This document shows positions 1-64,000 of a stretch of DNA of 64,000 nucleotides, in pieces (position 1 is the first letter of the stretch; the number at the start of each line of letters is the position of its first letter). Both the position numbers and the translations under genes were made by a program. The stretch lies in the IMG/VR virus record IMGVR_UViG_3300042901_002340, one strand, 5' to 3'. The notes beneath the pieces are model-generated. The model did not search any database and had not been told where the DNA came from. It was given only the letters and a program-made list of their open reading frames with translations. Source of the stretch: a virus (taxonomy: Duplodnaviria > Heunggongvirae > Uroviricota > Caudoviricetes).

Positions 1-14
1 TGCTTAAGGGTTCG

Positions 15-539
15 GTGAGCTATGCTTTTACCCAGGCGTTAAATCCAAATCCTACCAAGAATATTAATGGAGTCTATCCTGGTACGGATTATGGTAATAT
101 GACACAAAGATTGAAATTTAATATAATCAATCTGGATGACGATGCCAAATTTATTGGTACATCAGATAATATTGATGCCTGGGAGATAGGGGGGAGTGAT
201 GATTTTATCTTCAAATTTATAATAGAACAAACTATGTTGGATTTTTCTAAATATGACAATAAATTTTTATTCCTTTATGGACTTGATCCGGCCAAGACCG
301 TGGATTTCACACCATACATAGAATCCATGTCCAAATATTTTAATTACCTTCTAAAATTAAATGTTGGTGATCCCATAAAATATGATATAATGGAGGATAT
401 AGATGGCTATTTCAAAAAAAATCCATTAGACTTATATAAGATTGATGACATGCCAACATTTAAGGCAGATGTGCTCAGGAGAACTGGAATAAAAGATTAT
501 AGCGCAATTGGTAGAAAATTAAAATCTGGAATGATATAA
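15..539 (+). CDS. Hypothetical protein, family A paralog 1; the 5' end may lie upstream of the window
   Basis: ORF of 174 aa. Its C-terminal ~45 aa (YFKKNP...GIKDYSAIGRKLKSGMI) are shared with ORFs 539..1330 and 2940..3566. The last ~50 nt are near-identical to 1270..1330. Confidence 0.55.
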   Translation: MSYAFTQALNPNPTKNINGVYPGTDYGNMTQRLKFNIINLDDDAKFIGTSDNIDAWEIGGSDDFIFKFIIEQTMLDFSKYDNKFLFLYGLDPAKTVDFTPYIESMSKYFNYLLKLNVGDPIKYDIMEDIDGYFKKNPLDLYKIDDMPTFKADVLRRTGIKDYSAIGRKLKSGMI

Positions 540-1330
540 TGAGAAATGTAAAAACATTCAATCAACTTTTTGAGGATAAAATTTCTTATTCAGATAAACT
601 AACACCCGAACAAAATGCCTTTGTTAATAAATTGGTTAGAGGGGTTTGGGATTATTCAGAAACAACTGGAAAGATACATGCCAATGGTTCCATAAGTCAT
701 TCGGATCTTAGCAGGACATCAGGAATGACATTTAGAGATCCGATCAGTGATTTTATGGGTGTTAAATTTTCAAGTTGTAATGGGTATTGCTCCCTTGGTG
801 GTAACAATTTAACTTCTTTGGAAGGAACTCCGGATAAGGTTCATGGTGGATTTTCGTGTGAAAATAATAAATTGAAAACCCTAGTTGGAGGACCAAAGTT
901 TGTAAAATTTCAGTATGATTGTTATGGTAACGAACTGACTAATCTTGAAGGCTTGGCAGAGGAGATTGGTGGACGCCTGGATGCTAGAAAAAATCCAATA
1001 ACATCATTGAAGGGATTGGTACTCAGAGATGTTCTTTGGCAGGTAAAGAGTGTCATATACATAGACGGATTAACTATACCACATGGCAAATTCACAAGAA
1101 GCGCGATTAGGAAACAGTTTATCTCAGGGAACGATATAGAAAAATCCCTTTTATCTACCGTTCTTGATAATGAAATTGATTGGGAATTTCTTGATGATTA
1201 TTTTAAAAAAAATCCAATGGAGATGTATGTTCTTGATAACCAGCCGGAGGTCAAAAATGGAATATTGGAAAGAACCGGAATAAAGGATTATAGCGCAATT
1301 GGTAGAAAATTAAAATCCGGAATGATATAA
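539..1330 (+). CDS. LRR-like repeat protein, family A paralog 2 (same C-terminal domain)
   Basis: 263 aa. Central ~22-residue repeats read NNLTSLEG / NKLKTLVG / NELTNLEG / NPITSLKG (leucine-rich-repeat-like). The C-terminal ERTGIKDYSAIGRKLKSGMI is identical to the end of ORF 15..539. Confidence 0.6.
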   Translation: MRNVKTFNQLFEDKISYSDKLTPEQNAFVNKLVRGVWDYSETTGKIHANGSISHSDLSRTSGMTFRDPISDFMGVKFSSCNGYCSLGGNNLTSLEGTPDKVHGGFSCENNKLKTLVGGPKFVKFQYDCYGNELTNLEGLAEEIGGRLDARKNPITSLKGLVLRDVLWQVKSVIYIDGLTIPHGKFTRSAIRKQFISGNDIEKSLLSTVLDNEIDWEFLDDYFKKNPMEMYVLDNQPEVKNGILERTGIKDYSAIGRKLKSGMI

Positions 1331-1333
1331 AAA

Positions 1334-1362
1334 AAGGCTGATATTAATATCAGCCTTTTTTG
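1334..1362. terminator. Bidirectional intrinsic terminator (hairpin aaggctgatattaatatcagcctt flanked by an A-run and a T-run)
   Basis: Perfect 10-bp stem with a T6 tail on the plus strand and an A-run upstream. It overlaps the 3' end of minus-strand gene 1350..2126. Confidence 0.6.
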
Positions 1363-2126
1363 TTCTTACAATTATCGAAATGGTGTCTTTTTAAATTCCC
1401 TGGGTCCATAAACTTACCACAGTGCGGACATTCCAATTTTTTTCTTTTTTTTGCTGCTTCGCTCTGTTTTATCCTTACTTCAATACGTCTGGATCCATTA
1501 TTTTCTGATAGCTTCTTTAAAGTTTCTGGTCTATTCTGTGATTCTATATTTATTAATCTTTTTCTCTCCCTTTCTTCATCAGATATATTTAACCAAAAAT
1601 TTGCTAAGCCTTTCTTTCTCTTATTTACAGTTTCCTCCTTATTTTGGGATATTCTAAGATTTTCTTTATGTGAAATTGATTTTTTTACACCGATAATTTT
1701 AATTTTAATTTTTTCTATAACTTTTGGATCCTTATTGTGTGCTATAGTTTTGACTAATCTCATTTCTCTTTCTTCGGGATTTAGTGAATCCCAATATTTC
1801 TTTATTGATATTGACAATCTTAAATTTGACTCTGCTGACATTTTTCCACCTAACCCATCCATTCTACAACACAAGGACGGGATATTCAAAACGTCATAAT
1901 GTATTTTCCAAGCAGTTTCCCTTAATATTAACATTTTATCGTCCTCCACAATTTCTATTATTTCGAATATATGAGAACACCAGCCATATTTCCTTAATGA
2001 ATTGTACAATTTTGTTTGTTTTTTACAAGAAAGTGATTTATACCTACTTACTCTTTTTTCTATGTTTGTACTTTGTCCTATATAAATTTTACCAGATGGG
2101 CTTGTTATCTTATAAATTCCCTGCAT
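1350..2126 (-). CDS. GIY-YIG homing endonuclease (free-standing), with a C-terminal Cys/His zinc-finger-like segment
   Basis: N-terminus MQGIYKITSPSGKIYIGQST is a canonical GIY...YIG motif. NUMOD-like basic segments follow. The C-terminus reads CPHCGKF...HHFDNC. Confidence 0.75.
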   Translation of the reverse strand: MQGIYKITSPSGKIYIGQSTNIEKRVSRYKSLSCKKQTKLYNSLRKYGWCSHIFEIIEIVEDDKMLILRETAWKIHYDVLNIPSLCCRMDGLGGKMSAESNLRLSISIKKYWDSLNPEEREMRLVKTIAHNKDPKVIEKIKIKIIGVKKSISHKENLRISQNKEETVNKRKKGLANFWLNISDEERERKRLINIESQNRPETLKKLSENNGSRRIEVRIKQSEAAKKRKKLECPHCGKFMDPGNLKRHHFDNCKNKKG

Positions 2127-2132
2127 TATTCC

Positions 2133-2837
2133 TTAATTAAATTTGTATCCTGTTAATTTTTCAATATCTTCCCTTCTAACTAATAATTTTTCCAGTTCAA
2201 TCTTTTCTGAGGTATTTGGAAAAATATATGCTCTGAATTCTTTGGTTTTCTTGATGTATATCACCTTCCAACATTTTACTGGTACTGCTACTTTATGAGG
2301 TCCGAAAGTTTTTAATATTCCTATGGATCCGCACCAAACATGAACACTATCATTTTCCATAGCTAGTAATCTTGTTCGTGTTTCCAGTGTTTTCCACGAT
2401 CCTGCATTTAAGGTATGTGGTTGTGGTGTCATATTGCTGAAATAAAAACATTCCTTCTGTGCAATATCTCCATTACACAAATTGGAAGCTGCTGGACACA
2501 TGTGACCTCTATCATACCCTGACCCCACATAATCTTTCGCTATATCGGTCTCCTTAGGAAGGAGAGGATCAGGTTTAAAATCATCCTTTCTTTTTAGTGG
2601 ATTTGGACACCCGACCTTTGCTTTGGTTTCCCACCATTCAACAAGTACCGGGTACTTTAAAGATTTGCTGTAGACTGTGGTGTAGTTTATATGTTTCAAT
2701 CTTATCGTGTCTTGGGCACTGCTCAACCAAAAAACGAAAAGAAATAGCACAATGTATGGTTTTCTCATTCTGATATGTTTTCTTTTATATATCGGATTTT
2801 GATCCAAAAATCGGGGGTGCTTGGATATATAGAGCAT
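2133..2837 (-). CDS. Secreted DNA/RNA non-specific endonuclease (Serratia NucA / EndoG family, DRGH motif)
   Basis: DRGHMCPAA matches the DRGH active-site signature. A hydrophobic signal-like segment IVLFLFVFWLSSAQ follows the internal Met MRKPYIV. The real start may be that Met at about 2768. Confidence 0.7.
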   Translation of the reverse strand: MLYISKHPRFLDQNPIYKRKHIRMRKPYIVLFLFVFWLSSAQDTIRLKHINYTTVYSKSLKYPVLVEWWETKAKVGCPNPLKRKDDFKPDPLLPKETDIAKDYVGSGYDRGHMCPAASNLCNGDIAQKECFYFSNMTPQPHTLNAGSWKTLETRTRLLAMENDSVHVWCGSIGILKTFGPHKVAVPVKCWKVIYIKKTKEFRAYIFPNTSEKIELEKLLVRREDIEKLTGYKFN

Positions 2838-2939
2838 CCGGCTGACTCTCTGAAGTCAGGTTTTAGGACCGGAATAGTTACGGCTATGTAAAGGTTGGAA
2901 TTCGCTACTCCAACCTTTTTTATTTGTGATATATAAGAG

Positions 2940-3566
2940 ATGAGAATAATAAAATCTTTCAATCTTTTCGGATTTAGTGTAAACGAGAATGTTTATAGAC
3001 CCTATGTGAGTTCATTAGAAAATCTTGATTCCTATAAAAAGATGTCTGAATGGTCAGATGTTAATATAGAACAAAGACAGGATGGTAAACTAACTAAAAT
3101 AAGTATTTTCCCCAATGATAATGACGTTGTTTTAAAATACGAATTAAGAGAGATGCCAAGTTCAGAATCGGACAGTAGAATAAAAATGGGTGTTTATAAA
3201 TTTAAAGATTTTGGTTGGGAATACATTATGGGATATAGTGTATCCAATGTTTCTGATTATGAATCTATATTTAGAGGAATAGAAAAATCATCCATCAAGG
3301 AACTATATGGTATTGATATAGGGAAAAAAGGATTTCTATCATCACCAGAATCTCTTGAACCTATAGAAGATTGTGAAAATCCGGATCTTATGAGATCCCT
3401 TATAACAAGGATACCTGAGGTAAAGGTGATTAATTACTTTAAACAAAACCCAATGTCTATCTATATGTTGCACAGTTGCCCTGATATAAAGAAAAAGATA
3501 ATGGATAAAGCAGGAATAGGTGATTTCTCTAAAATAGGAAGAGCATTAAAAAAAGGGATGATATAG
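2940..3566 (+). CDS. Hypothetical protein, family A paralog 3
   Basis: 208 aa. The C-terminus YFKQNPMSIYMLHSCPDIKKKIMDKAGIGDFSKIGRALKKGMI is homologous to the ends of the other two paralogs. Confidence 0.6.
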   Translation: MRIIKSFNLFGFSVNENVYRPYVSSLENLDSYKKMSEWSDVNIEQRQDGKLTKISIFPNDNDVVLKYELREMPSSESDSRIKMGVYKFKDFGWEYIMGYSVSNVSDYESIFRGIEKSSIKELYGIDIGKKGFLSSPESLEPIEDCENPDLMRSLITRIPEVKVINYFKQNPMSIYMLHSCPDIKKKIMDKAGIGDFSKIGRALKKGMI

Positions 3567-3576
3567 ATAAGAAATA

Positions 3577-6087
3577 TTAAGAAATGAACGTTACAGTTCC
3601 TCCCGGTCTTCTCCAGTCTGGTTCTGAATAAACACCAACCGTTGACCAATAACTCATTCCTCTAGTATCATTTGAGGTGGTTGTTTTAAAATCATCTATA
3701 TTTATCCAACCAGCATTACCATCACAATCTATGTAAAACTCTAATACACAATTATGGCTAACTGCGGGAGTTGTATAGGTTAATGTTTGCCATGCGCCGT
3801 TTGCTGCATTTGTTGCACTAACAGCTACAGTTTCTGTTAAATTTCCAGCTAAAGGGTTAAACGCATACATTAATCGTGGTTGATTACCGTTGTATGCAAT
3901 ACCATCCCCGGCAACAGACTTTCTAACAGCAACGGATATAGTACACGTTTGTCCTGATTGGACAGCCACTCTAACAGAATTTGAGAATGTTTTGTTTGTT
4001 AATACTGCGGGAACTATTCTTATGGTTGGAAGACCATTATATGTAATTATATTATCATTTTCTATTGATCCGTTAGATTGGTATTGTCGGTAATCGTTAG
4101 TTACTCCATTATGTTTTAATGATGTTACGCCATTAAATCCATTCACGGAAGTAAATTGTGTTGTTGAAACAAATGCAGCAGGGGCTCCAAAAAATAAACA
4201 ATTTGTTAATGTGGTTCCAACTTGACCCCCTCTCAAACATGCAGTTGTAAAATTACTTTCCACATTATCAGGTCTTCTTCCAAATGTACAATTTGAAAAA
4301 TGTGTATAATCATTAAGCATTGCTGTATAACCAATCGCACTTAAAAGACCTGTTTTGCCTGCCCAAAAGAAACAATTATTGAACCAAAGTTTTCTAAGAA
4401 ACCCACCAATGGTATCGATATTTATAACATTGCCATAAAAATAACAATTTTCATATTTTTCAAAAGCTGTTCTATCGGTACCTGCTGTTACTGATGTATA
4501 TCTAATGGCAACTGCATTATTAAAAAATACATAATTACTTACTGTATTATTAAAACCCGTTGTTGTGTTATATATGGCACCATTACCTCCAGTTGCATAA
4601 AATCGATTCCCTGTAGATCCATTTGCCAAAGCCACACCGCTAAGCCCTGCATTTTGGGAAGATGCTATAACATTGTTGCTACCAAGTGATCCAGCACCTA
4701 TTGCACCAAATGCAGTGAAACCTATTATTAAGTTATTATTGGTGACTGCTCCTAAAAATTCAGCATAATTATAAAAAACATTATTAGATAGTGAATATGT
4801 AGTGGTTATCAGATAGGAAAATATAGTGGTTGTACCAGGTGAAGTGGTTTGCCAAAATGTACATTGTTGGGTGTTAAATGTTCCTGTATATGTAGAAGTT
4901 CCTGAATTATGTACAAAAGTACCCATTTCAAAAAATTCAACATCAAAGAATGTTGTAACCCCATTTAAACCCTGTACAAAACGGGTTTTAAATGTACCAC
5001 TTACACTTCTTATTTTTATAGTTCGTGTCAGATTACACAGATCTGCTTGTATGTAAATAGCTGCATTCCCATCATGTGCAAATGAGGTTGCCCCGTGGGT
5101 TAATGTTGTACCACTGGCATTAGCATTCAATGTTACTCTTTCATGTTGAGTGGTTGTTCTTGTGGTACTTGGTATCACAATTACGTCATTTTGTTGCCAT
5201 CCAGTGGAAACATCAGTGGTCATACTTGTTGCTCCTGCTGTAATATCTGCAGCTAAAAGCGCCCTATGTAGAACGGTTGTTGCATATTTTGTTTCTAATG
5301 TACCAAAATTATAGATCTGAAATTGTAAAGCAGTAGCACAATTTATTTCCAAAACTGCGGTTGATGTAGCAGGAATAGGTGTAGATGCAGTTCCAATTGT
5401 AAATGTTCCACCCCTTCCGATCCAAATATCACCGGCTAATCTTAAAACATAACTTGTGGAAGCTGCCACCCCATAATTAAATATCCCATTACTTCCAATG
5501 TAGCACTGTCCATATTGTGTTGTGGTTGTGCTATCCATTGTAACCGTGGTTGTGGCATTAACACCAGCTGATGTATAACTTCCTCCTGTGATTAATATGT
5601 CGGTTGCAGCAGGCGCCGCCGTTGTGGTTGTTACTAGTGCTCTACTCCAGTTATTAGCAGTAGCATCTCGATAAACACTAACTTGTGCAGCAACTGATGT
5701 TAGTAATCTTATTGAATAGCTATTCCCTGCAACCAATAATTGATTGGCACCAAATTTAAAATAGGCCCAACCAACATAAGGTGTTGCTTGATTACTCGAG
5801 TTGGGTAAATCGCTGACGTTTAGTACCACTGAAGTAATTACTGCTGCGGTGGTGCTATTAAATAACTGAAGTGTGATGGTTCCGGATGGTGTTGCAATTC
5901 TACCCAGTATTTGAATAGAAACTCCCGAAATGGTTATAGCTCCAGGAATAAATGTGGATGAAGCAACAGCAGAAGTTGTTAGAGTTGTACTTGCTGCCCT
6001 ACTATCTAAATAGGATGTAGCATTAACCACACCCCACGTAGATGAACTTGATAAATTTCCGTCCGCTATTGAATGTAGTACAGCCAT
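3577..6087 (-). CDS. Tail fibre or tailspike-like protein with parallel beta-helix (pectate-lyase-like) repeats
   Basis: 836 aa, very rich in Thr/Ser/Asn/Gly/Ala. Repeated N/G-x-x-x-x-N beta-helix-like rungs. It lies immediately downstream of the collagen-like fibre genes. Confidence 0.55.
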   Translation of the reverse strand: MAVLHSIADGNLSSSSTWGVVNATSYLDSRAASTTLTTSAVASSTFIPGAITISGVSIQILGRIATPSGTITLQLFNSTTAAVITSVVLNVSDLPNSSNQATPYVGWAYFKFGANQLLVAGNSYSIRLLTSVAAQVSVYRDATANNWSRALVTTTTAAPAATDILITGGSYTSAGVNATTTVTMDSTTTTQYGQCYIGSNGIFNYGVAASTSYVLRLAGDIWIGRGGTFTIGTASTPIPATSTAVLEINCATALQFQIYNFGTLETKYATTVLHRALLAADITAGATSMTTDVSTGWQQNDVIVIPSTTRTTTQHERVTLNANASGTTLTHGATSFAHDGNAAIYIQADLCNLTRTIKIRSVSGTFKTRFVQGLNGVTTFFDVEFFEMGTFVHNSGTSTYTGTFNTQQCTFWQTTSPGTTTIFSYLITTTYSLSNNVFYNYAEFLGAVTNNNLIIGFTAFGAIGAGSLGSNNVIASSQNAGLSGVALANGSTGNRFYATGGNGAIYNTTTGFNNTVSNYVFFNNAVAIRYTSVTAGTDRTAFEKYENCYFYGNVINIDTIGGFLRKLWFNNCFFWAGKTGLLSAIGYTAMLNDYTHFSNCTFGRRPDNVESNFTTACLRGGQVGTTLTNCLFFGAPAAFVSTTQFTSVNGFNGVTSLKHNGVTNDYRQYQSNGSIENDNIITYNGLPTIRIVPAVLTNKTFSNSVRVAVQSGQTCTISVAVRKSVAGDGIAYNGNQPRLMYAFNPLAGNLTETVAVSATNAANGAWQTLTYTTPAVSHNCVLEFYIDCDGNAGWINIDDFKTTTSNDTRGMSYWSTVGVYSEPDWRRPGGTVTFIS

Positions 6088-6302
6088 TAATAAATTATTA
6101 TTTCGGTTAGCTGATATTCTTCAGTTGAAAAATTACCTTCAAATATTTCAGTGGCTCTATCAAACATGTCCTGTTCCGTAAATCCCTCCTCAAAAGGAAC
6201 GCACCCAAGTCTGAGCATTTGAACCCCATCCTCATCAAATTCCAAATCAAAATGTGATAAAGGCAAAGCGTTGTATCTTCTGTTTAAATATATTGCTATC
6301 AT
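6087..6302 (-). CDS. Hypothetical small acidic protein (possible fibre assembly factor)
   Basis: 71-aa ORF that overlaps its fibre-gene neighbours by 1 and 4 nt. Confidence 0.4.
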
Positions 6303-9300
6303 TGATATCCCTCTAATGTTAATGTTATTCTTGTTTGTGTAGTTACTGAATCTAAATTGAATCTGATTATGTTACCTGCGGTAATCCCGGTTGTCCAGGC
6401 TGTTAATGTTGTGCTCTGTCCTTTTATAGATCCAGCCAAATTTGGTTTTGTTCCCGATGCACCTATTATGGTGTTTGCCACTGTGGGTGGATATGTTGCA
6501 TAAGGAGCGCTCCATATATCAACTGAGGCTGTTCCGCCAACGTCACCTAAGATGGTCCAACCTGTTATTGTCATTGCATACGGGATAACAACATCCGCCT
6601 GTGAACCAGCAGTAAGGACAGATCCTCCACCATCAAACACCACACCAAAAGCTCTTGGTATTGTCGGGGTAGCACCTGTTGCTCCAGTAGCACCGGCCGA
6701 ACCAGTTGCTCCATTTGTCCCCTGTGAACCTGTTGCTCCTGCGGGTCCAGTAGCACCTTGACTTCCAGTAGCACCTTGACTTCCAGTTGGGCCAACCCCA
6801 TTTGTTATTAAAGCCGCAGTAAACCACGTACCTGAACTGGCTCCATTTATATTTTGTGATGTTGGGTTACCTGTAAATGCTGTGACTTCAATATAATCTG
6901 TTGTGCCATTAAAATATGTGATAATGTCAATTTCTTGACCATATCCTGCACCTGTAACAATTTGAGTTTGTTGAATAGCTACTTGAGTACTACCATTCTT
7001 TCTAAATTGAATATTACTTTGATTGTTTGTAACAGAACCTGCATCCCACCATACTGCAAGTTGCAAATTGTAATATCCTGCAATTGTTGGTTGAAACTTA
7101 TTAGGAGTCCACCAGTTTTGAGGGTCAAACTCGTCTACAAATGTTATAACTTGGTCAGAACCGTTTGTTATCGTTTGAGCACTTCCACCTTTAACTGCTT
7201 TCATTACATAGTCACTAGGTGTTAATGAAACACCCGGTCCAGTGGGACCTTGACTTCCAGTTGCTCCAGTAGCTCCAGTGCTTCCGGTGACTCCATTATT
7301 TCCTGTTGCACCTATGCTTCCAGTAGCTCCTTGACTTCCAGTAGCTCCAGTTGCCCCAGTGTTTCCAGTTGCTCCAGTACTTCCAGCAGATCCAGTTGCC
7401 CCAGTGCTTCCGGTTGCCCCTGTTGCACCCACTCCGCTGGGTCCGGTTAAACCAATAGCACCAGTTGCTCCAGTAGGTCCTAACTGTGTATACATTACTT
7501 GTGTGAATGTAGCAATTACACTTGGTGTTGCCGGATGAACCGGTGCAACACCTGCTGGTAAATATTCAATTGAAACCTGTGTACTATCAGCATGCCACCA
7601 AAGTTCTACGGTATCTCCAGGAGCTACTGATGTTCCCACAAAGTTAACAGTTGCAACTGCATATCCAAATTCAGAAGCATTTTTTCTAGCAGGTACGTGA
7701 AAACGTGTAGTGCTGTCTGGATAGTCAGATCCGTTATATCTTAGCCAAATATCGGCATAATGAATGGCATTATCTATATTCTTGAGCTGTATAGAATAAA
7801 TCATGGTATATGTTCCCGGATTAGCAATGACAACAGTACCTGTGCCGCTCAAAGAAAATCCAACCGAACCTTGATTGCCATTAATTCCCACTATTTGTGC
7901 CGTACCTGAAGATATCAAAGGCTGATCGTTGGTATCATAAAAATTTCCATAGTAACCTAAAGCACCCCCAGCTCCGGTTGGTCCTGTTATTCCGACTGGT
8001 CCACTGGTCAATATTGCAACTATGATATCTTGGTTGTCAGAAAAGGAGTATCCTCCAGCTACATAGGAAACTGGAACTGTAACATAAGTATTGGCAAGTC
8101 CTGTAAGAGGGCCATTCACTTTCCAGGATTGATAATTATTAGAGTTTGATAGGTCCTGAATAATTATAGTATCACCTACTTTAAGTAGATTAAGAAATAT
8201 ATCTACGTCGATTCCTAATTGGGTTAGGTGGGAGAATGTTAATTGAGAAGATGCCGTTTGTGTGGCATTATGCCATATAACATAACCATTACCTGGTGGT
8301 GGTGAAGTGGTTGTTGTTTTTGCTTTGTAGGTATAATATGACGTGGATTGACCATTTGAACCGGTTGGTCCCTGAGAACCTGTAGCACCAGTTGCTCCCT
8401 GAGATCCATTTATACCTGCATCACCACTTCTGGAAAAGGAAACGACTAATGAATCTCCTGGATTAATTGTGCCATTGCTTCCTATATAAGTAACCGTTAT
8501 TATCTCTCGTCCCGAAGAATTGCCACCGGTTAGTATTTGATAGTCCGCATAAATATTTGAAATCCCATTAACGCTTATTCTTAAACTACCTTTTATTGGA
8601 TTAGTGCTATCTGCTAAGGTATTATTCCAATTCGTAATATTACCTCCCTGTGCATCGGTATTACTTATTTGTATTGCTGATGTATCAGTCACATTTGTGC
8701 CATTAAATCCAATATAACCCGGGGTAATACCACCGCTGGAATATGAGTAATTTTCCATTGTCATTAGAACAGAATCACCTCCAAAATTACCAGTAATACC
8801 GATTGATCCGGTAGCTCCTGTGGCTCCAGTAATTCCGGTTGCTCCTGTGCTTCCTGTAGATCCATTGGCACCAGTAATTCCAGTGGCTCCAGTGCTTCCA
8901 TTAGCACCAGTGGCTCCAGTGCTTCCTGCAGAACCAGTAGCACCAACTTCACCAGCAATACTAAAAAACCAAGCTCCATAGGAACCTGCTGACCCAACTA
9001 TATAATCAACCTCAATGACTAATGTGGAAGAAGTAAACGATATTACTTGTCCTTCCATGTAGTTATTTGCATTAACAATTGCTCTAATCCGATTTCCTAC
9101 GGGTGCATATGCTGATTGTGTGGCGCTTAAATTTGTTACAAAAGTTTTTGTACCTACTGAAAGTGTATTTGCTGAACTAGAGGATAGTTTATATCCTGCA
9201 CCTTCCGACCCAGTAGCACCAGTGCTTCCATTAGCACCAGTAGCACCAGTGCTCCCATTAGCACCAGTTGCTCCGGTTGCTCCAGTGCTTCCAGTAGGAC

Positions 9301-9775
9301 CAGTTGCTCCTGTGCTTCCTGTAGATCCAGTAGGGCCAGTTGCTCCTGTGCTTCCTGTAGCACCAGTTGACCCGGCCGGTCCAGGAACTGTTGAATCCGC
9401 ACCTGTTGCTCCAGTGGAACCGGTTGGTCCTGTAGCTCCGGTGGAACCAGTTGCCCCAGCTGGTCCAGGAACTGATGAATCTGCTCCAGTTGCTCCAGTT
9501 GTTCCAGTTGCTCCAGTAGATCCGGTAGGTCCAATTGAACCTTGTGGTCCAATTGAACCTTGTGGTCCAGTTGGACCTGTGGGTCCAACTGGACCACCCG
9601 AAGGACCTGTGGGTCCAGTTGGACCCACAGGTCCAGTAGCACCGTCACCAGTTCCTCCCGTGCCTATATTTGCTAATAGCCACTGATAGCCACTCCAGAT
9701 CCATAATTTTTGAGATCCTTCGTCGGATGATAAAAATGCTTGACCTATTCTAGGTGATTGTGGAAATTGAGCCAA
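6299..9775 (-). CDS. Collagen-like repeat-containing tail fibre protein
   Basis: 1158 aa with several long (G-x-T/S)n and GPxGPxG collagen-like tracts separated by globular Thr/Ser-rich segments. Confidence 0.7.
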
Positions 9776-9877
9776 TTTGATGCGTTACTTTTTCTATATA
9801 TCGAACTCGAAAAGTTGTGGGATTTTACATGATCCCGGGAGCTAACTCTATATTGATTTTAAGTGTATCGCTATGGT

Positions 9878-11326
9878 TTATAAACCTATTATAGCGGGAT
9901 CCAATATTCCAAATGGTGTTTGGATAAATGTGGCATCACCTAAAATTGATAGGGAGGATCCTGACGAGTTATACAAAGTATTAGAATTTCCAATTGAGGT
10001 TCCTACAATTTCAAGTATATTATTTCCATTAGAACCATCATCATACCAAATATTTAATGTATCTGTATTATTAGAATAAAATTTGCAATTGCTTAGAGTT
10101 ACATACATGCATGTTTCAGAGAATCCTGCTCTAGAAAGTATATGAGCTTTTTCTGGTGGTGCTTGCTTATTAGAGTAGTTTACGAATCTTACGTTTTCAA
10201 AATTCCAAATTCCATTGTAGTAATCCTCGCTTTCAGTACCAACATTTTCAAGTAAATTTATATTTGCATATTGCTGAGCTTTAGTATCACCAGTTATAAA
10301 AATACTATTTGTTACTGCTACACAGTCCCTTCTGGAGTTCGATAATTTAATATTATTTGTCAAAGAATATAAATAAGTATTCACTATGTGCAATCTTGTG
10401 CCATCTGCATTACTCATAAGAAAGCCATAGGCGCAATCGTTGGCAAGCATGGAAACATTGGAAATTCTACATTTTAAACCGGTACCGCTTAAAAGAAATA
10501 GACATTGAGGTTCAAATAAATCATTTTGACTTAATATAACAGCATTAGGAGATTCTTCTAGATTATTACTACGATCGTCACCAACTATTGAAAAATTCCT
10601 AGTAATATCTATTAAACGGTCGGCAGAATCCAAGAGATTGAAAACTACCTTTACTCCTCCATTTAGCTTGATTGTTAAATTTACCGCGGGAGCCCATGTT
10701 CTAGTTTCCGTGTAATTCCCAGGAAATACCCAAATAGTATGATCGTCTAATTCTAAGGCATTACAATAGACAATTGCACCGCGAATGGTCTGAAAAGGAA
10801 GATCCAGTCTACCCACTACACCAGTAGAATTATTACCATTAGGATCTACAAAAAGGGTTTTAGCATAAGTAAAGGATGATCCGCTACCGGTGGGACCCTG
10901 TGGACCAGTTACCCCTATCCCAGTAGCACCTTGTGGACCTGTTGGTCCAGTAGCACCAGTTCTACCAGTAGCACCAGTTACTCCAAAAATACCAGTAGCA
11001 CCTTGTGGACCTGTTGGTCCAGTAGCACCAGTTCTACCAGTAGCACCAGTTACTCCCACTCCAACAATACCAGTAGCACCCTGTGGACCTGTTGGTCCAG
11101 TAGCACCCTGTGTTCCTTGTGGACCTGTTACTCCCGAAATACCAGTAGCACCTTGGGCTCCTTGAGGACCAGTAGGACCTTGAGGACCAGTTACCCCCTC
11201 GCCTGTCCCGCCTATAGTATAAATATAATTACCCTCACCATCGTAGACATCATTACCTTGTATCTGTAATAATCTACCATAGGTGTCGGCTATAAATTCG
11301 CCGGTAAGATTTAATGGATTTGACAC
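9878..11326 (-). CDS. Collagen-like repeat plus beta-helix domain fibre protein
   Basis: 482 aa. N-terminal GxTGxQGxTG collagen tracts, then a C-terminal beta-helix-like Asn/Ser-rich domain. Confidence 0.65.
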
Positions 11327-11344
11327 TTATTAAATTTTTTTGCG

Positions 11345-12049
11345 TTAAGCAATTCTAACTCTAGTGCCTGATTGTGCCTGGTTATTTTGCTTTTGTGATA
11401 GTATTTCTACCTTTACATTTTTACTGCTTTGTACTTGGAATGTTTCGTACCAAGGGTAGAAAATCTCACCATCCACGACAACCTCAAGTTTAATTACTCC
11501 CTTGAGTCCAGGTGATAGGATTGATATTTTTTTGAGTGGTATTCTACAAACACCGCCATTTATGGAACCTTTAAAGAATATGTTCCATTCATCAGATTCC
11601 AATATGAGTCTAACTGCGGTGTTCTTAACATCGCTTCCCTCTATCATAACTTTACATTCAAATGACTCCGCTTTATCTCTGAATATCTTGTAAGCAAGCG
11701 GATCCATTGGAATTTGTGGTTCCTCTTCTATGGGTTCTTCCATTATCCCCTCAGGTTCTGGTATGAATGAAGATTTTGCTGATTTTATATAAGCAGGATC
11801 AATAAAATCCGTTATCGTCTTCTCTTTAGGTACCTCGCAATAATCTTCGATCTCGTCATCCTCTCCGTAATTTCTTCTGATGTCAACAGGAATAGGTAGT
11901 TCCATGGTTGATGAAGCTATATCGTCAAGCAGACTTTCCTTTAGAGGTTTCTCCTCTTTCCTGTGTTCTCTTCTCTCTAAAACCGGTTTAGTTTGAGCTT
12001 GTACTCCCTTCTTTGGGTCGAAAACGAAATCTGAATATTTTGTTATCAT
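11345..12049 (-). CDS. Hypothetical acidic protein
   Basis: 234-aa ORF in the same transcriptional direction as the fibre genes. Confidence 0.5.
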   Translation of the reverse strand: MITKYSDFVFDPKKGVQAQTKPVLERREHRKEEKPLKESLLDDIASSTMELPIPVDIRRNYGEDDEIEDYCEVPKEKTITDFIDPAYIKSAKSSFIPEPEGIMEEPIEEEPQIPMDPLAYKIFRDKAESFECKVMIEGSDVKNTAVRLILESDEWNIFFKGSINGGVCRIPLKKISILSPGLKGVIKLEVVVDGEIFYPWYETFQVQSSKNVKVEILSQKQNNQAQSGTRVRIA

Positions 12050-12052
12050 CTC

Positions 12053-12418
12053 TTATTGATTGTCTTTTACTTCGATCCTTATATTATATTTATCGAAGGT
12101 TTTTTGTATGTCACCAACTGTGACTTTCCTAGATATCTCCTTGTGTCTAGTCTCTGTATATATCTTCCCGTTAACTTCACAAACTATCCTTATAAATTGT
12201 TTAACGTCTTCCTCCGGAAGTTTCTTTTCGATGTTTTCGAGTGGATGTATTCCATATCCGCCAGCCATATCAACAGCCGAAGCTGCGTCTTGAACTATCC
12301 TGTATGTTGTTTCCCACTTATAACCATCACGATCACCGAATATTAATGTGTTTCCCTCCCATGTGAAATAGACTCTGCGCTCTGACATTTGATACTTTTT
12401 TATTAGATATATATTCAA
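12053..12418 (-). CDS. Hypothetical protein
   Basis: 121-aa ORF with tight spacing to its neighbour. Confidence 0.5.
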   Translation of the reverse strand: MNIYLIKKYQMSERRVYFTWEGNTLIFGDRDGYKWETTYRIVQDAASAVDMAGGYGIHPLENIEKKLPEEDVKQFIRIVCEVNGKIYTETRHKEISRKVTVGDIQKTFDKYNIRIEVKDNQ

Positions 12419-12429
12419 ATAAATAAATC

Positions 12430-12960
12430 ATGGAATTTAAAGGAATACCAGAAATACTTGAAAAATTCACGCTTACGCAGAGAATACTTGCTCTTCTGAT
12501 GCTCCTGATGGCCATAGTTCTTATTACACTCGGTCCTAAATTAATAGATGCTCTAACAACAAGCAATACTGAATGTATATCAGAAACTAAAAGACAATCG
12601 GTAAGAATAACGTATCTGGAGAAGGTTGTGGATACCCTTGACATGAAGATTATAAAAAATCAAAGAAGATACACAAACGAGAGCGCCCAAAGGGAAGCTG
12701 AATTTATAGCAATGCTGGATGAACTTAAGGGAGATATAAATAGATCAAAAAATAGAAGATCCGTAAAATTGTATCCGATAGTAAGGAAAGAGATGGTGCG
12801 AAATGTAGATTCTGGTGGCGTTGCATATTCCCCCGCTCCTGATAGAATTGAAAGGTCTCCTACCGTTATACAAGAATCGGGAATCAGTGATAAAAAAGTC
12901 AATGATATAGTAAAGAAAATAGAAACACTTAAAAAGAAAGTAAAGAATGATGCACATTAG
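12430..12960 (+). CDS. Hypothetical membrane-anchored protein
   Basis: 176 aa with an N-terminal hydrophobic helix LALLMLLMAIVLITLGP. Confidence 0.5.
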   Translation: MEFKGIPEILEKFTLTQRILALLMLLMAIVLITLGPKLIDALTTSNTECISETKRQSVRITYLEKVVDTLDMKIIKNQRRYTNESAQREAEFIAMLDELKGDINRSKNRRSVKLYPIVRKEMVRNVDSGGVAYSPAPDRIERSPTVIQESGISDKKVNDIVKKIETLKKKVKNDAH

Positions 12961-13648
12961 AATGTTTGAGAATTTCGGAAAAGAAAGTGATTTTGTCTCA
13001 CAATGTGATAGACTTGTTGGCGATTCCGATATATGGAGAAGGAATAAGGATAAGGTTAAGGAATTAAATCCTGATTTGGAGTTGAGACAGGTGAATGTTC
13101 CTGGAGTGGAAGCAAGTTTTGATGCCCATGAATCTAGACCCAATAATATAGTTATAGAAGTTGGTCCAGGAAATGTTGATGACTCAACAATGGCACATGA
13201 ACTTATACATGCATTACAATTCATAGAAAGAGGCGAATTGGAGATATTCACTCAGGATGCAACTAGAGAATTTTCTAATCTATCGGACTCAGAAGTTTGG
13301 GAATATTTTATGCTTGCAATCTACATGAGTGATGAATTAGAAGCTGAAGCTCAAAAAGCAGAGCTTAAATTTGGTCTTCAGAAAACCCAGAAGGATGTGA
13401 TGGACTGGATAAAGATGAACACCCCAGAAAAAATTGCTAAACAAATATCTGTATTAACTCCTATTGACAATGAATTTGATTTGGAAAGCTTTGAAGAATT
13501 TCCGGATCTCTGGGTTAGTGTTTATTTAAACTACACTGAAGTTTCTTTGGATAGGTATCTGGAAGAATTGAAGGATAAATCACTATTGGAATTTATTGCT
13601 TATTATTATTTAAAATTTAGTGCGTTTGTAAGATATATGGAATCATAA
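12947..13648 (+). CDS. Hypothetical protein with HExxH motif (possible zinc metallopeptidase)
   Basis: 233 aa. MAHELIHALQ contains HExxH. There is no further support. Confidence 0.35.
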   Translation: MMHIRMFENFGKESDFVSQCDRLVGDSDIWRRNKDKVKELNPDLELRQVNVPGVEASFDAHESRPNNIVIEVGPGNVDDSTMAHELIHALQFIERGELEIFTQDATREFSNLSDSEVWEYFMLAIYMSDELEAEAQKAELKFGLQKTQKDVMDWIKMNTPEKIAKQISVLTPIDNEFDLESFEEFPDLWVSVYLNYTEVSLDRYLEELKDKSLLEFIAYYYLKFSAFVRYMES

Positions 13649-13655
13649 AAAAAAA

Positions 13656-13676
13656 GCCTGAGAAAAACTCAGGCTT
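13656..13676. terminator. Bidirectional intrinsic terminator (gcctgagaaaaactcaggc between an A9 run and a T6 run)
   Basis: Perfect 7-bp GC-rich stem. It sits between convergent genes 12947..13648 (+) and 13696..14442 (-). Confidence 0.65.
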
Positions 13677-13695
13677 TTTTATAATAGATCCTTGA

Positions 13696-14442
13696 TTACT
13701 TTCCGAACACCACGGTAATCGTAGCACCAGTGCTTTTAGCAATTCTTGAAAGAGCATCAAAATCGCTTTCTTTCATAGGTTGAGCTGCAGAAACCATTTT
13801 TTCTTCCTTAGCAACAGGAACAGAAGCAACTTTTTCTGATACTTGTAAATTTTTATTTTTACCTTTGGCAGCTCTAGCTTTTTCCATTCTCAATAGCATG
13901 TCAGCTTTTTTCATGTCTTCTTTCACGTTTGCTTTTTTATTGGTAATTGCTTGGGATTTTTTCAGTGCATGTTTTCTAACAGTTATAGCAACAGATGTTC
14001 TTCCCAGAATTTTACCAATCTCATTTGCGGATTTGCCCTCAGCAACCAATGATAAAAGCTTAGCATCTTCCTCTTTACTCCAGGTAAGTTTCACAATCTT
14101 GGATTTTTTAGATTTTGTGGTTCCCGTCGCTGGAGCAACGTTGATTGGTTGTGCCACTAGTGTTCTTGAAATAACCTTAACTGGCAATTCTTTTCTTTTG
14201 TTTCTGTTTTTAACTGAAACAGATTTTGGTACATCTACACCTTTACCCTTAGATGATGGTAAACGAACATCAACATGGAGGTTATGCTTTCTTGTTGTTA
14301 CCGCCATGATGGTTCTTCCTAAGATTTTTGCGATCTCAGCAGCAAAAGCACCGCCTCTTGCCATCTTGATCAAAGTTGAGTCATCTGCTGTTGACCATCC
14401 TCTGTTATTAGATGGAGCTTTAGGATTTCTTTTTAATTCCAT
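13696..14442 (-). CDS. DNA-binding protein with two tandem GcrA-like / Myb-like helix-turn-helix repeats
   Basis: Two repeats, W-S/T-x-x-E/D-D-x-x-L ... EIAKILGRT..AV..RKH.L, resemble the GcrA N-terminal domain. Lys-rich linkers separate them. Confidence 0.45.
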   Translation of the reverse strand: MELKRNPKAPSNNRGWSTADDSTLIKMARGGAFAAEIAKILGRTIMAVTTRKHNLHVDVRLPSSKGKGVDVPKSVSVKNRNKRKELPVKVISRTLVAQPINVAPATGTTKSKKSKIVKLTWSKEEDAKLLSLVAEGKSANEIGKILGRTSVAITVRKHALKKSQAITNKKANVKEDMKKADMLLRMEKARAAKGKNKNLQVSEKVASVPVAKEEKMVSAAQPMKESDFDALSRIAKSTGATITVVFGK

Positions 14443-14465
14443 AAGTATTAATTTTAAAATTACTT

Positions 14466-14500
14466 TGCAAATATAAGAAAAACCAACGGTATAAAAAAAT
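14466..14500 (-). promoter_or_regulatory. Conserved promoter element (TAnnTTTG -7 motif within ttgcaaatataag, plus an upstream A-run)
   Basis: Lies 25-35 nt upstream of the start of 13696..14442 on the minus strand. It is one of at least 13 copies of the same composite motif. Confidence 0.5.
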
Positions 14501-14506
14501 TATTTT

Positions 14507-14905
14507 GTGATTTTTTTTGAGATATATATGAAAAATTTATCATCCATGGACAATTACATTAAATTATATTCAGATTTCCTAAACGAAGGGGACAAAAAAG
14601 GGGAAAGCTTTGAGGAGTTTTCTAAAACAAGATTAGCTGGAGCTGCTAAGATAACAGAAGCTGCTAAGGAAAAAGGTGGTGATGCTCTTTTAACATACCA
14701 CCATTTTAGAGTTAAACTTCCGGTTTATGAAAAAGCTGCCGCTGGTAAATTTGATGAAGCCGAGGCAAGAGAGGAAATGGAAGCTCTAGTAAAAGCTTTG
14801 GTTAAAGGAACAGCTGGATCTATAAAACTGGAACAGGTAGAATTTCAGAAACTCGTTGGCCTCATAGAGGTCTTTGGTGAATTACTAATAAGAAAAGGTG
14901 CTTAA
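14507..14905 (+). CDS. Hypothetical protein (true start probably an internal Met near 14528)
   Basis: 132-aa ORF. A terminator hairpin overlaps its stop codon. Confidence 0.5.
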   Translation: MIFFEIYMKNLSSMDNYIKLYSDFLNEGDKKGESFEEFSKTRLAGAAKITEAAKEKGGDALLTYHHFRVKLPVYEKAAAGKFDEAEAREEMEALVKALVKGTAGSIKLEQVEFQKLVGLIEVFGELLIRKGA

Positions 14906-14920
14906 ATAAGCACCTTTTTT
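14893..14920. terminator. Bidirectional intrinsic terminator (aaaaggtgcttaaataagcacctttttt)
   Basis: 8-bp stem, A-run and T-run. It overlaps the stop codons of convergent genes. Confidence 0.6.
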
Positions 14921-15207
14921 GTTTCGTTCAGTTTGTCATAATACTTCATCTTGATTGACTTGTATCCATGACCTCCATAGAAAATCCTATTCTTAATAAC
15001 GTTCTTTGCGTCATTGTCATAGTTATCAATGAACCAATCTATATTAATGTTTAATTTGGATTGAACTCCTACGTTAAACTCATTAAATACTTCATTCTCG
15101 ATCTCCTCGATTTTAAATATTCCTTTCTCTCCTCTAAGAAATGCATGTTTAGAAGTTGTTCTTAAGTAGTTAACTACGTCTTGTCTGTTTTGTTCTTTTG
15201 TTTTCAT
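14902..15207 (-). CDS. Hypothetical protein
   Basis: 101-aa ORF. Confidence 0.45.
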   Translation of the reverse strand: MKTKEQNRQDVVNYLRTTSKHAFLRGEKGIFKIEEIENEVFNEFNVGVQSKLNINIDWFIDNYDNDAKNVIKNRIFYGGHGYKSIKMKYYDKLNETKKVLI

Positions 15208-15227
15208 TTTTCTTTTGTTTTATTTAA

Positions 15228-15845
15228 TTATTTTTTTAGAATCCATTGATAGAATCCTGGTTTTATGTTATTGTCCAATTTTTCCCAAAGCCCTGACAGC
15301 TGGACTGATTCTGTCATGTGTATGTTTGATCCCTGTGATTTCCCATTCTCGTCAAATATCTCCCATGTGTAATAGACGTGCATACCTCTTTCTGAATCAA
15401 CCATCTTGTTTTGGAACCAGGTCCATCCCTTATTGGAATTTTCAATCATCTTCTGCTTACCCTGCTCGAATAGTCTATCATCAATCTCCTTACTGGAATC
15501 AAATGCCTCTTTTGCTTGTTTTAATATTGTGTCCTCTCTTTCCTTTCTTTGTGACTCGTTGGCATAGGTTAGTTCGAACTTGAACAGCTTCTCAACGTCT
15601 TCCCATTTTTTGTCTCTTGAGTATTGATTTGAAGCAAAGTCGTAGACATCTTCACAGTATATGTCAATCTTATAACCTCTTGTTGAATAAACATATTCGC
15701 CGTTTTCATTTATGTAGGAATATGGTCCATCCCAATATCCCTCTTTTCCTATTGCATGGATTGGTACACCACCTTCCATTCTGATGTGTCCATTTCCTTC
15801 AGGATCCGCTTCCTGTAGCATCTTAATAAATTCTTTTGTTGTCAT
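15228..15845 (-). CDS. Hypothetical protein
   Basis: 205-aa ORF. Confidence 0.5.
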   Translation of the reverse strand: MTTKEFIKMLQEADPEGNGHIRMEGGVPIHAIGKEGYWDGPYSYINENGEYVYSTRGYKIDIYCEDVYDFASNQYSRDKKWEDVEKLFKFELTYANESQRKEREDTILKQAKEAFDSSKEIDDRLFEQGKQKMIENSNKGWTWFQNKMVDSERGMHVYYTWEIFDENGKSQGSNIHMTESVQLSGLWEKLDNNIKPGFYQWILKK

Positions 15846-15942
15846 CTTATTTGATTGTTATTAATTTTTGTTCATGTAAGCCTAAATAAGGCTCGCTGCT
15901 TGATTATTTTTATATTTTGATATCAATGTATGTCCGAGGATT

Positions 15943-16293
15943 TTAATCGCCAAATTCCTTCTTTAATGCTTCATATTGTTTCTTTCTCTCAGCTTTTTTA
16001 GCCTCCTCATACCTTTTCCTATCCTCCTGTTGTTTTTTCTCCCTGATGATTCTTTCTGCCTCCTCCCGCTCTTTTCTTTCATTAAATAAAGCATCAAGAT
16101 CCGATGTTAGTTCATCAATGTCGATATAATCAGTTATACATTCGCTATCACCACGGCATGTCCAACTATATTGACAATAAAATTGGCCATCCTCTTCTAT
16201 CTCGATTGAATCCGGTTTGTGTCCGGTCTTTGCAATAAATACCTGTTCAACTCTACCTCTAAGAGTTTTTAATTGTTCTAGTGTGATTTCCAT
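15943..16293 (-). CDS. Hypothetical protein with a charged coiled-coil C-terminus
   Basis: 116 aa with a KR/E-rich tail. Confidence 0.5.
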   Translation of the reverse strand: MEITLEQLKTLRGRVEQVFIAKTGHKPDSIEIEEDGQFYCQYSWTCRGDSECITDYIDIDELTSDLDALFNERKEREEAERIIREKKQQEDRKRYEEAKKAERKKQYEALKKEFGD

Positions 16294-16294
16294 T

Positions 16295-16702
16295 TTATTT
16301 GTTTTTAAGTTCCAATTCTTTTTCTCTCCCTATTATAATGTCCCTGTATTTGTAATGGAGTTCGTATGGTAGATTACTTGAAACTCTGTGTGAATTGACA
16401 GAGATTTTTTTAATGTACTCATCCATGGTTTCCTGTGATAGTGTGGAGTAGTTAATCCAGGAGCTTCTTTTTCTAATGTAGATCAGATACTGTAATTTAG
16501 AATATTCGATTTGATAATTTAGATAGACCCCCAATATGTCCCATAACTGCTCGACTGTTAGCATTTTATGTTCCTCCAGAAATAGAATTGTGGTTCTGAT
16601 CTTCATCATTCTAAACCGTAGACCTTTCTGTTTGCCTACGGCTCTTTTAAGACTCAGCTTTTTAATAGAGTCAATGTTTCTAACTTTTAGAATTCCTTTC
16701 AT
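16295..16702 (-). CDS. Hypothetical protein
   Basis: 135-aa ORF. Confidence 0.5.
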   Translation of the reverse strand: MKGILKVRNIDSIKKLSLKRAVGKQKGLRFRMMKIRTTILFLEEHKMLTVEQLWDILGVYLNYQIEYSKLQYLIYIRKRSSWINYSTLSQETMDEYIKKISVNSHRVSSNLPYELHYKYRDIIIGREKELELKNK

Positions 16703-17350
16703 GATGTTTGTAGATTTTTTAGAGATAACGAAAGGTGGGACAAAGATTTCCTAACCTGCGGAGTACCAAAAAAGCACGCAGAAGTATAGGCGTCAACATC
16801 AGGCTCAAAAAACAATGATGCCTCTGTGACGTGTCTGAATTTTTCGTAAAGTTTAATTAAATGTGCTTCTGATTTTGCGGAGAGACAAATTATAGAATTT
16901 GATGTCTCTTTCCATTCTTTGAACTTTGTAGGATGTTCGTGTGCAAAATCTGCGATTGAATGTGTACTCTGTACAATTTGGTAACCTCCGGTGAGGTCGG
17001 ATCTGGTGATTACTACCAGTTTCGTTTCTTGAAATTTGTTAATCTAAGTCATTGTGCTCTAATTTTAGTTTTTTAATAAATCCAGTAATAGCGCAGTGAA
17101 CGGACTGCGTGTTACGTCTTTTAATTTCTACCGTTACCGGATTTATGTTTATTATATATTCAATTTTTTATTTTGTTTCACTTTTTATGCCCTATATTCT
17201 TCTGGATTAATTCCTTCCAGAAATGATAGCTTTGCATCGGTTAGATTGATCGATGAATAAACATCGGTGATCTCCCTCCTAGTTCTCGTGCTTCTATATA
17301 AGCAAACCTCGTAAATCCATTCATCAAATGTCATATTCTATATTTTTTAG

Positions 17351-17442
17351 TGACCAGTACAGGATTCGAACCTGTCATCCGTTCTATCGCCATTTCTTGT
17401 GGGATTCGAACCCCGATAGATAGGACTGCCAACATCCGGTCA
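17351..17442 (-). tRNA. tRNA-like element T1 (92 nt): canonical T-arm plus 7-bp acceptor stem, non-canonical interior
   Basis: Minus-sense 3' end is ACAGG-TTCGAAT-CCTGT-ACTGGTC-A. The 5' end TGACCGG pairs fully with it. The interior holds a second T-loop-like GGG-TTCGAAT-CCC inside a 7-bp hairpin TCTATCG/CGATAGA. Confidence 0.4.
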
Positions 17443-17587
17443 TAAAAATCATCCATATAAACACCCTTGAGGTTGGATCGTTCTGAAATACGTTCAGAAA
17501 CCTTAGTTGATTACCCCGGTTTAGTTTACATCGTCCAATTGACCACACCCTCTGACCCTTAGCGAGGTATGATGAATGAATGATTAG

Positions 17588-17697
17588 TGGTCGGTATAGG
17601 ATTCGAACCCATTTATATCGTGTGCATAGCCTTACACATAAAGTTCGTTTGACTATCCCTTCAATTTACGATTGCCTAGCCAATCAGCCACCTGACC
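17588..17697 (-). tRNA. tRNA-like element T2 (110 nt)
   Basis: 3' end ATGGG-TTCGAAT-CCTAT-ACCGACC-A. 5' end GGTCAGGTGGCTGATTGG... pairs with the 3' strand at 5 of 7 positions. Too long for a standard tRNA. Confidence 0.35.
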
Positions 17698-17943
17698 AAA
17701 AATGATGAATCAAAAAATTTCCGCCTTGGCTAAAAAATATCATCATCTGCTAAGACTTCTTTGAATGGTTCAGGTACCTAAATAGTTCAAGCTATTCTGA
17801 ATCTACATGTCATTAAAGCATTAGCTTTTTTAAGGTTCAAATCCGAACTGTAACTCATTTAATCCTTAACTTGTCGAAGCAAGTTTCTAGGTTTACCCCT
17901 AGCACTCCGTAGATACCACAGAGTAGTTAACATCGCTGATTTG

Positions 17944-18047
17944 TGGTCTGGACAGGATTTGAACCTGTATGAAGTTTACACCATTAAGGGACTTACACCC
18001 ACCTATTAAGGCTTTCTTTAAGCGTCTACCAATTCCGCCACCTGACC
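17944..18047 (-). tRNA. tRNA-like element T3 (104 nt) with a type-II (Leu/Ser/Tyr-like) D-arm
   Basis: 5' end GGTCAGG-TG-GCGGAATTGGTAGACGC is essentially the E. coli tRNA-Leu D-arm. 3' end ACAGG-TTCAAAT-CCTGT-CCAGACC-A. About 53 nt lie between the D-arm and T-arm, too many for a canonical anticodon arm plus variable arm. Confidence 0.45.
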
Positions 18048-18052
18048 AATTA

Positions 18053-18559
18053 TTATTCGCAATTAATTTTTCGAATGTTATAATTTGTAAATAAATTTAC
18101 ATAGTAATTTATTTCGTCTGGTCCCATTTTATATTGAAAAGAGACGTTATCAATCCCGTTAATGTATCTAACATAATTAATTTTTTTACTTTTCAAAATT
18201 ATGAATTCCAATTCTGATAATTTAAAATAAAAAATATTTCCACTTTTTGATTCATCCGTGGATTTTATTTTTAATCTACCCCCATCCTTAAATGAAAAGA
18301 GCAATTGACATTTTTTACTTGGACCACCAATGTTTGATTTAATTACTATAAGGCCATGGCAAGACAATCTATTGCCATCTATTTGGTAATTTGGTTTTAA
18401 TGTAAACCACTTTGTTCTATCAATATTTGAACAAACCACACCACTTGGTCCATAAATTTCGGTCTTATTGGTGCAGTCATCAATGGTAACTCGATCGTTT
18501 TGTGAATATATTGAATTTATCGCTAATATTAAAGCTAATGCAATCAATGTTTTTTTCAT
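18053..18559 (-). CDS. Secreted or lipoprotein-like hypothetical protein (start moved to the internal Met MKKTLIALALILAINS)
   Basis: The ORF-track N-terminal extension (18560..18676) overlaps tRNA-like element T4. The internal Met is followed by a signal-peptide-like segment. Confidence 0.5.
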   Translation of the reverse strand: MKKTLIALALILAINSIYSQNDRVTIDDCTNKTEIYGPSGVVCSNIDRTKWFTLKPNYQIDGNRLSCHGLIVIKSNIGGPSKKCQLLFSFKDGGRLKIKSTDESKSGNIFYFKLSELEFIILKSKKINYVRYINGIDNVSFQYKMGPDEINYYVNLFTNYNIRKINCE

Positions 18560-18578
18560 TATTTTTATATTCTTATTA

Positions 18579-18736
18579 GTAGTCAGAGTGGGATTCGAAC
18601 CCACGATGGTAATTGGAGCGTTGATTCTTCCACTGTCGCTAACAGGGGTTCCAAATCCTGTGCGTCCTTTCTCCAATTTAGCGTCTGCCTCGTTATAACA
18701 GGATTTCTCGCATTATAAGCCTTCCGCCACCTGACT
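18579..18736 (-). tRNA. tRNA-like element T4 (158 nt) with a ~32-nt insertion in the D-loop region
   Basis: 5' end AGTCAGG-TG-GCGGAA[GGCTTATAATGCGAGAAATCCTGTTATAACGAG]GCAGACGC. 3' end GTGGG-TTCGAAT-CCCAC-TCTGACT-A. The acceptor stem is 7 of 7 with one G-U pair. Confidence 0.35.
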
Positions 18737-18810
18737 CCTAGCTTCTAACAGATTAGGAATGTCTGTCGCTTTACACAGCTTAGCTATTTTTGGGTTTCCC
18801 CTACTCTCCG

Positions 18811-19176
18811 CTAATTGAGTTTTTCTATATGAGCAATAGATCCAATGACTCTACCATAATGTGATGGTGTTTTCATTGTGCCTATTATCTCACCTTTTTG
18901 ATTTATGTAAGCCGCCTCCCTTATCCAACCTATCTCTTTTGGGATTGGTAATGGCTTCCATGGTAATCTTTCTCCCTTGAATCTCCTTTTTAATTCTGAA
19001 TTTAAAAGCCTCTGAGCCTCACAGTTACAAAAATTAGCTCCTGTTAAAATCTCTCTGAACCAAAGTATATTCGATAGGTGCTGATGATCTATTTCCGAGA
19101 ATTTTTTAGTTTCTCCTAGAGCTGTTTTCCATAAATATTCTTTCATCGTTATGTTTTTTGTGATCCCACCGTGCAT
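18811..19176 (-). CDS. Hypothetical protein
   Basis: 121-aa ORF. Confidence 0.45.
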   Translation of the reverse strand: MHGGITKNITMKEYLWKTALGETKKFSEIDHQHLSNILWFREILTGANFCNCEAQRLLNSELKRRFKGERLPWKPLPIPKEIGWIREAAYINQKGEIIGTMKTPSHYGRVIGSIAHIEKLN

Positions 19177-19273
19177 CGAACACGTTACATCAGTTTTAGA
19201 GGCTGACCCAATTGCCGAATTGGATTAAGTTGAAGGACCATTTAAAACCAGAACCTAAATCCTGGTTTTATTT

Positions 19274-20095
19274 TTATTCAATATCTTCGATACCGCTACC
19301 AAATATTTGCTTCGTTTTTGTCGAGGTAAATCCTGGTTTGTAATCAATCTCCTGTCTCTTCAGAATTCTGTTATATGCATTATTAGGAAAGGTCTGCAGT
19401 AATATATTATTAGCTTTTGCTATGTTTTGTGACTTCACTTCTAAAGCTAAATATCCAGCTCTTTGTGTTTCAACGAATTGTGATAAGTCTGCATAGAAGT
19501 TGCTAAATTGATCATATGGTATCGGTTGATTTTCTTGTAACCATTTCCAGGTAAGTTTTTCTCCGTCACGTCTTCCGTCCATGATCATCTTAGTTATCTC
19601 GATGAACGTCTCTTTATTTTCGATCAGCACATTGTGTTTAAGGGTATAAGATTTCCACATGTTGTCGTAGTATGTTTCTTTCTCCTGGCTCACTTGAGCA
19701 TAATCATTTTGGTATAGAACGGTTTGGTTATAGATGGCTTTTGAATCCTTATAGAATCGGCTCAATCCGATAACTAGAAGTAACAGAACTAATAAACCAG
19801 CTACGCTTCCGAATGGATTTTTATCGCCGTCCTTAGATTCTCTGAAATCCCATTCTAAATTCTCATCCAATGACTTTCTCATTAGAATAACTACGTAGAC
19901 AAATAATCCTACTAGGAAAGCAATGTTGAATGTTGTGTGCATTGCTGAAAAACTTAAGGAACCATTGTCCTTTACCGTGTCACCTGGGAACTGTACCGTC
20001 CACATGAAGCCAAATGCCAAAAGCGAGATGACTGTGCCAATCATCTTCGAGATGAATTCTGGCTTACTTAATTTACCTTTTTTAAAGATACTCAT
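19274..20095 (-). CDS. LemA-like membrane protein (paralog of 25938..26495)
   Basis: N-terminal TM helices. The shared block YD.MWK...M.GR.DG..L..KW.QE..P...F..LYADLS...E.QR.G resembles the LemA family. Confidence 0.45.
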   Translation of the reverse strand: MSIFKKGKLSKPEFISKMIGTVISLLAFGFMWTVQFPGDTVKDNGSLSFSAMHTTFNIAFLVGLFVYVVILMRKSLDENLEWDFRESKDGDKNPFGSVAGLLVLLLLVIGLSRFYKDSKAIYNQTVLYQNDYAQVSQEKETYYDNMWKSYTLKHNVLIENKETFIEITKMIMDGRRDGEKLTWKWLQENQPIPYDQFSNFYADLSQFVETQRAGYLALEVKSQNIAKANNILLQTFPNNAYNRILKRQEIDYKPGFTSTKTKQIFGSGIEDIE

Positions 20096-20120
20096 AGAAT
20101 TGATTGTTAATTGTTAATTT

Positions 20121-21374
20121 TTATTTTTGCTCGTCATCAGTCCATGTAATGACTGGACAATTCTTTTTATACATACTATGAATTAAATCCCTAACCATTC
20201 CGAAGAAATCCACCATATATATAATACCCTGTACGATTGATCTGAATAGAGGTTCTACCCAACCAAAGAGGAATTTAAAACCTCTCCCTATACCCCTGCC
20301 GAATTTATAAACTGGCATCTTGGGACTTGGAATTTTTGGTGGATTGATCTTGCTCATTTGCATAAAGGTCCATTTGAGGGATGGGTTTATAACATACTTG
20401 AATGATATGTATATTACAAATCCTGCAGCTACCACCGAAGCTATTGTTAAAATTGCATATCCCACATATTTCCAATTTATCCAACCAACTGCTTTAACAG
20501 TGGCTACACCTAATCCCCAGATTATAAAGTAAGACATGATAACCACCAGACCTATACCAATGATCTTAGAAGTTTTGGACTGTTTAAATTCCTCTATCTT
20601 TACTTCTCTCACCTTTTTATTTTGGTATTTTTCCTCATCTTTCTGATCTCGTATTTCTCTTTTTAGCCTTGCTTCCTCGTCTCTTCTCATTCTTTCCTCC
20701 CTCTCCTCTTGACATTTTTGGTTATACCAAGCGGATCCTTTATCCTCTATTGCATATCTGTCCTTAAAATGAAGTTCGTATTGATACTTCTTAAAGATCT
20801 TACTGTGTGTAAGTACATAGGCTTCTCTATCAGTCATGGTTGGAAGTTTATCCAAGCAACTTTTAACAAAAGCTGCTCTTCTTTTTTCGTCCATCCTTTT
20901 AGAATATGTTGAGCAAGATTCGATGAAATTTGCCCCCATCTTACCAGTCATTTTGACAAGTAAAATAAGTGGGAATGTTAAAAATACCACAACCATTATC
21001 CAGAAATAAGGACACATGGTAGGGTGAACTTTATGTGGTTCTTTACCAAAAACCCATTTGTATACTTTACAATGCCAAGCATCCTTCTTGAAAGTGTAGA
21101 AATTCTTTTTTGGTTTTGGTTCTGCTGTTAGCCCGGGAATGTATTTGTTTTCCAGGCTAATGTCATACCCCTCAATACCCAGCTGACATTTACAGATTTT
21201 GTTCTCTCTGTCAATATCCCATTTTGTTGAGATGTAGACAGATTCAATATCTGGATTTTCTTTGATTTGATCTTTGTCCTGAACCTTACCGATTATTACG
21301 GTTCTAGATTCATTTAGGATCATGCTCTTCAATTCATATCCAGATTTGGTGGTGTGCAAATTTGAAAGTTTCAT
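20121..21374 (-). CDS. Hypothetical membrane protein with a charged coiled-coil segment
   Basis: 417 aa, several predicted TM helices, and an E/K/R-rich central region. Confidence 0.55.
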   Translation of the reverse strand: MKLSNLHTTKSGYELKSMILNESRTVIIGKVQDKDQIKENPDIESVYISTKWDIDRENKICKCQLGIEGYDISLENKYIPGLTAEPKPKKNFYTFKKDAWHCKVYKWVFGKEPHKVHPTMCPYFWIMVVVFLTFPLILLVKMTGKMGANFIESCSTYSKRMDEKRRAAFVKSCLDKLPTMTDREAYVLTHSKIFKKYQYELHFKDRYAIEDKGSAWYNQKCQEEREERMRRDEEARLKREIRDQKDEEKYQNKKVREVKIEEFKQSKTSKIIGIGLVVIMSYFIIWGLGVATVKAVGWINWKYVGYAILTIASVVAAGFVIYISFKYVINPSLKWTFMQMSKINPPKIPSPKMPVYKFGRGIGRGFKFLFGWVEPLFRSIVQGIIYMVDFFGMVRDLIHSMYKKNCPVITWTDDEQK

Positions 21375-21395
21375 TTTTGTTTTATTTAATTACAT

Positions 21396-21430
21396 GGCAA
21401 ATGTATGAAACATTTTCGATATAAAAAAAT
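21396..21430 (-). promoter_or_regulatory. Conserved promoter element (ggcaaatgtatg ... ttcgatataaaaaaat)
   Basis: Lies upstream of the start of 20121..21374. In gene orientation TACATTTG matches TAnnTTTG. Confidence 0.5.
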
Positions 21431-21445
21431 TATTTTGCATATTTT

Positions 21446-21844
21446 TTATATTATAAAATGAACATATTTACCTCTATAGCTTTCAAGCTCTTTAAATATG
21501 GAATGACCATTCTCATCAGCAACATAATCGAATCCACCATATCCACAAGTCCATTCCGAATAGCATCCATATATCAGATTAGCATAAAGCATGGATGTTA
21601 CCACCTCGGCGCTTTGCTGTTCGAAAGATTTCTCATCTTCCGGCTTCTCGTCAAGTATAACATAACGAACGTGATATCTTGGACTTTGTTTCGTGGAGTC
21701 ATTCCAATGATCCTCCTCGCTTTGAGCAAATAGCTCCTCTAGTTTCTTATATAAAGAAACTCCATCTATTTCTATATCCTGAATGCTTTCACAGCATGTA
21801 ACTGATATTCTCTCTCCTGATTTTATAACACCTTTTAATTCCAT
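21446..21844 (-). CDS. Hypothetical protein
   Basis: 132-aa ORF. Confidence 0.5.
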   Translation of the reverse strand: MELKGVIKSGERISVTCCESIQDIEIDGVSLYKKLEELFAQSEEDHWNDSTKQSPRYHVRYVILDEKPEDEKSFEQQSAEVVTSMLYANLIYGCYSEWTCGYGGFDYVADENGHSIFKELESYRGKYVHFII

Positions 21845-21847
21845 AAT

Positions 21848-22405
21848 TTAAACTTTTTCGTCAAAAAATACTTCAAATTCGTCTCTCGAGTAAACCCCAA
21901 AAAGACCAGATCGTGCTGGTTCATTGATTGATACGGTTCCTCCAAAATCATCTCTTTCACCATATCTATATTTTAGTGATCTCTTGGTGAATGCCTTTTG
22001 CCATGACTTTATATCTGTTTTAACCCAAGATCCGTGTCTATCTATAACTTCATTTGGTTTTACGTGATCCCTCAAATGATGCCAGATGTTCCCATCCATT
22101 TTAATAAACTCTTTTCTCATGGAGCTTATAGCTTTCTTTCTTCTTTTATTGTAATCATCCCAGAGTTTTTCTGATTCCTCTATTGTTCTATTTTCATCAT
22201 ATTCAACCTCCTTTGGAACAGTACTTGGTTGGTATCTTCCCATAGAACTAATAAGAAAAAACTCTTGGGCAATCTTAGGCATAGCGTAGAAACCTCTAGT
22301 AGCGGGTGGGGAATGATACGTAGCCGGTTCTGGCTTGTACCCCTTCTGCTTCTTTGGGTTAACCCCGCCGAATCTAACGAACGTATTTAGATCTTTTCCT
22401 TTCAT
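21848..22405 (-). CDS. Hypothetical protein
   Basis: 185-aa ORF. Confidence 0.5.
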   Translation of the reverse strand: MKGKDLNTFVRFGGVNPKKQKGYKPEPATYHSPPATRGFYAMPKIAQEFFLISSMGRYQPSTVPKEVEYDENRTIEESEKLWDDYNKRRKKAISSMRKEFIKMDGNIWHHLRDHVKPNEVIDRHGSWVKTDIKSWQKAFTKRSLKYRYGERDDFGGTVSINEPARSGLFGVYSRDEFEVFFDEKV

Positions 22406-22447
22406 GCTGCAAATGTATTAAATGGAAGCGAAATAAAAAAATAAAAT

Positions 22448-22834
22448 TCATCTTATTTTACTCCATTCTATTAAAGTGGAGTCTGAAATTATTTGGTCCC
22501 TATTCGGATCATATAGATTAAGTGATAATTTGAATGGCCTTCCTCCATCCTCAATTCCAAAAATATCCAATCTTGGTTGATAGAAATACTCTTTATCTGG
22601 ATCGGGTATTCTACATTCTAAACATCTACCGAAAAGTTTACCGTATATCATGGCGTCACCCAGAACAGGTGATTCACATCTGGCTACACCGTTTCCTTCC
22701 GTCCAATATTGAACACACTCAGATACACCGCATGTCTGACAGACGTGATGTTTTGCATAATGTAGTCTATTATTTATAAGAATAGTTTCTTTTAGATCAT
22801 AGCCATTAGGATTTATGAGTGTTATTTCATCCAT
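22448..22834 (-). CDS. Hypothetical Cys-rich protein
   Basis: 128 aa. CQTCGVSEC...CLEC is a zinc-binding-like motif. Confidence 0.45.
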   Translation of the reverse strand: MDEITLINPNGYDLKETILINNRLHYAKHHVCQTCGVSECVQYWTEGNGVARCESPVLGDAMIYGKLFGRCLECRIPDPDKEYFYQPRLDIFGIEDGGRPFKLSLNLYDPNRDQIISDSTLIEWSKIR

Positions 22835-23154
22835 TATAAATCTTTGGCCAATACCTTGACCCTCTCTATGGATTCGGAGGGTATGGTATAATATGCATTT
22901 TTTAAATTTCCAATTGATTCATTATACCTTGCTTGATCAAATGTTATATTATAGTAGGATTCATTTGATCGAATATCTGGTGAAAGCTTATGAATCTCTT
23001 CTATCTTTTCGTTAGATAGAACATAGTATGAGGATTTTAATTTATTAATTGCTCTGGAGTATTCTAACTGATCAAATGTTTGTTCGTAAGATTTTGGTAG
23101 TTTAAGCATGATGTTATGTTTTATGTTGATGTTAATTATAGATAAAAAAGGCAA
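22834..23154 (-). CDS. Hypothetical protein with an internal duplication
   Basis: 106 aa. Two similar halves (..YSRAINKLKSSYYVLSNEKIEEIHKL.. and ..YNESIGNLKNAYYTIPSESIERVKVL..). Confidence 0.45.
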   Translation of the reverse strand: MPFLSIININIKHNIMLKLPKSYEQTFDQLEYSRAINKLKSSYYVLSNEKIEEIHKLSPDIRSNESYYNITFDQARYNESIGNLKNAYYTIPSESIERVKVLAKDL

Positions 23155-23228
23155 AAGTTTTCAATTTTTTTCCAATATATAGATCAGATAACTAGAATCT
23201 CTCAATTTTTTTCCACTAAAGATGAAAA

Positions 23229-23495
23229 TTGTGCAAAAAAATTCCATTATGGACATCGAAACCCCCAAGAAAAATGCAGAGAAAAAACATTCAGACAATT
23301 GTTCTGATCCTGGCGACATTCTTCAACCCACTAGGCTTCGACGCACTTTTTGCATTAGTGATGCATTGGACAGGATCATATCTGATAACAGATGGTATAT
23401 TTTATTGCCTCTCGGCTTTTTTCTTTGGAATCTATTTTTGGATTTCAGGAAAGAAAATTAGTATACCAAAGTTAAAAAGAAAAAGTCAATCCTGA
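23229..23495 (+). CDS. Small membrane protein (holin-like topology, speculative)
   Basis: 88 aa with two hydrophobic helices, followed by the hairpin terminator aagtcaatcctgagattgactttttt. Preferred over the overlapping frame 23222..23461. Confidence 0.4.
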   Translation: MCKKIPLWTSKPPRKMQRKNIQTIVLILATFFNPLGFDALFALVMHWTGSYLITDGIFYCLSAFFFGIYFWISGKKISIPKLKRKSQS

Positions 23496-23506
23496 GATTG
23501 ACTTTT

Positions 23507-23689
23507 TTATACATTTTCCTTAAATAGAAGCTTTAGACATTCTTTTATATCTTCATCATCGGTTTCATTATAAAGAACTGATGGATGTTTCCCGCTACAT
23601 TTCAGCATGACATTATCAACAAATTCCTCACTCCACTTAAGCTTGGCCTGGTGTACATCCCAGCCCTTAATAACTATAGCTCCAATCAT
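23507..23689 (-). CDS. Hypothetical small protein
   Basis: 60-aa ORF. Confidence 0.35.
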   Translation of the reverse strand: MIGAIVIKGWDVHQAKLKWSEEFVDNVMLKCSGKHPSVLYNETDDEDIKECLKLLFKENV

Positions 23690-23714
23690 TTTATTTTTTT
23701 AAGATATATATTCC

Positions 23715-24317
23715 ATGATAAATTTAATGAATTTCCGAATCTTCGAAAGCTACGGTGAGAAATATTCGATGGATGATATAAAAGAACTCCCAGCCTTTAA
23801 ATTGCTTCTTGCTATGGGATATTATGAAACTAGTACACCAGCGATGAAAAAACACACGAGCGTAAGGTTATACAACGATGAACTTGAATTGAATGATCCC
23901 GATGATAATATTATTGTTTATTCTAGTGGTTACATTAGAAGAAATACACCAGCCAGATATAAGCCTAGTAATCAAAGTGTTAGAATAAAATTTGACGGAG
24001 AGGAAACATTGGGAAGATGGAACGATCAGTTTCTATATGTTTATGATTGGACACTGAAACAATACAAGAAGAAGGGAATAGCTAGTAAATATGGAGATAT
24101 TGAAAAATCAGAATTTTTAAATACCGATTCTATTATCGATTTCATGGTTAAAAAAAATGCTAAGGATGCAACATTGATATTTTCTCTATATGATTCACTT
24201 AATGATATGCAAAGGGATAAATTTATAAAAAAAATAAAAACAACCAGAAAAGATTTTGAGGATAGAATGAGGAAATATAAGACAGCAATGAATATATTAG
24301 ACAAATGGTTAAAATAA
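23715..24317 (+). CDS. Hypothetical protein
   Basis: 200-aa ORF. A terminator hairpin lies at 24320..24338. Confidence 0.5.
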   Translation: MINLMNFRIFESYGEKYSMDDIKELPAFKLLLAMGYYETSTPAMKKHTSVRLYNDELELNDPDDNIIVYSSGYIRRNTPARYKPSNQSVRIKFDGEETLGRWNDQFLYVYDWTLKQYKKKGIASKYGDIEKSEFLNTDSIIDFMVKKNAKDATLIFSLYDSLNDMQRDKFIKKIKTTRKDFEDRMRKYKTAMNILDKWLK

Positions 24318-24319
24318 AA

Positions 24320-24344
24320 AATCCAGCTTAAGCTGGATTTTTTA
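24320..24344. terminator. Intrinsic terminator (atccagcttaagctggat plus a T-run)
   Basis: Perfect 7-bp stem followed by T6. Confidence 0.6.
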
Positions 24345-24711
24345 TTTTCTTCCATTTTATTTTATCTAAGATGTATTCACACTGGATTACGATTTTACTG
24401 AATTGGACCATATCGAAATTTATTGCTATGACCTTCATTCCTTTCCATTTCTTATCGAATTCACCTAAATCGGTAGAAGGCCAAGTGTTCTCCTGATGCG
24501 CACTTATCAATGGTCCTCCTGGCGGGTCAATAGCTATAATGTTTGTTCCAACCTCACCCCTTATAGTTCTAAGACCACCTGGCATAAACCCAGTCATTTC
24601 AAATTCTAATAGACCAATTCTTTTAAAGAGAATCTTATCCGAATGTCTATTTAGATATGTTGCTTTTTCCTTAATAGTATCCATTCCTTTTGTTACCGTT
24701 GAACATGTCAT
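24328..24711 (-). CDS. Hypothetical protein
   Basis: 127-aa ORF. Confidence 0.45.
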   Translation of the reverse strand: MTCSTVTKGMDTIKEKATYLNRHSDKILFKRIGLLEFEMTGFMPGGLRTIRGEVGTNIIAIDPPGGPLISAHQENTWPSTDLGEFDKKWKGMKVIAINFDMVQFSKIVIQCEYILDKIKWKKIKNPA

Positions 24712-25882
24712 TTAGTGGATCATCATTTCCGTCTATATCATTAACAACTGCCCAATAACAAATCCATATAGTTAGTGCAAGAGTTATAAGGAATGTAACC
24801 CATTTAGCCCAGGTTGGCGGATCCACTGAGATGTATGAGAATTCACTAAAGTCTTTTCTCTTAAATTCCCTATCAACATTATACCAAACCGCATTTGATA
24901 ACTTTGAAGCATCAAACTCTTTGTGCTTCATTATGTCCTCCCGAACATCCGGTATTATTCTTCTGATTGGACTCCAACTGAAAGGTTTAACCCATTGTAT
25001 ATGTCTCGATTTACTTGATAATCCAACACATACTACAATTTCGTTATCGTTACCCCCGTCCCAATAAGCCTCCTGCATATCTGCAGCAACCGATGGCATG
25101 TCTTTGAAATATAGAAAATATATTCTTGCGTGTTTCTTTACGCCAAGCTTTCCATTTAGGAACGTAGCCCATTGGTTCATGTACCACTTGTCTCTCTTAT
25201 TTACCCATTTAATGCTATCTAAACCAAGAACCATTTTTTGATCATATCCGTTAACGTTGGGATAATCAAATAGTTTATATTGTTTCTTGTCATTGTCGGA
25301 TATAATCGGATAATCAAATGCTGTATGGGCTGCCTGAACTCTATTTTCGTAACTGTTCTCTGTTGTTGTAGATTCAGCAGTAAGTGGTAACCCGTTCCAG
25401 TTTATCTGGTATGCATCACCATCCTGTCCACAACCCCCGTGATAGTTGATATTCCTGCCGAGTTCAATAAATTGTGGTTTAGCTGACCATTTTTTCATTA
25501 GCCTATTATACTCAGCCTGTGTGATATTCCAGGTTTGTCCCAATGAATTCTTAATTTCCCATTCGGGTCCGTTTTCGTCACAGTATGAGCAATCATAGTA
25601 AACTGTTCTTCTGCAATTCTTACCACACGAGACAGTATAACTACATGTTTTATTAACCCATGTTGTGTATGGTTCGTAATATCTTGCCGATACAATTAAA
25701 GCTCCGCGATATTCGGTATCGGTCACCTGTACCTTCTCGACTATGGCCTTAAAGATAGCTATGAATGATAGACAAGCCAATAGCGGGATCAAAACTTCCC
25801 ACCAAGTCAATTTCTTCGAGAAAAATTTAAGCAGCACTATGGCGCCTATAATCGGTATTAAGAGACATAACCAGATAGACAT
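24671..25882 (-). CDS. Hypothetical membrane protein (TM helices at both ends)
   Basis: 403 aa. Hydrophobic segments at the N-terminus and C-terminus. Confidence 0.55.
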   Translation of the reverse strand: MSIWLCLLIPIIGAIVLLKFFSKKLTWWEVLIPLLACLSFIAIFKAIVEKVQVTDTEYRGALIVSARYYEPYTTWVNKTCSYTVSCGKNCRRTVYYDCSYCDENGPEWEIKNSLGQTWNITQAEYNRLMKKWSAKPQFIELGRNINYHGGCGQDGDAYQINWNGLPLTAESTTTENSYENRVQAAHTAFDYPIISDNDKKQYKLFDYPNVNGYDQKMVLGLDSIKWVNKRDKWYMNQWATFLNGKLGVKKHARIYFLYFKDMPSVAADMQEAYWDGGNDNEIVVCVGLSSKSRHIQWVKPFSWSPIRRIIPDVREDIMKHKEFDASKLSNAVWYNVDREFKRKDFSEFSYISVDPPTWAKWVTFLITLALTIWICYWAVVNDIDGNDDPLNDMFNGNKRNGYY

Positions 25883-25937
25883 AATCTTTACTTTTTAGAA
25901 GAAAGGCAGACCGAAGTCTGCCTTTGATTTGTTTTTA

Positions 25938-26495
25938 TTAAAATACTTTGGTGTCGTTGTCCTTGCCAGTTTTTATGACGTCGTCAGTTTTATCGGAAGT
26001 GATTGGCTTATAGGTTAATCGGGTTCTGCCCATGAAGCTGGAAAGAATAAATCCTGACGGGAATTTGGTCATGATGTTATCATGTGCTAATACAATATCC
26101 ATAATCATTTTCTCCTGCATGAAGAAACCATCCCTCTGGCCTTCTATAGTACGACTAAGATCCGCATATAAAGCTGATACTTGATCAAAGTTTGCATTTG
26201 GGTTTGATTCTTGCACCCATTTCATAACAAGTCCCTGTGCGTCCTTACGTCCCGACATAATGATGTTAACGTTACGAACGAATGAACTGTCATTCTTAAC
26301 AGCGATTTGTGATTTCTGAGAGATAGTTTTCCACATTTTATCGTAGAAAGCTGTACGTTCGTCCATTTTTTGTTTGAAGCGATTTCTTAAATCTACTTCT
26401 TCATTGCTTGTCGAGATAACGCTTGAGAATAACCCGAAGATCACGATAAGTACCAAACCAATAATACCAAACTTGATAATTTTACTAGTGTCCAT
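25938..26495 (-). CDS. LemA-like membrane protein (paralog of 19274..20095)
   Basis: 185 aa with an N-terminal TM helix. Motifs are shared with 19274..20095. Length and topology fit LemA. Confidence 0.45.
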   Translation of the reverse strand: MDTSKIIKFGIIGLVLIVIFGLFSSVISTSNEEVDLRNRFKQKMDERTAFYDKMWKTISQKSQIAVKNDSSFVRNVNIIMSGRKDAQGLVMKWVQESNPNANFDQVSALYADLSRTIEGQRDGFFMQEKMIMDIVLAHDNIMTKFPSGFILSSFMGRTRLTYKPITSDKTDDVIKTGKDNDTKVF

Positions 26496-26537
26496 TTTTG
26501 TGTTTTTTAATTTTAATTGTTGTTATTTAATTATAGG

Positions 26538-26571
26538 GCAAATATATGGAAAAGATTCAACATAAAAAAAT
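26538..26571 (-). promoter_or_regulatory. Conserved promoter element (ggcaaatatatg ... ttcaacataaaaaaat)
   Basis: Lies upstream of 25938..26495. Confidence 0.5.
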
Positions 26572-26607
26572 ATTTAAGGAATTATTTCATTAAATTGTCA
26601 TATAATA

Positions 26608-27192
26608 ATGAAAATAAATATGAAGGAAGAAACAAAATCAAAGGCCATAACTTTCTGCGGTGCTCCGAGTTCGGGAAAAAGTACATTAGCAACTTCAATA
26701 CATCATGGACTTAAGGTTAGAAAGAAAAATTCCATATTTGTTGGTGAAGCTGCAACCGATTACATAGCTGAATGGGGAATACCGGACACACCAACGGATC
26801 AATTAGTCATATTCTATAAGCAGCTCGGAAGGGAAAGAATGTATGTTGGTTCTAAGGATTGGATAATATGTGATTCGAGTACAATCTTAAATTACTTTTA
26901 TTTCAGATCTCTCTTTGGAAACCAGTTATCTCTTAAAGATATTGCAACTATTAACCACGTACAAAAGGAGATACTTAAATCTTTGAGCCAGTGGCATAAG
27001 ATCTACTATGTTCCTCCATTCTTGGAGGACGATGAGAACGATGGAATAAGGTTCCACAATAAGGAGGAAATAATTAGATTGGATTCCATAATTAAAAACT
27101 ATTTGGAACTTGAAAGAATACCATATGTTGATCTTTCAGTTATTCCAATAGAAAATAGAACGGAGTGGGTTCTTAAGGATCTGTTGTCCTAG
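26608..27192 (+). CDS. P-loop NTPase, NadR-type (AAA_28) kinase; possible nicotinamide riboside kinase
   Basis: Walker A ITFCGAPSSGKSTLA. Block order resembles the NadR ribosylnicotinamide-kinase domain: ..DTDF/ICDSS.., DG.R.., then the tail ..VPYIEI/IPYVDL... Confidence 0.4.
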   Translation: MKINMKEETKSKAITFCGAPSSGKSTLATSIHHGLKVRKKNSIFVGEAATDYIAEWGIPDTPTDQLVIFYKQLGRERMYVGSKDWIICDSSTILNYFYFRSLFGNQLSLKDIATINHVQKEILKSLSQWHKIYYVPPFLEDDENDGIRFHNKEEIIRLDSIIKNYLELERIPYVDLSVIPIENRTEWVLKDLLS

Positions 27193-27419
27193 TCGATCAT
27201 TCCCTTTGCTTTGAACATGTTGTAGTTGACTCTTATCTCACCACCTTCAACATCATCACTTCTTAGAAGTACGTCAAATTCACCAGGTTCTTCTACTATA
27301 TAGCGATCCCCCATATATTTAACCTTGTCCCCTCTCCTTAGGGCCATGAATTTGTCAAGTGTTGTTGCTCCGTAAGCTGAAGATATTGAATAATCTTCGA
27401 ATATTTGTAAGTGTTTCAT
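27189..27419 (-). CDS. Hypothetical small protein
   Basis: 76-aa ORF. Confidence 0.4.
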   Translation of the reverse strand: MKHLQIFEDYSISSAYGATTLDKFMALRRGDKVKYMGDRYIVEEPGEFDVLLRSDDVEGGEIRVNYNMFKAKGMID

Positions 27420-27848
27420 TTAGTAAGTTATATCTTTCCATGAATCTAATACTGATGCATTGTCATTCAGGAATTTTTTAAAATTTGTCTCTAAAACAGA
27501 TTCCCGCCATAATGGGGTTTTTCCATTTTTTGCATTTAGCATTATTCTAGGACCCTTAAGTCCCATATTTTTCTTTATGTGGGACGGATCAGAAACTATA
27601 GATACGGCTTTAAAGTTACCGTCTTGTTTTGCTATTCTGTAAGGTTGGAAATCTAAATGAGCCATCCTACCCCCACCTGCTGATGTTATCTTTTTAATTT
27701 TAAATGCGTACATTCTAGTTATCTCGTTGATGGTTAAACCTCTAACAAGTAATATACCACCTTCAACCCAATCCTGTGGGTCTGCCATTTGATTTTCATT
27801 TATGAATGAATTGAAGTTTAATATGTTTTCCATACTGTATATATTCAA
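27420..27848 (-). CDS. Hypothetical protein
   Basis: 142-aa ORF. Confidence 0.45.
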   Translation of the reverse strand: MNIYSMENILNFNSFINENQMADPQDWVEGGILLVRGLTINEITRMYAFKIKKITSAGGGRMAHLDFQPYRIAKQDGNFKAVSIVSDPSHIKKNMGLKGPRIMLNAKNGKTPLWRESVLETNFKKFLNDNASVLDSWKDITY

Positions 27849-27883
27849 ACAAATAAAGATATATAGAATAAAAAATTAGCGAC

Positions 27884-28150
27884 ATGAAAAAATTTCTGAT
27901 AGACATGTTTTCTAGCAATAATGAGGTTTCTTCGAAAAGAATTGCTTCTATTTTTGTGCTAATTAATATTGTGATACTAGCTTATATTGCTACATTCAGA
28001 TCAGAGGATGGAGTAACACCGGAATTTATGTACGATTCTCTTTGCCTTATAGCAGGTGGGGGATTGGGATTAAGCGTTATTGAAAAAATACTTGCATTAA
28101 AATATAAGGGTAAGGATGAAACCCCATCGGATTCAAATCAAACTAAATAA
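27884..28150 (+). CDS. Small membrane protein
   Basis: 88 aa with two hydrophobic helices. Confidence 0.4.
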   Translation: MKKFLIDMFSSNNEVSSKRIASIFVLINIVILAYIATFRSEDGVTPEFMYDSLCLIAGGGLGLSVIEKILALKYKGKDETPSDSNQTK

Positions 28151-28151
28151 A

Positions 28152-28424
28152 ATGGAAAATATTAAAAGTTACGAAAGATTCAACGATTACGTTGGTGAAA
28201 ATTGGGATGCTGATTCACAGAAACAATCATGTATGAGTGAAAAAGCAATAACCAAAATGAAAAAACTTTGCGAAAAGCATTTAATGGACGAGGCTAACGA
28301 ATATCATAATGATATGGACGAGGCTCATACATATGAGGGGTATATAGAGGAATGTCAGAGTATGTTGAAGGAGATGCTAGGACAACCTGGATACGCATCG
28401 GTAGGAAAGCCATTTGCAAATTAA
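28152..28424 (+). CDS. Hypothetical small acidic protein (start moved to MENIKSY to avoid overlap)
   Basis: ORF 28116..28424 has an internal Met at 28152. A terminator hairpin follows at about 28430..28455. Confidence 0.4.
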   Translation: MENIKSYERFNDYVGENWDADSQKQSCMSEKAITKMKKLCEKHLMDEANEYHNDMDEAHTYEGYIEECQSMLKEMLGQPGYASVGKPFAN

Positions 28425-28437
28425 AAAAGCTGAAGAT

Positions 28438-29007
28438 TTATTCTTCAGCTTTTTTTACCCCGAAGGTTTTATTATAAACATCCTCGATGGCCTTTATTCC
28501 TGATTCGTCTATCTCCCTTGTACCTACGCCTGCAAAATTTTCGGTCAATTTGGGTGTTTCAATAATTGTCCAAGATCCTGAAGAATATGTGTGCCATTCT
28601 TTAACTAATTGACAGAAAACAAAAACTGGCATTTCTTTATCAATTGCCATCTGAACTGCCCAGCCTGTTCCTCCACTTACTAGATTGTTTTCTATTCTTG
28701 ATATTGCAAAAACAGAATCAGATTTATTAACCTGAAACCAATTTCTTCTCAGAAGATTATTAACATAAGCATTTCTGGTTGGGTATTTCCTTTTCAGAGT
28801 TTTATTTGCTTTAATAAGATCCGAATCAATTATCTTTTCTAGTTTATCTGACATCTTTATTGATGCATTACCCTTCGTTGTTTTATATCCATCTATAAAA
28901 TAATGATTGAATTCTCTTAGACCAAAACGACGTCCGATGATTTCCCATGTGATATCCGCTCCTATTGCTCCACCAGAATGTAAAACATAAGTTTTATTAT
29001 TCATCAT
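28438..29007 (-). CDS. SLOG / DprA-like Rossmann-fold nucleotide-binding protein
   Basis: N-terminal VLHSGGAIGADITWE is a GGAxGAD glycine-rich loop like SLOG, LOG and DprA families. Central ...SGGTGWAVQMAI. Confidence 0.4.
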   Translation of the reverse strand: MMNNKTYVLHSGGAIGADITWEIIGRRFGLREFNHYFIDGYKTTKGNASIKMSDKLEKIIDSDLIKANKTLKRKYPTRNAYVNNLLRRNWFQVNKSDSVFAISRIENNLVSGGTGWAVQMAIDKEMPVFVFCQLVKEWHTYSSGSWTIIETPKLTENFAGVGTREIDESGIKAIEDVYNKTFGVKKAEE

Positions 29008-29461
29008 TGGGTTTCAATTGGCAATCCTCAACAGCTACAGCTTTCTTGTTTTTATAGTAAACTCTATGAACATCTGCAAGAAAAGAAACCTCATCCGGAC
29101 CTAGAAATTCCATCATGAGTCTTAGAACTGATGGGAGAACTTCCGATTCATGGAAGATCATTCGGATCTCCTTATAACCATTTCTCTTTCCCTCCTCCCA
29201 ATCCTCCGGATCCTTGATGTTGCTTTCATTGGTGTGTGTCTTGTGTTCATAGATCTGTCCATCGTAGTAACTGAACTCGCTAGTTTCCCCAACTATGCCG
29301 TCCAATTCCTTGACGTCATTAAAGAATTGATCGGTTCCCTTTTCCTCTATATACTTTTTGAATTCTGCAAATATCTCCGGAAATTCTTTCTCGTGTATTT
29401 TGAATTCTTTGTGATCGTGACCCATCTTATCCCAAAGGATCGAAGAATATAAACTCACCAT
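28997..29461 (-). CDS. Hypothetical protein
   Basis: 154-aa ORF. Confidence 0.45.
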   Translation of the reverse strand: MVSLYSSILWDKMGHDHKEFKIHEKEFPEIFAEFKKYIEEKGTDQFFNDVKELDGIVGETSEFSYYDGQIYEHKTHTNESNIKDPEDWEEGKRNGYKEIRMIFHESEVLPSVLRLMMEFLGPDEVSFLADVHRVYYKNKKAVAVEDCQLKPNDE

Positions 29462-30366
29462 TATTTTTTCTTTTTAAAGTACTTATCCATAATATGTGTG
29501 ATGATATTATGTTTTTTATCGGTACAAGTTATTGTTATATAATTTTTTGATGCGTTTTGTGTGTGAACTAGACCATATCTTTTCATCAATGTAATATCAA
29601 CCTCAGGTGTAAGAGAAGCTGAGTTTACTCTCTCACTTTTATTGAAAACCTCACCCTCTGAATGCTCAACCAGAAATATTCCTTCGTTCATCGGTCCGTT
29701 ATTTCTGCCTATAACCACTCTTTTATCCTTCCAGCTAAGATTTGGATTTACTAGGATTTCAATTTTTCCCCTGTATACCCCACATTTATAGATTAATCCT
29801 GATAGTCCTCTCTGTCCCATTGATGAATCATGTTCAATTGGACTGAATCCTTCGCTGTCGGAAAAATGTGGTAATAATCCGGGCCCTATTATAACAAAGT
29901 TTGCTGGTCCGATTCTTGAAGCAGCCGCTATTCGGTTGGATAAAAGTAGTACCTTTCTTGGCAATTCCCCATCCTTTGATAGGTCAAGCATTGGAATATA
30001 TCCCGTCCATTTATTGGCAAGGTTCTGGATTTTTGTCCATAGCTTTCTGTTTGATTCGTAACCAAGCAATTTCATTTTTTTATAAATCTGCTTTTCCTGA
30101 CCTGTACTGGATTCTCCTATAAGAGTGGATTCAATCATTGTCATAGCATCAATACCATAAGCATCAAGATCTTTTATCTGTTCGCCGTTGATTGTCGATT
30201 TAACCCGGTATGTCTCTAGTTCAACAAGTTTTGTTTTTGTTGTTACCCCGATTTCTGGAAATCCGTCTTCGCTAGGTGTATCTTTTAATTCTGTGGTCAG
30301 GTAAGTTAATATCCCATGTCCACTGTCTACCTGTGATACAGATATATGTTTTTTAATCTCACTCAT
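29461..30366 (-). CDS. Hypothetical protein
   Basis: 301-aa ORF with no recognised motif. Confidence 0.5.
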   Translation of the reverse strand: MSEIKKHISVSQVDSGHGILTYLTTELKDTPSEDGFPEIGVTTKTKLVELETYRVKSTINGEQIKDLDAYGIDAMTMIESTLIGESSTGQEKQIYKKMKLLGYESNRKLWTKIQNLANKWTGYIPMLDLSKDGELPRKVLLLSNRIAAASRIGPANFVIIGPGLLPHFSDSEGFSPIEHDSSMGQRGLSGLIYKCGVYRGKIEILVNPNLSWKDKRVVIGRNNGPMNEGIFLVEHSEGEVFNKSERVNSASLTPEVDITLMKRYGLVHTQNASKNYITITCTDKKHNIITHIMDKYFKKKK

Positions 30367-30429
30367 TTACATAAGTTATTTTTAAATCGCTTCTTAGAAG
30401 CTCGCAGGATTTTGTGGATTCCCAACCAT

Positions 30430-30942
30430 TTAATATTTTCTTCTGGCTTCTCTCCCTATTGTTGTAAGTAAAGCACCAAAAGCAGAATCGAAGTCCGGAT
30501 ATTGTGGCATTTCGTATCTTGTACATAGGATATCAACGTTGCCCTTTCTGTAGAATCCATCAGGACAGCAAACTATAACTTTAGCGTTACTACCTGCACA
30601 TAGGCCTAATTCTAATAGAGTTATTGGACTTTTGGATTCTGGTAGGATGTTAAAGAATATCACATCCGAATCCTCGATGTTGTCAAGTTCCCAGTTTACT
30701 TGGTAGTTGAATACTGAGTTGGATTCTTCCTGTTCCCATGTGTTGTCCCATGAATCCCTTCTTGGGTTGTAAACATCTACGTGATGTGTGAAACCAATCT
30801 CATTATCGAAGGATGATAATCTTCTGTAAGTTTCCTCTTGCCAATCCTCAGAATTTCCCATCTCAATGGTTCCAGCTAGGAACACCGATATTGGGTCTGG
30901 TTGCTGTGTGAAATCGTTGTCAGGTTTTATTAAAGTTACCAT
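30430..30942 (-). CDS. Nucleoside 2-deoxyribosyltransferase-like (NDT/Rcl superfamily) protein
   Basis: VFLAGTIEMG...W near the N-terminus and ...DSDVIFFNILPESKSPITLLELGLCAGSNAKVIV resemble the NDT-like fold. Confidence 0.45.
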   Translation of the reverse strand: MVTLIKPDNDFTQQPDPISVFLAGTIEMGNSEDWQEETYRRLSSFDNEIGFTHHVDVYNPRRDSWDNTWEQEESNSVFNYQVNWELDNIEDSDVIFFNILPESKSPITLLELGLCAGSNAKVIVCCPDGFYRKGNVDILCTRYEMPQYPDFDSAFGALLTTIGREARRKY

Positions 30943-31033
30943 GTTAATTATTTAGAATTTATACAAATTTAAGTGATTTTGTTTCATAAAAAAACCCGTG
31001 ATTACTCACGGGTTTTGCATATATGTTCAGGTA

Positions 31034-32947
31034 TTATTTGTTACCTCTTTTAGGTCCTTCCTGACTAATTGGACTTGATGGAGTTACCTCTGGAGTTTCC
31101 TTAACCTCAGCAGCAGCTTTTCTAGCGTTAACCTGGTTTAGTAATTCCATCCCAAGCAATCCTGAGATTGGTCCATTAGAACCATCTCCTCCGCTGATAA
31201 GGATTTCAGGAATGATCTTGATGTTATTAACCCCGATTGACTCTACAACTTTTAATTGTCCGAAGTTATCAGCACCCATCGCTTGAACTTGTTTCTCGTA
31301 AGCTTCTGCTGTCGCTCTACCGATAGCTTCAATCTTAGAAGCCTCAGCCTTACCTGTTACTTCGATTTGAGTAGCATCTGCTTTTGCCATCAGTTCTTTT
31401 GCTTTTGCCTCCGCTCCAGCTTTGATTTCAATAGCTTTTGCTTCCCCTTCAGATCTCTTAACTTCAGCTTCAGCTTTTCTTTGCGAGATCTCAACTGATT
31501 GCTGTGCACTTACCATTTCTCCTTGCATGTTAGCCAAGGCTTTTGCTGATTCAAGGGTTTTACGTTGATCTTGTGCTTTTTTCTGAGTCTCGAATGTTAC
31601 CTCCTCTTCCTGTGCGATCTTACGATCTGTTAATGTTTTCATTAACGATTCAGGTGGGACGATGTCTCCGATTAATGTATCTACTGCATGTACATTGTAC
31701 TCATCCAGAACTTTTGATATATTCGCCTTTGCAGCATCTTGTCTTTGCTGACGTGTTGATAGGAACGCAATAACATCTGAATCCTGTGCAGAGTTACGGA
31801 AGTAGTTACCAATTGTTGGCTCTAGTACTTGTGATACAAGATTTGACATAGAACCGAATCTAGCAATAACCTTTGGTGCCTCTGTGGAGGGAATGTGAAT
31901 AATTTGAGATACGTCCAGATTGAATGGGAATCCATCCTTAGATCTAACCGTGATGGTGCTTAGATTTTTATCCAAATTGTGGGATTCTGATCTGGCATTT
32001 GCCCAGTTGAGTACCAGATTTGTTGTTGGAACAACTTCAATTTTCTGTGTGTATGGATTGATTGCATATTTACCTGGATCCAATGGCGTAATGCAAACAC
32101 CTTTTTGTCCCTTCTGAACAATATTTCCATGTTTGAATGTATCCCCTGTGGTATCAACACCCTCGTCACCAACATAAGATATAACAACACCAACGTGACC
32201 AATTGGTATCTGTGTCATCTCCTTCTTCTCTATTTCTATTGCCCAAGGATTAATCGAATATGAACCTGCTTGAATAACCTGAACTTGAAGTCCTCTTTGG
32301 CCTCCATTTTCTAAGAATTTATCAAAATCCTGGAAGTTATTATGCCCATCCACCGTTGATCCTGCGATCGATCCGGTTTTAAGAGGTATACCATCCAATG
32401 CAGTTATTACCCCAACCATTCCGTCTTCAATGTAAGTGATATCTGCTTCGTATATCTCGAATATATGTTTGTTGATACGATATACCCCGTTATTAAGATA
32501 TCCGACCTGCTTACCACGTTGACCTCCATTAGTTAAGAATTCTCTAGCTGACTGGTAGTTATCGCAATCAACGTGTCTGGCTAAAATGGACCCTGTTGGG
32601 AGTTGGGCACCGTCCTTAGATGTAATTATTCCAATTTTTCCTTTCTGGATAACCGTTAATGGTGATTGGTCAATTGTGAATTGCCAAGGCCAATAGAACC
32701 AATATAATCCTGGTGCTAATGTATCAGCCTGAAATCCAGGTTCTCCATTAAGAGCAATAATCTTACCATCAGGTAATGTTTTGTTTGCTCCGAAAAGTAC
32801 GAATTTTTTGGTAACTAGACCAATTTTATCCTCTGGGATAATTACCATACCGAAGAATACTCGGAGCGTGAATTTGTAAAATAGTACAGCTAGAATTGGA
32901 ATAATCCACCAAGCATACCCTAATAAATTTGAAATTTGTTCGTGCAT
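31034..32947 (-). CDS. SPFH / band-7 / flotillin-like protein
   Basis: 637 aa. N-terminal TM segment, SPFH-like beta-rich region, and a C-terminal flotillin-like EA-repeat coiled coil (QRKAEAEVKRSEGEAKAIEIKAGAEAKAKELMAKADATQIEVTGKAEASKIEAIGRATAEAYEKQ). Confidence 0.65.
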   Translation of the reverse strand: MHEQISNLLGYAWWIIPILAVLFYKFTLRVFFGMVIIPEDKIGLVTKKFVLFGANKTLPDGKIIALNGEPGFQADTLAPGLYWFYWPWQFTIDQSPLTVIQKGKIGIITSKDGAQLPTGSILARHVDCDNYQSAREFLTNGGQRGKQVGYLNNGVYRINKHIFEIYEADITYIEDGMVGVITALDGIPLKTGSIAGSTVDGHNNFQDFDKFLENGGQRGLQVQVIQAGSYSINPWAIEIEKKEMTQIPIGHVGVVISYVGDEGVDTTGDTFKHGNIVQKGQKGVCITPLDPGKYAINPYTQKIEVVPTTNLVLNWANARSESHNLDKNLSTITVRSKDGFPFNLDVSQIIHIPSTEAPKVIARFGSMSNLVSQVLEPTIGNYFRNSAQDSDVIAFLSTRQQRQDAAKANISKVLDEYNVHAVDTLIGDIVPPESLMKTLTDRKIAQEEEVTFETQKKAQDQRKTLESAKALANMQGEMVSAQQSVEISQRKAEAEVKRSEGEAKAIEIKAGAEAKAKELMAKADATQIEVTGKAEASKIEAIGRATAEAYEKQVQAMGADNFGQLKVVESIGVNNIKIIPEILISGGDGSNGPISGLLGMELLNQVNARKAAAEVKETPEVTPSSPISQEGPKRGNK

Positions 32948-32980
32948 TTTTTTAATTATTAATTGTTAATATTATTGAAT

Positions 32981-33014
32981 GCAAATATATGACAAAATTT
33001 CGAATTAAAAAAAT
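32981..33014 (-). promoter_or_regulatory. Conserved promoter element (gcaaatatatg ... ttcgaattaaaaaaat)
   Basis: Lies upstream of 31034..32947. The terminator hairpin aaaaaatccgaaatttatttcggatttttt follows it. Confidence 0.5.
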
Positions 33015-33196
33015 AAATCACAAAAAAAATCCGAAATTTATTTCGGATTTTTTGTTAGTATATTCCCCAATCTGGAATGGTTATTATCTTTTCCTTCCTT
33101 GGCCTTTTAACCTTTGATTTTTTAGGAAATTCCATGTCTTCATCAATCTTTTGTATGAAGGTTTTAAATGTTTTTATATTCTCAAAAGTTTTCATT

Positions 33197-33943
33197 TTAA
33201 GTGATTATTTTTGCGGCTATATTCTCAACGAATGCCTTCATATCTGCAGGTGATATCTTATCTACAGAGTCTTCCATGCTATGACATAGAAATAGAACTT
33301 CAAAATCTAAGCATCTCCCATCGGAACAAACAACTGGTGTTTTCTTATCTGTTGGAGGCAATGGATTGATAACAACAGAATCTATACCATTCCTTCTGAA
33401 AATAACAGAATCGTTGAAAGGTGTTCTAACTATTGGACAATCAAAGATGGATTGGATGTGATCTGTTAGTGGCCCTGGGTAGTCTCCAATAAAGAAATCT
33501 TCACCCCCTCTGCCGGTTAACTCGAAATTAAGTACCCATTTGATATCACCAAAATCTCCAGCATTAATTCTTTCGCTCAGATGTTTGGATCCAAATCCTC
33601 CATACTCTTCACCGTCCAATATCGATACGTTTATTGAAGGTACCAATTTCTTAAGTGCAATCGCATTAATAACTGAACAGCTATTATCATTTGCATTGTC
33701 TGATTTTGGATTAACTATATCGTGATGAGCAACAACAAACTGGTTTGAATTACCTAACAGATTGATATTGAACCCGTCAGTTTTCTCATCGACAGGGAAA
33801 CGATCAATCTCGTATTCTATCCCCTCTTTTTTAAGAAGAGACACTATAAACTCCAGCCTGGGGGTAAGTTCCTTCCCATTGGTGAAGATAGGACCTACAT
33901 TTTTTGCGGCACAGAGCCCATAAATTTCATTGTATATACTCAT
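33197..33943 (-). CDS. Zn-dependent peptidase-like protein (M28/M20-like motifs)
   Basis: VVAHHDIV (H.D), ANDNSCSV (GA.DD.SG-like) and ...NDSVIFRRNGIDSV (SDH..F...GIP-like). Confidence 0.4.
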   Translation of the reverse strand: MSIYNEIYGLCAAKNVGPIFTNGKELTPRLEFIVSLLKKEGIEYEIDRFPVDEKTDGFNINLLGNSNQFVVAHHDIVNPKSDNANDNSCSVINAIALKKLVPSINVSILDGEEYGGFGSKHLSERINAGDFGDIKWVLNFELTGRGGEDFFIGDYPGPLTDHIQSIFDCPIVRTPFNDSVIFRRNGIDSVVINPLPPTDKKTPVVCSDGRCLDFEVLFLCHSMEDSVDKISPADMKAFVENIAAKIIT

Positions 33944-33961
33944 CAGATTATTTTAATTTAT

Positions 33962-34972
33962 CTATATATCATCCTCGTCCCCATCCTCATCGTAGCCATA
34001 GTACTCTTTCATTTTGGCGACTGATGGTTCTAAGGATGTTATGATTCTTTTCCAACCTTCCCAGTTGAAGTGTTGTGACCCGTACTGAGATCTTTGGAGT
34101 TTGAAACACATCCCTCCCATTGCTGAAGTTAATCTCGCAGTTTCAATTAGCCACTCAAAATCAGTTCCTTCTCTTAGACAAGATGTAACTAAAACTACTG
34201 CATGCTCACGCTTCATGCTTTCTAATAAATGTATTCTTGAGGAGTACATAGCTTCCCTTAGTTTCTCGGGAAATGTTTTACTTTTTCTGTTACCTTCACC
34301 AATCTTGATGAACTTGGCTATACCTTTTCTCATGCCATCGGTATATTCTTTTTGCCATTTTGCTTCGTAGCTGTCTTTCCTACCTTCTGCTGAGAAGTCC
34401 GGATCGGTTAACGTGTCATAAACAGGAGCATGGATATAAGTAACCGTTAGTGCCTTGCAGATATCAAGTATAAACTCGGGTAAATTATTATCCACTCCTT
34501 TAAGTTTCCACCTGTTATCGGATTCCCCATCAGTTCCTTTCATACCATACGTGAACCATCTGTCATCAGTTGCTACATCCATCAAGCTGGCAAAGGGAAT
34601 TCCACATAGGATCCCCTCCATTAACTTTACTCTTTTTTGGGTCTCCTCGTCATCCATAGGAACGACATCACCGCAATCGTTATACTTACCTCTAATAGCA
34701 GGTCCAAATGGAACATAGTCAGACATAGCACCTTCGTTAGAAACCTCCATGCCTTTGTGGTCCATGTTGTTACCCCAATTTTCGGTTGTTCGTTCCCATG
34801 TTTGCAAAGCTTTTTCCAGACCTTCCTTCTTTGCTTGTTTAATAAAAGATGAAACCATGTAACCGCTACCTTCTTGTGCGGTTCTCCTTGGTAACATGAA
34901 TTGGACTACTAATTCTTGTCTATCTACGATTGTTTGATTTGTGATTGAACACAATGTGTAAAAACTTCCCAT
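33962..34972 (-). CDS. Hypothetical protein
   Basis: 336-aa ORF with an acidic C-terminal tail. Confidence 0.5.
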   Translation of the reverse strand: MGSFYTLCSITNQTIVDRQELVVQFMLPRRTAQEGSGYMVSSFIKQAKKEGLEKALQTWERTTENWGNNMDHKGMEVSNEGAMSDYVPFGPAIRGKYNDCGDVVPMDDEETQKRVKLMEGILCGIPFASLMDVATDDRWFTYGMKGTDGESDNRWKLKGVDNNLPEFILDICKALTVTYIHAPVYDTLTDPDFSAEGRKDSYEAKWQKEYTDGMRKGIAKFIKIGEGNRKSKTFPEKLREAMYSSRIHLLESMKREHAVVLVTSCLREGTDFEWLIETARLTSAMGGMCFKLQRSQYGSQHFNWEGWKRIITSLEPSVAKMKEYYGYDEDGDEDDI

Positions 34973-35355
34973 TATTTTTTTAGATTAATTGCTTTTTTTA
35001 GACCCTCCTCCAGGGCATCTTCATAGATAGTGAATGCTTCGTCACATTCAAAAGTTGTTTCATTATCGTCCATTATTAGCCATTCGTAATGACCTTCTTT
35101 TAGTGCGGGAACAATGAAAACATTTATTCCTAATTCTTCCCTCAGCCATTTCTGAAGAAGTGATTGTGTTGGCGCCGATATTGATTCTTCAGTATTATTA
35201 CATTTTCCAATACCTTGTTTTGAGAGTAGTACCTTCAAATACTCAGGATCCCAATAGTATCTTCCATCAACTGGAATATTGAATCCCTTTGACTTAGCTA
35301 ATTCTGCGGTCTCTATGGTTATTAATTTTTCTTCCATTCCTTTATTATTCCTCAA
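34972..35355 (-). CDS. Hypothetical protein, family B paralog (see 54794..55939)
   Basis: Shares LAKSKGFNIP...YYWDP and PTQSLLQKWLREELGINVFI with three tandem ORFs at 54.8-55.9 kb. Confidence 0.5.
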   Translation of the reverse strand: MRNNKGMEEKLITIETAELAKSKGFNIPVDGRYYWDPEYLKVLLSKQGIGKCNNTEESISAPTQSLLQKWLREELGINVFIVPALKEGHYEWLIMDDNETTFECDEAFTIYEDALEEGLKKAINLKK

Positions 35356-35385
35356 ATATATGAAATCCTTTCGAATAAAAAAAAT
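35351..35385 (-). promoter_or_regulatory. Conserved promoter element (ctcaaatatatg ... ttcgaataaaaaaaat)
   Basis: Lies upstream of 34972..35355. Confidence 0.45.
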
Positions 35386-35421
35386 CCCGAATGATATATT
35401 CGGGATTTTTTATTTTGGTGA

Positions 35422-37083
35422 TTATTTTAATCTCTCTCTAATTTCTGTTAGCGTGACCTGATTGTGGAATTTACCATCCTCATAGATGGTAAATAATAAA
35501 CCACTGTCTTCCTGCTCCTTAGTGCATTCGGTATTTACCTCCAACTGATCCTTACCATCGTACTTGATCTCGTAAGGTAAGGCATCTGGCCTGTTATTGA
35601 ATACCTGACAGAAACCCTTTAATGATTTTTTAGTACCATTATCTGTTATTGGGTCTTTGTAGATATTATATTCGGTCGTGATGTAATCAGTTTGACCGTC
35701 AGGATCAACACCATTAAATTCCTTAGTAGAGAACCAAGCTCCTTTAGCTGCATATCCAGCAGAGTCTCTTGTTAGCATGACATATGTGTAAGAACCAACC
35801 CCTACAACGACGTTAGTAGATGCAAATCCTTTGGCTTCTGACCTTGTGTAGATAGCAATTTGTCTTTCCAAGTTGATTGAATCACCGTAGATGGCTCCAA
35901 TGTGTGGGTCCAATCTTTTATATCCTTGTTCATTGATAGTTCCACCAAAGATATCCCAAAGTAATTCAATAACACCTTTACCTTCTGGAGTTCCAGTGTG
36001 TAATGTTGATTCGCTACCGCAAATAATATCGACTGGGTCTCCAGAATCAGGACGAATTACAAGTTTACCATCTCTTGCAAGGATTTCCTTTTTAAGTCTT
36101 GGTAGAATGTGCGTAATAACTTTCCATAAATCCATTGTATCAGAAACTGCAGAAAGAATGCCTTTAGGGAATTTTTTCAACCAATCTCGAAGATTAAGGT
36201 ATTCTGCAATTGCTAGGTAGTCCGGAGCATCAACCGATCCCTCGCAAGGGGAATCGAAAGAATAGTAGTTTAGAATCTCATGGTTTAATTTTCCAGATTT
36301 TAATTTTTTCTCGTAGAAGAAAATACCTGTACAAGTCACGCTGTGCTCTGAAGCATTAACGCTATAAACAGGAACCTCATTCTCATCAAAATCGTAGTAG
36401 TATCTTGATGCCGGGATAACATTTAATGTGTCGCTACCAGAATTACTCATGGCGTGTCCTAAACCGATTGCGATTGAGGTGAAAGGATTACCACCTCTAC
36501 TATGAAAATCGTGACACATGAAATCAGCTAACCAAAGATTCTCCGGATCTGTTTTGGTAACCCATTCCACAGCATTCTTTTTGAATCTGTGTGCAATGGT
36601 AGCAGCAGTAGGTAATTGCCAAGCCAATTTAGAAACCAATGTCTCTAAGTAAAGTCCAAGCCATGCATAACCATCAACAGTATTAATACCCGTCATGTGA
36701 GGGATATTTGGTTTGGTGAAGGTTCCTTCTGGGATAGCTTTGATTTTAACTGGAAGGTATCCAAGTTTATGAAGCTCTGTGAAATGCCCAGCATCATAGT
36801 CCATCATAAGATACTTAGCCATATCTCTTCCAAATTTCTCTGCCACCTCCACATGTTTATTGAAGAAAAGCTCCTGAAAGTTACTATGAATGTATCTCCA
36901 AACTAATTGTTGACCTGCTGACATGATGCCGTCTATCGATGGATGCATGTACTTGATGCTTCTTGGAATCCATGTCCAATATTCGGTTGCTGTGTTTTCA
37001 GCTAACATTGCCTTGTGCCCAACTTTATACCCGTCGGATTCGTAAAGGGGGTTGATTTTAAACGTTTCGTTTAGTTTTTCCAT
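35422..37083 (-). CDS. nadV: Nicotinamide phosphoribosyltransferase (NAMPT / NadV-like; could be a Namat-type enzyme)
   Basis: Recalled NAMPT blocks aligned by eye: DGYKVGHKAM (cf. DSYKVTHYKQ), KIKAIPEGT, CHDFHSRGG (cf. LHDFGYRG), LVIRPDSGDPVDII (cf. LIIRPDSGNPLDTV), GAIYGDSIN. Confidence 0.8.
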   Translation of the reverse strand: MEKLNETFKINPLYESDGYKVGHKAMLAENTATEYWTWIPRSIKYMHPSIDGIMSAGQQLVWRYIHSNFQELFFNKHVEVAEKFGRDMAKYLMMDYDAGHFTELHKLGYLPVKIKAIPEGTFTKPNIPHMTGINTVDGYAWLGLYLETLVSKLAWQLPTAATIAHRFKKNAVEWVTKTDPENLWLADFMCHDFHSRGGNPFTSIAIGLGHAMSNSGSDTLNVIPASRYYYDFDENEVPVYSVNASEHSVTCTGIFFYEKKLKSGKLNHEILNYYSFDSPCEGSVDAPDYLAIAEYLNLRDWLKKFPKGILSAVSDTMDLWKVITHILPRLKKEILARDGKLVIRPDSGDPVDIICGSESTLHTGTPEGKGVIELLWDIFGGTINEQGYKRLDPHIGAIYGDSINLERQIAIYTRSEAKGFASTNVVVGVGSYTYVMLTRDSAGYAAKGAWFSTKEFNGVDPDGQTDYITTEYNIYKDPITDNGTKKSLKGFCQVFNNRPDALPYEIKYDGKDQLEVNTECTKEQEDSGLLFTIYEDGKFHNQVTLTEIRERLK

Positions 37084-37088
37084 TTTTA

Positions 37089-37574
37089 TTAATTGTTTTC
37101 GTTTCCTATTATTTTTCTAATTTCCTCGTCAGTAAGAATAAATTTTGGATCTTCTCTATCTACGAATGTTGATTTATTTGTTTCAAACCACTTTGAGAAT
37201 TTTTTAGCATATATCTTAGTGTATGGATCTATAGAAAAAAGAAGTTCCGTGTGTATGAATGCGAAATTTCCATCCGTCGCGGGTAATCGGATTGCGCTAA
37301 CTTTCCCGTTTTTATTCAGTGAAAAAACTAGGGACAAATCTGAATTTGTATCTATTGAAGAGTACTTCCCAACCAGATCTTTATGTGCAAAGAAGTACAT
37401 GGAGCTATCGCCTCTCCAATTAAATTGGTACTCTCCGCTGGTAAGAAGTTCATAACTATACTTATATTTATGGAAATTCCTAAAATTAACCAATGTCGAC
37501 ATTAGCATCATAAGTAGAATGGTGATGCACACTGATAATATAACCGATGTGATTATTGTAATTGCTGTTGTCAT
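37089..37574 (-). CDS. Hypothetical membrane protein
   Basis: 161 aa with an N-terminal TM helix. Confidence 0.45.
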   Translation of the reverse strand: MTTAITIITSVILSVCITILLMMLMSTLVNFRNFHKYKYSYELLTSGEYQFNWRGDSSMYFFAHKDLVGKYSSIDTNSDLSLVFSLNKNGKVSAIRLPATDGNFAFIHTELLFSIDPYTKIYAKKFSKWFETNKSTFVDREDPKFILTDEEIRKIIGNENN

Positions 37575-37957
37575 TATAAAGTATTTAAAGATTTTTGTTT
37601 GGACTCTTCGAATGCGATTATAATTTTTTTTCTCCAGTATAGTGTATATGGGTCAAAGAAAGTAAAACTTGCCTCATGTATATAAGCGCTGATATTTCTT
37701 TTTCCAGTTAACAATTTTATTGATCCCTTTCCATCCCCAAAAAATATAATTTCGTTATCAGTAAAAGGATCTGTATTATCAGGTCTTCTGAAGTAGATGG
37801 TACTATCTGAGCTAAGATTTCTATCGCGAACATAGCTGCCATTCACTATAGCATCATATGTTGGTTTGTAGAATTGATAGTATTCTCTTAGTGTTAAGAA
37901 TGAGGATAACCATAGGATACCTATGATTATTACTAAAAGTAATATAATTGCTGTCAT
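37574..37957 (-). CDS. Hypothetical membrane protein
   Basis: 127 aa with an N-terminal TM helix. It shares the motif F..P.T..W.KK with 37089..37574. Confidence 0.45.
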   Translation of the reverse strand: MTAIILLLVIIIGILWLSSFLTLREYYQFYKPTYDAIVNGSYVRDRNLSSDSTIYFRRPDNTDPFTDNEIIFFGDGKGSIKLLTGKRNISAYIHEASFTFFDPYTLYWRKKIIIAFEESKQKSLNTL

Positions 37958-37959
37958 TA

Positions 37960-38451
37960 TTATTGGGTTTTATAGATTAATTCGTCTTTTTTGATGTATG
38001 GAATATGTATGTACTCATCCACTAAAGCTTTCTGTTTTTCTAAACATGATTCTAACATTTTAGATTTCTCTATTATAGCGGATTCTGGAACTTTTCTTTC
38101 TCTATTTTTATTTCTTTCCAAGCAAACTTTTAAAGGTGCTTCAACATAAACTAGTGTTATGTGATAACCTTTGTCCTTAAGCATTCCAATAATTCTCAAA
38201 GAGTAAGAGTTATTAACTCCACCAGAGTCCATGCACATAGAAATTCCTTTATCCGATAGTTCACACATTTGTCTTTCCGCTTCTTTAACACTCCATTGGT
38301 GAAGGGGTTCTGGATCCTTTGGGTCATAATCCTTATGTGATTGTTTGATAAGGTCAGCAGAAACTATAGAATAGTCTCCGGCATAGTCTCTATTGACTAT
38401 GGATGTTTTTCCTGATCCAGGTAAGCCGATAAAAAGTATTGCTTTTTTCAT
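37960..38451 (-). CDS. P-loop kinase (AAA_33 / polynucleotide-kinase or zeta-toxin-like fold)
   Basis: Walker A LFIGLPGSGKTSIV at the N-terminus. Size fits a small nucleotide or nucleoside kinase. Confidence 0.5.
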   Translation of the reverse strand: MKKAILFIGLPGSGKTSIVNRDYAGDYSIVSADLIKQSHKDYDPKDPEPLHQWSVKEAERQMCELSDKGISMCMDSGGVNNSYSLRIIGMLKDKGYHITLVYVEAPLKVCLERNKNRERKVPESAIIEKSKMLESCLEKQKALVDEYIHIPYIKKDELIYKTQ

Positions 38452-38466
38452 TCCCTTTAATTGTTA

Positions 38467-38500
38467 GGCAAATATAAAAAAAAATTCCGGATAAAAAAAT
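38467..38500 (-). promoter_or_regulatory. Conserved promoter element plus hairpin terminator
   Basis: ggcaaatataaa ... aattccggataaaaaaattttattcggaattttttt. The hairpin ends gene 38520..38852 and the promoter serves 37960..38451. Confidence 0.5.
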
Positions 38501-38519
38501 TTTATTCGGAATTTTTTAA

Positions 38520-38852
38520 CTAACAATCAATATATTTTATTTCGATGCCTTTCTTGACAGCAAATTCTATTTCCTCTGCGACACCTCTTGAATGATTCCA
38601 GCCTTCCATTTTGTAGACATGTAGCTCATCACTAACTTGAAGAAAGCTTAGACAGAAATTCTGCCAGAATGGCCAGTCTGTTGGCATTTCTTTAAATTGA
38701 GTAAGAGTGTGTCCGTATGTTATGGGTGAAAATGCTACGTTCCCTTTAGCACAAAGATCCGCTGCTATTTTTGATATTTTCTCGAAATTCTCCTCCCTTT
38801 TTTTGTCATCTGGATTGCTGTATGGCGATGCTAGGTAGATTATTTTTCCCAT
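38520..38852 (-). CDS. DUF1937-like protein (NDT-like clan)
   Basis: IYLASPYSNPD...FSPI...EGWNHSRGVAEEIEFAVKKGIEI matches the YLAsPYS / GW..S.GV..EI..A...G DUF1937 pattern as I recall it. Confidence 0.5.
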   Translation of the reverse strand: MGKIIYLASPYSNPDDKKREENFEKISKIAADLCAKGNVAFSPITYGHTLTQFKEMPTDWPFWQNFCLSFLQVSDELHVYKMEGWNHSRGVAEEIEFAVKKGIEIKYIDC

Positions 38853-39188
38853 TTAGAAATCTGTTATATTGTTTAATTCAGTCATACTGATGAAATTTGG
38901 TGGATCTAATTTATCTGATAGTTTTGCATATGTGGTATATGTTGGATATCCTGTATGCCCACACCCTCCTACAAAATCTTCCTCTTCAATAAGAATATAA
39001 AATGCCCATAGACCCAAATCTCTAACGTTGGTATGTTTATGCATAAAATCAAAGTCCTCGTAGTCCGATGGATGAAGTTTATATTCTATTGGCATACATA
39101 TATTATCTATACCATTACAACCTCCACAACAGCTGCTGATGTACCATCTGTTATCCCTTCTTACTGCGAGTCCTCTCTTTTCTAACAT
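38853..39188 (-). CDS. Hypothetical Cys-rich protein
   Basis: 111 aa. SSCCGGCNGIDNICMP...GGCGH. Confidence 0.4.
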   Translation of the reverse strand: MLEKRGLAVRRDNRWYISSCCGGCNGIDNICMPIEYKLHPSDYEDFDFMHKHTNVRDLGLWAFYILIEEEDFVGGCGHTGYPTYTTYAKLSDKLDPPNFISMTELNNITDF

Positions 39189-39454
39189 CGGTACAATGTC
39201 CCGTCTTCACCCCTTCCAGGAAATCCGTTATGCTCACCCGGGAATCCATGTGTCACCTCAAATCCATGTTGTTCTCCCAATTCCTCGAGGGTGGGATTCG
39301 GTTTCTTTGGCTCTTCTGCTTCGTGCTCAAAAAGATCATTTAGCTTTTTCTTAACAGTTTTCGTTTGATCGACTGTTAAATTGTCTCCCGTTGCAGATAG
39401 AAATCCATCTAACCACATTACAAATCCTTGTAGCTTATTCATCGTCCTCGTCAA
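39182..39454 (-). CDS. Hypothetical small protein
   Basis: 90-aa ORF. Confidence 0.4.
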   Translation of the reverse strand: MTRTMNKLQGFVMWLDGFLSATGDNLTVDQTKTVKKKLNDLFEHEAEEPKKPNPTLEELGEQHGFEVTHGFPGEHNGFPGRGEDGTLYRC

Positions 39455-39641
39455 TAAAGATTATACCTTCGCGGTCAATTAATATCTCGTCTGCAATCTC
39501 AGCAAGATACTCTGGTGCTTCGATGAGAGAGTCATCATCCTGCATTATCATTTCCCCAATTCCGTGTTTTTCGAAGTATTCTGTCAATTTTTGGATTGCA
39601 GCTTCTTTCTTTTCTGGTGTCCAGATCACTTTAATAATCAT
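39435..39641 (-). CDS. Hypothetical small acidic protein
   Basis: 68-aa ORF. Confidence 0.4.
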   Translation of the reverse strand: MIIKVIWTPEKKEAAIQKLTEYFEKHGIGEMIMQDDDSLIEAPEYLAEIADEILIDREGIIFIDEDDE

Positions 39642-39653
39642 AATTTATATCAT

Positions 39654-39887
39654 TTAGCATTTTACAATTATGTCTCGTTGTCTCTTTGGCGGTTTTGTAC
39701 CACCATCGTGGATAGCTTGCATTTCTGCTTGTACCACTGGATCCTCCGAATATGACGGATCTATATCGTGGTAGAAAACCAATTTTAAATGGTTTCTGAT
39801 TATCTCCACCTGCCTTGGGGTTAACTGTTCAGATTCTGATAACTCAAAGAAGCCTTGAATCCAAAAACAAAATTCCGTTGCTTTCAT
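39654..39887 (-). CDS. Hypothetical small protein
   Basis: 77-aa ORF. Confidence 0.4.
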   Translation of the reverse strand: MKATEFCFWIQGFFELSESEQLTPRQVEIIRNHLKLVFYHDIDPSYSEDPVVQAEMQAIHDGGTKPPKRQRDIIVKC

Positions 39888-40252
39888 TATTTTAAAAATT
39901 TAGGTTCATGATGTGTAATCTTTATATTTGGTTTGGTCCTGGTTTGTTCCGGCTGATAATCAGGTAGATACTCGCCAAACTCTCGGATCATGTTGAATTT
40001 AGCTATTGGAGCTATTTTTTGATCCAGAAAATCCTCCGAATCAACACCACAGGAAAGTATATTGAAGGCGGTTGCTGTGGAAATTGATTTGTTAACTTTG
40101 CTAACTTTTTCCCATCCACCCCATTGTGTTAGAGATCTTTGTGCATTATAGAACATTTCTCTCAGCTCCTGATTTGTTACACCTTCAGCTAATTGTTTTG
40201 CATAGGATCTTCTCATCCTATTTTTCTCTAGTCTTATACCAATCACCAGCAT
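39887..40252 (-). CDS. Hypothetical protein
   Basis: 121-aa ORF. Confidence 0.45.
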   Translation of the reverse strand: MLVIGIRLEKNRMRRSYAKQLAEGVTNQELREMFYNAQRSLTQWGGWEKVSKVNKSISTATAFNILSCGVDSEDFLDQKIAPIAKFNMIREFGEYLPDYQPEQTRTKPNIKITHHEPKFLK

Positions 40253-40580
40253 GCCAAACTATGAAGCCCATTATGCTATCCTCTTTCACATATTCCCCCT
40301 CAGGATCAACCAATATCCTATTCCCCTGCTGACTCATATAAACCTCGTATGTTCCTAGAGCATTGTGTCTAAGCTGAACTCTTTTTCTTTTGCTCAATTC
40401 GGTTAATATAAGTTTGGCTTTTGCTATATTAAAAAATCCTATGCTTTCTCCTGGTTCATCGCTTCCTGTTAGAAATTCCCATTTATAGAACTCTTCGGAT
40501 TTCTTTAGCTCCAATTCTAAGGTTGCTATTTCTTCTTCTGCTGTTGCTATTTCTTCCCTGATTTCTTTTGGATCCCTCAT
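40218..40580 (-). CDS. Hypothetical protein
   Basis: 120-aa ORF with an N-terminal coiled-coil EEIATAEEEIATLELELKK. Confidence 0.45.
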   Translation of the reverse strand: MRDPKEIREEIATAEEEIATLELELKKSEEFYKWEFLTGSDEPGESIGFFNIAKAKLILTELSKRKRVQLRHNALGTYEVYMSQQGNRILVDPEGEYVKEDSIMGFIVWHAGDWYKTREK

Positions 40581-40792
40581 TACTCTTTTTCTTTTATTAG
40601 TACATAAACCTCCTCAACCAATGCTTCCCTTGACCCCCATTTTAATGTCTCCTTTGATTTCAGGATTGAATTAATTATGTCCTGTTCCGATGGTGCAGTG
40701 TCTTGCATATCGACATGGGTTCCGTAGTGATCACTGAAATTATAAGCATTTACACTTATTTTATATCGCTTGACTAATCTATTCCCTTCCAT
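40580..40792 (-). CDS. Hypothetical small protein
   Basis: 70-aa ORF. Confidence 0.4.
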   Translation of the reverse strand: MEGNRLVKRYKISVNAYNFSDHYGTHVDMQDTAPSEQDIINSILKSKETLKWGSREALVEEVYVLIKEKE

Positions 40793-41354
40793 ATTCTCCA
40801 GGTTTTATTCTACCGGATGCAATATCTGCATCTATTAAATCGAAAGCACAATCCAAAAATATCATAAGTCCTTCTCGGAACGACCCTGGGTGGATAAGGA
40901 TACCTTTGATGATTTTATCGTTGACAACGAGACGATCTCCTCTCCCTCTCTCGACGGAGTATTCTGGGAGCTTGTATTTTCTGCGAAGAATTTCCATCGC
41001 TTCCCAGTAAACAGAACATTTCTTAACGAGTTCGTTATATTCTTCATTGTCGGAATAAACCATTTGACCCGTTTCGTTAACGATGTACCAACCCATCCCA
41101 TAGGCGTGTCCTCTGTCGCCAAACATATGGTGTGACTCGTGACTCGTAATGGTGCTAAACATACTTCCCTCATGCTGTGTAACAGTCTCTCCCCAGTGAT
41201 TTTCATATTGTTTCTTGATTTTTCCAGGAGCTTTTGGCGTAACAGATTCTAACGAATCTGCTATTGTCTTTCCGCTCACATTTCTAACTATTGGAAATTC
41301 GAATGCCATAAATGGCTCCGTTTCTGGATTTCCCTTTGGGTCTTCTGTCTTCAT
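40779..41354 (-). CDS. Hypothetical protein
   Basis: 191-aa ORF. The nested ORF 40862..41206 in another frame is rejected. Confidence 0.5.
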   Translation of the reverse strand: MKTEDPKGNPETEPFMAFEFPIVRNVSGKTIADSLESVTPKAPGKIKKQYENHWGETVTQHEGSMFSTITSHESHHMFGDRGHAYGMGWYIVNETGQMVYSDNEEYNELVKKCSVYWEAMEILRRKYKLPEYSVERGRGDRLVVNDKIIKGILIHPGSFREGLMIFLDCAFDLIDADIASGRIKPGEYGRE

Positions 41355-41356
41355 AA

Positions 41357-42139
41357 TTATCCGCTCCAGTGTAAATAATATTGTTCTCTTTTATCCTTAC
41401 TTAGAACATACTCGATTGTGGATTTAACTATCTCCAAAGCTTCGATGTACCAAGTGTTATCACTTTCAGTTACAACATACACACATGGTGACTTTCTAAG
41501 TACATGTGTGTATCCAGGTATGAGAGCAACAATTTTTTGTGGCTCTGCTATGCTAAATTCACCCTCAGAGCAGGAGTAATTGTATTCGTGTTTCTCCCTA
41601 TTTAATTTCTCTTTGAGTATTGCCATTGCATCCTGCTCCGAATTAACATCTGGATCACGGAATATGTTTGGTCCAACCGCTTTAATTCTGTAGGCTGGTT
41701 CAACCTTGAGTTTCTCTATTGCTGAATTGACCCTCTCCAAAGACTCCTCCCAATTTGGTTGGATATAATAGTCCTCATTTTCCACTGAGAATATTTCGCT
41801 AAGCGTTGGAACCCCCATATTTCCTAATATTCTCTCGATGCCACTATCGTTATAGGAGCTTCTAAAATAACCAATCTTGAAGTAGTGATCCGGATAGCAC
41901 GGATGTGGTTCCTCTATTGATTCAACGTTGGCTTCATCAGAACCCCAGGTATTAAGTCCAAGTCTTTGTGCATTTGCATTAACCTGTGATCTGCGGGATT
42001 CTTTTTCTTCATCCGACATATCGTCATATTTCACCTCACCTTCTTCCCAGATTTTGTTTGATAATTTCTCATACTCTTCCTCTGATTGTCTGGTTGCTTT
42101 GAAATCATCGTACCTTTTCAAATAAATGTCTAATCCCAT
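41357..42139 (-). CDS. Hypothetical protein
   Basis: 260-aa ORF. Confidence 0.5.
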   Translation of the reverse strand: MGLDIYLKRYDDFKATRQSEEEYEKLSNKIWEEGEVKYDDMSDEEKESRRSQVNANAQRLGLNTWGSDEANVESIEEPHPCYPDHYFKIGYFRSSYNDSGIERILGNMGVPTLSEIFSVENEDYYIQPNWEESLERVNSAIEKLKVEPAYRIKAVGPNIFRDPDVNSEQDAMAILKEKLNREKHEYNYSCSEGEFSIAEPQKIVALIPGYTHVLRKSPCVYVVTESDNTWYIEALEIVKSTIEYVLSKDKREQYYLHWSG

Positions 42140-42141
42140 AA

Positions 42142-42471
42142 CTATTCTTTATCTATGTTATTAATTATATCACTAATTCCGTCACTCTCTGACATGCCTT
42201 CTAATTTCTTGGCTAATTCTACGAATGCTGTATATCCAATATCCTGCATCTCCATGATGAGATCAACAACTCTAACGTCGACGTTTAATTCCTCTGCACA
42301 TTTTATTGCAGTTTTCTCCTCGAGTTTAACCCCAGATTCAACAAGATCCATTGCCATGTCGAATCCCTTTTCTGTTATGAGTGTTCCTCCTTCCAGAAAA
42401 CCACCCTCTCTTAGTTTGTTACACCAGTAAACAAACAGGAGTGCCTGTTCTTTAAGCTCCTCGAAGTTCAT
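42142..42471 (-). CDS. Hypothetical small acidic protein
   Basis: 109-aa ORF. Confidence 0.45.
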   Translation of the reverse strand: MNFEELKEQALLFVYWCNKLREGGFLEGGTLITEKGFDMAMDLVESGVKLEEKTAIKCAEELNVDVRVVDLIMEMQDIGYTAFVELAKKLEGMSESDGISDIINNIDKE

Positions 42472-42931
42472 TTTTCACAAGTGTTAATGCTTGACCTAAT
42501 AAATTAAGACCTAACCAATATGACGGATCCTCAACTCCTTGTGCATCCTCGTCCATACCAATTCCCCACACATTATCAAGAGGTGAAGCTTCAACAAAAA
42601 ATGCATTCCCTGTTGATAGCATTTCTTCCTTTAAGCCTGGATTCTGTGAAAATTTGGCTAGATTTCCTTCATATACAATAGCTAAGCAATTCCTTTCCCA
42701 AATTGATTTGTCAAAGTTCTTAACCATCCTTCCGAATTTCTTTTGTTCCCTTGGATTTTTTTCCTGCATGATTAATTCTGCAGTTTCTTCATCGCCAAAT
42801 AACAATGCCTTCTGGTGCATCATGTATTGCTCGCATGAATTATATTCTATTTTACCAATGGTCATATTTGCTTTATGCCATTGCGAGTAAATTCCATTCC
42901 AGAAAAACACGTATTTATTTGTTGTTTTCAT
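42452..42931 (-). CDS. NADAR domain protein (YbiA-like, DUF1768; ADP-ribose / NAD-associated N-glycosidase family)
   Basis: FFW....S.W, EQ.MM..KA, KFSQNP.L...LL.TG...VEAS..D..WGIG and LG..L..VR match the NADAR family pattern as I recall it. Confidence 0.65.
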   Translation of the reverse strand: MKTTNKYVFFWNGIYSQWHKANMTIGKIEYNSCEQYMMHQKALLFGDEETAELIMQEKNPREQKKFGRMVKNFDKSIWERNCLAIVYEGNLAKFSQNPGLKEEMLSTGNAFFVEASPLDNVWGIGMDEDAQGVEDPSYWLGLNLLGQALTLVKNELRGA

Positions 42932-43088
42932 ATCTTAAATATAGTTTAGTATAATATTCATCGGGATTTGTTAAATCCTCGAATGTTGCTGTTTCTATTT
43001 TAACTTTTTTTGTGTCCAATTTTAAGGACTCGCACTTTTTGATAATCGAGCTCAATTTAGAATCCTTGATTTCTATTCTTGGCATATG

Positions 43089-43787
43089 TTATATTTTAAG
43101 TTCGTACCTTTTATAAATTCTCCCACCGCCCTCCTTTGGATAGTATGATACATTTAATTCAGTAAATAGATATTTAACCCCCGATTTATCATTAAAAATT
43201 TCGAGTTTCCTCGCTGCTTCAAGTTTATATGGGGTTAAGTCCTTTAGTTCAACCCCGTTTCTGAATATGGATTCCTGACTTTCAATGGAATAACAAAACG
43301 AGATGCTGATATGTGGTGAATTGAGTGCATAGAGATTAACAAAAAGTCTCAGATCAGTATGTAAACAGATTGGGAACTCGTTGGTAACAATTCTAGCAGA
43401 AACTTTGTCTAGAAAATTCTCTATCTCCTCCTTTGTTCCTCTCTTTTGTTTGGCTATGTTCAATTTTTTGAATTCCTCGGACACCACCTTTTTCTCTGTT
43501 TTAAATTCTGACAAATAGTTTTCGTCCGGATCTTCAAGATCACATTCTATTCCCCTCTTCTTGAGTCTATCTATAATGTAAGCAGCATTCTTTGGTGCTA
43601 GAATCATACTAAATAAATAGTTTATTGCACCATCAAATGAATAAAAAGTCATCCCTGGGGAGATGTGATAAGACTCCTCAAGTTTGGCTATCGAAATTTT
43701 CGAGTACCAATCTTTAAGATCAGTTTTATATGGGAATCTTATTGATCCTCCAGCATCTAATATTTCCTCTATGGATTCCTTTCTCAT
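43089..43787 (-). CDS. Hypothetical protein
   Basis: 232-aa ORF. Confidence 0.5.
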   Translation of the reverse strand: MRKESIEEILDAGGSIRFPYKTDLKDWYSKISIAKLEESYHISPGMTFYSFDGAINYLFSMILAPKNAAYIIDRLKKRGIECDLEDPDENYLSEFKTEKKVVSEEFKKLNIAKQKRGTKEEIENFLDKVSARIVTNEFPICLHTDLRLFVNLYALNSPHISISFCYSIESQESIFRNGVELKDLTPYKLEAARKLEIFNDKSGVKYLFTELNVSYYPKEGGGRIYKRYELKI

Positions 43788-43792
43788 GCCTA

Positions 43793-44041
43793 TTATGATG
43801 TAAATTCTAACCAGGTGCCTTCTCGCTGATCGGATTTCATTTCAACTTTTTTCCATCCAGCCTTGATGTACCTGCCTCTTATTATTTCAAGATGTAAATA
43901 ACTCATACCTTCTGGAACCTTAAGAGTTAAAGTTCCCCCTGACCTAAGTTTAGAATTTGATAGATGAAGATCTATCTTTTTTTCAAATCCATCGGCTTCC
44001 TTTTGGAGATTTTCGTCCAATAATTGTGGTGAAACTGCCAT
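43793..44041 (-). CDS. Hypothetical small protein
   Basis: 82-aa ORF. Confidence 0.4.
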   Translation of the reverse strand: MAVSPQLLDENLQKEADGFEKKIDLHLSNSKLRSGGTLTLKVPEGMSYLHLEIIRGRYIKAGWKKVEMKSDQREGTWLEFTS

Positions 44042-44042
44042 A

Positions 44043-45116
44043 TTATACGTATTTATGTGTTTGGTCGTTAATCATAGCAATTGTGCCGGTGGTCAATTGC
44101 TTCAACGTCTCTTTAAAAACTTGTATTGCAGCCGCTACGTCATCTTTATGCACCATCTCTACTGTAGTATGCATATACTTCAACGGACTAGCTACGATCA
44201 CTGTAGGGACGTTTTCAAGGAAGAATGAAACTGTGTCATTTCCATAAGATCCAACAGATAGTTGCAACGGAATTTCTTTTTTCTTAGCAACATCTCTAAC
44301 GATATTGATTAGATCCTTGTGGTTTTGAGACGAGTACTCGATAACCGGACCTGCACCTCCTTTAACATCACCAGATTTGGCTTTGTTCATCTTAGGAGAG
44401 TTTGTGTTATGGGTAACGTCGTGAACCAATGCGATGTCTGGTTTAATTGTTTGAGCAATCAATCTTGCTCCAAATAACCCAACTTCCTCCTGGACAGCAT
44501 TAACTATGTAAAGATCGAATGGTAACACTGTTCCTTCCTCTTTAAGTTCTCTTGCAACTTCAGCAATGATGTAACCACCGATCTTATTGTCTAGTGATCT
44601 ACCCACGTAATATTTGCCCATCTCGAAGAATGGCTGGTCAAACGTGATACAATTTCCAACCTCGACCCCAAGTTTTGCAACCTTCTTTGCTGTGTCAACT
44701 CCAAGATCAACCCAAAGTTCATGAACTTCCGGTCCCATCTCAACTCTTTTTTCTCTAACGTGAATAGCAGGCCATCCAAAAACTCCAGGTACTTTTTTAC
44801 CGTCATGTGTGTGAACAAAAACAGTCATTGATGGAGCAATCATATTGTCTGATCCACCGTTTGTTTTCACTCTAATCATTCCGTTTTCCTCTATCTGCGA
44901 AATTACAAATGCTATCTCGTCGCAGTGGGCTTCCAAAATTACTTTCTTGGTTCCTGTCCCTTTGATTAAACCATATGCTGTTCCGTATGCATCAACTTTC
45001 ATTTCACTAACGAATGGTTTAACATAATCGATCCATATTTTCTGTCCTTCAAATTCTCTTCCAACCGGTGAGAAAGCGTCTAAATACCCTTTTAAAAACT
45101 TTTTATTATCGCTCAT
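44043..45116 (-). CDS. M42 family metallo-aminopeptidase (FrvX / glutamyl aminopeptidase-like)
   Basis: ILEAHCDEIAFVIS matches the M42 AHmDEiG motif. Overall length and layout fit the M42/M20 clan. Confidence 0.65.
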   Translation of the reverse strand: MSDNKKFLKGYLDAFSPVGREFEGQKIWIDYVKPFVSEMKVDAYGTAYGLIKGTGTKKVILEAHCDEIAFVISQIEENGMIRVKTNGGSDNMIAPSMTVFVHTHDGKKVPGVFGWPAIHVREKRVEMGPEVHELWVDLGVDTAKKVAKLGVEVGNCITFDQPFFEMGKYYVGRSLDNKIGGYIIAEVARELKEEGTVLPFDLYIVNAVQEEVGLFGARLIAQTIKPDIALVHDVTHNTNSPKMNKAKSGDVKGGAGPVIEYSSQNHKDLINIVRDVAKKKEIPLQLSVGSYGNDTVSFFLENVPTVIVASPLKYMHTTVEMVHKDDVAAAIQVFKETLKQLTTGTIAMINDQTHKYV

Positions 45117-45140
45117 TTTTATTGATTTTCATTATTATAT

Positions 45141-45174
45141 TGCAAATATATGGCATTATTTCGAGATATTAAAA
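45141..45174 (-). promoter_or_regulatory. Conserved promoter element (tgcaaatatatg ... ttcgagatattaaaat)
   Basis: Lies 25 nt upstream of the start of 44043..45116. Confidence 0.5.
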
Positions 45175-45212
45175 TATTTTTTGATATATATGCATATACA
45201 AAAAATCAAAAT

Positions 45213-45362
45213 ATGAAAAAATTAATAACTGTAAGGATAGACGCAGCGACATATGATCAATACAGAAAGGTGTTGGAAGAAAATGGAATGGATATGAGCA
45301 AAAGAATACGTAATTTTATAGATTCAGAAATAAAAGATCTTGGTGATGGAAAAAATTGTTAA
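45213..45362 (+). CDS. Ribbon-helix-helix (CopG/Arc-like) small DNA-binding protein
   Basis: MKKLITVRIDAATYDQYRKVLEENGMDMSKRIRNFI has the beta-strand then two helices pattern. The ORF-track N-terminal extension is rejected. Confidence 0.45.
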   Translation: MKKLITVRIDAATYDQYRKVLEENGMDMSKRIRNFIDSEIKDLGDGKNC

Positions 45363-46122
45363 ATCATACATATACTCACTCATAGATCCGGTTACTGAGG
45401 AAATAAGATACATAGGAAAAACAGTAAATCCATCACAAAGATTATCTGCTCATATAAAAAGCGGATATAAAAAAGGTAGTCATAAGGAATGCTGGATATA
45501 TGGACTATTAGAGAAAAATCTAAAACCAAAAATGAACATAATTGAGGAATGTTTGGATGATAGCTGGATAGAAAGGGAAAAATATTATATAAGAACGTTA
45601 CCAAATCTAACTAACCATACGGAAGGCGGTGATTCACCTTCCGGTCATAAGATGTCGGAAGAGACTAGAAAAAAAATGTCGGAGAGCAGAAGAGGAGAAC
45701 AAAACTCATTCTTTGGTAAATCACATTCCAATGAATCCAGAAAATTGATCTCGAAATCTATCAAGGAAATTCCAAAGAATGAGGGCTACGGATTTACTGG
45801 TAAAAATCACAAGGAATCATCCAGAGAGATAATATCTAAAAGAGCAAAGGAAAGAGCAAATAGAGGTGAATTACCTAAGCTGCCAATTATGTCAGGTAAG
45901 GATAATCCTGCATCGAAGGAGAGAATTTTCATATCCCCGTCAGGTGAAATATTCATTGTTTATAATTTAAGAAAATTTTGTAAAGAAAACAGCTTATCTC
46001 ACAATATAATATTTAGAAATATAAACAATGGACCTATAGAAAAACCAACGGATAAAAAAACTCTCGATAGACAAAGAACCAAGAGTCTAAATACCATAGG
46101 ATGGGAAGTGATACAGAAATAG
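45346..46122 (+). CDS. GIY-YIG homing endonuclease with NUMOD3-like repeats
   Basis: KSYIYSLIDPVTEEIRYIGKT is the GIY-YIG motif. Repeated H.EETRKKMSESRRG / HSNESRKLISKS / HKESSREIISKRAKE are NUMOD3-like DNA-binding motifs. The track start is TTG at 45340, so I use the ATG at 45346. Confidence 0.75.
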   Translation: MEKIVKSYIYSLIDPVTEEIRYIGKTVNPSQRLSAHIKSGYKKGSHKECWIYGLLEKNLKPKMNIIEECLDDSWIEREKYYIRTLPNLTNHTEGGDSPSGHKMSEETRKKMSESRRGEQNSFFGKSHSNESRKLISKSIKEIPKNEGYGFTGKNHKESSREIISKRAKERANRGELPKLPIMSGKDNPASKERIFISPSGEIFIVYNLRKFCKENSLSHNIIFRNINNGPIEKPTDKKTLDRQRTKSLNTIGWEVIQK

Positions 46123-46704
46123 TTATTTTTTTAGATGTACTATTGTTACCTTACAATCTTTTAGCTCCTCCTTTATTAGGGATTTAACCGTTTTCTCATC
46201 ACCTCCGGCCAATCCACACCCGATAAGGGGGAGTCCGACGTGTCTACCTTTGAATTGGTGGTTTATTTTTCTCATACAGAGTCTAAGTGCATCATAATCA
46301 AGGGGCCTAGCAGTTCCGCCCTCATGATTTAATCCAAACCCATATTGGGTGTAGCTATTAACAACTGCAAGATCAAATTTGCCATTTTCTCCGGTGTATG
46401 TATTAACCTTCCAATCTATCTGACCAAGCTTGTTATAGTCACCCCTATGCTGTTGACCTTCCATTGGAAATTTGTCACACCCAAATGCCCCAGCCATTTG
46501 TGGTGCTATTCCAGCTCCCATGGTACAGAAACAGTTACATCCATGGGTGATCACTTGGAATTTTCCCTGTTGTGCCATGGTTATTAGATTGCCAACTACC
46601 TCCCGATATGCTGGGTGGATTGGCTGACTAATAAGGGATTCTGGCAAACATGACCTGTCACACTCGCCGTTGCAATACATACAACCTCCTATTAGTGTTC
46701 TCAT
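46123..46704 (-). CDS. Macro domain protein (ADP-ribose binding or hydrolysing) with an N-terminal Cys cluster
   Basis: QVITHGCNCFCTMGAGIAPQ matches the macro VNaaN..l.gGgGva / Macro_2 pattern. LPLIGCGLAGGD is the distal macro motif. N-terminus has CMYCNGECDRSC. Confidence 0.55.
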   Translation of the reverse strand: MRTLIGGCMYCNGECDRSCLPESLISQPIHPAYREVVGNLITMAQQGKFQVITHGCNCFCTMGAGIAPQMAGAFGCDKFPMEGQQHRGDYNKLGQIDWKVNTYTGENGKFDLAVVNSYTQYGFGLNHEGGTARPLDYDALRLCMRKINHQFKGRHVGLPLIGCGLAGGDEKTVKSLIKEELKDCKVTIVHLKK

Positions 46705-47009
46705 TATTTAAGGTCTTCCGATTTAGTTGTTCCATCTCTATTGATGTGAACCACAATGTTATCCATGGTTTCTCTTACCCCTTCCTCGTGTCCTTTTTTT
46801 CTAGAATTCGCACTTATTAATGCAACCCCAATTGACAATAGAACCCAACCCACTGCGTTTAGTGGAGCATTCATTTTGAACGAGAAGGGAGAGAATGTGA
46901 TTTCAGTATCGCCAATAAACAGGAATCCTGCTATTACAAAAAGACCCAATAGTATAATTTCTAACATACTTTTCATTTTATTTGATTTTATAAACGTATA
47001 ACGTGTCAA
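46704..47009 (-). CDS. Small membrane protein
   Basis: 101 aa with two TM helices. Confidence 0.4.
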   Translation of the reverse strand: MTRYTFIKSNKMKSMLEIILLGLFVIAGFLFIGDTEITFSPFSFKMNAPLNAVGWVLLSIGVALISANSRKKGHEEGVRETMDNIVVHINRDGTTKSEDLK

Positions 47010-47196
47010 TTTTTTTACCGTCCGTTGTTAATTTGATAGCTGGTTCAATTTTTGTTTTAGATTCTATAAATTCAGAATTACCCCAAATTGTATTACCTAA
47101 AAAAACACCTAAAGCCCCTGCGACAAAAAATACAAAGATGATTATGGTTACGACAAATTTAAAAATTTCGCCGAAAACTTCTTCAGAATTAAACAT
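46978..47196 (-). CDS. Small membrane protein
   Basis: 72 aa with one TM helix. Confidence 0.4.
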   Translation of the reverse strand: MFNSEEVFGEIFKFVVTIIIFVFFVAGALGVFLGNTIWGNSEFIESKTKIEPAIKLTTDGKKIDTLYVYKIK

Positions 47197-47197
47197 A

Positions 47198-48103
47198 TTA
47201 GATAACTTTTAATTGTTTAAGTTTGTGCATCTCATTATCGTTTCTTAATGAGAATTCAGGATCGGACATATCAACATAACTGTTGGTTGTGTAGATACCA
47301 TCGAAGTGTTCATTTAGTGGCTTTAAACCAGCTGAAAAGATTCCATGGGTTACAACAAGGAAAATCTTACCTGTTGCATTTTTTTCTCTGAGTGCTTTAG
47401 CAATCTCGATAAATGTGCGTCCTCCGTCGCAAATATCATCTAAGATAAAGAAGTCTTTATCTAGATCCTCAGGTTTTAAAGGAACATCAGTGTGTGTAAT
47501 CTTGCCAGTCCCAATGTCTCTGTGTTTTGAAGCTATAACTATGTCCTGCTTATATCCAATGGACTCGGCAACATCGTAAACTTTCTTAAGAGCTCCAGCA
47601 TCCGGAGATATTAATCTCATTTTGGAATAATCAGTGCTTCCAGAATTGAAATAGTCACGCAATACAAATGTTAGTAAACCCTGACCATATTGAGTTACCT
47701 TTTTGAATTTTTTGATACATGCCTCAGTCACATCCGAATGCGGGTCAAGTATTGTTACTCTTTTGAATTTCTGTGCATTGATAATAGGAGCAAGAACCTC
47801 TTTGATGTAATTAACACTTCCTTCCTCGAATTTTCTGTCCGATCTCGCACCTAATAGGTATGATATCTCAAGTGAAGTTGCTTTAACTCCAAGCTCTTTA
47901 AGAGCTTTATTTGCACAAATAACCAATTCAAGATCCAAGAATGAAGTTATTCTGGATTTTATTAAAACTGGTTCCATTTTCTCAAACATATCATGTTTGA
48001 GAACTTCACCCTCCAATATGGTGATGGCTTGCTGGCCATCCGGAAATTTGGAGACCTTGAATTTGATACCGTAGCTTAACGGTTCGGAAAGATTTATTAC
48101 CAT
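47198..48103 (-). CDS. Ribose-phosphate pyrophosphokinase (PRPP synthetase)-like protein; could be an ADPR-pyrophosphate synthetase (Adps) type
   Basis: RVTILDPHSDVTEAC matches the PRPP-synthetase DLHA..IQGFF region. FFILDDICDGGRTF matches the PRPP-binding loop VDDMIDTGGT. 301 aa. Confidence 0.65.
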   Translation of the reverse strand: MVINLSEPLSYGIKFKVSKFPDGQQAITILEGEVLKHDMFEKMEPVLIKSRITSFLDLELVICANKALKELGVKATSLEISYLLGARSDRKFEEGSVNYIKEVLAPIINAQKFKRVTILDPHSDVTEACIKKFKKVTQYGQGLLTFVLRDYFNSGSTDYSKMRLISPDAGALKKVYDVAESIGYKQDIVIASKHRDIGTGKITHTDVPLKPEDLDKDFFILDDICDGGRTFIEIAKALREKNATGKIFLVVTHGIFSAGLKPLNEHFDGIYTTNSYVDMSDPEFSLRNDNEMHKLKQLKVI

Positions 48104-48115
48104 TATTTTTATTTT

Positions 48116-48862
48116 TTAAGATTCTAATTTGTTCCAGAATTGATTCTTGGCCAATCTTTCATTGATTGATGTGTATAGCTCACTAACCTTCAGTGCTTCT
48201 GTTAGTTTTTCGATAGTGCAACCTCTTTCTGCATAAGGATTGTTAAATCTTTGGTACATACCATCACTACCGAAATGAGGTGTTTCCAGAATCTCAGTTG
48301 GCTCATACATGTCAACGGCACCATCTTTTATCGAGTACTCAACAACAGCTTCGAGTGGTCTATCGTCCTCTCCTGCTTCCTGGTTCATTAGCTGTACCCT
48401 CATTTCAAGAAAAGGAAATGCTTCAGCAATTTTAACACAGTCGTCATAAACATCCTGTACGCTTGGCCACTTTCCTATATTGTAATTACTAGATCCAATT
48501 GTACCGTCCCAGTTGCACCAACCGTGTGGACCTCCAATCCAAGAAGAAACAATTCTGGAGTTGCTTAGGTAGTTAAGTTCAAGAACTCCGTATTTTTTAC
48601 CAGTTGATTCTGTCAAATCCCAGGCACCGTTAAAATCGAGGTTGTGCTTTTCTTTAAGTGTATCTCTGAGATCACTCCATGACACATCCACATCATAAAT
48701 TAGTTTATGGATCTTTTTTTCAAATTCTCTGTCATTGGAACAGAAACTAAATCGATCTGTCATGACATTAATAACCATTGCCTGCTGTTCAGTAACAGGT
48801 TTGCCAACAACAACTAGTGCTGGCCATTTAGGAAGTCCCTTGTTGAATAATTCTTCGTTCAT
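48116..48862 (-). CDS. Hypothetical protein
   Basis: 248-aa ORF. Confidence 0.5.
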   Translation of the reverse strand: MNEELFNKGLPKWPALVVVGKPVTEQQAMVINVMTDRFSFCSNDREFEKKIHKLIYDVDVSWSDLRDTLKEKHNLDFNGAWDLTESTGKKYGVLELNYLSNSRIVSSWIGGPHGWCNWDGTIGSSNYNIGKWPSVQDVYDDCVKIAEAFPFLEMRVQLMNQEAGEDDRPLEAVVEYSIKDGAVDMYEPTEILETPHFGSDGMYQRFNNPYAERGCTIEKLTEALKVSELYTSINERLAKNQFWNKLES

Positions 48863-48878
48863 ATCATTAAATTATATG

Positions 48879-48913
48879 CAAATATAAAAAAAAGATTCGA
48901 AATAAAAAAATTA
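48879..48913 (-). promoter_or_regulatory. Conserved promoter element plus a perfect hairpin terminator (gattcgaaataa-aaaaa-ttatttcgaatc, T6)
   Basis: Lies upstream of 48116..48862 and downstream of 48911..49267. Confidence 0.55.
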
Positions 48914-49156
48914 TTTCGAATCTTTTTTGATCCCGTCCCAAAGCTGTTTAAAGTGATTGTCACCTGTGGGAGTTGATGTTATTATCACCTTGCCCTCAAA
49001 GTCCCCCTCTATTTTAGGAAAGGTCTTCTCGTATGTTTCTGGATGAATTGTATTGATGTAATTTTCTCTGAAATATTCCTCAGATTCAATGCATTTTCTC
49101 AATTCCTTCTTGATCTTTTTTTTCTTATGATTCTCGTTATATTGTCCCATTTGCTT
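48911..49156 (-). CDS. Hypothetical small basic protein (start moved to MGQYNEN)
   Basis: ORF 48911..49267 overlaps 49137..49511 by 130 nt. The internal Met at 49156 removes the overlap. Confidence 0.35.
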   Translation of the reverse strand, partial: KQMGQYNENHKKKKIKKELRKCIESEEYFRENYINTIHPETYEKTFPKIEGDFEGKVIITSTPTGDNHFKQLWDGIKKDSK

Positions 49157-49511
49157 CCAATATGATTTTAAATGTGTACCATAACTGAAGATAATGTAGG
49201 ATTTGATCAAATCCAACAACAACGAATCCATTATGATAATCTCCCTTGTCCCAGAAAGGTTTACCAATTCTACTTGTAAGAAAATCTGTACACCAGTGAC
49301 AAACGAATGTCACGGTAGCAAAGAATACTGCTTGTCTAAAATCACCAAAGTAAAACCAGGAAGCCATTAACCATATAATCGAATAAACAGCAACGTGATA
49401 CGTTAGCCATTTTGGGTCTGTGCTTTTACCTTTTGCCTGGTCATCAGTTTGTAATGCGAAGTCTGCTAGGAAGTGTATTAGCAGAATGAAGATGAATATT
49501 TTATCCGTCAT
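49137..49511 (-). CDS. Hypothetical membrane protein
   Basis: 124 aa with 3-4 hydrophobic helices. Confidence 0.45.
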   Translation of the reverse strand: MTDKIFIFILLIHFLADFALQTDDQAKGKSTDPKWLTYHVAVYSIIWLMASWFYFGDFRQAVFFATVTFVCHWCTDFLTSRIGKPFWDKGDYHNGFVVVGFDQILHYLQLWYTFKIILEANGTI

Positions 49512-49512
49512 T

Positions 49513-49965
49513 TTATTTTATTTGTTTCCAAGCTACATGCAATCTAAAATCATCGTGATATTGTATTACATCAAAACTTATAACGTTGCTCACCGTAATC
49601 TTTTTTGTTATTGGATCAAGGGTACCAGCAATTGTTGGTCTTATGACACCAGCCGCAGATTCAACTAAGTTTCTAGCTATTTCGCCATGAGGAGTATCCA
49701 TAAACTCAACATCAGCAACAAGAAACCCATCAACCACATCCACCCTTGATACCTGATGAGTCACCTTTGATAGATCAATCGAAAAGTTTTCGTAGGTCCT
49801 ATCGCTAGCATCATGTATTAGCTCACCTCCAAAGAATCCCTTGTCTATTGCTTCCTTGGCATTCTCGTACATTTTAGTTATAGCCTCTTTTGTGTAGATG
49901 TTACCTATCAGATTAGGTACGTCAGCTTGCGCTATTGCTATTGTCATATGTTTATTAGAAGACAT
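49513..49965 (-). CDS. Hypothetical protein
   Basis: 150-aa ORF. Confidence 0.5.
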   Translation of the reverse strand: MSSNKHMTIAIAQADVPNLIGNIYTKEAITKMYENAKEAIDKGFFGGELIHDASDRTYENFSIDLSKVTHQVSRVDVVDGFLVADVEFMDTPHGEIARNLVESAAGVIRPTIAGTLDPITKKITVSNVISFDVIQYHDDFRLHVAWKQIK

Positions 49966-50209
49966 TTGTGATCTGTCTTGTTAAGATTGCTGAATCCTCC
50001 TCAGGTCTGGATTTTATATCCAAAGAGACACTTTCACCATAGGCAACAGCTTTAACTATGGTTTCTCCATAGCTGTCGACTTCGGTTCTGAAATCTACAA
50101 ATCCCGCTCCATCTATTCTGCCCATTCCCTTAGCCATGGTAGAATGTGTTATGACTGCAGAGAAAATGATTGCACTTCCGTCTGCTATAATATACTTTGG
50201 TTTATACAT
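49955..50209 (-). CDS. Hypothetical small protein
   Basis: 84-aa ORF. Confidence 0.4.
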   Translation of the reverse strand: MYKPKYIIADGSAIIFSAVITHSTMAKGMGRIDGAGFVDFRTEVDSYGETIVKAVAYGESVSLDIKSRPEEDSAILTRQITNVF

Positions 50210-50471
50210 CTTTTTGGTATTTATCTAAAAATTTTTGTATTATCGAAGATCCGCTCGATGACTTTCCAACAATCATGTTTAGCTCACCATCCTGTGGGCC
50301 AACCATATTATTCAAAGCCTCTGCCATTCTTTCCTTGAGTGACATGTTAGCTAATCTCTCCTCAGCTGCTTTATTTTCAAGATCAATGAACTCCTTCCAC
50401 TCCGGAGAGGACACGATTTCATTTATGCTATTGTACTTCAACTTCTTCAGATTTAGGTGATTTAATTTCAA
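50202..50471 (-). CDS. Hypothetical small protein
   Basis: 89-aa ORF. Confidence 0.4.
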   Translation of the reverse strand: MKLNHLNLKKLKYNSINEIVSSPEWKEFIDLENKAAEERLANMSLKERMAEALNNMVGPQDGELNMIVGKSSSGSSIIQKFLDKYQKDV

Positions 50472-51282
50472 ACTCCGGAATCATGACATCCATAAATTCT
50501 CTCTCCTGTGTGAATATAGGTGTCGGAATCATTTGCCATTTCAGTCTTTCAACCTGGCCATCTCTACCTTCAATCATTGTTGGTACCTTAGCAATAATGC
50601 CACCTCTTTTTTCTCTGAAGTGATAGTCATTCCAGTTGATTCCTTTCTGAAAAATCATCTCTTGCATGTCCTTCTCCTTCTTGCCATTTAATTCACTTTG
50701 TGAATATAGGCTTTGCGCAACGGATTGGATTGAGTTTCTAGTTCCATCTTGCTGTCTGAAGATGAAATAGTTCTCAACCTCACTTTTTTGTGGAATCTGA
50801 AACACCCTAGCATCGAACTCTGCTAGTTTAAATTTTTCGATCTCTGCTTGACTCATTGTTTGATCCAATATCGAAGATGCTAAACTTGCCATTGGATCAA
50901 CATTGTTCTTAGCATATCTGATCATTCTCAGCTGGTTGAACTTTGCAGTTGCCATAGAAGCTGCAACCGATGCCATTTTTTGTAGATTCCCATCGAACCA
51001 CATTTGAGTGTCTCTCTCTTCGAAATCAGTAATAAGTATACTGATCTCATCTGATTGAACATAGCCAAATTTTGCTCCCTGTATATTCTTACAAAGGTAG
51101 GCGGTGGTCTCGTTCATGTCTGCAATTAAACCTGCATCAAATGGAGATACCAAACCTTTTGTGTAGGTGTGGAAAGCTTTCCCGTCGATTCTGATTATTG
51201 TGTACGTTCTCCGTGGAACATAGTATCTAAAACGGTCTTCGTAGAATTCTTTCATACGATCGCCAAGGCTAAAGATTTTCAT
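50428..51282 (-). CDS. Thg1-like protein (tRNA-His guanylyltransferase family 3'-5' nucleotidyltransferase)
   Basis: TIIRIDGKAFHTYTKG...FGYVQSDEISILI and ..KMASVAASMATAKF match the Thg1/TLP catalytic core (cf. VVVRLDGRNFHRF...AYGQSDEYSFVF, ..KFMTHVASQFASSY, as recalled). Confidence 0.75.
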   Translation of the reverse strand: MKIFSLGDRMKEFYEDRFRYYVPRRTYTIIRIDGKAFHTYTKGLVSPFDAGLIADMNETTAYLCKNIQGAKFGYVQSDEISILITDFEERDTQMWFDGNLQKMASVAASMATAKFNQLRMIRYAKNNVDPMASLASSILDQTMSQAEIEKFKLAEFDARVFQIPQKSEVENYFIFRQQDGTRNSIQSVAQSLYSQSELNGKKEKDMQEMIFQKGINWNDYHFREKRGGIIAKVPTMIEGRDGQVERLKWQMIPTPIFTQEREFMDVMIPEFEIKSPKSEEVEVQ

Positions 51283-51284
51283 AG

Positions 51285-52169
51285 TTAATTTTTTAATTCG
51301 TATAATCCCTCCCTAACTAGAACGCTGTGCAGATCTCTAATTCTAAAGTAGTAACATGCATTTTTTGTTGATCCTCCATAGTAATCATGATCGTAAGATT
51401 CATCAACATCAACACACTCAGCCCATATTTTTTTGTATAGCATGAATGATATATGTGGACAAACCTCGTTGATTATATCGTCGAAGGCACTAAAGTTGGA
51501 TACTGGTGCTTCCCCAGAAACCGTTCCTCCGCCTCCCCAGCAATCTTTCCAATCTCCACCTAGACACCAGGATTGTGAGGTAACTTTTCCATCCCGATCT
51601 GGGCAAGAATGCTTGGATGCAATCTCATCCCTAAAAACCTCCCATGCTAATTTCATTACAGTTTTATGTGTTTGTATCGAAACTTTGACATCCTTCATTT
51701 CTGATAGACTTTCTGATATTTTAGCAAGATCTGGTGTTTCTATTGTTGAATTTGCGATTGATATCGATGAGTTCTTATCCCTTCTTCCTCTATCGTTGTG
51801 CATGCACGCATCAATATCGGGTGTCCAGTAATTGATTACAACCTCAGTATTCTTTCTGATTTGTAACTTATTCAAAAGATCTATAATACCGCCATTCGTT
51901 GAAACGAAAAGATCCAATATAACCTCATCATAATGCGTGGAGCTATTTTGATATTCTCTGATCATCTCAACATCAGGTTTGGTCAGTGAAGCGGATGGAT
52001 ACCTTCTTCTGATCTCGTATCTCTCCCTCAACTTATCAAATTCTATATGAAGAACCCCACCTTTGCTCCTCATGCTTCCTGCTGGCCCCTGTTTATCTTT
52101 AGCCCATGTGGTCTTTCCTGATCCCGGTAAACCAACTGTTATATGTAATTTTTGATTATTCATTCTCAC
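51285..52169 (-). CDS. P-loop kinase (polynucleotide-kinase-like) next to the Thg1-like gene
   Basis: Walker A ITVGLPGSGKTTWAKD at the N-terminus. The downstream region has no clear HAD phosphatase motif. Confidence 0.45.
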   Translation of the reverse strand: MRMNNQKLHITVGLPGSGKTTWAKDKQGPAGSMRSKGGVLHIEFDKLRERYEIRRRYPSASLTKPDVEMIREYQNSSTHYDEVILDLFVSTNGGIIDLLNKLQIRKNTEVVINYWTPDIDACMHNDRGRRDKNSSISIANSTIETPDLAKISESLSEMKDVKVSIQTHKTVMKLAWEVFRDEIASKHSCPDRDGKVTSQSWCLGGDWKDCWGGGGTVSGEAPVSNFSAFDDIINEVCPHISFMLYKKIWAECVDVDESYDHDYYGGSTKNACYYFRIRDLHSVLVREGLYELKN

Positions 52170-52392
52170 TTATAAATATAAATGGGTATTTTTCCTTCAT
52201 CTTTTCAGAATCCTCCGTTGCTTTATCCAGATGTTCTTTGTGGTATTTTTTAGAGTCTAATTTTCTTGAATAAATTATTCTTAATAGATCTTTTATTATC
52301 TCTTCCTGTGATTCGAAGTTATAATTAGCAAGCATCGGATAGATTCTATCTGCTGCTTCGTGAATTTCTAGGTTCTGAGATGAATCTTCCAT
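52156..52392 (-). CDS. Hypothetical small acidic protein
   Basis: 78-aa ORF. Confidence 0.4.
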   Translation of the reverse strand: MEDSSQNLEIHEAADRIYPMLANYNFESQEEIIKDLLRIIYSRKLDSKKYHKEHLDKATEDSEKMKEKYPFIFISENE

Positions 52393-52394
52393 TA

Positions 52395-52595
52395 CTATAA
52401 AGTTTCGTCTGGAAAGAATTTTTCAAATAGAATACCAAATCCTCCATGTTCTGTTACAGCAACCTTTCCTGTTGATACTTCTCTTGCTGTTACTGAGATG
52501 ATTCTCCACCCGTCGTTTAACACAGCATCAACTTCTTCCTGTGCATTAATTTTACCGCTTGAGGTAATTAAAAATTTTTGTCTAGTTACTGCCAT
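52395..52595 (-). CDS. Hypothetical small protein
   Basis: 66-aa ORF. Confidence 0.35.
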   Translation of the reverse strand: MAVTRQKFLITSSGKINAQEEVDAVLNDGWRIISVTAREVSTGKVAVTEHGGFGILFEKFFPDETL

Positions 52596-52607
52596 TTTAT
52601 TTGGTTT

Positions 52608-53040
52608 TTATAATGAAAAAATACATTCTTTTTTTGGATTGAATATTCTTAGAACAGTCCCCTGTCCAAATACCCAATTGAAGTAATGACCTCGATATTT
52701 AATAGTACCTCCACCAAAACTTGCATCAAAGCTATCAAGTTGTTTGTTATAAGGTCTCCCACCTATCTCGGCAGCATCGAATACAAAGTACATCAGATTT
52801 CTAGGATGTGGCATGTGACCTTTAGCGTAACATCTTCCCTCATATGCATCATCATGTCTAGCAATCTCCTTAGCTAATTTGAATTCAAATTCCGCTCTGG
52901 ATAGGCTCTCGATATACTTGAAGGCTCTTTGTTTTCTGTCAGCCTCCCTTTTCATCTTAGCCCCAATTCTTTCCATTGAAGCCTTTCCCTCTGGGGTCTC
53001 CATGAAAGCCTCTAATTTCTCCAACATATCCGATGCCATG
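52608..53040 (-). CDS. Hypothetical protein (start moved to the ATG for MASDMLEKL)
   Basis: The ORF-track start at 53066 is TTG and lies inside the conserved promoter motif. The ATG at 53040 sits about 25 nt downstream of the motif, as at other genes. Confidence 0.5.
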
Positions 53041-53062
53041 ATTCCTTTTATTAAATTATATT

Positions 53063-53096
53063 GCAAATATATGGATTTAATTCGAGATATAAAAAT
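53063..53096 (-). promoter_or_regulatory. Conserved promoter element (gcaaatatatg ... ttcgagatataaaaat)
   Basis: Lies upstream of 52608..53040. Confidence 0.5.
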
Positions 53097-53106
53097 TTAT
53101 TTCAAA

Positions 53107-53403
53107 TTATTTTTTAAGATTTGGAAACTCAAGAAACTCAGAATCCAATATTTCTTTTATCATTTTCAGTTTAATACCTGATGGATCTGTTATATGGAGA
53201 TGTCTTATGCTGGATGTTATTGATTTTATATCGTACGTAAGTCCCCATCCGGAAGCACAGGTATCTGCATCTCTACCAAACATAGCTTCAAAAGTATCCT
53301 TAACCCTTTGTCTCAATGGGAAATCCGCACCAAATTCCATCTCGCTTCTTTTAACTGGACCGATCTCGCAGTACCAATACTCGTCTTTTTCTTCTTTATT
53401 CAT
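53107..53403 (-). CDS. Hypothetical protein
   Basis: 98-aa ORF. Confidence 0.45.
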   Translation of the reverse strand: MNKEEKDEYWYCEIGPVKRSEMEFGADFPLRQRVKDTFEAMFGRDADTCASGWGLTYDIKSITSSIRHLHITDPSGIKLKMIKEILDSEFLEFPNLKK

Positions 53404-53405
53404 TT

Positions 53406-53804
53406 TTAATTTTGATTTACAACCTCAAGTCCAATGAAGCTCTCAAGATCTAGATTAATTCTGAACCAGTATTCATATCCTCCATCATGTCTTCCACCCT
53501 CATTAGAGTAGCTTGTGTCCTCCCAGAAATAGATCTCTATAACGTCGTTCTTAACCACTATTTGATTATCCTCACCAACTTCAAAGTCCATGAAAATCTC
53601 ATCGTGTTTCGGATCTGTTATGAAACGATAAAGGCTTTCTCCCTTCACCTTGTCCTCCTCAATATCCTCGATGAATTGTAGATATTCCTCCAATGTTGAG
53701 TATTCATCTAATGTATTTTTTCTCGTTTCCTGATATAGGCCAATAAAGTCGAAGAAGTTCTTCAACATATCTGATTCTGTCATAATTTTTGTTTTCTGTT
53801 CCAA
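53406..53804 (-). CDS. Hypothetical acidic protein
   Basis: 132-aa ORF. Confidence 0.45.
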   Translation of the reverse strand: MEQKTKIMTESDMLKNFFDFIGLYQETRKNTLDEYSTLEEYLQFIEDIEEDKVKGESLYRFITDPKHDEIFMDFEVGEDNQIVVKNDVIEIYFWEDTSYSNEGGRHDGGYEYWFRINLDLESFIGLEVVNQN

Positions 53805-54205
53805 TTATAATTAACAACCTCTCCATTAATATATTCCTTCCACGTCTTTTTCCATGGCCCCGAAAATAGTATTGTCATGCATCCAGTTCCATTTCCTATT
53901 TTATGATACGAATCCCTAGGAAAGTATTGAAAAACCTTCACTCTTGGTATAACCTTATATTCCCCACTCTCCTCGTTTAATAGGAGGTATTCATTATATC
54001 TACCAAAAAGTTTTACTGAGAATGCATTAAACGCATGAGTATGAAATCTATCCTGAACACCATCGCTTTTATGAAAATAAAAGAAGATAATGGAGAATAA
54101 CCATTTGCATTCAAACAGGACAAATTGAGAAACCATCTGGTCTCCAAATATGAACCTATTATAAGCTAATATTGATATTATTCTACCTTTCATGGCATCA
54201 CCCAA
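53780..54205 (-). CDS. Hypothetical protein
   Basis: 141-aa ORF. Confidence 0.45.
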   Translation of the reverse strand: MGDAMKGRIISILAYNRFIFGDQMVSQFVLFECKWLFSIIFFYFHKSDGVQDRFHTHAFNAFSVKLFGRYNEYLLLNEESGEYKVIPRVKVFQYFPRDSYHKIGNGTGCMTILFSGPWKKTWKEYINGEVVNYNWNRKQKL

Positions 54206-54444
54206 TAATATTTGCCACGATGTTTACAAACTGGTATATTGTAAAGTGGTTGTTCCAATGGAACCCTGTATATGATAACTCTTCCTGATTTTGTTTCTAG
54301 TGTAACTGTCCTTCCCCAAGCCGATGGGACTGCATAAATAACTTCGCCATTCATTCTTTCGTCCGTCTTACATATGTTCCGTAATCCCCCGCATGATACA
54401 CTAAGACAAAAAAGAGCTATTGATAATGCTATTTTGACTCTCAT
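54190..54444 (-). CDS. Small secreted protein (signal peptide MRVKIALSIALFCLSVSCGG, lipoprotein-like)
   Basis: 84 aa. The N-terminal hydrophobic segment ends in LSVSC. Confidence 0.4.
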   Translation of the reverse strand: MRVKIALSIALFCLSVSCGGLRNICKTDERMNGEVIYAVPSAWGRTVTLETKSGRVIIYRVPLEQPLYNIPVCKHRGKYYWVMP

Positions 54445-54794
54445 GATTTGAAATATATTGTGGCAGGAAATCCACCAAATACAAACTTAGTAACATCACA
54501 AAGCCACATATCAATATCATATCTGATACCCATATATTTTTCCATCCTATACCATGCACCCTCTCCCAATTCCCAATTTTCCAAGCGACCAAGATATAAA
54601 AACTCCATAAAATTCGCACCCTCGAAATTCTCATTAGCTAGAGTAACATAAATTGTTGTGTCCCCTTGCGAAAGTATATCCAGAAATGTATCAGCACCGG
54701 AAACCATCTGTAGATCAGCTTTTGATCCCTCCCATTCAGGTAGATCAACAAACCATCCGATTTCATCCTTATAAAATTTAAAAAGTCTTCTCAT
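54441..54794 (-). CDS. Hypothetical protein
   Basis: 117-aa ORF. Confidence 0.45.
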   Translation of the reverse strand: MRRLFKFYKDEIGWFVDLPEWEGSKADLQMVSGADTFLDILSQGDTTIYVTLANENFEGANFMEFLYLGRLENWELGEGAWYRMEKYMGIRYDIDMWLCDVTKFVFGGFPATIYFKS

Positions 54795-55204
54795 TATAAA
54801 AGTTTTAGAGCCTCCCTGATTCCCTCAGCTAAGCATTCTCTCATATCCCTTGTTGAATATGAGTTGTATTTTTCCATGTAGCCATATCCATCAGCATCAT
54901 GATCCTCCCAAACTCTAACCCGTAGATCAAGAAACCCATCATCACCTCTAAAAGTTTCTATCAGTGTGCTGCATCTTTTTTCCAACCAATTAACAACCTG
55001 TGAATATAATGGAGCAGAAATGGACTCAGGTAAACCACCAAAATGGTTATAATCCATTGGATGAAGCTTATAGGTATTAACGTTAATACACTCCTCTAGT
55101 GTACCATCTTCGTTGTAAATCATGAAGCATGGTTCACTAAATCCTCTATTTTTAAGTTGTACCGCTATATCAACTGGTACACAATGTTCCTCCATTATAT
55201 GCAT
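54794..55204 (-). CDS. Family B paralog
   Basis: AVQLKNRGFSEPCFMIYNEDG ... YSQVVNWLEK. Related to 55195..55587, 55580..55939 and 34972..35355. Confidence 0.5.
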   Translation of the reverse strand: MHIMEEHCVPVDIAVQLKNRGFSEPCFMIYNEDGTLEECINVNTYKLHPMDYNHFGGLPESISAPLYSQVVNWLEKRCSTLIETFRGDDGFLDLRVRVWEDHDADGYGYMEKYNSYSTRDMRECLAEGIREALKLL

Positions 55205-55587
55205 GATAGTGCTGATTTTATTGCTGCGTTTATTGCATCATAGTAATCCTCATAAGGTCCGTCGCCATGATCCATTTCGTCCTGGTCTTTGTCAGTGTAA
55301 TTTGTGTACTCGTAGGTGATTGTGTTATCTTCCATTAGAAATGGCATAATGACAATAATGATCCCGTGTTCATCTCTAAGCCAATCAGTTACCTGTTGAT
55401 GAGTTGGTGCAAGTATTAGATCATCAATCCTATATCCCAATGCTTTAGATATTCCGCTAATGCCTGATCCCCAATGTTGATCAGTAGCTGATAATTTATC
55501 ATACTTATAGAAGCACACACATTCCATATCGAACCCTAATGCTTTTAAAGCAATAGCCAATTCCAAACTAACAAATAATTTATTCAT
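55195..55587 (-). CDS. Family B paralog
   Basis: LAIALKALGFDMECVCFYKYD ... THQQVTDWLRDEHGIIIVI. Confidence 0.5.
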   Translation of the reverse strand: MNKLFVSLELAIALKALGFDMECVCFYKYDKLSATDQHWGSGISGISKALGYRIDDLILAPTHQQVTDWLRDEHGIIIVIMPFLMEDNTITYEYTNYTDKDQDEMDHGDGPYEDYYDAINAAIKSALSCI

Positions 55588-55939
55588 TTTCTCCTACTAT
55601 TTTAAAAGCTCTTAACAAGCAAACTTCCAATGCTCCCTCGTATTCATCGTATCTTCCACCAACGTCATAATAAATAGCCCCTTTACCTCTAACCACAGAG
55701 CATCTGTAACCGCATCCATTAATGGATGCATCAATTAAAAAATGCAATCCATGGACCTCTCTAAACCATCTCTGTAATAAAGACTGTGTCGGTGCGCATG
55801 GTAAAGCACACTCTGAATTATGACATTTTGTCGTTTGCTTTTCATATCTACCATTCTGATAGAACCCATCACATTGCCAATCAAAATTAAAATTTCTGGC
55901 TATCATGGCTATATTTGGGGAAACTATTTGATCCTGCAT
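55580..55939 (-). CDS. Family B paralog
   Basis: IARNFNFDWQCDGFYQNG ... PTQSLLQRWFREVHGLHFLI is nearly identical to PTQSLLQKWLREELGINVFI in 34972..35355. Confidence 0.5.
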   Translation of the reverse strand: MQDQIVSPNIAMIARNFNFDWQCDGFYQNGRYEKQTTKCHNSECALPCAPTQSLLQRWFREVHGLHFLIDASINGCGYRCSVVRGKGAIYYDVGGRYDEYEGALEVCLLRAFKIVGENE

Positions 55940-56468
55940 TATCTGAAATTTTCCATTCTTTTTCTTATCGCTTCCGCAGCTTTATAATCTTCTGATTCAA
56001 TTGCATTTTTTAAATAAACCTGACACTCAATCTCAGTTAATAACTCGATTGGTTTTCCGTCTATGGTTCCTCGAGGTGAACTTGATGATGTGGAGTTTTT
56101 TGGTTCCTCTATATCTGCACTAAATGACGGATCGATCCCCATGACCTTCTTAGCCTCCTCGTAATTTCTTCTCCAGCAGGCAGATTTGTTCGATTTTACT
56201 TCCTTCCATTTTATCTTATAAACATTTCCATCATGAACATCGACATAGACATTATCTTCTGTCCACCCACAAAGCTTTGCGTAACTTTTACCATTTTTTC
56301 TTAGAACATCGTATGCAGTGTCCGAATTAAATTGGTCCAGAATCAATTTATCACCAACCTTCCAATCCTTATATTCAGATTTTCTTGATCTTATTTTAAA
56401 AAAAGATCCAATGGCGATTATAATCACTATTGCAAATATTGCTAATGCTATGTAAGTTAATGTTTCCA
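55939..56468 (-). CDS. Hypothetical membrane-anchored protein (start moved to the ATG for METLTYIALAIF)
   Basis: The track start at 56487 is TTG within the promoter motif. The ATG at 56468 is followed by a TM helix. Confidence 0.5.
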
Positions 56469-56483
56469 TATGTAAAATTTTAT

Positions 56484-56517
56484 ACAAATGTATGAAAAAA
56501 TTTCGAATTAAAAAAAT
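56484..56517 (-). promoter_or_regulatory. Conserved promoter element (acaaatgtatg ... ttcgaattaaaaaaat)
   Basis: Lies upstream of 55939..56468. Confidence 0.5.
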
Positions 56518-57251
56518 CTTTTTTTCTTTTTTGCAAGGATCTTTATCCTCCTAACCTTAACCGGATATAATATCTTTATAAGAAACATGGAGATCAATTT
56601 ATATCTCCTTCTGTCCTTGTAACCACTAAGAGTCGAGCATCTGATGTACTCCATGCATTTATCAATTGACCAATCTGGATATTTGGTTTTTGAATTAAAT
56701 GCATCCAGATAATTTGATCTAAAATCGGATAATGAATGCTTCACCATGCTGTAATCACTAAGTATAAGCGTATTACAACCATCGGATGTTTCTTTTAGTA
56801 TATCCATTTTATATGAGAACCTTCTTGGCATGTATTGTTCATTTGTTGGGTATTTGTAACCCTTCTCTTTGGGTACAAATCTGAATGTATATTTACCGAG
56901 ATTGAATGTTCTAATTCTTTTTTTAATTTCAATTTGTCCTAGTCGATAGAAAAAATTCCAAGAATTTACTGCTATTGTTTTAGTTTCAAATTTCCAATGC
57001 TTATCCAGTATATCTCTGATGTCCCCATAATTCATGCCCTCCGGTGGGGTACCACAAAAGAAGTCTCCATCCTCCAGCCAGGTACATTTGTAAATCGAGG
57101 CAAAGCACCAATCAAAGTTTAGACATTGATATCCATCCTTCATTGAAGGTGTTCCGTTGGGATTTGATACATGATCACTCACATCTTGATATCTGTCTTG
57201 GTGAGTGACTACCAATGGCGATAAACAGCAGGGACAAAGTATACGTGGCAT
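56508..57251 (-). CDS. Hypothetical Cys-rich protein
   Basis: 247 aa with an N-terminal CPCC...C cluster. Confidence 0.5.
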   Translation of the reverse strand: MPRILCPCCLSPLVVTHQDRYQDVSDHVSNPNGTPSMKDGYQCLNFDWCFASIYKCTWLEDGDFFCGTPPEGMNYGDIRDILDKHWKFETKTIAVNSWNFFYRLGQIEIKKRIRTFNLGKYTFRFVPKEKGYKYPTNEQYMPRRFSYKMDILKETSDGCNTLILSDYSMVKHSLSDFRSNYLDAFNSKTKYPDWSIDKCMEYIRCSTLSGYKDRRRYKLISMFLIKILYPVKVRRIKILAKKKKRFF

Positions 57252-57252
57252 G

Positions 57253-57789
57253 CTAGGATTCCTTCGCTTCTAGTTCAACGTTTTTAGCAAGAAATTTCCA
57301 CATGAAATTGAACAGCTCATCATTACCATTTTTGATACATTGGTAAAGTATGGAGTCAAGATGCCCGGAGATTGACGTTCTTTCGTACGTGGTATTTTTC
57401 CTGTTCAACTGACTCAATTCAACACCGAGTGAATAGTATTCAGTTTCTCTGTTGTTCACGTCAAAATCTGCTTCCCTTCTAATCTTTGCTCTTATAGATA
57501 GAATTTCATTTCTCCTTTTGTTCTCTTCGTCAGTTATGATTGAATTTGTCATGCATAACGAGGCACTAAAATAATCACACTGTCTAAGAGCCTTATGGAA
57601 GTTAATAAACCACCAACTATCATCGGGAGCTTGTTGATATTCAGTAACTATGTACTCTAGAAAATCTGGATCACCTAGATGTAGAATGCTAAAGAGATTC
57701 CAATAAATAAAAAGTTTTGGTTCATTGTCTGACTTTTTTCTTAGAGAATCCAGAAATTTCTCCTCCAGTGTTTGATTTTTATTTTCCAT
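57253..57789 (-). CDS. Hypothetical protein
   Basis: 178-aa ORF. Confidence 0.5.
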   Translation of the reverse strand: MENKNQTLEEKFLDSLRKKSDNEPKLFIYWNLFSILHLGDPDFLEYIVTEYQQAPDDSWWFINFHKALRQCDYFSASLCMTNSIITDEENKRRNEILSIRAKIRREADFDVNNRETEYYSLGVELSQLNRKNTTYERTSISGHLDSILYQCIKNGNDELFNFMWKFLAKNVELEAKES

Positions 57790-58000
57790 CTGATATCCTC
57801 TCGTATTTCTTAATTAGACCATTCATTTTGAAGTAGATGAATGTGAGTACTATCGCTCCAATTGAAATAAGTACTGTGGTATCAATTGATTCTGAATCCG
57901 ATAAGTAAACGAAGAATGGAATAAAAGTCCAAAGAACTATTGCCATTATTCCGGTGCTTCTTCTGAAATCCTTAGCCTCCTTTAATGTTTCTGGTGTCAT
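57779..58000 (-). CDS. Small membrane protein
   Basis: 73 aa with two TM helices. Confidence 0.4.
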   Translation of the reverse strand: MTPETLKEAKDFRRSTGIMAIVLWTFIPFFVYLSDSESIDTTVLISIGAIVLTFIYFKMNGLIKKYERISDGK

Positions 58001-58034
58001 GAGTTTATTTTTAAATTAAAAATCCGAATTATCA

Positions 58035-58069
58035 CACAAATATATGATAATAATTCGGATTAAAAAAAT
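58035..58069 (-). promoter_or_regulatory. Conserved promoter element (cacaaatatatg ... ttcggattaaaaaaat)
   Basis: Lies upstream of 57779..58000. Confidence 0.5.
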
Positions 58070-58271
58070 AACAATAACAATTATTTTAAATTGTTTCTTT
58101 GGTATTTTATGGGATGGCTTAGTTCTTTCTATCTAAATTGGCAGTTTTATCTTGCGATTTTTCTTGAGGTGTAGTGCAGCAGCCCACTGCAGTTCTCTCC
58201 TTACCCAACTATTACCAATGCGTCCATCCTATAAAATACCGTTCATTCACCACGAAGAACATTTTATTTTT

Positions 58272-58340
58272 GTGGAGAGAGAAGGATTCGAACCTCCAAT
58301 CTTATTGCTTTACCTACACGTGACTTTAAGCATATCTCCC
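58272..58340 (-). tRNA. tRNA-like element T5 (69 nt)
   Basis: 5' end GGGGAGA pairs 7 of 7 (one G-U) with 3' TCTCTCC-A. T-arm GGAGG-TTCGAAT-CCTTC. The interior GCTT-AAAGTCACGTGTAGGTA-AAGC does not give a canonical D-arm or anticodon arm. Confidence 0.4.
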
Positions 58341-58351
58341 CATTTATATTT

Positions 58352-58458
58352 GTGGCCAGTGCAGGAATCGAACCTGCTGTTAATGCCAAAGCTCCACGAC
58401 ATCAACCATTGCTTTATAGGAACTTTCTAATGTGCAGGTTCCATCCCTGCATTCTGGC
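58352..58458 (-). tRNA. tRNA-like element T6 (107 nt)
   Basis: 5' end GGCCAGA; 3' end GCAGG-TTCGATT-CCTGC-ACTGGCC-A. The D-arm-like hairpin is GCAGGGATGGAACCTGC. Confidence 0.4.
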
Positions 58459-58543
58459 CGTTAAAAACAGAGGTCATCCAGTATACGGGGTGCGCCTCAC
58501 CTTATGCATCTAGGGCCCGTGCGTTTGTGTTTTACTTGTTTTG

Positions 58544-58620
58544 TGATTGGAACAGGATTCGAACCCATTTTTACCAGTACTCTCAATAGGCGTCGCGCCA
58601 CAATCAAGCTATTTCCAATC
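58544..58620 (-). tRNA. tRNA-like element T7 (77 nt)
   Basis: Perfect 7-bp terminal stem GATTGGA/TCCAATC, discriminator A, T-arm ATGGG-TTCGAAT-CCTGT. The interior has a GGCG-CGA-CGCC hairpin and no obvious anticodon stem. Confidence 0.45.
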
Positions 58621-58806
58621 GTTTAAAGAGCCTAGCCTGACCTGCCAGACAGTACATGTCGAGATTAATTTGGCGCCTCGTTATGTAGTAGACCCTTATG
58701 TTTTAACCCTGGACTTGGACTCTGCCTCGAACGATTTTATTAGTGATCCGCGGAACCACCTTATTTCGTGTCCAGTTATCACTGCAGCTTACAGTGACGT
58801 GGCTAG

Positions 58807-58933
58807 TGGGGGAAACAGGAATCGAACCTGTGACACTTTGAATCAGCTAAACCTCGCCTTTGTGTGAAGACGTCATAGATGCTATCTATGATGTAAGTTA
58901 GAGATGGATACCATACCGTTGGTCTATTCCCCC
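58807..58933 (-). tRNA. tRNA-like element T8 (127 nt)
   Basis: Perfect 7-bp terminal stem GGGGGAA/TTCCCCC-A, T-arm ACAGG-TTCGATT-CCTGT. The interior has a perfect 8-bp hairpin TCATAGAT-AGC-ATCTATGA. Confidence 0.4.
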
Positions 58934-59172
58934 TGTTGGAAACCAGTTAAAGCCGACCGATTTCCCTGTTATACCGACTTTTCCACTAGGTTAGGAAACT
59001 GTCTTCTGCAAAACCACCCTTACTTTTCCTTAAGGCTAGGAAAACTTTTAAACTACCCGGTCCTATTAACCTTGTTTTTAAATCTAAAACAATGTTCTCG
59101 TCCGATGGAGATGCACAATAAAAACTGCTTTATCTTCGTATTCTTTATCTTATTTCCCTTATTAATTACATT

Positions 59173-59206
59173 GCAAATATATGAAATTCTTTCGGAATAA
59201 AAAAAT
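59173..59206 (-). promoter_or_regulatory. Conserved promoter element placed to drive the minus-strand tRNA-like cluster 58272..58933
   Basis: gcaaatatatg ... ttcggaataaaaaaat. No protein gene lies between it and element T8, about 240 nt downstream on the minus strand. Confidence 0.45.
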
Positions 59207-59221
59207 AAATAATGAAAAAAA

Positions 59222-60124
59222 TTACATATTTAATCCTTCCTTCATTGATTCCTCCGAAAGCTTTCTAGCTTCCTCCATCTCTAAAGTGGATAAGAATTTA
59301 TCCAGTGTCAGATCACAATATTCATCTATCCAGTCGCCTATAAAGTACAATTTTCTAGTACCTTTAAGCACACCAAATAGAATTGGATCCTTGGCCTTTT
59401 CAACCTCGGCTTTTGTCATCTTTGTGGAATTGTCATACTTATCAAAATGCATAACCGCATAATTATCAAATAGCTCCGAAACGTCATATTTTTTCTTTTC
59501 CTCTATAACATCTTCCGGAATCATTCTGGCGTAGTTTTTTATCCACGTCAGTTTCAGCATTTTATCTTTTAGGTTTGCTTTTTTATAGAACTTAACTACA
59601 TCCTCCTCGGTAACGTATTTCATCTCACCAACCTCCAATAGTTTAGCTTCCGCAAGAACCCCATCCTTCTTATCTCTAAGTATTTCCAAGAAAGCTATCT
59701 GTCCATTATTCTTTGCAGTTTCTATTGCATTTGTATAGAATTCGACCGAGCCTGGATTTACCTCCAGAGTTTTTATTGAATCCTTAACATCATTAAAGAA
59801 TTCATCCACTGATTGATATCGGATTTTTGTTATCTTCTTGTTTGGAAATAGCATCTCCGCAGCTTTCAATTTAATCCAACTTTTAAACGTGTGCTCATGC
59901 ATGTGCCTATAGTGAAAATAATCAACCGCACGTACTTCTATTGAATCGGTGAGTGAATTTGCAGAATTTGAATCCCTTGTCATGGCATCCGAGAATGAAC
60001 TCATTCCACCAACCACGAAAGATCCGTTTGCTACTGATATGCTATTATTTTCCACCTTCTTGATGGCCTTGGGCATAGAGATGAAATTTTCAAATATCTC
60101 TAACTTGTTGGAATTTGTTATCAT
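59222..60124 (-). CDS. Hypothetical protein
   Basis: 300-aa ORF. Confidence 0.5.
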   Translation of the reverse strand: MITNSNKLEIFENFISMPKAIKKVENNSISVANGSFVVGGMSSFSDAMTRDSNSANSLTDSIEVRAVDYFHYRHMHEHTFKSWIKLKAAEMLFPNKKITKIRYQSVDEFFNDVKDSIKTLEVNPGSVEFYTNAIETAKNNGQIAFLEILRDKKDGVLAEAKLLEVGEMKYVTEEDVVKFYKKANLKDKMLKLTWIKNYARMIPEDVIEEKKKYDVSELFDNYAVMHFDKYDNSTKMTKAEVEKAKDPILFGVLKGTRKLYFIGDWIDEYCDLTLDKFLSTLEMEEARKLSEESMKEGLNM

Positions 60125-60127
60125 TGA

Positions 60128-60712
60128 CTAGTCTTTAAAAAGGTTTAATAAATATTCAAACATTGGTGCTAACTTATGATCCTTGTCATCGCCTCCGAGT
60201 TTAGTAACAAAATTGGCATTCTCTTTTTTGTACTTATCGTACATGGAGCTGCCTGTCATTTTTCCATATTGCACATTAGCTATACGGTCACAAAGCTTAA
60301 CGAAAACTGCTCCTGGTGTTGCTACTATTCCTGCATAGTATTTGTCATTGGCTCTCTCCGCACGATTTTTACCTTTCTCGTTGGTAACTGCATAAACTAT
60401 GTCAGCAGCATCTTTACCGAGATGATTTACCACGTCGTTATATGATGTTCTAGTATCTTCGATTGTATCATGCCCCCAACCAGCTTTTCTACAAGCCATT
60501 CTAAGGGAGACAAAGCCAATTCTGCTTCCGTCCAGAATCTCTCTAGATTTTCCGGTTTGCATGTCTTTCGTGTCGTCTAGGAGGTGTTCAAATTGCTGAG
60601 CCACCCTATCCACCATTCTTAGGTGAAAGCTGTATGGGATATATTTGTCATACATGTGGTTGGTGTTATCGTGTTGTGCTATGCACCAGTCTACGTAGGT
60701 TGTCAAATCCAT
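60128..60712 (-). CDS. HD-domain hydrolase, RelA/SpoT-Mesh1-like (possible small alarmone (p)ppGpp hydrolase)
   Basis: GWGHDTIEDT matches the SpoT/Mesh1 HD.xED signature. Upstream histidines HLRMVDRV precede it. 194 aa, typical of stand-alone hydrolases. Confidence 0.5.
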   Translation of the reverse strand: MDLTTYVDWCIAQHDNTNHMYDKYIPYSFHLRMVDRVAQQFEHLLDDTKDMQTGKSREILDGSRIGFVSLRMACRKAGWGHDTIEDTRTSYNDVVNHLGKDAADIVYAVTNEKGKNRAERANDKYYAGIVATPGAVFVKLCDRIANVQYGKMTGSSMYDKYKKENANFVTKLGGDDKDHKLAPMFEYLLNLFKD

Positions 60713-60730
60713 TTCTTTTATTTTTTATAT

Positions 60731-60764
60731 CGCAAATGTAATAATTAATTTCGATATAAAAAAA
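60731..60764 (-). promoter_or_regulatory. Conserved promoter element (gcaaatgtaa ... ttcgatataaaaaaat) followed by the terminator hairpin aagccggaaaaaatccggctt
   Basis: Lies upstream of 60128..60712 and downstream of 60812..61384. Confidence 0.5.
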
Positions 60765-60811
60765 TAAAGCCGGAAAAAATCCGGCTTTATTTAAAATTTT
60801 TATTGAATGAA

Positions 60812-61384
60812 TTAGAAATACCTTTCCTCAAATACGAGGAGATCTAATTTGTTATTTACGTTGATTAATTGAAGTGCATTCAGAAGATCTGAGTATTCAC
60901 CAACAGAATCATTTTGTATATCAACATACTTCTGGATGAAATTAAATGTTGGTGGATGTGCATCGCAAAGTGCATGCTGCATTGATGAGTAATTCATCAA
61001 TAGCTTATATTCTATGTCGTATCCCTCGTCGATAATACTAACTAATGAATCAAACTCATTTGGTACATTTACTGCAGGTATCTGTGGAAGTATATTCCAC
61101 TGGATTAAATAATCCTGTAAGCCTTTTGCGTGATCGAGTTCGGATGCTGCCTCAGCTTCAAAGAAAGCTGTTGCTTTTTTATAGTTTGCGTTTTTGCACC
61201 AATTGGCTGCATTTCTATATGTATAGTGTGCAGTGTATTCATCAGCTATTCTTTTCTCGAATGCAGCAACTATATCAGCTGATAAAACTTTTGGATTTGT
61301 AATTCCGTTTGATACTCCAATCTCTATGGCTTCAATCTCCACATTCTCGTTGGTTTTATCTTTGAAGTGTTTAAATGTTCTCAT
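60812..61384 (-). CDS. Ferritin-like protein
   Basis: AHYTYRNAANW...ATAFFEAEAASELDHAKGLQDYL matches the ferritin helix A/B pattern (Y.Y......F..FF...S.EE..HA.KL..Y). Confidence 0.6.
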   Translation of the reverse strand: MRTFKHFKDKTNENVEIEAIEIGVSNGITNPKVLSADIVAAFEKRIADEYTAHYTYRNAANWCKNANYKKATAFFEAEAASELDHAKGLQDYLIQWNILPQIPAVNVPNEFDSLVSIIDEGYDIEYKLLMNYSSMQHALCDAHPPTFNFIQKYVDIQNDSVGEYSDLLNALQLINVNNKLDLLVFEERYF

Positions 61385-61438
61385 AGATTATTATTATTTT
61401 GTCTACTATATATCAATACTGCAGACAAAATAAAATGC

Positions 61439-61816
61439 CTATGGAGCAATTCCCTCATCCACACAATAACCTGCTTCCTCCGTCTCCTCCACATATTTTT
61501 TATATGCTTCTGAATCCTCGCCAAGATTTATTCTGTATTCGGTTTCTCCATTATCCCATGAGGCCAATCTAATCATAACCGGTGTTCCGTGATAGATTTT
61601 TGTACATTGGTTCATTACCCAATCCTTGTGGTGTGCACCGTCAATCGATCCGTATCTCTCGATGAACTCAAACATCCAATCTTTGATTCCAAATCCAGTG
61701 TATGGATTTCCTGGATCTTCCATCCCTACCTCAACCTCTCCTAAATATTTTGCCATGATTTTTTTATTTAATTTCAACATGTAAGCAACATCCTGAACCA
61801 CCACACCCGCAAGCAT
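61439..61816 (-). CDS. Hypothetical protein
   Basis: 125-aa ORF. Confidence 0.45.
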   Translation of the reverse strand: MLAGVVVQDVAYMLKLNKKIMAKYLGEVEVGMEDPGNPYTGFGIKDWMFEFIERYGSIDGAHHKDWVMNQCTKIYHGTPVMIRLASWDNGETEYRINLGEDSEAYKKYVEETEEAGYCVDEGIAP

Positions 61817-61997
61817 AGATCTTATGTTTTATACCTTTTTCAATTTCACCTCTTTTTAATTGGGCATTATGTACCGCCTCATCATGTTTGATGATTGCCA
61901 TATCCAGGCTATCAAATAGTCTGTTGCCCTCCCTGGTAGTTTTGGTGCTTCTACCTTTTTTCCTTGCGATTCCTACAGCATCATATAACTTTGCCAT
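61764..61997 (-). CDS. Hypothetical small protein with a C-terminal Cys cluster (CGCGGSGCC)
   Basis: 77-aa ORF. Confidence 0.35.
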   Translation of the reverse strand: MAKLYDAVGIARKKGRSTKTTREGNRLFDSLDMAIIKHDEAVHNAQLKRGEIEKGIKHKIYACGCGGSGCCLHVEIK

Positions 61998-62174
61998 TAT
62001 TGTTCCTCCACTATTGTGTTAACGATTGGATAGTATCTAAATCTTCCATTGTCGTCTTTAAAGCAGTAGTAGTTATCACCAATTTCAGCAAGCTCTCCTT
62101 TTATGGTTGTATCCAAACCAAAGTATGACGTTGATCCGCTATTCAATAGCAATCTTATCCTATATTTTTTCATA

Positions 62175-62660
62175 TTAGTGTCCTTTAAATGCTTTTAAAT
62201 CGTTCATTTTCTTAGCTATTCTAATTCCCATTGGTGTGCTCATTAGTTCAATTTTAGGAACTATGCCACAGCGGATTAGTTCTATTCTATCCGCATCAAA
62301 GCATGCACCTATTGTGATGTCATCCGTTTCAACTACACCCTTGTGATGTTGCAAACATGCTCTCCATAGTTGGATATATTGGCTATATTCTAAGAATTCC
62401 AGCTTTCCACTGTTTCTTAGCCAAACAACAAAATCAGCAGCCCTATCCCCATGCTCGGGATCCTGATGATCATCTTCCCTTTTGCAATCATGTAGGTATG
62501 CAAAAAGACGAACAACAGTAAGATCCACACCGGGTTGTCGGGATAGCATCACTCCATTCTCATGGACCTCGTCCCAGTGATGTACCCCGTGTATCGATTC
62601 CTTGTCCATGACAAATGTCTCAATAGCTATTTTTTTAATTCCCTCTATGTGTTGTCTCAT
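62175..62660 (-). CDS. HD-domain phosphohydrolase
   Basis: HGVHHWDEVH...VVRLFAYLHDCKRED fits the H..H...D HD pattern. Confidence 0.45.
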   Translation of the reverse strand: MRQHIEGIKKIAIETFVMDKESIHGVHHWDEVHENGVMLSRQPGVDLTVVRLFAYLHDCKREDDHQDPEHGDRAADFVVWLRNSGKLEFLEYSQYIQLWRACLQHHKGVVETDDITIGACFDADRIELIRCGIVPKIELMSTPMGIRIAKKMNDLKAFKGH

Positions 62661-62665
62661 AATTG

Positions 62666-62908
62666 TTAAAATTGATCTTTGTATTTATTATAGTCCTCCT
62701 CTGATATTTCGCAGGTATTTATAACTGTAAAGAATTTATAGTTCCTATAGGGAGTTCCTTTATCCTCAGCAGCATCAACCTTTTTTATAAATTCCATTGG
62801 TGACGTGTTAATAACTTGGTTCCATTGGGACATTGAACCCGAACTGTTAGTTGCCTGATATGTTATAAAATAATACTTCATACTAACTATCATGAAATAA
62901 TCCGTCAC
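62666..62908 (-). CDS. Hypothetical small protein
   Basis: 80-aa ORF. Confidence 0.4.
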   Translation of the reverse strand: MTDYFMIVSMKYYFITYQATNSSGSMSQWNQVINTSPMEFIKKVDAAEDKGTPYRNYKFFTVINTCEISEEDYNKYKDQF

Positions 62909-63051
62909 CGTCTTCCATTATTTTTACGTCGCATTCCCCCTCGACAACATCGCCAACATTGGTCCAACCAATTCCATCGGGATCCGTCAGAATGACCATT
63001 TTATCTCCGTCTATTTTCTCTAGTATTTTTATTAAATCTTTTACTGTCATC

Positions 63052-63345
63052 TTATTGCGGATTTGTTGTTGCTATGTCTCCTATTAGATCGCCACCTGTC
63101 CAAACTGTAATTACCTGCCCCTTAGTGAATCTTTCGAACCTTCGAGGTTTAACCTCAATGATGGTGTCTTGTCCCCTTTTATTCTTTGTTTTTAAGCTCG
63201 CTGCTCCATCCCAGGAGCTTACCTTCATTACAGTACCCACATATCTATTTGGTTCAGTATGCATCACTATAATAAGTACTAGAACCAATATTGGGATTCC
63301 GACAAAGATTAATGGCAACGAAAGGTCTTTTAATGATTCTTTCAT
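63052..63345 (-). CDS. Small membrane protein
   Basis: 97 aa with an N-terminal TM helix. Confidence 0.4.
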   Translation of the reverse strand: MKESLKDLSLPLIFVGIPILVLVLIIVMHTEPNRYVGTVMKVSSWDGAASLKTKNKRGQDTIIEVKPRRFERFTKGQVITVWTGGDLIGDIATTNPQ

Positions 63346-63602
63346 TAGAAAAGATCATTAAATGGTGGATCCCAATTTTTCCTCTTTCTAGCAGTTTTTC
63401 CAATCTTTACGGAACCTGATGATAGATTTACCTGCCAACTTACCCCAACAGGTCCAGGGTTACCTGTAGGTCCAGCAGAGCCAAGTGATCCCATTTCCTT
63501 GTTGGATGGTAGATGCTTATGAGATTTTTTACCTGGATTTGTTGGCGCCTCACTTTGTGGGTTTGCTCTATTCGTCTTATCCCTCATTTCAACTCTTTCC
63601 AT
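63345..63602 (-). CDS. Hypothetical small basic protein
   Basis: 85-aa ORF. Confidence 0.4.
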   Translation of the reverse strand: MERVEMRDKTNRANPQSEAPTNPGKKSHKHLPSNKEMGSLGSAGPTGNPGPVGVSWQVNLSSGSVKIGKTARKRKNWDPPFNDLF

Positions 63603-64000
63603 TATATACTTCTTTTAGTGTCTCTGTCAATATCCTTCTCTTTGATAGCTGCTCTTTTATCATAGGTCTTCTTTCCCTTTGCAAGTGCTATATCCAACTT
63701 GATTAATCCTTTCTCGTTGGTAAAAATTCTAAATGGAACTATAGTCATTCCTCTGTCCATATCATTCTGTAGCTTTTTAAGCTCACTTCTATTAAGAAGT
63801 AATTTTCTTTCCCTATTAGGTTCATGAGAATATGTCGAAGATATTGGAGTTATGTTTAGATTCTTTAGAAAAAGTTCCTTTCCATTGAAATAACAGTAGG
63901 AATCCACAAAAGAAACCCTACCGTCCCTAATAGCCTTTACTTCAGATCCCATTAGTTGCATTCCAGCAGTTAGAGTCCTAATAAACTCATAATCGAACCT
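63602..64000 (-). CDS. smpB: SmpB (SsrA/tmRNA-binding protein); the N-terminus runs past the window end
   Basis: SEVKAIRDGRVSFVDSYCYF..ELFLKNLNI.P.......HEPNRERKLLLNRSELKKL.......GMTIVPFRIF.NEKGLIKLDIALAKGKKTYDKRAAIKEKDIDRD aligns block by block with recalled bacterial SmpB (..TEVKSLRAG..SDSYA...LHISPY......HEPRRTRKLLLHRREL.KL...GLTLVPLKLY...G..K.ELALAKGKK.HDKR..IK.RD). Confidence 0.75.
   Translation of the reverse strand, partial: RFDYEFIRTLTAGMQLMGSEVKAIRDGRVSFVDSYCYFNGKELFLKNLNITPISSTYSHEPNRERKLLLNRSELKKLQNDMDRGMTIVPFRIFTNEKGLIKLDIALAKGKKTYDKRAAIKEKDIDRDTKRSI

What the first reader, a model, noticed from the sequence alone, without database searches (positions are those of the whole stretch)
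35422..48103. Phage NAD+ salvage set: NAMPT-like plus PRPP-synthetase-like (candidate NARP1-type counter-defence), with a possible NadR-type kinase at 26608..27192
The window carries a full-length NAMPT homolog (35422..37083) and a PRPP-synthetase homolog (47198..48103). In phages this pair is known either as NadV plus PRPP supply, or as Namat plus Adps of the NAD+ reconstitution pathway 1, which rebuilds NAD+ from ADP-ribose and nicotinamide after NAD-depleting immune effectors fire (Thoeris, DSR, SIR2 or TIR effectors). A NadR-type P-loop kinase (26608..27192), possibly a nicotinamide riboside kinase, adds a third salvage step. The two core genes are not adjacent here but lie about 10 kb apart, flanking other ADP-ribose-related genes. 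That arrangement differs from the compact two-gene operon of NARP1 as I recall it.
Basis: partly seen in the sequence, partly recalled or inferred. Interest (0 to 1): 0.7.

Follow-up and report, generated by a model that had tools for sequence, protein, structure and literature searches.

The report
Split NAD+ rebuilding genes, giant phage
A roughly 430 kb uncultured phage carries the two enzymes that known phages use to rebuild NAD+ from ADP-ribose and nicotinamide after bacterial immunity destroys it, so this is a new member of a known counter-defence pathway whose two genes lie 10 kb apart instead of side by side.

Summary
Intact minus-strand ORFs lie at 35422-37083 (553 aa, NAMPT family) and 47198-48103 (301 aa, PRPP-synthetase family). 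They are 10,114 bp and 24 ORFs apart.

The pair reads as Adps plus Namat (NARP1), not Prs plus NadV.
- **Prs-like protein:** it keeps every residue used by the solved ICP1 Adps, including the DDICDG PP loop and the catalytic Lys. It scores below all NCBIfam Prs cut-offs, as validated-family Adps do.
- **NAMPT-like protein:** it nests inside the clade bounded by validated Namats. It carries the Namat motif as GSYTYVMLTRD, against GGGLLQQLDRD in KVP40 NadV. Position 7 is Met rather than aromatic.

A Poa1p-type macrodomain (46123-46704), three genes downstream of Adps, matches macrodomains embedded in compact Adps-Macro-Namat operons, which suggests NARP1-AP.

Comparative evidence supports coupling of the two genes. 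In 69 of 70 informative viral loci, Adps lies within 10 kb of Namat, with gaps of 0-9.2 kb. One close relative has lost both genes through two separate deletions.

Terminator-like hairpins suggest two adjacent transcription units rather than one operon.

The "NadR-type kinase" (26608-27192) is only an AAA_28 P-loop protein with a generic kinase fold. It has no NMNAT or PnuC partner.

Verdict: a new member of a known kind. No activity was tested.

The parts
47198..48103 (-). Adps-like gene: ADP-ribose pyrophosphokinase candidate with a PRPP-synthetase fold, 301 aa
   Evidence: It conserves the ICP1 Adps residues: F20, R87, F92, H122, D168, K193, D222-D223-I224-C225-D226-G227 and F231 (residues from PMC13586617). 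K193 equals SPbetaL1 K162. It is below all NCBIfam Prs cut-offs. Against ICP1 Adps it scores 122 bits, against Bas61 147 bits, against E. coli Prs 54 bits.
35422..37083 (-). Namat-like gene: nicotinamide ADP-ribose transferase candidate with a NAMPT fold, 553 aa
   Evidence: The best solved relative is SPbetaL1 Namat 9w5x (325 bits), against Xcc Nampt 124 and human NAMPT 85. The catalytic core is invariant: D17, Y19, F193, R196, D218, H247, R344, D346, R439, D440. The SCH motif is G430-S-Y-T-Y-V-M-L-T-R-D440. It nests among validated Namats in the NJ tree.
46123..46704 (-). Macrodomain protein, candidate Adpp (ADPR-1''-phosphate phosphatase of NARP1-AP), third gene downstream of Adps
   Evidence: It hits phrog_335 'phosphatase' at E 4e-41. 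It is 50-60% identical to macrodomains lying between Adps and Namat in compact viral operons, and 34-35% identical to the middle gene of the Vibrio phage JSF10 operon. The family profile hits BT1257 (1.8e-15), OARD1 (5e-10) and yeast Poa1p (5e-6). The Pfam Macro hit itself is sub-threshold.
42452..42931 (-). NADAR (YbiA-type) protein between the two core genes. It is an associated gene, and its role in the pathway is not shown.
   Evidence: It hits PF08719 at E 5.5e-49 and TIGR02464 at 141.8 bits, above the cut-off of 73.7. Homologues lie between or beside Adps and Namat in 8 non-close viral loci, including the contiguous Adps-Macro-NADAR-Namat locus L089.
48116..48862 (-). Conserved 248-aa protein of unknown function. 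It is the first gene after the upstream terminator and ends 13 nt before Adps.
   Evidence: It has 591 homologues and no Pfam family. The model is confident (pLDDT 91.5) but has no significant fold match. It lies upstream of Adps in L156 and L157 too. It is deleted together with Adps in L012.
48888..48928 (-). Terminator-like hairpin (18 pairs plus a T run) upstream of the 248-aa gene. It marks the start of the Adps-containing unit.
   Evidence: It is conserved in relatives L010 (5507-5548) and L011 (6738-6779).
38479..38517 (-). Internal terminator-like hairpin (17 of 18 pairs plus a T run) between DUF1937 and the AAA_33 kinase gene. It separates the Adps unit from the Namat unit.
   Evidence: It is conserved in L010 (15863-15902) and L011 (14053-14089).
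35379..35411 (.). Bidirectional terminator-like hairpin starting 11 nt after the Namat stop codon
   Evidence: It is conserved after Namat in L010 (18204-18236) and L011 (16818-16848).
45340..46122 (+). GIY-YIG/NUMOD3 homing endonuclease on the opposite strand. It is a recent insertion that lengthens the gap.
   Evidence: It hits PF01541 and PF07460. It is absent at this place in relatives L010 and L011.
37960..38451 (-). AAA_33 / zeta-toxin-like P-loop kinase, the first gene of the Namat-containing unit. Its role is unknown and may be RNA repair.
   Evidence: It hits PF13671 at E 6e-14 and phrog_505 polynucleotide kinase. A 46% identical homologue lies 2 kb upstream of Namat in Leptolyngbya phage Lbo-JY46.
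38520..38852 (-). DUF1937, a nucleoside 2-deoxyribosyltransferase-like protein and the last gene of the Adps unit. Its role is unknown.
   Evidence: It hits PF09152 at E 1.4e-14 and phrog_355. It lies just upstream of Namat in 6 non-close loci.
26608..27192 (+). It is not shown to belong to the pathway.
   Evidence: It hits PF13521 at E 1.2e-13. It has no PDB sequence match, and the profile reaches NadR 6gye only at E 0.069. Foldseek ranks thymidylate kinases and the NadR kinase domain equally: 6gyf E 6e-6, 8x7f TM 0.73. It has no NMNAT or PnuC neighbours.

Best explanation
The window carries a NARP1-type NAD+ reconstitution pathway in a dispersed form.

Proposed mechanism:
- The 301-aa PRPS-like protein is an Adps. 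It transfers the beta,gamma-pyrophosphate of ATP to the 1'' hydroxyl of ADP-ribose, giving ADPR-PP.
- The 553-aa NAMPT-like protein is a Namat. It replaces that pyrophosphate with nicotinamide and so gives NAD+ directly.
- Together they let the phage restore NAD+ after SIR2, TIR or SEFIR type effectors have split it into ADPR and nicotinamide.
- The macrodomain protein three genes downstream of Adps most likely acts as Adpp. It would turn ADPR-1''-phosphate, the product of RES-type NADases, into ADPR and so extend the pathway to NARP1-AP.

Gene layout: the genes sit in two adjacent, co-directional, terminator-bounded units. The first runs from the 248-aa gene through Adps, Macro and NADAR to DUF1937. 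The second holds the AAA_33 kinase, two small ORFs and Namat.

Shown here: homology, conserved active-site and substrate-contact residues, clade membership, linkage in relatives, and co-loss in one relative.

Inferred: the activities, the preference for ADPR-PP over PRPP, the role of the macrodomain, and the counter-defence phenotype.
For: Adps:
- All residues that bind ADPR and ATP or catalyse the reaction in the ICP1 Adps structures (PMC13586617) are conserved. E. coli Prs differs at V101, M222, I223, T225 and L229.
- The PP loop DDICDGGRTF is the commonest form among 71 Namat-linked homologues.
- Scores on Prs models are 84.6 bits against a cut-off of 113 (TIGR01251) and 62 against 297 (NF002320). 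Validated-family Adps behave much the same: both are far below the NF002320 cut-off, and on TIGR01251 FADO scores 96.5 while Bas61, at 118.8, just passes.
- With midpoint rooting, E. coli Prs falls outside. The window protein falls between the FADO/SPbetaL1-type clade and the Bas61/ICP1-type clade.

Namat:
- Against SPbetaL1 Namat it scores 316-325 bits, against KVP40 NadV 134 bits.
- It is nested within the clade bracketed by Bas61, ICP1 and FADO.
- The SCH motif keeps Ser2, Tyr3, Thr4 and Tyr5. All 79 closest viral homologues have GS plus an aromatic residue at position 3, and 10 of them have Met at position 7.

Linkage:
- In 69 of 70 informative viral loci an Adps homologue lies within 10 kb of Namat on the same strand, with gaps of 0-9,242 bp.
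- Two relatives keep the same split layout.
- Relative L012 lacks both genes through two independent deletions (window 46525-49248 and 34247-38190). It keeps the 9 kb in between at about 92% nucleotide identity.

Macro.

No NMNAT, Nudix, PnuC or RyR domain was found in any window ORF scanned.
Against: - No activity was measured.
- Position 7 of the Namat clamp is Met (M436), not Tyr or Phe, and positions 6 and 8 are Val and Leu. This departs from the published consensus, and Leu at position 8 is what KVP40 NadV has.
- Namat enzymes also make NMN from PRPP in vitro (PMC12774641), so sequence alone cannot fix the substrate preference.
- PDB 9ke8 is 59% identical to SPbetaL1 Namat yet lacks the clamp aromatics. 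Clade similarity is therefore not proof.
- The operational NARP1 criterion, Namat within 10 genes of Adps, is not met: 24 genes intervene.
- A conserved terminator-like hairpin lies between the two genes.
- My Adps tree has only one true Prs as outgroup, and its deep branches are short.
- The macrodomain family (phrog_335) is found in 2,720 phage records, and in some of them, for example Bas61, it lies far from NARP1.
- Only 64 kb of about 430 kb was examined, so an NMNAT elsewhere in the genome is not excluded.
Confidence: 0.75

Rival explanations
1. Conventional salvage. The 301-aa protein is a PRPP synthetase that supplies PRPP. The 553-aa protein is a NadV/Nampt that makes NMN, which host NadD or NadR then adenylates to NAD+.
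For: Both proteins belong to these superfamilies. Clamp position 7 is not aromatic, and position 8 is Leu as in KVP40 NadV. Namat enzymes keep PRPP-dependent NMN synthesis in vitro (PMC12774641).
Against: The Prs-like protein fails every curated Prs model. It carries the Adps-type PP loop and the adenine-contact residues F20, R87 and F92. The NAMPT-like protein is far from KVP40 NadV (27% identity, 134 bits) and sits inside the Namat clade. No NMNAT was found in the window. In Osterman et al., 94% of NARP2-type Nampt phages encode an Nmnat, and Adps did not use ribose-5-phosphate (bioRxiv 10.1101/2024.02.11.579819).
Confidence: 0.1
2. Same chemistry, different purpose. The genes recycle ADP-ribose derivatives that the phage itself produces through NAD-dependent RNA repair or ADP-ribosylation. 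On this view the macrodomain is a Poa1p-like clean-up enzyme of RNA repair, and the set is general metabolic support rather than a counter-defence.
For: RNA-repair-type genes are nearby. They include Thg1-like 50428-51282, the AAA_33 polynucleotide-kinase-like genes 37960-38451 and 51285-52169. Thg1 is also near NARP1 in FADO and in 9 viral loci. Poa1p is the tRNA-splicing ADPR-1''-phosphatase (bioRxiv 10.64898/2026.01.28.702374).
Against: No KptA/Tpt1 2'-phosphotransferase or ADP-ribosyltransferase domain was found in the ORFs scanned. In tested phages, NARP1 products such as ADPR-PP appeared only when a NADase defence was active. The two purposes do not exclude each other.
Confidence: 0.1
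3. The two genes are no longer a working pair. Separation by 24 genes and a terminator would reflect decay of the pathway, with one or both genes kept for another role or drifting.
For: The layout fails the 10-gene criterion. A homing endonuclease and unrelated genes (M42 peptidase) sit between them. One relative has lost both genes.
Against: Both ORFs are full length with all catalytic residues intact. They are 83-88% identical to orthologues in two relatives that keep the same layout. Loss in L012 hit both genes at once, which is what coupling predicts. Gaps of several kb between Adps and Namat are common among 79 viral loci.
Confidence: 0.05

Closest known systems
NARP1 (Adps + Namat) of phages Bas63, SPbetaL1, FADO and ICP1 (Osterman et al., bioRxiv 10.1101/2024.02.11.579819; PMC12774641; PMC13586617)
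   Same: The same two enzyme families are present. The Adps PP loop, catalytic Lys and ADPR-contact residues are conserved. The Namat catalytic core and most of the selectivity-clamp motif are conserved. Both genes are on the same strand with Adps upstream of Namat.
   Different: Here 24 genes and 10.1 kb separate the two genes, with a terminator-like hairpin between them, instead of an adjacent two-gene operon. Clamp positions 6-8 are V-M-L instead of Q-(Y/F)-(N/V). The Namat is 553 aa, with insertions. Identity to validated enzymes is only 31-39% (Adps) and 33-40% (Namat). The genome is about 430 kb.
NARP1-AP (Adps + Adpp macrodomain phosphatase + Namat) of Vibrio phage Gary (bioRxiv 10.64898/2026.01.28.702374)
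   Same: A Poa1p-related macrodomain gene lies close downstream of Adps. It is homologous to macrodomains sitting between Adps and Namat in compact operons (JSF10, L124, L137, L089).
   Different: The macrodomain is the third gene after Adps, not the first or second, and Namat is 9 kb further on. I could not compare it directly with the Gary protein because I had no sequence for it. The same macrodomain family also occurs far from NARP1 in other phages.
NARP2 (NadV/Nampt + Nmnat) of Vibrio phage KVP40, and the 'NAD-salvage islands' of Flavobacterium jumbophages (PMC13573597)
   Same: A NAMPT-superfamily enzyme sits in a large phage, within a roughly 10 kb cluster of NAD-related genes.
   Different: There is no NMNAT-Nudix gene in the window. 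The NAMPT homologue has the GS-aromatic Namat motif rather than GGGLLQ. A PRPS-like Adps is present.
NARP3 (PnuC-like transporter + bifunctional NadR-like enzyme) of phage Bas30 (PMC13464706)
   Same: The 194-aa protein shares the AAA_28 family and fold class with the NadR ribosylnicotinamide kinase domain.
   Different: There is no NMNAT domain and no PnuC-like neighbour. The protein is stand-alone and on the opposite strand. Similarity to NadR is no better than to thymidylate kinases.
RyDEP-NARP1 coupling in mycobacteriophage DyoEdafos (bioRxiv 10.64898/2026.05.28.727677)
   Same: Both follow the idea of an accessory enzyme next to NARP1 that converts another ADPR derivative into linear ADPR.
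   Different: No RyR-domain protein was detected here. The accessory candidates are a macrodomain and a NADAR.

Membership tests
NARP1: Adps | PRPS-like protein with the Adps-type PP loop (DDICD...), the catalytic beta-hairpin Lys (ICP1 K185 / SPbetaL1 K162) and ADPR adenine contacts (F18, R87, F92) | tested here: met
   The window protein has D222-D223-I224-C225-D226-G227, K193, F20, R87, F92, H122, D168 and F231. E. coli Prs has MIDT in the loop and V101.
NARP1: Adps | Falls in the phage Adps clade, separate from cellular Prs | tested here: met
   It is below all 11 NCBIfam Prs cut-offs. In the midpoint-rooted NJ tree E. coli Prs falls outside, and the window protein lies between the FADO-type and Bas61/ICP1-type Adps. 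Caveat: the tree has only one true Prs and short deep branches.
NARP1: Namat | Nampt-like catalytic core intact (SPbetaL1 D13, Y15, F189, R192, D215, catalytic His, R306, D308, R399, D400) | tested here: met
   The window equivalents D17, Y19, F193, R196, D218, H247, R344, D346, R439 and D440 are all conserved.
NARP1: Namat | [quoted passage not shown] | tested here: inconclusive
   The motif is GSYTYVMLTRD. Position 3 is Tyr (met). Position 7 is Met (not aromatic). Met at position 7 occurs in 10 of 79 mostly Adps-linked homologues. KVP40 NadV has GGGLLQQLDRD. Single clamp mutations cost only 1.3-1.7-fold activity (PMC12774641).
NARP1: Namat | SCL loop with Arg, Lys or Tyr at the third position and a stacking residue | tested here: inconclusive
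   The window has PRSIKY, as FADO has PRSNKY. KVP40 NadV also has K-F at the aligned positions, although its loop is 8 residues shorter. The feature is therefore consistent but does not discriminate.
NARP1: pathway | Namat homologue within 10 genes of Adps (operational criterion of Osterman et al.) | tested here: not met
   24 ORFs and 10,114 bp lie between the two genes. They are on the same strand, in adjacent terminator-bounded units.
NARP1: pathway | ADPR + ATP gives ADPR-PP; ADPR-PP + nicotinamide gives NAD+; relief of NAD-depleting defences | not testable with these tools
   This needs biochemistry and phage challenge assays.
NARP1-AP | Poa1p-like macrodomain protein homologous to those inside NARP1 operons | tested here: met
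   It is 50-60% identical to macrodomains lying between Adps and Namat. It shares phrog_335 with the JSF10 operon gene. The profile hits Poa1p at E 5e-6. No direct comparison with Vibrio phage Gary Adpp was possible.
NARP1-AP | Macrodomain gene within two genes of the NARP1 genes (detection rule of the aRES paper) | tested here: not met
   The macrodomain is the third gene downstream of Adps. Two small ORFs, 46978-47196 and 46704-47009, intervene.
NARP2 | KVP40-type Nampt plus an Nmnat (NMNAT-Nudix) gene | tested here: not met
   Identity to KVP40 NadV is 27%, and the motif differs. No cytidylyltransferase or Nudix domain was found in any ORF scanned in the 64 kb window. The rest of the 430 kb genome was not examined.
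NARP3 | Bifunctional NadR-like enzyme (NMNAT + ribosylnicotinamide kinase) next to a PnuC-like transporter | tested here: not met
   The protein is 194 aa with only an AAA_28 domain. Its neighbours have no Pfam hits. Similarity to NadR is not significant by sequence (E 0.069) and not specific by fold.
Canonical ribose-phosphate pyrophosphokinase (Prs) | Reaches the curated score of an NCBIfam Prs model | tested here: not met
   The best scores are 84.6 bits against a cut-off of 113 (TIGR01251) and 62.2 against 297 (NF002320).

The most novel reading that the evidence does not exclude
The dispersed locus could be an extended 'ADPR-recycling island'. In this reading further enzymes feed NARP1, as Adpp and RyDEP do.

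The main candidate is the YbiA-type NADAR. It is embedded between or beside Adps, Macro and Namat in several divergent phage lineages:
- L089: contiguous Adps-Macro-NADAR-Namat.
- L079: the same order with short gaps.
- L132: Adps-NADAR-Macro.

The NADAR would release free ADP-ribose from N-glycosidically linked ADPR conjugates. These could be ADP-ribosylated bases or ADPR-derived immune signals.

The orphan-fold 248-aa protein at the head of the Adps unit, and the NDT-like proteins, could be further members.

I found no report of this in the papers searched. The nearest is a 2022 note that NADAR genes neighbour phage NadV/NadM genes (PMC9503650).
Probability: 0.2. Interest if true: 0.65.

Novelty: new member of a known kind. 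Interest (0 to 1): 0.35.

Why it matters
NARP1 is a recently described way for phages to defeat NAD-depleting immunity.

- **Reach of the pathway:** this case shows it in a very large (about 430 kb) uncultured phage.
- **Detection rules:** surveys that demand Adps and Namat within 10 genes, and a macrodomain within 2 genes, would miss loci like this one. Among 79 environmental loci the gap between the two genes ranges from 0 to 9 kb. Prevalence estimates from adjacency rules are therefore probably low.
- **Coupling without adjacency:** the double deletion in a close relative is natural-variation evidence that the two separated genes are kept or lost together.
- **Leads for experiment:** the recurrent NADAR, NDT-like and 248-aa neighbours are concrete candidates for further accessory enzymes.
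- **A natural clamp variant:** the Met at clamp position 7 is a natural variant for testing what sets the ADPR-PP preference.

Tried and rejected
- **Near-identity search:** megablast of 13.5 kb against deposited phages found nothing.
- **PHROG scores:** phrog_619 does not separate Adps from Prs. E. coli Prs scores 193 bits and the window protein 214 bits, so I dropped it as evidence.
- **Promoter scan:** the sigma-70 scan gave fewer sites than shuffled sequence and was not used.
- **Single-operon idea:** I first thought the whole block from the 248-aa gene to Namat was one terminator-free unit. I rejected this after finding a conserved 17-of-18-pair hairpin at 38479-38517. My first scan missed it because of one mismatch.
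- **SCL loop:** it looked Namat-like, but KVP40 NadV has the same K-aromatic pair, so I treat it as non-discriminating.
- **Relatives of Adps:** The search for related loci with the single Adps protein found only two close relatives. The Namat alignment query was needed.
- **Vibrio phage Gary Adpp:** I could not obtain its sequence because the paper text gives no accession. I used JSF10 and operon-embedded macrodomains as proxies.
- **P-loop protein:** it had no PDB sequence match.
- **RyR domain (RyDEP):** not found in the intervening ORFs.
- **Unidentified PDB entry:** 9ke8 could not be identified.

Full report
**Observation**

- The 553-aa product of 35422-37083 (-) matches PF04095 (E 8.7e-24) and phrog_448 (E 2.9e-136).
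- The 301-aa product of 47198-48103 (-) matches PF00156. It matches PF14572 below threshold and TIGR01251 at E 5.7e-24.
- The 194-aa product of 26608-27192 (+) matches AAA_28.

The two core genes lie on the same strand, 10,114 bp and 24 ORFs apart. Between them are a macrodomain gene at 46123-46704 and a NADAR gene at 42452-42931.

The window belongs to a 430,120-bp metagenomic contig. IMG/VR holds a 434.5-kb relative. No deposited phage is close at the DNA level. The best cultured relative for both proteins is Leptolyngbya phage Lbo-JY46 (53% and 46% identity), where two genes separate them.

**Is the PRPS-like protein an Adps or a Prs?**

The structures of ICP1 Adps (PMC13586617) name three groups of residues:
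- those that hold ADPR: F18 from the neighbouring subunit, R87, F92, H121, D161, D212, D213, I214;
- those that hold ATP: the PP loop C215-S220 and F221;
- the residue that catalyses transfer: K185.

In an alignment with ICP1, Bas61, JSF10, FADO, Lbo-JY46 and E. coli Prs, the window protein has F20, R87, F92, H122, D168, K193, D222, D223, I224, C225, D226, G227 and F231. E. coli Prs differs at V101, M222, I223, T225 and L229. K193 is also the equivalent of SPbetaL1 K162. The loop DDICDGGRTF is the commonest form among 71 Namat-linked homologues.

Against curated Prs models the protein scores 84.6 bits (cut-off 113) and 62 bits (cut-off 297). Adps from the validated families behave much the same: both are far below the 297 cut-off. 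On TIGR01251 FADO scores 96.5, while Bas61, at 118.8, just passes the cut-off of 113.

By BLASTP the protein scores 122 bits with biochemically validated ICP1 Adps and 147 bits with Bas61. It scores 64 bits with SPbetaL1 Adps and 54 bits with E. coli Prs. The validated enzymes are no closer to one another: SPbetaL1 against ICP1 gives 96 bits.

A neighbour-joining tree rooted at its midpoint puts E. coli Prs outside. The window protein sits in a 52-member clade next to Bas61, ICP1 and JSF10, with the FADO-type clade on the other side. That tree has one Prs only and short deep branches, so it is supporting evidence and not decisive.

**Is the NAMPT-like protein a Namat or a Nampt?**

The best solved relative is SPbetaL1 Namat (9w5x/9w5w, 325 bits). 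Xanthomonas Nampt scores 124 bits and human NAMPT about 85 (entry codes tied to PMC12774641). The catalytic core is intact.

- The window and its two relatives have GSYTYVMLTRD.
- SPbetaL1, FADO and Lbo-JY46 have GSFTYQYNTRD.
- Bas61 has GSYTYQFNTRD.
- KVP40 NadV has GGGLLQQLDRD.

The window therefore keeps Ser2, Tyr3, Thr4 and Tyr5 but has Met at position 7. Among the 79 closest viral homologues, all have GS plus an aromatic residue at position 3. Ten have Met at position 7, and these are Adps-linked like nearly all of the set. Single clamp mutations cost only 1.3-1.7-fold activity in vitro.

In a tree rooted on KVP40 NadV, the window protein is nested within the clade bracketed by Bas61, ICP1 and FADO.

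Two cautions apply. The SCL loop does not discriminate, because KVP40 has the same K-aromatic pair. PDB 9ke8 is 59% identical to SPbetaL1 Namat but lacks the clamp aromatics, so overall similarity is not proof of substrate preference.

**Linkage**

Of the 79 viral loci found with a Namat/Nampt alignment, 70 have enough flank to judge. Of those, 69 carry an Adps homologue within 10 kb on the same strand. The distance from the end of Adps to the start of Namat runs from 0 to 9,242 bp. The window, at 10,114 bp, is the extreme of a continuum rather than an oddity.

Relatives L010 (434.5-kb UViG) and L011 keep the same order. They have gaps of about 9.2 and 6.5 kb and no homing endonuclease. More distant phages, L156 and L157 (Adps 51-54% identical), also have the 248-aa gene, Adps, Macro and NADAR in that order, with no Namat within 6 kb.

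The most telling case is L012, an 80-kb UViG. It is collinear with the window at 84-92% nucleotide identity. It lacks window 46525-49248, which holds the 248-aa gene, Adps, two small ORFs and the start of the macrodomain gene. Separately, it lacks window 34247-38190, which holds Namat and its flanks. It keeps the 9 kb in between. Loss of both genes through two independent deletions is what functional coupling predicts. The caveat is that this is a single metagenomic contig.

**Transcription units**

Strong terminator-like hairpins lie just upstream of the 248-aa gene (48888-48928) and 11 nt after the Namat stop codon (35379-35411). I first took the block between them for one unit. A further hairpin at 38479-38517 (17 of 18 pairs plus a T run) lies between DUF1937 and the AAA_33 kinase gene. 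It is conserved in L010 and L011.

The better reading is two adjacent co-directional units. Adps heads the first, after the 248-aa gene. Namat ends the second. Whether the middle hairpin terminates fully cannot be told from sequence.

**The macrodomain**

NARP1-AP adds a Poa1p-like macrodomain phosphatase, Adpp, that converts ADPR-1''-phosphate to ADPR. The evidence on the window protein is as follows.
- It is in phrog_335, as is the middle gene of the Adps-x-Namat operon of Vibrio phage JSF10, to which it is 34-35% identical.
- It is 50-60% identical to macrodomains lying between Adps and Namat in 20 viral loci. These include compact three-gene operons such as L124 and L137.
- A profile of the family hits BT1257, OARD1 and Poa1p (E 5e-6).

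Against a firm call: the family is very widespread (2,720 phage records), and in Bas61 it lies far from NARP1. Here it is the third gene after Adps, not the first or second. I could not compare it with the validated Gary protein.

**The 'NadR-type kinase'**

The protein has only an AAA_28 domain and no PDB match by sequence. A 33-member profile reaches Lactococcus NadR at E 0.069 over the kinase domain.

A confident model (pLDDT 85) matches thymidylate kinases (E 5e-6) and NadR kinase domains equally well. The NadR matches are 6gyf at E 6e-6 and rmsd 3.2, and 8x7f at TM 0.73. Some JGI homologues are auto-named nicotinamide riboside kinase.

The protein has no NMNAT domain, and its neighbours show no PnuC or other Pfam hit. 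The gene lies on the opposite strand. Its constant distance from Namat in related phages is shared backbone synteny. It therefore fails the NARP3 definition. Its role stays open.

**Other partners**

No NMNAT, Nudix, PnuC, RyR or KptA domain was found in any ORF scanned across the window. Only 64 kb of about 430 kb was available.

**Comparison and novelty**

NARP1, NARP1-AP, the Namat clamp and the Adps structure are all published. This locus is a new, divergent member. What differs is the layout (24 intervening genes, two units), the V-M-L clamp variant and the genome size.

NADAR neighbours of phage NadV genes were noted in 2022, and phage NADARs are known as anti-DarT factors. I found no report of a NADAR as a working part of NARP1. 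Its embedding in compact operons of three divergent lineages (L089, L079, L132) is the most interesting lead here, but so far it rests only on association.

Noticed in passing
[not shown]
   Followed up: yes
locus L012 (IMGVR_UViG_3300006056_000031) against window 34247-38190 and 46525-49248: A close relative lacks both Namat and Adps through two separate deletions, yet keeps the 9 kb between them at about 92% nucleotide identity. The Namat deletion junction shows a 15-bp overlap. The Thg1 region (window about 50440-52403) is also replaced.
   Followed up: yes
window 42452-42931 (-); loci L089, L079, L132, L078, L081, L096: The YbiA-type NADAR gene recurs between or beside Adps, Macro and Namat in several divergent phage lineages. 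L089 has a contiguous four-gene Adps-Macro-NADAR-Namat set.
   Followed up: partly
window 30430-30942 (-) and 38520-38852 (-): There are two nucleoside 2-deoxyribosyltransferase-like proteins (PF15891 and DUF1937). Homologues of the first lie within 10 kb of Namat in 38 of 77 non-close viral loci. This could be shared backbone synteny or a functional link.
   Followed up: partly
window 50428-51282 (-): A Thg1-like tRNA-His guanylyltransferase is 42% identical to the FADO protein, which also sits about 2 kb from FADO NARP1. Homologues lie near Namat in 9 viral loci. With the AAA_33 kinases at 37960-38451 and 51285-52169, this hints at an RNA-repair context.
   Followed up: partly
window 45340-46122 (+) and 1350-2126 (-): There are two GIY-YIG endonuclease genes. 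The first carries NUMOD3, lies on the opposite strand directly after the macrodomain gene, and is absent from relatives L010 and L011. It is therefore a recent mobile insertion.
   Followed up: partly
window 6299-9775 (-) and 9878-11326 (-): Two large proteins (1158 and 482 aa) carry collagen triple-helix repeats. They are probably fibre or surface proteins of the phage.
   Followed up: no
window 29461-30366 (-), 31034-32947 (-), 33197-33943 (-), 44043-45116 (-): A short Gp23-like protein (301 aa), a 637-aa SPFH/Band 7 protein, an M28 peptidase and an M42 aminopeptidase are interleaved with the NAD-related genes. The Gp23-like, Nuc_deoxyri_tr2, Band 7 and Namat order is conserved in L151-L153.
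   Followed up: no
PDB 9ke8/9keo (seen): A solved 'nicotinamide phosphoribosyltransferase' of unknown origin is 59% identical to SPbetaL1 Namat. It is not in the phage collection. Its clamp motif is GAQTYQRNTRD, without aromatics at positions 3 and 7. A Namat-clade relative can therefore lack the clamp.
   Followed up: partly
phrog_12872: In this 547-position PHROG profile, the first about 220 positions match Adps and the last about 160 match Namat. This suggests that fused Adps-Namat proteins exist in some phages.
   Followed up: no
window 60812-61384 (-) and 2133-2837 (-): A ferritin-like protein and a non-specific DNA/RNA endonuclease (PF01223) are encoded elsewhere in the window.
   Followed up: no

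Follow-up and report, generated by a model that had tools for sequence, protein, structure and literature searches.

Within the stretch of phage DNA that was analyzed (64,000 nucleotides; hereafter the window), two open reading frames on the minus strand, 3.2 kb apart, encode a NADAR protein of 159 amino acids (42452..42931) and a macro-domain protein of 193 amino acids (46123..46704). Both are real ADP-ribose-processing enzymes. An earlier note on this DNA had placed them at these coordinates, named their domains and linked them as a pair, all correctly; it overlooked the genes on either side, which are homologs of Adps (47198..48103) and Namat (35422..37083), the pair of enzymes at the core of NARP1, a pathway by which phages reconstitute NAD+.

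The NADAR protein is of the YbiA type, with a glutamate at the subfamily-defining position. It scores far above the cut-offs of Pfam NADAR (E=5.5e-49, 167 bits; cut-off 35) and of NCBIfam TIGR02464 (141.8 bits; cut-off 73.7). Its AlphaFold model (pLDDT 80.7) matches only two structures, that of P. nicotianae NADAR in complex with ADPr (8BAU; TMq 0.83) and that of E. coli YbiA (TMq 0.73). Residues E34, K41, R68, W78, E114, D119, and W122 correspond to E43, K50, R79, W89, E125, D130, and W133 of PnNADAR (PMC11543638), and comparison of the active sites, a check that the earlier note had proposed, finds every ADP-ribose-binding and catalytic residue intact. All 31 distinct relatives share six of these seven without change, and 29 of them have W122. 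In vitro, G-ADPr is removed by members of each of the four NADAR families tested so far (PMC12945103), so that hydrolysis of guanine-ADPr cannot serve to diagnose an anti-DarT role. Every NADAR activity demonstrated to date is directed at either base-linked ADPr in nucleic acids or riboflavin intermediates, and none at a soluble immune signal.

The macro-domain protein has two parts: (i) an N-terminal extension with four cysteines (residues 1–30); and (ii) a macro fold resembling Adpp, Poa1p and BT1257 (residues ~31–193). It matches phrog_335 (E=4e-41) and is sub-threshold for Pfam Macro (16.7 bits; cut-off 22). Sequence matches in the PDB are BT1257, SCO6735, TARG1, and Poa1p, and the AlphaFold model (pLDDT 85.7) matches the macrodomains of BT1257, TARG1, Poa1p, and DarG with a Foldseek probability of 1.0. 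With Adpp of Vibrio phage Gary, the experimentally validated ADPR-1''-phosphate phosphatase of NARP1-AP (bioRxiv 10.64898/2026.01.28.702374), the protein shares 35% identity (E=3e-19), and it has all of the residues that are invariant across its homologs and the River4 ortholog of Adpp. Its HGCNC motif is equivalent to HSCNC in Poa1p (H-x-C-N-C), with H54 at the position of H23 and T61 at that of S30.

The unusual cysteine-rich N-terminus remarked upon earlier is genuine. The cluster, C8-x2-C11-x3-C15-x3-C19 (46648..46683, minus strand), is kept in two sub-lineages: close homologs have it as GCMYCxGECxxxC, and another subgroup, more distant, has the longer version HCWYCEHGPCxGxCKxDxC. This longer version shows that the first cysteine is coded and hence that translation starts at the ATG at 46704. 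The cluster is sporadic, being present in 5 of 56 distinct relatives and absent from the closest one in IMG/VR, on a 434-kb contig. It has no match in Pfam, and its low pLDDT gives no confident AlphaFold model; it is possibly a metal-binding knuckle.

Upstream of the macro gene, the minus-strand gene at 47198..48103 encodes a PRPP-synthetase homolog (phrog_619, E=6e-63) that is 38% identical (E=2e-36) to the structurally characterized Adps of ICP1. The DDICDG PP-loop and the equivalents of R87, F92, H121, D161, and K185 are conserved, with the catalytic lysine retained (PMC13586617), and the protein scores below every NCBIfam PRPS cut-off; judged by these sequence features, it is probably an ADP-ribose pyrophosphokinase. 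Two small minus-strand ORFs fill the interval to the macro gene (46704..47196), one of 72 amino acids (46978..47196) and one of 90 (46704..46976), both predicted membrane proteins from a reading of hydrophobic stretches only. They are called in independent assemblies, lie at the same place in relatives L011 and L014, and are found by tblastn in 2 and 5 of 32 loci with NADAR relatives. Downstream of the NADAR gene by 5.4 kb, on the same strand, is the Namat-like nicotinamide ADP-ribose transferase gene (35422..37083; 553 amino acids). Its product matches the SPbetaL1 Namat structures 9W5X and 9W5W (PMC12774641) at E=9e-96; of the other Nampt-family chains the best reaches 7e-35, and human, mouse, and rat Nampt about 1e-23. 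The catalytic R306 is conserved and Lys44 lies in the clamp loop, while the clamp helix has Tyr at the F392 position and Met at the Y396 position.

Several other genes share the block. A nucleoside 2-deoxyribosyltransferase-like protein of 170 amino acids (30430..30942, minus strand; Pfam Nuc_deoxyri_tr2, E=7.8e-34) has 44–53% identity to the genes found after Namat in L010 and L026, which identifies it as the ortholog of gene five in the compact operons described below. A second deoxyribosyltransferase-like fold is encoded by a DUF1937/DUF4406 gene (38520..38852, minus strand; Pfam E=1.4e-14), present in 11/32 NADAR loci and fused to SIR2 in L013. This gene adjoins that of a P-loop kinase of the AAA_33/Zeta-toxin type (37960..38451, minus strand; Pfam E=6.4e-14), kept in L011, L015, and L016. 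Between the macro and NADAR genes lies an M42 aminopeptidase (44043..45116, minus strand; Pfam E=5.4e-68), which is conserved only in the close clade (L011, L013, L014; 3/32 NADAR loci) and is at most a possible member of the system. The plus-strand GIY-YIG/NUMOD3 homing endonuclease (45340..46122; Pfam), which parts the macro gene from the rest of the block, is missing at the equivalent site of the syntenic 211-kb relative L011; it is an insertion and not part of the system.

Relatives of the pair keep the same company. Among 67 distinct IMG/VR loci with macro relatives, Adps is found within 10 kb in 40 and Namat in 41; only about 4% of phage genomes carry NARP1 (PMC13464706). In most of these loci Adps starts 0.8–1.8 kb upstream on the same strand and Namat, also on that strand, usually lies downstream; the Adps-macro-Namat position is held by 60% of close macro relatives. 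A NARP1 gene is absent within 10 kb in 21 of the 67, and none is annotated in the ~29 kb examined around the closest cultured homolog, in Cellulophaga phage phi17:2, which indicates that the macro family is not obligately linked to NARP1. The 32 NADAR loci contain macro (23/32), Namat (23/32), Adps (20/32), and deoxyribosyltransferase-like (20/32) genes. Related uncultured phages have these as a tight operon, Adps-macro-NADAR-Namat-deoxyribosyltransferase-like. For instance, in L026 the five genes run from Adps (8425–9360) through macro (9360–10001), NADAR (10001–10474), and Namat (10559–12076) to the fifth gene (12063–12533), with stop and start codons overlapping at three of the four junctions. 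The functional link between NADAR and macro domain is borne out by P0047, a single protein that joins the two, whose gene comes right after Adps and is followed by the deoxyribosyltransferase-like gene and Namat, and by relatives in which they are neighbors, as in L014, where their stop and start codons overlap. The minus-strand order in the window is that of the compact five-gene operon, broken up by the homing endonuclease, peptidases, and genes of unknown function.

Most likely, then, the block is a dispersed pathway that rebuilds NAD+ after its immune destruction, rather than a dedicated pair for the repair of ADP-ribosylated DNA. We give a probability of about 0.6 to the reading, drawn from sequence, that an uncultured jumbo phage (about 430 kb) here carries a dispersed NARP1-type module to which the NADAR and macro proteins belong as accessory “feeder” hydrolases. 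By homology to the characterized enzymes, Adps would pyrophosphorylate free ADP-ribose to ADPR-PP, and Namat would join ADPR-PP to nicotinamide to restore NAD+ that host NADase defenses had cleaved. From its homology to Adpp and its gene position, the macro protein is a candidate ADPR-1''-phosphate phosphatase which, following the logic of NARP1-AP, would convert the product of RES-type NADases, unusable by NARP1, to ADP-ribose. The operon embedding, the gene fusion, and the intact active site suggest that NADAR feeds the same pathway, releasing free ADP-ribose from an N-glycosidic conjugate; the candidates are nucleic acid with ADP-ribose on guanine or cytosine, or else a soluble ADPR derivative with an N-linkage. 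On the processing of ADP-ribose derivatives, its secondary idea, the earlier note was right. Counting against this reading, besides the macro loci that have no NARP1 gene nearby and the NADAR substrates demonstrated to date, Adps and Namat lie 10 kb apart here, whereas the published definition of NARP1 calls for “close proximity,” and the second aromatic of the Namat selectivity clamp is Met.

Alternatively, NADAR may act independently of NAD+ reconstitution, like AdfN (T4 gp30.3, Bas32, Bas60; Johannesman et al., 2025), stripping DarT1-type guanine ADP-ribosylation from phage DNA. We regard this as possible, if doubtful. All three phage NADARs tested, from unrelated clades, neutralize DarTG1 defense during infection, and those of Bas32 and Bas60 also neutralize DarT1 alone (PMC11825919); NADAR here is likewise a stand-alone phage protein with the catalytic Glu and Lys conserved, and the in vitro activity common to the four families would be expected of it. 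However, it belongs to a different subfamily, with Glu114 where T4-type phage NADARs have His and DarG1 NADARs Asp (PMC11543638), and tblastn does not detect it as a T4-type homolog. Being a minimal core, it lacks the N-terminal DNA-groove extension seen in DarT1-associated NADARs, and YbiA and T4 NADAR, although active in vitro, gave no rescue from DarT1 (PMC11125620). Stand-alone DNA repair would also leave unexplained the embedding between macro and Namat genes and the fusion to an Adpp-like macro domain. An anti-DarT1 role is compatible with the NARP1 reading, and the two overlap in part, since the ADPR released could still enter NARP1. An anti-DarT2 role of the macro protein, by comparison, is unlikely. 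The main idea of the earlier note, that it removes ADP-ribose from thymine in DNA as DarG does, fares poorly; the protein would then resemble DarG2 (T. aquaticus DarG) or AdfM (PhiKZ gp104), and the pair would cover both DarT classes, which is very improbable. Phage macro proteins with such activity are known (AdfM; PMC13309987), and DarG shares the macro fold clade (Foldseek, 5M3E, E=2.8e-7). Nevertheless, the protein fails the NCBIfam DarG model (18.7 bits; cut-off 250), BT1257, TARG1, SCO6735, and Poa1p all outrank DarG in the profile search, similarity to AdfM, a proven anti-DarT2 macro protein, is not significant (E=0.026), and the DarT-binding C-terminal domain is absent. Ala166 occupies the position of TARG1 Asp125, Gln120 by inference replaces the catalytic Lys of TARG1 and DarG, and the gene occupies the Adpp position of NARP1-AP operons.

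There are two further readings. In the first, both enzymes clear ADPR by-products of phage RNA repair: a KptA/Tpt1-type 2'-phosphotransferase would yield ADPR-1''-2''-cyclic phosphate and then ADPR-1''-phosphate, and the macro protein would act like yeast Poa1p in tRNA splicing. Such a role has been predicted for some phage Macro and NADAR proteins (Iyer et al., PMC9503650), Poa1p is the closest homolog of known function according to Osterman et al., and a Thg1-like gene with a P-loop kinase lies 3.7 kb upstream (50428..52169); Thg1 is found in 10/32 NADAR loci, five distinct ones of which (six entries, including L018, L019/L020, L023, and L040) have it in the interval from NADAR to Namat. The reading is improbable, as Adps and Namat, rather than RNA-repair genes, are the partners with the strongest and most regular association, and the scanned ORFs of the window include no KptA/Tpt1, RNA ligase or 2H phosphoesterase. 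Least credible of all is a role of NADAR in metabolic damage control unrelated to ADP-ribose, as an N-glycosidase of the YbiA type that acts on reactive intermediates of the riboflavin pathway. TIGR02464, whose cut-off it exceeds, is named “riboflavin biosynthesis intermediates N-glycosidase,” and one Escherichia phage homolog is annotated beside GTP cyclohydrolase II; yet the scanned part of the window has no riboflavin genes, the steady partners are ADPR/NAD+ enzymes, one relative is fused to a macro domain, and the ADPR contacts of 8BAU are conserved.

The closest known system is NARP1-AP, the three-gene operon Adps-Adpp-Namat that Vibrio phage Gary shares with further Thalassavirus phages (Osterman et al., 2026, preprint). 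As there, an Adps homolog lies upstream of a homologous macro gene with identical family-invariant residues, and a Namat homolog is on the same strand. In contrast, the genes here spread over 12.7 kb, there are additional genes for NADAR and a deoxyribosyltransferase-like protein, two small predicted membrane-protein ORFs part Adps from macro, and the macro protein has a Cys4 extension that Gary Adpp lacks. Unlike AdfN, NADAR of this type is embedded in, or fused into, an NAD+ reconstitution operon. Macro-NADAR fusions, the co-occurrence of the two, and phage NADAR beside NadV/NadM had already been noted computationally, with processing of soluble ADPr derivatives predicted (de Souza and Aravind, 2012; Iyer, Burroughs, and Aravind, 2022, PMC9503650). 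That work predates NARP1, took “NadV” and PRPS for classical salvage enzymes, and, as computational prediction, proposed no specific operon model or substrate. The logic suggested for NADAR is that of RyDEP, a RyR-domain glycosidase from NARP1 loci of mycobacteriophages (Lopez Rivera et al., 2026, preprint), which produces linear ADPR that Adps and Namat then convert to NAD+; Adpp and RyDEP are both inserted in NARP1 loci, and each turns an immune-derived ADPR derivative into ADPR (bioRxiv 10.64898/2026.01.28.702374; 10.64898/2026.05.28.727677). The folds are unrelated, and the bonds cut differ: RyDEP acts on O-glycosidic ribose-ribose linkages in 2'/3' cADPR, NADARs on N-glycosidic ones. The module would be a variant of the known NARP1 system.

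NARP1, a phage pathway of NAD+ reconstitution, consists of a pair of enzymes (Adps and Namat) that remake NAD+ from ADP-ribose (ADPR) and nicotinamide after host NADases have acted. The pathway is found in ~4% of phage genomes (PMC13464706). In 15% of NARP1 operons a macro-domain phosphatase, Adpp, is also encoded, and this version is named NARP1-AP (Osterman et al., bioRxiv 10.64898/2026.01.28.702374). RES-type NADases produce ADPR-1''-phosphate, which becomes usable by NARP1 once Adpp has dephosphorylated it (bioRxiv 10.64898/2026.01.28.702374). An earlier note on this DNA had proposed a NADAR protein and a macro-domain protein as a candidate pair acting against DarT-like ADP-ribosylation or processing ADP-ribose signals; its two domain calls stand, while the genomic context, namely an Adps-like and a Namat-like gene, had been missed.

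The Adps-like gene, which resembles PRPP synthetases (47198..48103, minus strand), lies upstream of the macro gene, with two small ORFs in between. Its product is 38% identical to the Adps of Vibrio phage ICP1, for which structures have been solved (PMC13586617), and conserves residues equivalent to R87, F92, H121, D161 and the catalytic beta-hairpin K185 (here K193). It also has the remodelled PP-loop, DDICDG, and a PRPS-like fold, and scores under every curated PRPP-synthetase cut-off. The Namat-like (Nampt-like) protein of 553 aa is encoded 5.4 kb beyond the NADAR gene (35422..37083, minus strand) and matches SPbetaL1 Namat (9W5X/9W5W) with an E-value of 9e-96, against 7e-35 for the best other Nampt-family chain and ~1e-23 for human, mouse, and rat Nampt. 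The catalytic R306 is kept, as is a clamp loop (SCL) with Lys44. The known adenine selectivity clamp, added to a Nampt-like core, combines Arg/Lys/Tyr of the SCL with two aromatic residues of the clamp helix (SCH), and the Namat-like protein has Tyr and Met at the SCH positions of SPbetaL1 Namat F392 and Y396. Assignment of the two genes to a classical PRPP synthetase and NadV (NARP2-like) was rejected because both proteins fall below the respective cut-offs and are much nearer to Adps and Namat. No NMNAT was found among the window ORFs scanned. The Adps and Namat genes are 10.1 kb apart in the window, a distance beyond the close proximity by which NARP1 is recognized.

The macro ORF (193 aa; 46123..46704, minus strand) matches phrog_335 (E = 4e-41), and its fold is upheld by PHROG, PDB, and Foldseek matches. 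It misses the gathering score of Pfam PF01661 (16.7 bits vs. 22), a model that covers this divergent clade poorly. The PDB sequence matches are the macro proteins BT1257, SCO6735, TARG1, and Poa1p, and the AlphaFold model (pLDDT 85.7) gives a Foldseek probability of 1.0 to BT1257, TARG1, Poa1p, and DarG (TMt 0.64-0.77). Both macro loops are recognizable, MGAGIAP as the GxG(I/L)A phosphate loop and IGCGLAGG as the second. The protein is 35% identical over 167 aa (E = 3e-19) to the characterized Adpp of Vibrio phage Gary (KNV71_gp137), and it keeps all of the residues that are invariant across the macro homologues and the River4 orthologue of Adpp. Its HGCNC motif aligns with the HSCNC of Poa1p (H-x-C-N-C), with H54 corresponding to H23 and T61 to S30, the two residues that are mutated in the deposited Poa1p structures. 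At the position of the TARG1 catalytic Asp125, it has Ala166. Since the MAFFT and HMMER alignments disagree around the catalytic Lys of TARG1/DarG, the placement of Gln120 was read from predicted secondary structure: the predicted hairpin strand ends in NSYTQ120, and this Gln, which is invariant in the family, may occupy the catalytic Lys position of TARG1 (K84), TaqDarG (K80), and AdfM (K78). The two small ORFs between the macro and Adps genes agree with the published rule for Adpp detection (encoded at most two genes from a NARP1 gene); Namat is 9 kb off.

The earlier note had also drawn attention to an unusual N-terminal Cys cluster on the macro protein. This cluster, GCMYCxGECxxxC followed by PIHPAY, is indeed kept in close homologues, and an extended form (HCWYCEHGPCxGxCKxDxCQESP) occurs in a more divergent macro subgroup. 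The Cys extension was found in five of 56 distinct macro relatives, every one of them linked to NARP1 genes; a 434-kb contig carries the closest IMG/VR relative, which lacks it. The 30-40-residue Cys-rich N-termini gave no Pfam match, and AlphaFold produced no confident model for this segment of the macro protein. The extension is probably a small metal-binding knuckle that is dispensable for catalysis, and such a Cys4 knuckle could have a regulatory or docking function that depends on metal and is particular to these operons. Met9 was considered as an internal start and rejected: the divergent subgroup conserves the first Cys and has Trp in place of this Met. Translation must therefore include the first Cys, which makes the ATG at 46704, sharing one base with the upstream stop codon, the macro start. 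A strong Shine-Dalgarno-like AGGAGG (46678..46690, minus strand) is located 4 bases ahead of the Met9 codon. A second, shorter product besides the upstream-ATG form is possible, with the comparative evidence favoring the upstream ATG.

The NADAR ORF (159 aa; 42452..42931, minus strand) is unambiguously identified as a NADAR protein by Pfam PF08719 (E = 5.5e-49; 167 bits vs. a threshold of 35.1) and NCBIfam TIGR02464 (141.8 bits vs. a cut-off of 73.7), and its AlphaFold model (pLDDT 80.7) has a YbiA-like alpha+beta fold. The only significant PDB matches of the model are 8BAU (TMq 0.83), a Phytophthora NADAR-ADP-ribose complex, and 2B3W, which is E. coli YbiA (TMq 0.73). The earlier note had asked whether the catalytic residues are present, and in the HMMER alignment to 8BAU they are: E34, K41, R68, W78, E114, D119, and W122 correspond to E43, K50, R79, W89, E125, D130, and W133 of PnNADAR, the ADPR-binding and catalytic roles of which have been described (Schuller et al., PMC11543638). 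Six of these residues are invariant among 31 distinct relatives, and W122 is kept in 29. Glu114, at the PnNADAR E125 position, is the YbiA-type state, whereas NADARs associated with DarT1 (DarG1) have Asp and T4-type phage NADARs (AdfN) have His. DarT1-associated NADARs also carry a basic N-terminal extension, a proposed ssDNA groove, that is absent here; the NADAR profile spans residues 12-157 of the 159 aa, which leaves no room for such an extension and makes the protein a minimal core. Phages Bas32 and Bas60 encode AdfN proteins that belong to other NADAR clades, so an anti-DarT1 function of the window NADAR is conceivable despite these differences. In 11 loci picked by macro similarity, the NADARs have a median identity of 72% to that of the window; the medians for macro, Adps, and Namat are 53%, 46%, and 45%, respectively. 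Identity of at least 75% to the window NADAR is reached by more than 120 metagenome clusters. This high conservation indicates either unusually strong constraint or recent horizontal spread.

Gene neighborhoods were compared in two sets, with partners sought within 10 kb. Around macro relatives of 47-82% identity (67 distinct IMG/VR loci), Adps is present in 40, Namat in 41, NADAR in 18, and a fifth, nucleoside 2-deoxyribosyltransferase-like gene in 26; around NADAR relatives (32 loci), the corresponding counts are 20 for Adps, 23 for Namat, 23 for macro, and 20 for the fifth gene. In most macro-centered loci, the start of Adps is 0.8-1.8 kb upstream of macro, with both genes on one strand; Namat shares that strand and is usually downstream. 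Adps, NADAR, and Namat occur together in 13 of the 67, and none of the three in 21. A tight operon is found in L026, an uncultured relative, and runs Adps (8425-9360), macro (9360-10001), NADAR (10001-10474), Namat (10559-12076), and the fifth gene (12063-12533). In a second relative (L014), macro adjoins NADAR with overlapping stop and start, and in a third (L010), the two are fused into one protein of 313 aa (P0047), which directly follows Adps and precedes the deoxyribosyltransferase-like gene and Namat. Fusion of macro and NADAR, as well as a NADAR-'NadV' neighborhood, had been noted computationally in 2012 (de Souza & Aravind) and 2022 (PMC9503650).

The window has all five genes on the minus strand in the order of the compact operons, spread over 17.7 kb and ending with the fifth gene at 30430..30942. 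Interrupting the order are peptidases, unknown ORFs, and, on the opposite strand, a GIY-YIG homing endonuclease. This GIY-YIG/NUMOD3 endonuclease (45340..46122, plus strand), between the macro gene and an M42 peptidase, is missing at that place in a syntenic 211-kb relative (L011), which marks it as a recent insertion that helped to break the operon; a second GIY-YIG homing endonuclease is at 1350..2126 (minus strand). Among the NAD+ genes are the M42 aminopeptidase (44043..45116), an M28 peptidase (33197..33943), and a 637-aa SPFH/Band-7 protein (31034..32947), all on the minus strand, and in the close clade (L011, L013, L014) the M42 peptidase is retained in the vicinity of macro and NADAR. 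A 248-aa ORF (48116..48862, minus strand) directly precedes Adps, 12 bases away, and has the same place in three close relatives (L011, L016, L017); it gave no Pfam, PHROG, NCBIfam, or PADLOC match and may be an uncharacterized member of the module. In the 14.5 kb scanned, the two terminator-like hairpins of greatest strength and length (48928..48888 and 35379..35411; 18 and 15 pairs) flank the stretch that runs from the 248-aa ORF and Adps to Namat, an arrangement that is suggestive only; both are bidirectional in form, with A-runs and T-runs on both sides. A scan for sigma-70-like promoters showed no enrichment over shuffles.

Further genes recur in or around these neighborhoods. A Thg1-like gene (tRNA-His guanylyltransferase family; 50428..51282) adjoins a P-loop kinase-like gene (51285..52169) on the minus strand of the window, and in several relatives (L018, L019, L020, L023, L040) a Thg1-like gene is inside the NARP1-type operon, between NADAR and Namat. 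The window has no SIR2 gene; one is near macro and NADAR in L013 (13446..14444), where it forms a fusion with a DUF1937 domain and neither Adps nor Namat is found across 19 kb, and in L014 (4400..5128). In Escherichia phage phi92 (L002, 6962..8528), a Prs/Adps-like gene, gp186, carries the annotation 'putative orotate phosphoribosyltransferase'. Immediately downstream of it is gp185, labelled 'phosphatase', a macro homologue with 38% identity to that of the window. This pair is amid tellurite-resistance-type genes with no adjacent Namat, and the metagenomic locus L010 has the same Ter-gene neighborhood.

A Gp23-like capsid protein and collagen-repeat fiber proteins mark the DNA as that of a phage; the collagen triple-helix repeat proteins, presumed fibers, are at 6299..9775 and 9878..11326 (minus strand; E = 1e-39 and 1e-12). 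Searched at the nucleotide level, the region has no match in 50,697 phage records, and the phage thus has no close cultured relative among them. Identical copies of both the NADAR and the macro protein are found on metagenome contigs of ~430 kb, and a related IMG/VR contig has 434,509 bp; the DNA probably comes from an uncultured jumbo phage. No tRNA genes were found in the window. Elsewhere in the window are a ferritin-like protein (60812..61384) and an Endonuclease_NS protein, a non-specific DNA/RNA endonuclease (2133..2837), both on the minus strand, and an AAA_28-type P-loop protein (26608..27192, plus strand; E = 1.2e-13). The AAA_28 Pfam family includes the ribosylnicotinamide-kinase domain of NadR, and this protein may be a further NAD+ salvage function.

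According to homology with characterized enzymes, Adps would convert ADPR and ATP to ADPR-PP, from which Namat, with nicotinamide, would form NAD+. The macro protein, like Adpp, would remove the 1''-phosphate from ADPR-1''-phosphate. Less certainly, the NADAR would cleave an N-glycosidic ADPR conjugate to provide ADPR for the same pathway. Guanine-linked ADP-ribose is removed by NADARs of all four families, and cytosine-linked ADP-ribose, in DNA and RNA, by YbiA-type and 'NADAR'-family members as well; none acts on thymine (PMC11125620, PMC12945103). Given these activities, ADP-ribosylated nucleic acid is a plausible substrate, the released ADPR of which could be recycled. A soluble N-linked ADPR derivative, a role predicted by Iyer, Burroughs and Aravind (PMC9503650), agrees with the macro fusion and the embedding in a metabolic operon. 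A precedent is RyDEP, a RyR-domain glycosidase in NARP1 loci, which converts 2'/3' cADPR to ADPR for NAD+ synthesis (bioRxiv 10.64898/2026.05.28.727677). A more novel reading, at a probability of about 0.35, is that the highly conserved NADAR, possibly with the fifth gene, constitutes a further NARP1 extension, in which the NADAR hydrolyzes an N-glycosidic ADPR immune product and releases ADPR. Candidate substrates would be histidine-ADPR, an N-linked cyclic ADPR signal, a base-ADPR conjugate, or ADP-ribosylated DNA or RNA, and the phage would simultaneously eliminate the immune product and reuse it for NAD+.

Four other explanations of the NADAR and macro genes were weighed. The NADAR could be a stand-alone anti-DarT1 enzyme of the AdfN type, a possible though somewhat unlikely reading that partly overlaps with the NARP1-based explanation; all three phage NADARs tested so far have this activity (PMC11825919), but YbiA-type enzymes did not rescue cells from DarT1 (PMC11125620), and both the operon embedding and the macro fusion would be left unexplained. 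That the pair instead clears by-products of RNA repair is improbable, even with the Thg1-like gene and kinase nearby in the window and with Thg1 in 10 of the 32 NADAR loci (between NADAR and Namat in six of those, five distinct), as no KptA-type gene was seen among the window ORFs scanned. It is still less probable that the macro protein is a DarG2/AdfM-like enzyme, as the earlier note had supposed in likening it to DarG: it scores 18.7 bits on the DarG equivalog model NF048014, the cut-off of which is 250, and has no significant similarity to the characterized anti-DarT2 macro AdfM of PhiKZ (gp104; BLASTP E = 0.026 over 32 residues). An N-glycosidase of riboflavin intermediates, for which the family name is the one argument, is very improbable.

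The protein families, NARP1-AP, and counter-defense by phage NADARs are already published. The literature searched does not explicitly describe a NARP1 variant of five genes in which a highly conserved NADAR is embedded and a deoxyribosyltransferase-like gene is included; it assigns no role to the products of these two genes and reports no Cys-rich extension on an Adpp-like macro protein. Where NADAR and NARP1 were searched together, the word NADAR appeared once only, in a single paper, and the papers on NARP1 accessory enzymes did not mention it.

Bacterial immunity is now known to depend centrally on NAD+ depletion and ADP-ribose chemistry, and the NARP pathways of phages are the main known metabolic countermeasure. 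Each of the NARP1 accessory enzymes, Adpp and RyDEP, exposed a previously unknown host defense product. The presence of NADAR in NARP1 operons, its conservation above that of its partners, and its occasional fusion to macro point to a third, uncharacterized input to the pathway. If this is true, NADAR would be a third class of 'feeder' beside Adpp and RyDEP, and the product that it feeds in may belong to an unrecognized class of N-linked ADPR immune products. For the annotation of large phages, labels such as 'PRPP synthetase', 'NadV', 'phosphatase', and 'YbiA' can mask a single module, even when its genes are scattered.

Follow-up and report, generated by a model that had tools for sequence, protein, structure and literature searches.

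A predicted polynucleotide kinase with an acidic C-terminal domain adjoins a bacterial-type Thg1-like protein gene in phage DNA

Analysis of a 64,000-nucleotide stretch of DNA (the window), probably derived from a very large, uncultivated phage of about 430 kb, revealed two adjacent genes predicted to encode a P-loop kinase and a Thg1-like protein (TLP). On balance, we judge it somewhat probable that the pair is a two-gene RNA-end healing unit, with the kinase acting first and the TLP second, that rebuilds tRNA 5' ends. The only new element of the gene pair is the acidic C-terminal domain carried by the kinase. The pair, its domains and its upstream neighbor are as follows.

50428..51282, minus strand: TLP (Thg1-like protein, bacterial type), 284 aa, ATG start
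51285..52169, minus strand: partner (kinase-like) protein, whole ORF, 294 aa
51699..52169, minus strand: N-terminal P-loop kinase domain of the partner protein, residues 1-157; predicted member of the polynucleotide/RNA 5'-kinase clade
51285..51698, minus strand: C-terminal domain of the partner protein, residues 158-294 plus the stop codon; acidic
52156..52392, minus strand: 78-aa gene upstream of the kinase, no function assigned; its stop overlaps the kinase start

The initial annotation had placed both ORFs at these positions and 2 nt apart, and this was correct; the kinase stop codon TAA (51285-51287) is separated from the TLP ATG (51282) by exactly 2 nt (CT). The order on the minus strand is 78-aa gene, kinase, TLP, and all three are co-directional and tightly packed. 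The kinase ORF starts at GTG 52169 in the program-made ORF list. Its true start is likely ATG 52163 (MNNQKLH...), which agrees with the N-termini of homologues (MSNQKLN in P0002) and overlaps the 78-aa gene at its stop (ATGAATAA). Scans for promoters and terminators gave background-level signals, with the sole exception of a strong hairpin at 48928-48888 (minus strand) downstream of the gene block. The island around the pair is accessory and holds NAD-salvage and ADP-ribose-processing genes; a macro-like gene lies 4 kb from the pair, within the window. PADLOC and NCBIfam searches with the TLP and the kinase returned nothing useful.

The downstream gene had been described as Thg1-like, and profile searches confirmed this identity. 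The protein matched Pfam Thg1 (PF04446) at 90.1 bits (E 1.4e-25; cut-off 29.2) and PHROG 4717 'tRNA-His guanylyltransferase' at E 1.5e-83. Its best PDB match was 4kgk, BtTLP of Bacillus thuringiensis (phmmer E 2.2e-57), and matches to eukaryotic Thg1 were far weaker, at 1e-3 to 1e-8 (Candida Thg1, 9e-9; human Thg1, 6e-4). BtTLP carries out template-dependent repair of 5'-truncated tRNA and needs a 5'-monophosphate together with ATP or GTP, or a 5'-triphosphate (Rao et al. 2011 NAR, PMC3061083; Hyde et al. 2013 PLoS One, PMC3701042). As judged from its sequence, the TLP is of this bacterial repair type and not a eukaryotic, G-1-adding Thg1, and it is predicted to be a template-dependent 3'-5' nucleotidyltransferase.

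The TLP residues were mapped onto the functional residues of BtTLP as given in PMC3701042. Alignment to the Thg1 catalytic core, a check proposed in the initial annotation, revealed that the two-metal-site carboxylates D33, D78 and E79 (BtTLP D30, D75 and E76; hTHG1 D29, D76 and E77) and the nucleotidyl-transfer residues are intact. The transfer step involves R27, K96 and R133 in ScThg1 and R28 and R131, plus E12 and R147, in BtTLP (PMC3701042); the transfer residues of the phage protein (R31, K102, R159, E15 and R176) are all invariant across 20 phage TLPs, as are D33, S77, D78, E79 and N183. Activation involves K44, S75/S76 and N161 in ScThg1 and K43, S74 and M158 in BtTLP (PMC3701042). Here, S77 is present and the third position is Ser187 (BtTLP itself has Met); the position of BtTLP K43, the ATP-positioning lysine, is occupied by Ser46, which counts against the repair model. 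This position is mostly Arg in phage relatives, and also Lys, Leu or Val, and the K43A mutation of BtTLP lowered adenylylation about 10-fold and left guanylylation unchanged (PMC3701042). With Ser46 in place of the lysine, the phage enzyme would be expected to favor GTP for activation. Inspection of the HINNLYN region, likewise proposed earlier, revealed a replacement of the motif by TRNSIQS (SKNSISM in BtTLP). The TLP thus keeps the three carboxylates, the transfer arginines and lysine, S74 and the RQQD..NS motif of BtTLP, but is phage-encoded, has Ser46 for K43 and carries a 28-aa insertion relative to BtTLP (residues 124-151) that is also found in a large metagenomic phage clade.

The initial annotation had suggested that such genes might be absent from phage reference genomes. 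This was not supported; TLPs occur in 161-164 phage records (about 0.3% of such records), where they are mostly annotated, and phage TLPs have their own PHROG (4717). IMG/VR holds at least 578 TLP loci, and the family comprises more than 8,000 protein clusters from all sources. Among 88 loci, genes enriched around TLPs encoded the RNA ligase PF09414 (10 + 8 loci, median <1 kb), HAD_SAK_2 'RNA repair' phosphatase (16), macro-like proteins (16) and NADAR (10). TLPs lie inside tRNA arrays at L074, L081 and L108, and 2.7-5.2 kb from such arrays at L102 and L103.

Loci of the two-domain kinase family were found with a hand-made DNA pattern, WCLGG...DYY; the generic P-loop motif GLPGSGKT was unspecific as a search pattern and swamped by unrelated matches. 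The family comprises more than 1,000 phage clusters, appears to be limited to phage-like contigs, and repeatedly has tRNA arrays, TLPs, RNA ligases and HAD_SAK_2 phosphatases as neighbors. The kinase adjoins the TLP with a 2-nt gap at L005 (85% identity) and lies 1.5 kb from it at L002/L003 (45%), where RtcB, RNA ligase and Pol-beta nucleotidyltransferase genes are nearby; the distance is 4.2 kb at L004 and 1.9 kb at L025. Genes for tRNAs sit next to the kinase family at L004, L025, L022, L027, L006, L014 and L015. The closest relative of the window, L071 (a 434-kb contig), has a TLP 86% identical and full synteny, and the kinase gene is absent; the 78-aa gene adjoins the TLP directly in this contig and therefore delimits the kinase indel. 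No two-domain kinase was present at any of the 80 best IMG/VR TLP loci or of 80 cellular TLP loci. The tight packing originally noted was supported, as was a recurrence of the kinase family close to TLPs, tRNA genes and genes for RNA repair, but an obligate coupling was not, given L071; the coupling is facultative, and in most phages the TLP comes without this kinase.

A different role for the TLP would be tRNA-His maturation, with G-1 added to or restored on phage or host tRNA-His, and with a kinase that is unrelated or serves ligases elsewhere in the genome. This would agree with the presence of TLPs in or next to phage tRNA arrays containing tRNA-His (L074, L102, L108), the persistence of the TLP where the kinase is missing (L071 and most phages), the RNA ligases that neighbor kinase family members in phage G, L002 and L020, and the ability of BtTLP to add a templated G-1 opposite C73 (PMC3061083). 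However, G-1 and C73 were both encoded in each of the three phage tRNA-His genes examined. Bacterial tRNA-His genes have this arrangement, and RNase P retains G-1 there; post-transcriptional addition is thus not required, and obligatory G-1 addition was rejected for the tRNA-His genes beside TLPs. In addition, no canonical tRNA gene, hence no tRNA-His, was called in the window, and the subtype of the TLP is that of BtTLP. We therefore regard a tRNA-His function as unlikely.

The window does contain atypical tRNA-like elements, as had been noted. Rfam gave three tRNA matches barely over threshold (30.6-35.1 bits; cut-off 29), the elements have large insertions or lack the anticodon arm, and ARAGORN called zero tRNA genes in the window. 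The suggested tie between these elements and the gene pair was not supported; the distances to the pair are 6-7 kb and 32 kb, and acceptor-stem positions 1-3 are paired in the three elements read base by base. This gives no sign of a 5'-editing or repair substrate, and the pairing also spoke against mitochondrial-style tRNA 5' editing as the role of the TLP. The earlier statement that the window has no RNA ligase stood. Searches of the window by tblastn with three PF09414 RNA ligases, Bacillus phage G gp240 and one RtcB revealed no RNA ligase or RtcB homologue at E <= 0.01, and Pfam and PHROG scans of 38 larger ORFs identified no RNA ligase. Further queries (two HAD_SAK_2 phosphatases and one Pol-beta nucleotidyltransferase) gave no homologue at the same threshold. 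No ligase or 3'-phosphatase was found within the 64 kb, which counts against the healing model.

The upstream gene had been called P-loop polynucleotide-kinase-like, and comparison of family profiles and folds substantiated this. The 294-aa protein contains the Walker A motif GLPGSGKT, which is invariant in the family. The best PDB matches of a sequence profile of the kinase domain were T4 Pnk and Pnkp1, and the predicted fold of the N-terminal half was closest to RNA/polynucleotide kinases. A weak match to phrog_505 'polynucleotide kinase' (E 7e-6) covered residues 6-130. Pfam AAA_33 (PF13671) scored 23.2 bits, under the cut-off of 27, which counts against the model; PF13671 is recorded for several family members. 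Polynucleotide 5'-kinases have a catalytic Asp about 25 residues downstream of Walker A (D35 in T4), and the family profile aligned this residue with D45, which is kept in at least 90% of the family. The clade further has a substrate-phosphate arginine (R38 in T4 Pnk) and an RxxxR lid (R122/R126 in T4). At the position of R38 the window protein has R48, but the family does not conserve this arginine, which also counts against the model. R129 and R130 are invariant within C-x-x-N-D-R-G-R-R, a motif that hhalign aligned with a lid-like segment of a genuine AAA_33 kinase ('CLERNKNRERK'). Taken together, these comparisons predict a P-loop domain of the polynucleotide/RNA 5'-kinase type in the N-terminal half.

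The C-terminal domain spans about 135 aa, is strongly acidic and contains the motifs WCLGG, FxxFDxLL, CPxIxFLQYKK and DYYGG; this half of the protein had gone unmentioned in the initial annotation. The domain had no Pfam match, no PDB sequence match and no convincing fold match, and comparison of the C-terminal half by Pfam, PDB and fold identified no phosphatase (HAD DxDxT or metallophosphoesterase). A hit to the 'Adaptor protein' of PDB 9vyg (E 0.17) vanished with a domain profile and was rejected as chance. The kinase halves were also found as separate, adjacent, order-swapped genes, which shows that both form one functional unit. Proteins of the PSTK/Kti12 type combine a P-loop domain with a C-terminal substrate-recognition domain, and the P-loop protein could likewise depend on tRNA, modifying or chaperoning it as a kinase or ATPase alongside the TLP, not upstream of it. 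This seems quite improbable to us, since the profile did not place PSTK among its best PDB matches, the C-terminal domain is unlike any solved structure, those of the PSTK and Kti12 C-domains included, and its strong acidity is a poor fit to tRNA binding. We consider it very improbable that the P-loop protein phosphorylates small molecules (a nucleoside, a nucleotide or nicotinamide riboside) as part of the NAD-salvage island and adjoins the TLP only as cargo of the same island.

In the healing unit that we favor, the P-loop domain would first phosphorylate a 5'-OH RNA end, most likely that of a tRNA with a cut or trimmed 5' end. The TLP, by homology to BtTLP, would activate the resulting 5'-monophosphate using ATP or GTP and add the missing nucleotides in the 3'-5' direction, templated by the 3' strand of the acceptor stem, restoring a full-length tRNA. 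The acidic charge of the C-terminal domain speaks against direct RNA binding, and this domain may thus be a docking or regulatory module. Most plausibly, the pair would maintain usable tRNAs in the infected cell, either in response to host defences that target RNA or as a general quality control of tRNA; if the pair performs only housekeeping quality control of tRNA, the finding is an ordinary one. No host nuclease that trims tRNA 5' ends to 5'-OH was described in the literature searched, so the damage to be repaired is hypothetical. We suggest, tentatively and with considerable doubt, that the WCLGG/DYYGG kinase represents a new phage-specific class of tRNA-end kinase that feeds TLPs or RNA ligases. 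If true, the spread of the kinase family, often by tRNA arrays, would point to a host defence, not described in the literature searched, that trims the 5' end of tRNA or another RNA end and leaves a 5'-OH, and phages would undo the damage through reverse-direction polymerization.

RNA end-healing in phage-host conflict is represented by T4 Pnkp with Rnl1, bacterial Pnkp/Hen1 and Pnkp1-Rnl-Hen1. The kinase shares with T4 Pnkp the predicted fold, Walker A and the Asp aligned to D35, and has a putative arginine-rich lid. It lacks a 3'-phosphatase domain of the HAD or metallophosphoesterase type, and no ligase was found in the window. In contrast to T4 Pnkp/Rnl1, which rejoins halves, the restoring enzyme here would be a 3'-5' polymerase that replaces lost 5' nucleotides. 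The repair reading is reasonable and is supported by the TLP core, the kinase domain and their recurrence, but it is not original. A bacterial operon link between Thg1 and polynucleotide kinase, with or without MACRO and RNA ligase, was predicted by Anantharaman, Iyer and Aravind (2010 Biol Direct 5:43, PMC2904730), in whose proposal the kinase supplies the 5'-phosphate end for extension by Thg1/TLP. Thg1 was listed among jumbo-phage RNA repair enzymes by Iyer et al. (2021 Viruses 13:63, PMC7824862), and repair by Thg1 and polynucleotide kinase, including a phage counter-defence role, was thus in print in 2010 and 2021 (PMC2904730, PMC7824862). The present pair has the adjacent one-strand arrangement, the logic and, 4 kb away, the macro-like gene of the 2010 operons. 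It differs in the extra acidic C-terminal domain of the phage kinase, which is absent from the P-loop genes adjoining TLPs in 80 cellular loci.

TLP genes are common in large phages, yet our full-text search of the open-access literature identified no study of 3'-5' polymerization by them and no biochemical study of any phage TLP or of this kinase family. With the tightly coupled pair, the 2010 prediction of a polynucleotide kinase feeding Thg1-type enzymes could be examined simply in vitro. The acidic domain is the hallmark of a large, uncharacterized family of phage proteins with ties to tRNA and RNA repair genes, and the target it recognizes could reveal which RNA ends are damaged in infection and by which host systems. 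Bacillus phage G is the only cultured phage with a member of the kinase family; its unannotated gp242 is a full-length two-domain homologue (26.5% identity, 93% coverage), and Foldseek matched the C-terminal domain to gp242 with an E value of 7.5e-9. Phage G also encodes a TLP, gp378, but this lies about 120 kb from gp242, which is instead located two genes from gp240, annotated as 'RNA ligase'.

The initial annotation placed two adjacent genes, 2 nt apart, on the minus strand of the window, and both open reading frames were recovered at these positions:

50428..51282, minus strand, Thg1-like protein (TLP) gene, 284 aa
51285..52169, minus strand, partner P-loop protein (kinase) gene, 294 aa

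The window sequence across the kinase/TLP junction (...AAT TAA CT ATG...) confirmed 2 nt between stop and start codons. Judged by sequence, the true kinase start is more probably the ATG at 52163 (MNNQKLH; compare MSNQKLN in the kinase homologue P0002), which overlaps the stop codon of a 78-aa gene upstream of the kinase (ATGAATAA). The pair lies within a long series of tightly packed minus-strand genes, and the nearest strong terminator-like hairpin 3' of it is at 48928-48888. A promoter scan around the pair returned matches at background level only, so the operon reading is drawn solely from this packing; the two genes are probably translationally coupled.

The proposed Thg1-like identity was borne out by matches to Pfam Thg1 (90.1 bits; cut-off 29.2) and PHROG 4717 'tRNA-His guanylyltransferase' (E 1.5e-83). 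Comparison with PDB sequences by phmmer revealed that the closest solved structure by far was that of Bacillus thuringiensis TLP (BtTLP; 4kgk, E 2.2e-57), an enzyme that repairs 5'-truncated tRNAs; the matches were far weaker for archaeal TLP, at 1.6e-10, and for eukaryotic Thg1, at 9e-9 to 7e-4. When the functional residues of BtTLP (PMC3701042) were transferred via the phmmer alignment, its metal carboxylates D30, D75 and E76 corresponded to D33, D78 and E79 of the window TLP, and R28, R131, E12, R147 and S74 to R31, R159, E15, R176 and S77. Lysine K102 was also kept, and none of these residues varied among 20 aligned phage TLPs, so the carboxylates and nucleotidyl-transfer residues of the catalytic core are retained. 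In contrast, K43 of BtTLP, which positions ATP for 5'-activation, is replaced by Ser46 (Arg in most phage relatives), and the window TLP carries a 28-aa insertion (residues 124-151) that is common to a large metagenomic clade but missing in the TLPs of Bacillus and Stenotrophomonas phages. The eukaryotic HINNLYN motif, singled out initially as a region to check, is replaced by TRNSIQS, which resembles SKNSISM of BtTLP. These comparisons identify a bacterial-type TLP with a predicted intact polymerase site, whose enzymatic activity we infer from homology.

The partner, initially described as polynucleotide-kinase-like, alone gave weak matches confined to its first ~130 residues: 23.2 bits against AAA_33, under the 27-bit cut-off, and E 7e-6 against phrog_505 'polynucleotide kinase'. 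Its sequence assigns it to a well-conserved family, of which 62 clusters (231-320 aa, most covering >90% of the window protein length) were recovered from metagenomic contigs, the longest being 652 kb. In the family alignment the Walker A motif, D86 and C-x-x-N-D-x-x-R-R are invariant and D45 is conserved. The family profile upheld the kinase-like description, with T4 polynucleotide kinase (E 1.6e-5; its D35 aligns with D45) and Pnkp1 (1.2e-4) as top PDB matches, which span only the ~140-150 residues of the N-terminal half.

The C-terminal half (residues ~158-294) carries the family-conserved motifs WCLGG, FxxFDxLL, CPxIxFLQYKK and DYYGG. It gave no match in Pfam, NCBIfam or PHROG, and its own profile matched no PDB sequence; the sole match among viral models was Gp242 of Bacillus phage G, from the same family. 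A search of 1.84 billion representatives with the C-domain profile returned 1,823 clusters, of which 1,110 reached E <= 1e-10. Almost all of the 1,823 are 260-300 aa long with the domain after a ~150-aa kinase, and a few are stand-alone. At two loci on other contigs (L015, L016) the C-domain is a separate gene directly upstream of a separate P-loop gene, and L014 has a profile pattern like this split form. The two halves thus form one functional unit, also where they are split and swapped in order. Over 105 aa, the C-domain core has a median pI of 4.3 and a net charge of -10, a strong acidity that argues against a simple RNA-binding role. As far as our tools show, the C-domain and the phage-specific family that it defines are previously undescribed.

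We also examined where this family occurs. At one locus (L005, 85% identity) the kinase adjoins a TLP as in the window, and a gene for a HAD_SAK_2 'RNA repair' phosphatase is located 4 kb upstream. On a 328-kb contig (L002/L003, 45% identity) a TLP lies 1.5 kb downstream of the kinase, followed by a Pol-beta-type nucleotidyltransferase, with genes for RtcB and for an RNA ligase 3-6 kb upstream. A tRNA array ends ~0.65 kb upstream of the kinase in L004 and L025, with the TLP 4.2 and 1.9 kb downstream, respectively; tRNA genes lie within 2 kb of the kinase in L022, L027 and L006, and the split forms of L014 and L015 are inside or directly beside tRNA genes. An RNA ligase lies 3.7 kb from the kinase in L020, and L011 has a HAD_SAK_2 gene. 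Among cultured phages, only Bacillus phage G carries the family: its gp242 lies two genes away from a gene annotated 'RNA ligase' (gp240), and the phage also encodes a TLP (gp378) ~120 kb from gp242. Since TLPs occur in ~0.3% of phage records (161-164/50,697), the kinase-family/TLP co-occurrences are far above chance, as judged from this background rate and not by a formal statistic. On the 342-kb viral contig of L015, the tRNA 64 nt after the split kinase (10781-10854) has a CUA anticodon (ARAGORN 'tRNA-Pyl', amber suppressor), a hint that this phage may recode a stop codon.

The initially suggested rarity among phages was mistaken: besides those records, TLPs make up over 8,000 protein clusters (E <= 1e-10) and occur at 578 or more IMG/VR loci, and a Thg1-like gene has been noted in phage genome papers since 2013. 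Within 6 kb of the TLP at 88 loci, the recurrent neighbours were NAMPT and ATP-dependent DNA ligase (17/88 each), PRPP synthetase, macro-like protein and HAD_SAK_2 (16/88 each), YqeY (15/88), NADAR (10/88) and two kinds of PF09414 RNA ligase (10/88 and 8/88; median distance <1 kb). The TLP is inside a tRNA array in L074, L081 and L108, and 2.7-5.2 kb from one in L102 and L103. No two-domain kinase turned up at the 80 best viral TLP loci or at 80 cellular ones; other small P-loop kinases adjoin the TLP in a few (L104, L133, L143/144). In L071, the closest syntenic relative of the window (TLP 86% identical, ~15 kb collinear), the 78-aa gene abuts the TLP directly and the kinase gene is absent. 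The kinase is therefore accessory, having been acquired or lost as close relatives diverged, and the TLP is independent of it. The 434.5-kb IMG/VR contig of L071 suggests a jumbo phage or megaphage. The surroundings of the pair (window 52100-53110, L071 6116-9051, L005 3261-7056) are an indel hot spot: the HAD_SAK_2 gene is present in L005 and absent from the window and L071, and a run of paralogous ~180-215-aa genes in L005 (four ORFs, 180-215 aa) and L071 (five, 152-216 aa) is absent from the window.

The atypical tRNA-like elements reported initially were also found:

17944-18047, minus strand, tRNA-Leu-like, 104 nt (marginal Rfam match)
58807-58933, minus strand, 71-nt insert in place of the anticodon arm (marginal Rfam match)
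58273-58341, minus strand, 69 nt, single extra hairpin (marginal Rfam match)
within 58350-58620, two further elements with acceptor stem and T-arm (by eye)
58459-58353, minus strand, inside that stretch, very stable 107-nt element

The Rfam tRNA matches scored 30.6-35.1 bits, just above the cut-off of 29; they either contain long insertions or lack the anticodon arm, and ARAGORN called none of the elements in the window. Each element (58270-58940, 17944-18047) has an acceptor stem of 7 bp and a T-arm of the canonical form GGTTCGAwTCC, but an abnormal middle; one by-eye element in 58350-58620 also matched the Rfam tmRNA model in its T-arm part, below threshold, and the 136-nt stretch 58345-58480, which holds the 107-nt element, folds at -52 kcal/mol (z -5.4). 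L071 keeps the first element (88% identity) and lacks ~360 nt (window ~58266-58624) comprising the last two and part of a third. Acceptor-stem positions 1-3 were paired in all three elements read base by base, and we found no specific link to the gene pair, so the proposed tie between them was not sustained. A transposase-like gene (59222-60124, minus strand; phrog_10081, E 2.9e-20) lies directly upstream of the cluster.

BtTLP-type enzymes require either a 5'-triphosphate or a 5'-monophosphate that they activate using ATP or GTP; they then fill in missing 5' nucleotides, templated by the 3' strand of the acceptor stem (PMC3061083, PMC3701042). A 5'-OH cannot be activated by such an enzyme, so an upstream Pnk-type kinase is the logical supplier of the 5'-phosphate. 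The kinase would phosphorylate the 5'-OH RNA end, and the TLP would then activate the 5'-monophosphate with ATP/GTP and add the missing 5' nucleotides on the acceptor-stem template. We lean slightly towards this division of labor, each enzymatic step of which is predicted. The literature searched described no defence nuclease trimming tRNA 5' ends. The repair module suggested initially is a sound hypothesis but not an original one, having been published before (Anantharaman, Iyer, Aravind 2010; PMC2904730). Iyer et al. 2021 count Thg1 among the RNA repair enzymes of jumbo phages, as one that restores 5' ends and occurs sporadically (PMC7824862), and the open-access literature searched yielded no experimental study of a phage TLP. 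Addition of G-1 to tRNA-His by the TLP is an unlikely alternative, weakened because all three phage tRNA-His genes examined already encode G-1 and C73. It is more doubtful still that the P-loop protein is a PSTK/Kti12-like tRNA-dependent kinase, and it is highly improbable that the protein belongs to the surrounding NAD-salvage island as a small-molecule kinase. Other genes of the window include:

35422-37083, minus strand, NAD-salvage NAMPT (phrog_448, E 3e-136)
37963-38451, minus strand, second stand-alone P-loop kinase, 162 aa (AAA_33, 52.9 bits; weaker Zeta_toxin, KTI12)
42461-42931, minus strand, NADAR homologue (78% identical to a PF08719 protein)
46129-46608, minus strand, macro-like protein
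47198-48103, minus strand, ribose-phosphate pyrophosphokinase (phrog_619, E 6e-63)
6299-9775, 9878-11326 and 29461-30366, minus strand, collagen-like tail-fibre genes and Gp23-type major capsid protein fragment (PF07068, E 1.3e-11)
44043-45116, 33197-33943 and 60812-61384, minus strand, M42/M20-family aminopeptidase, M28 peptidase and ferritin-like genes

By hhalign (probability 97%), the 162-aa kinase and the kinase half of the 294-aa protein are homologues. The NAMPT, pyrophosphokinase, NADAR and macro-like genes of the window make up a set for NAD salvage and ADP-ribose processing, and their families are also among the commonest TLP neighbours on other phage contigs. The tail-fibre and capsid genes confirm a tailed-phage origin, and the aminopeptidase, M28 peptidase and ferritin-like genes are unusual phage auxiliary genes.
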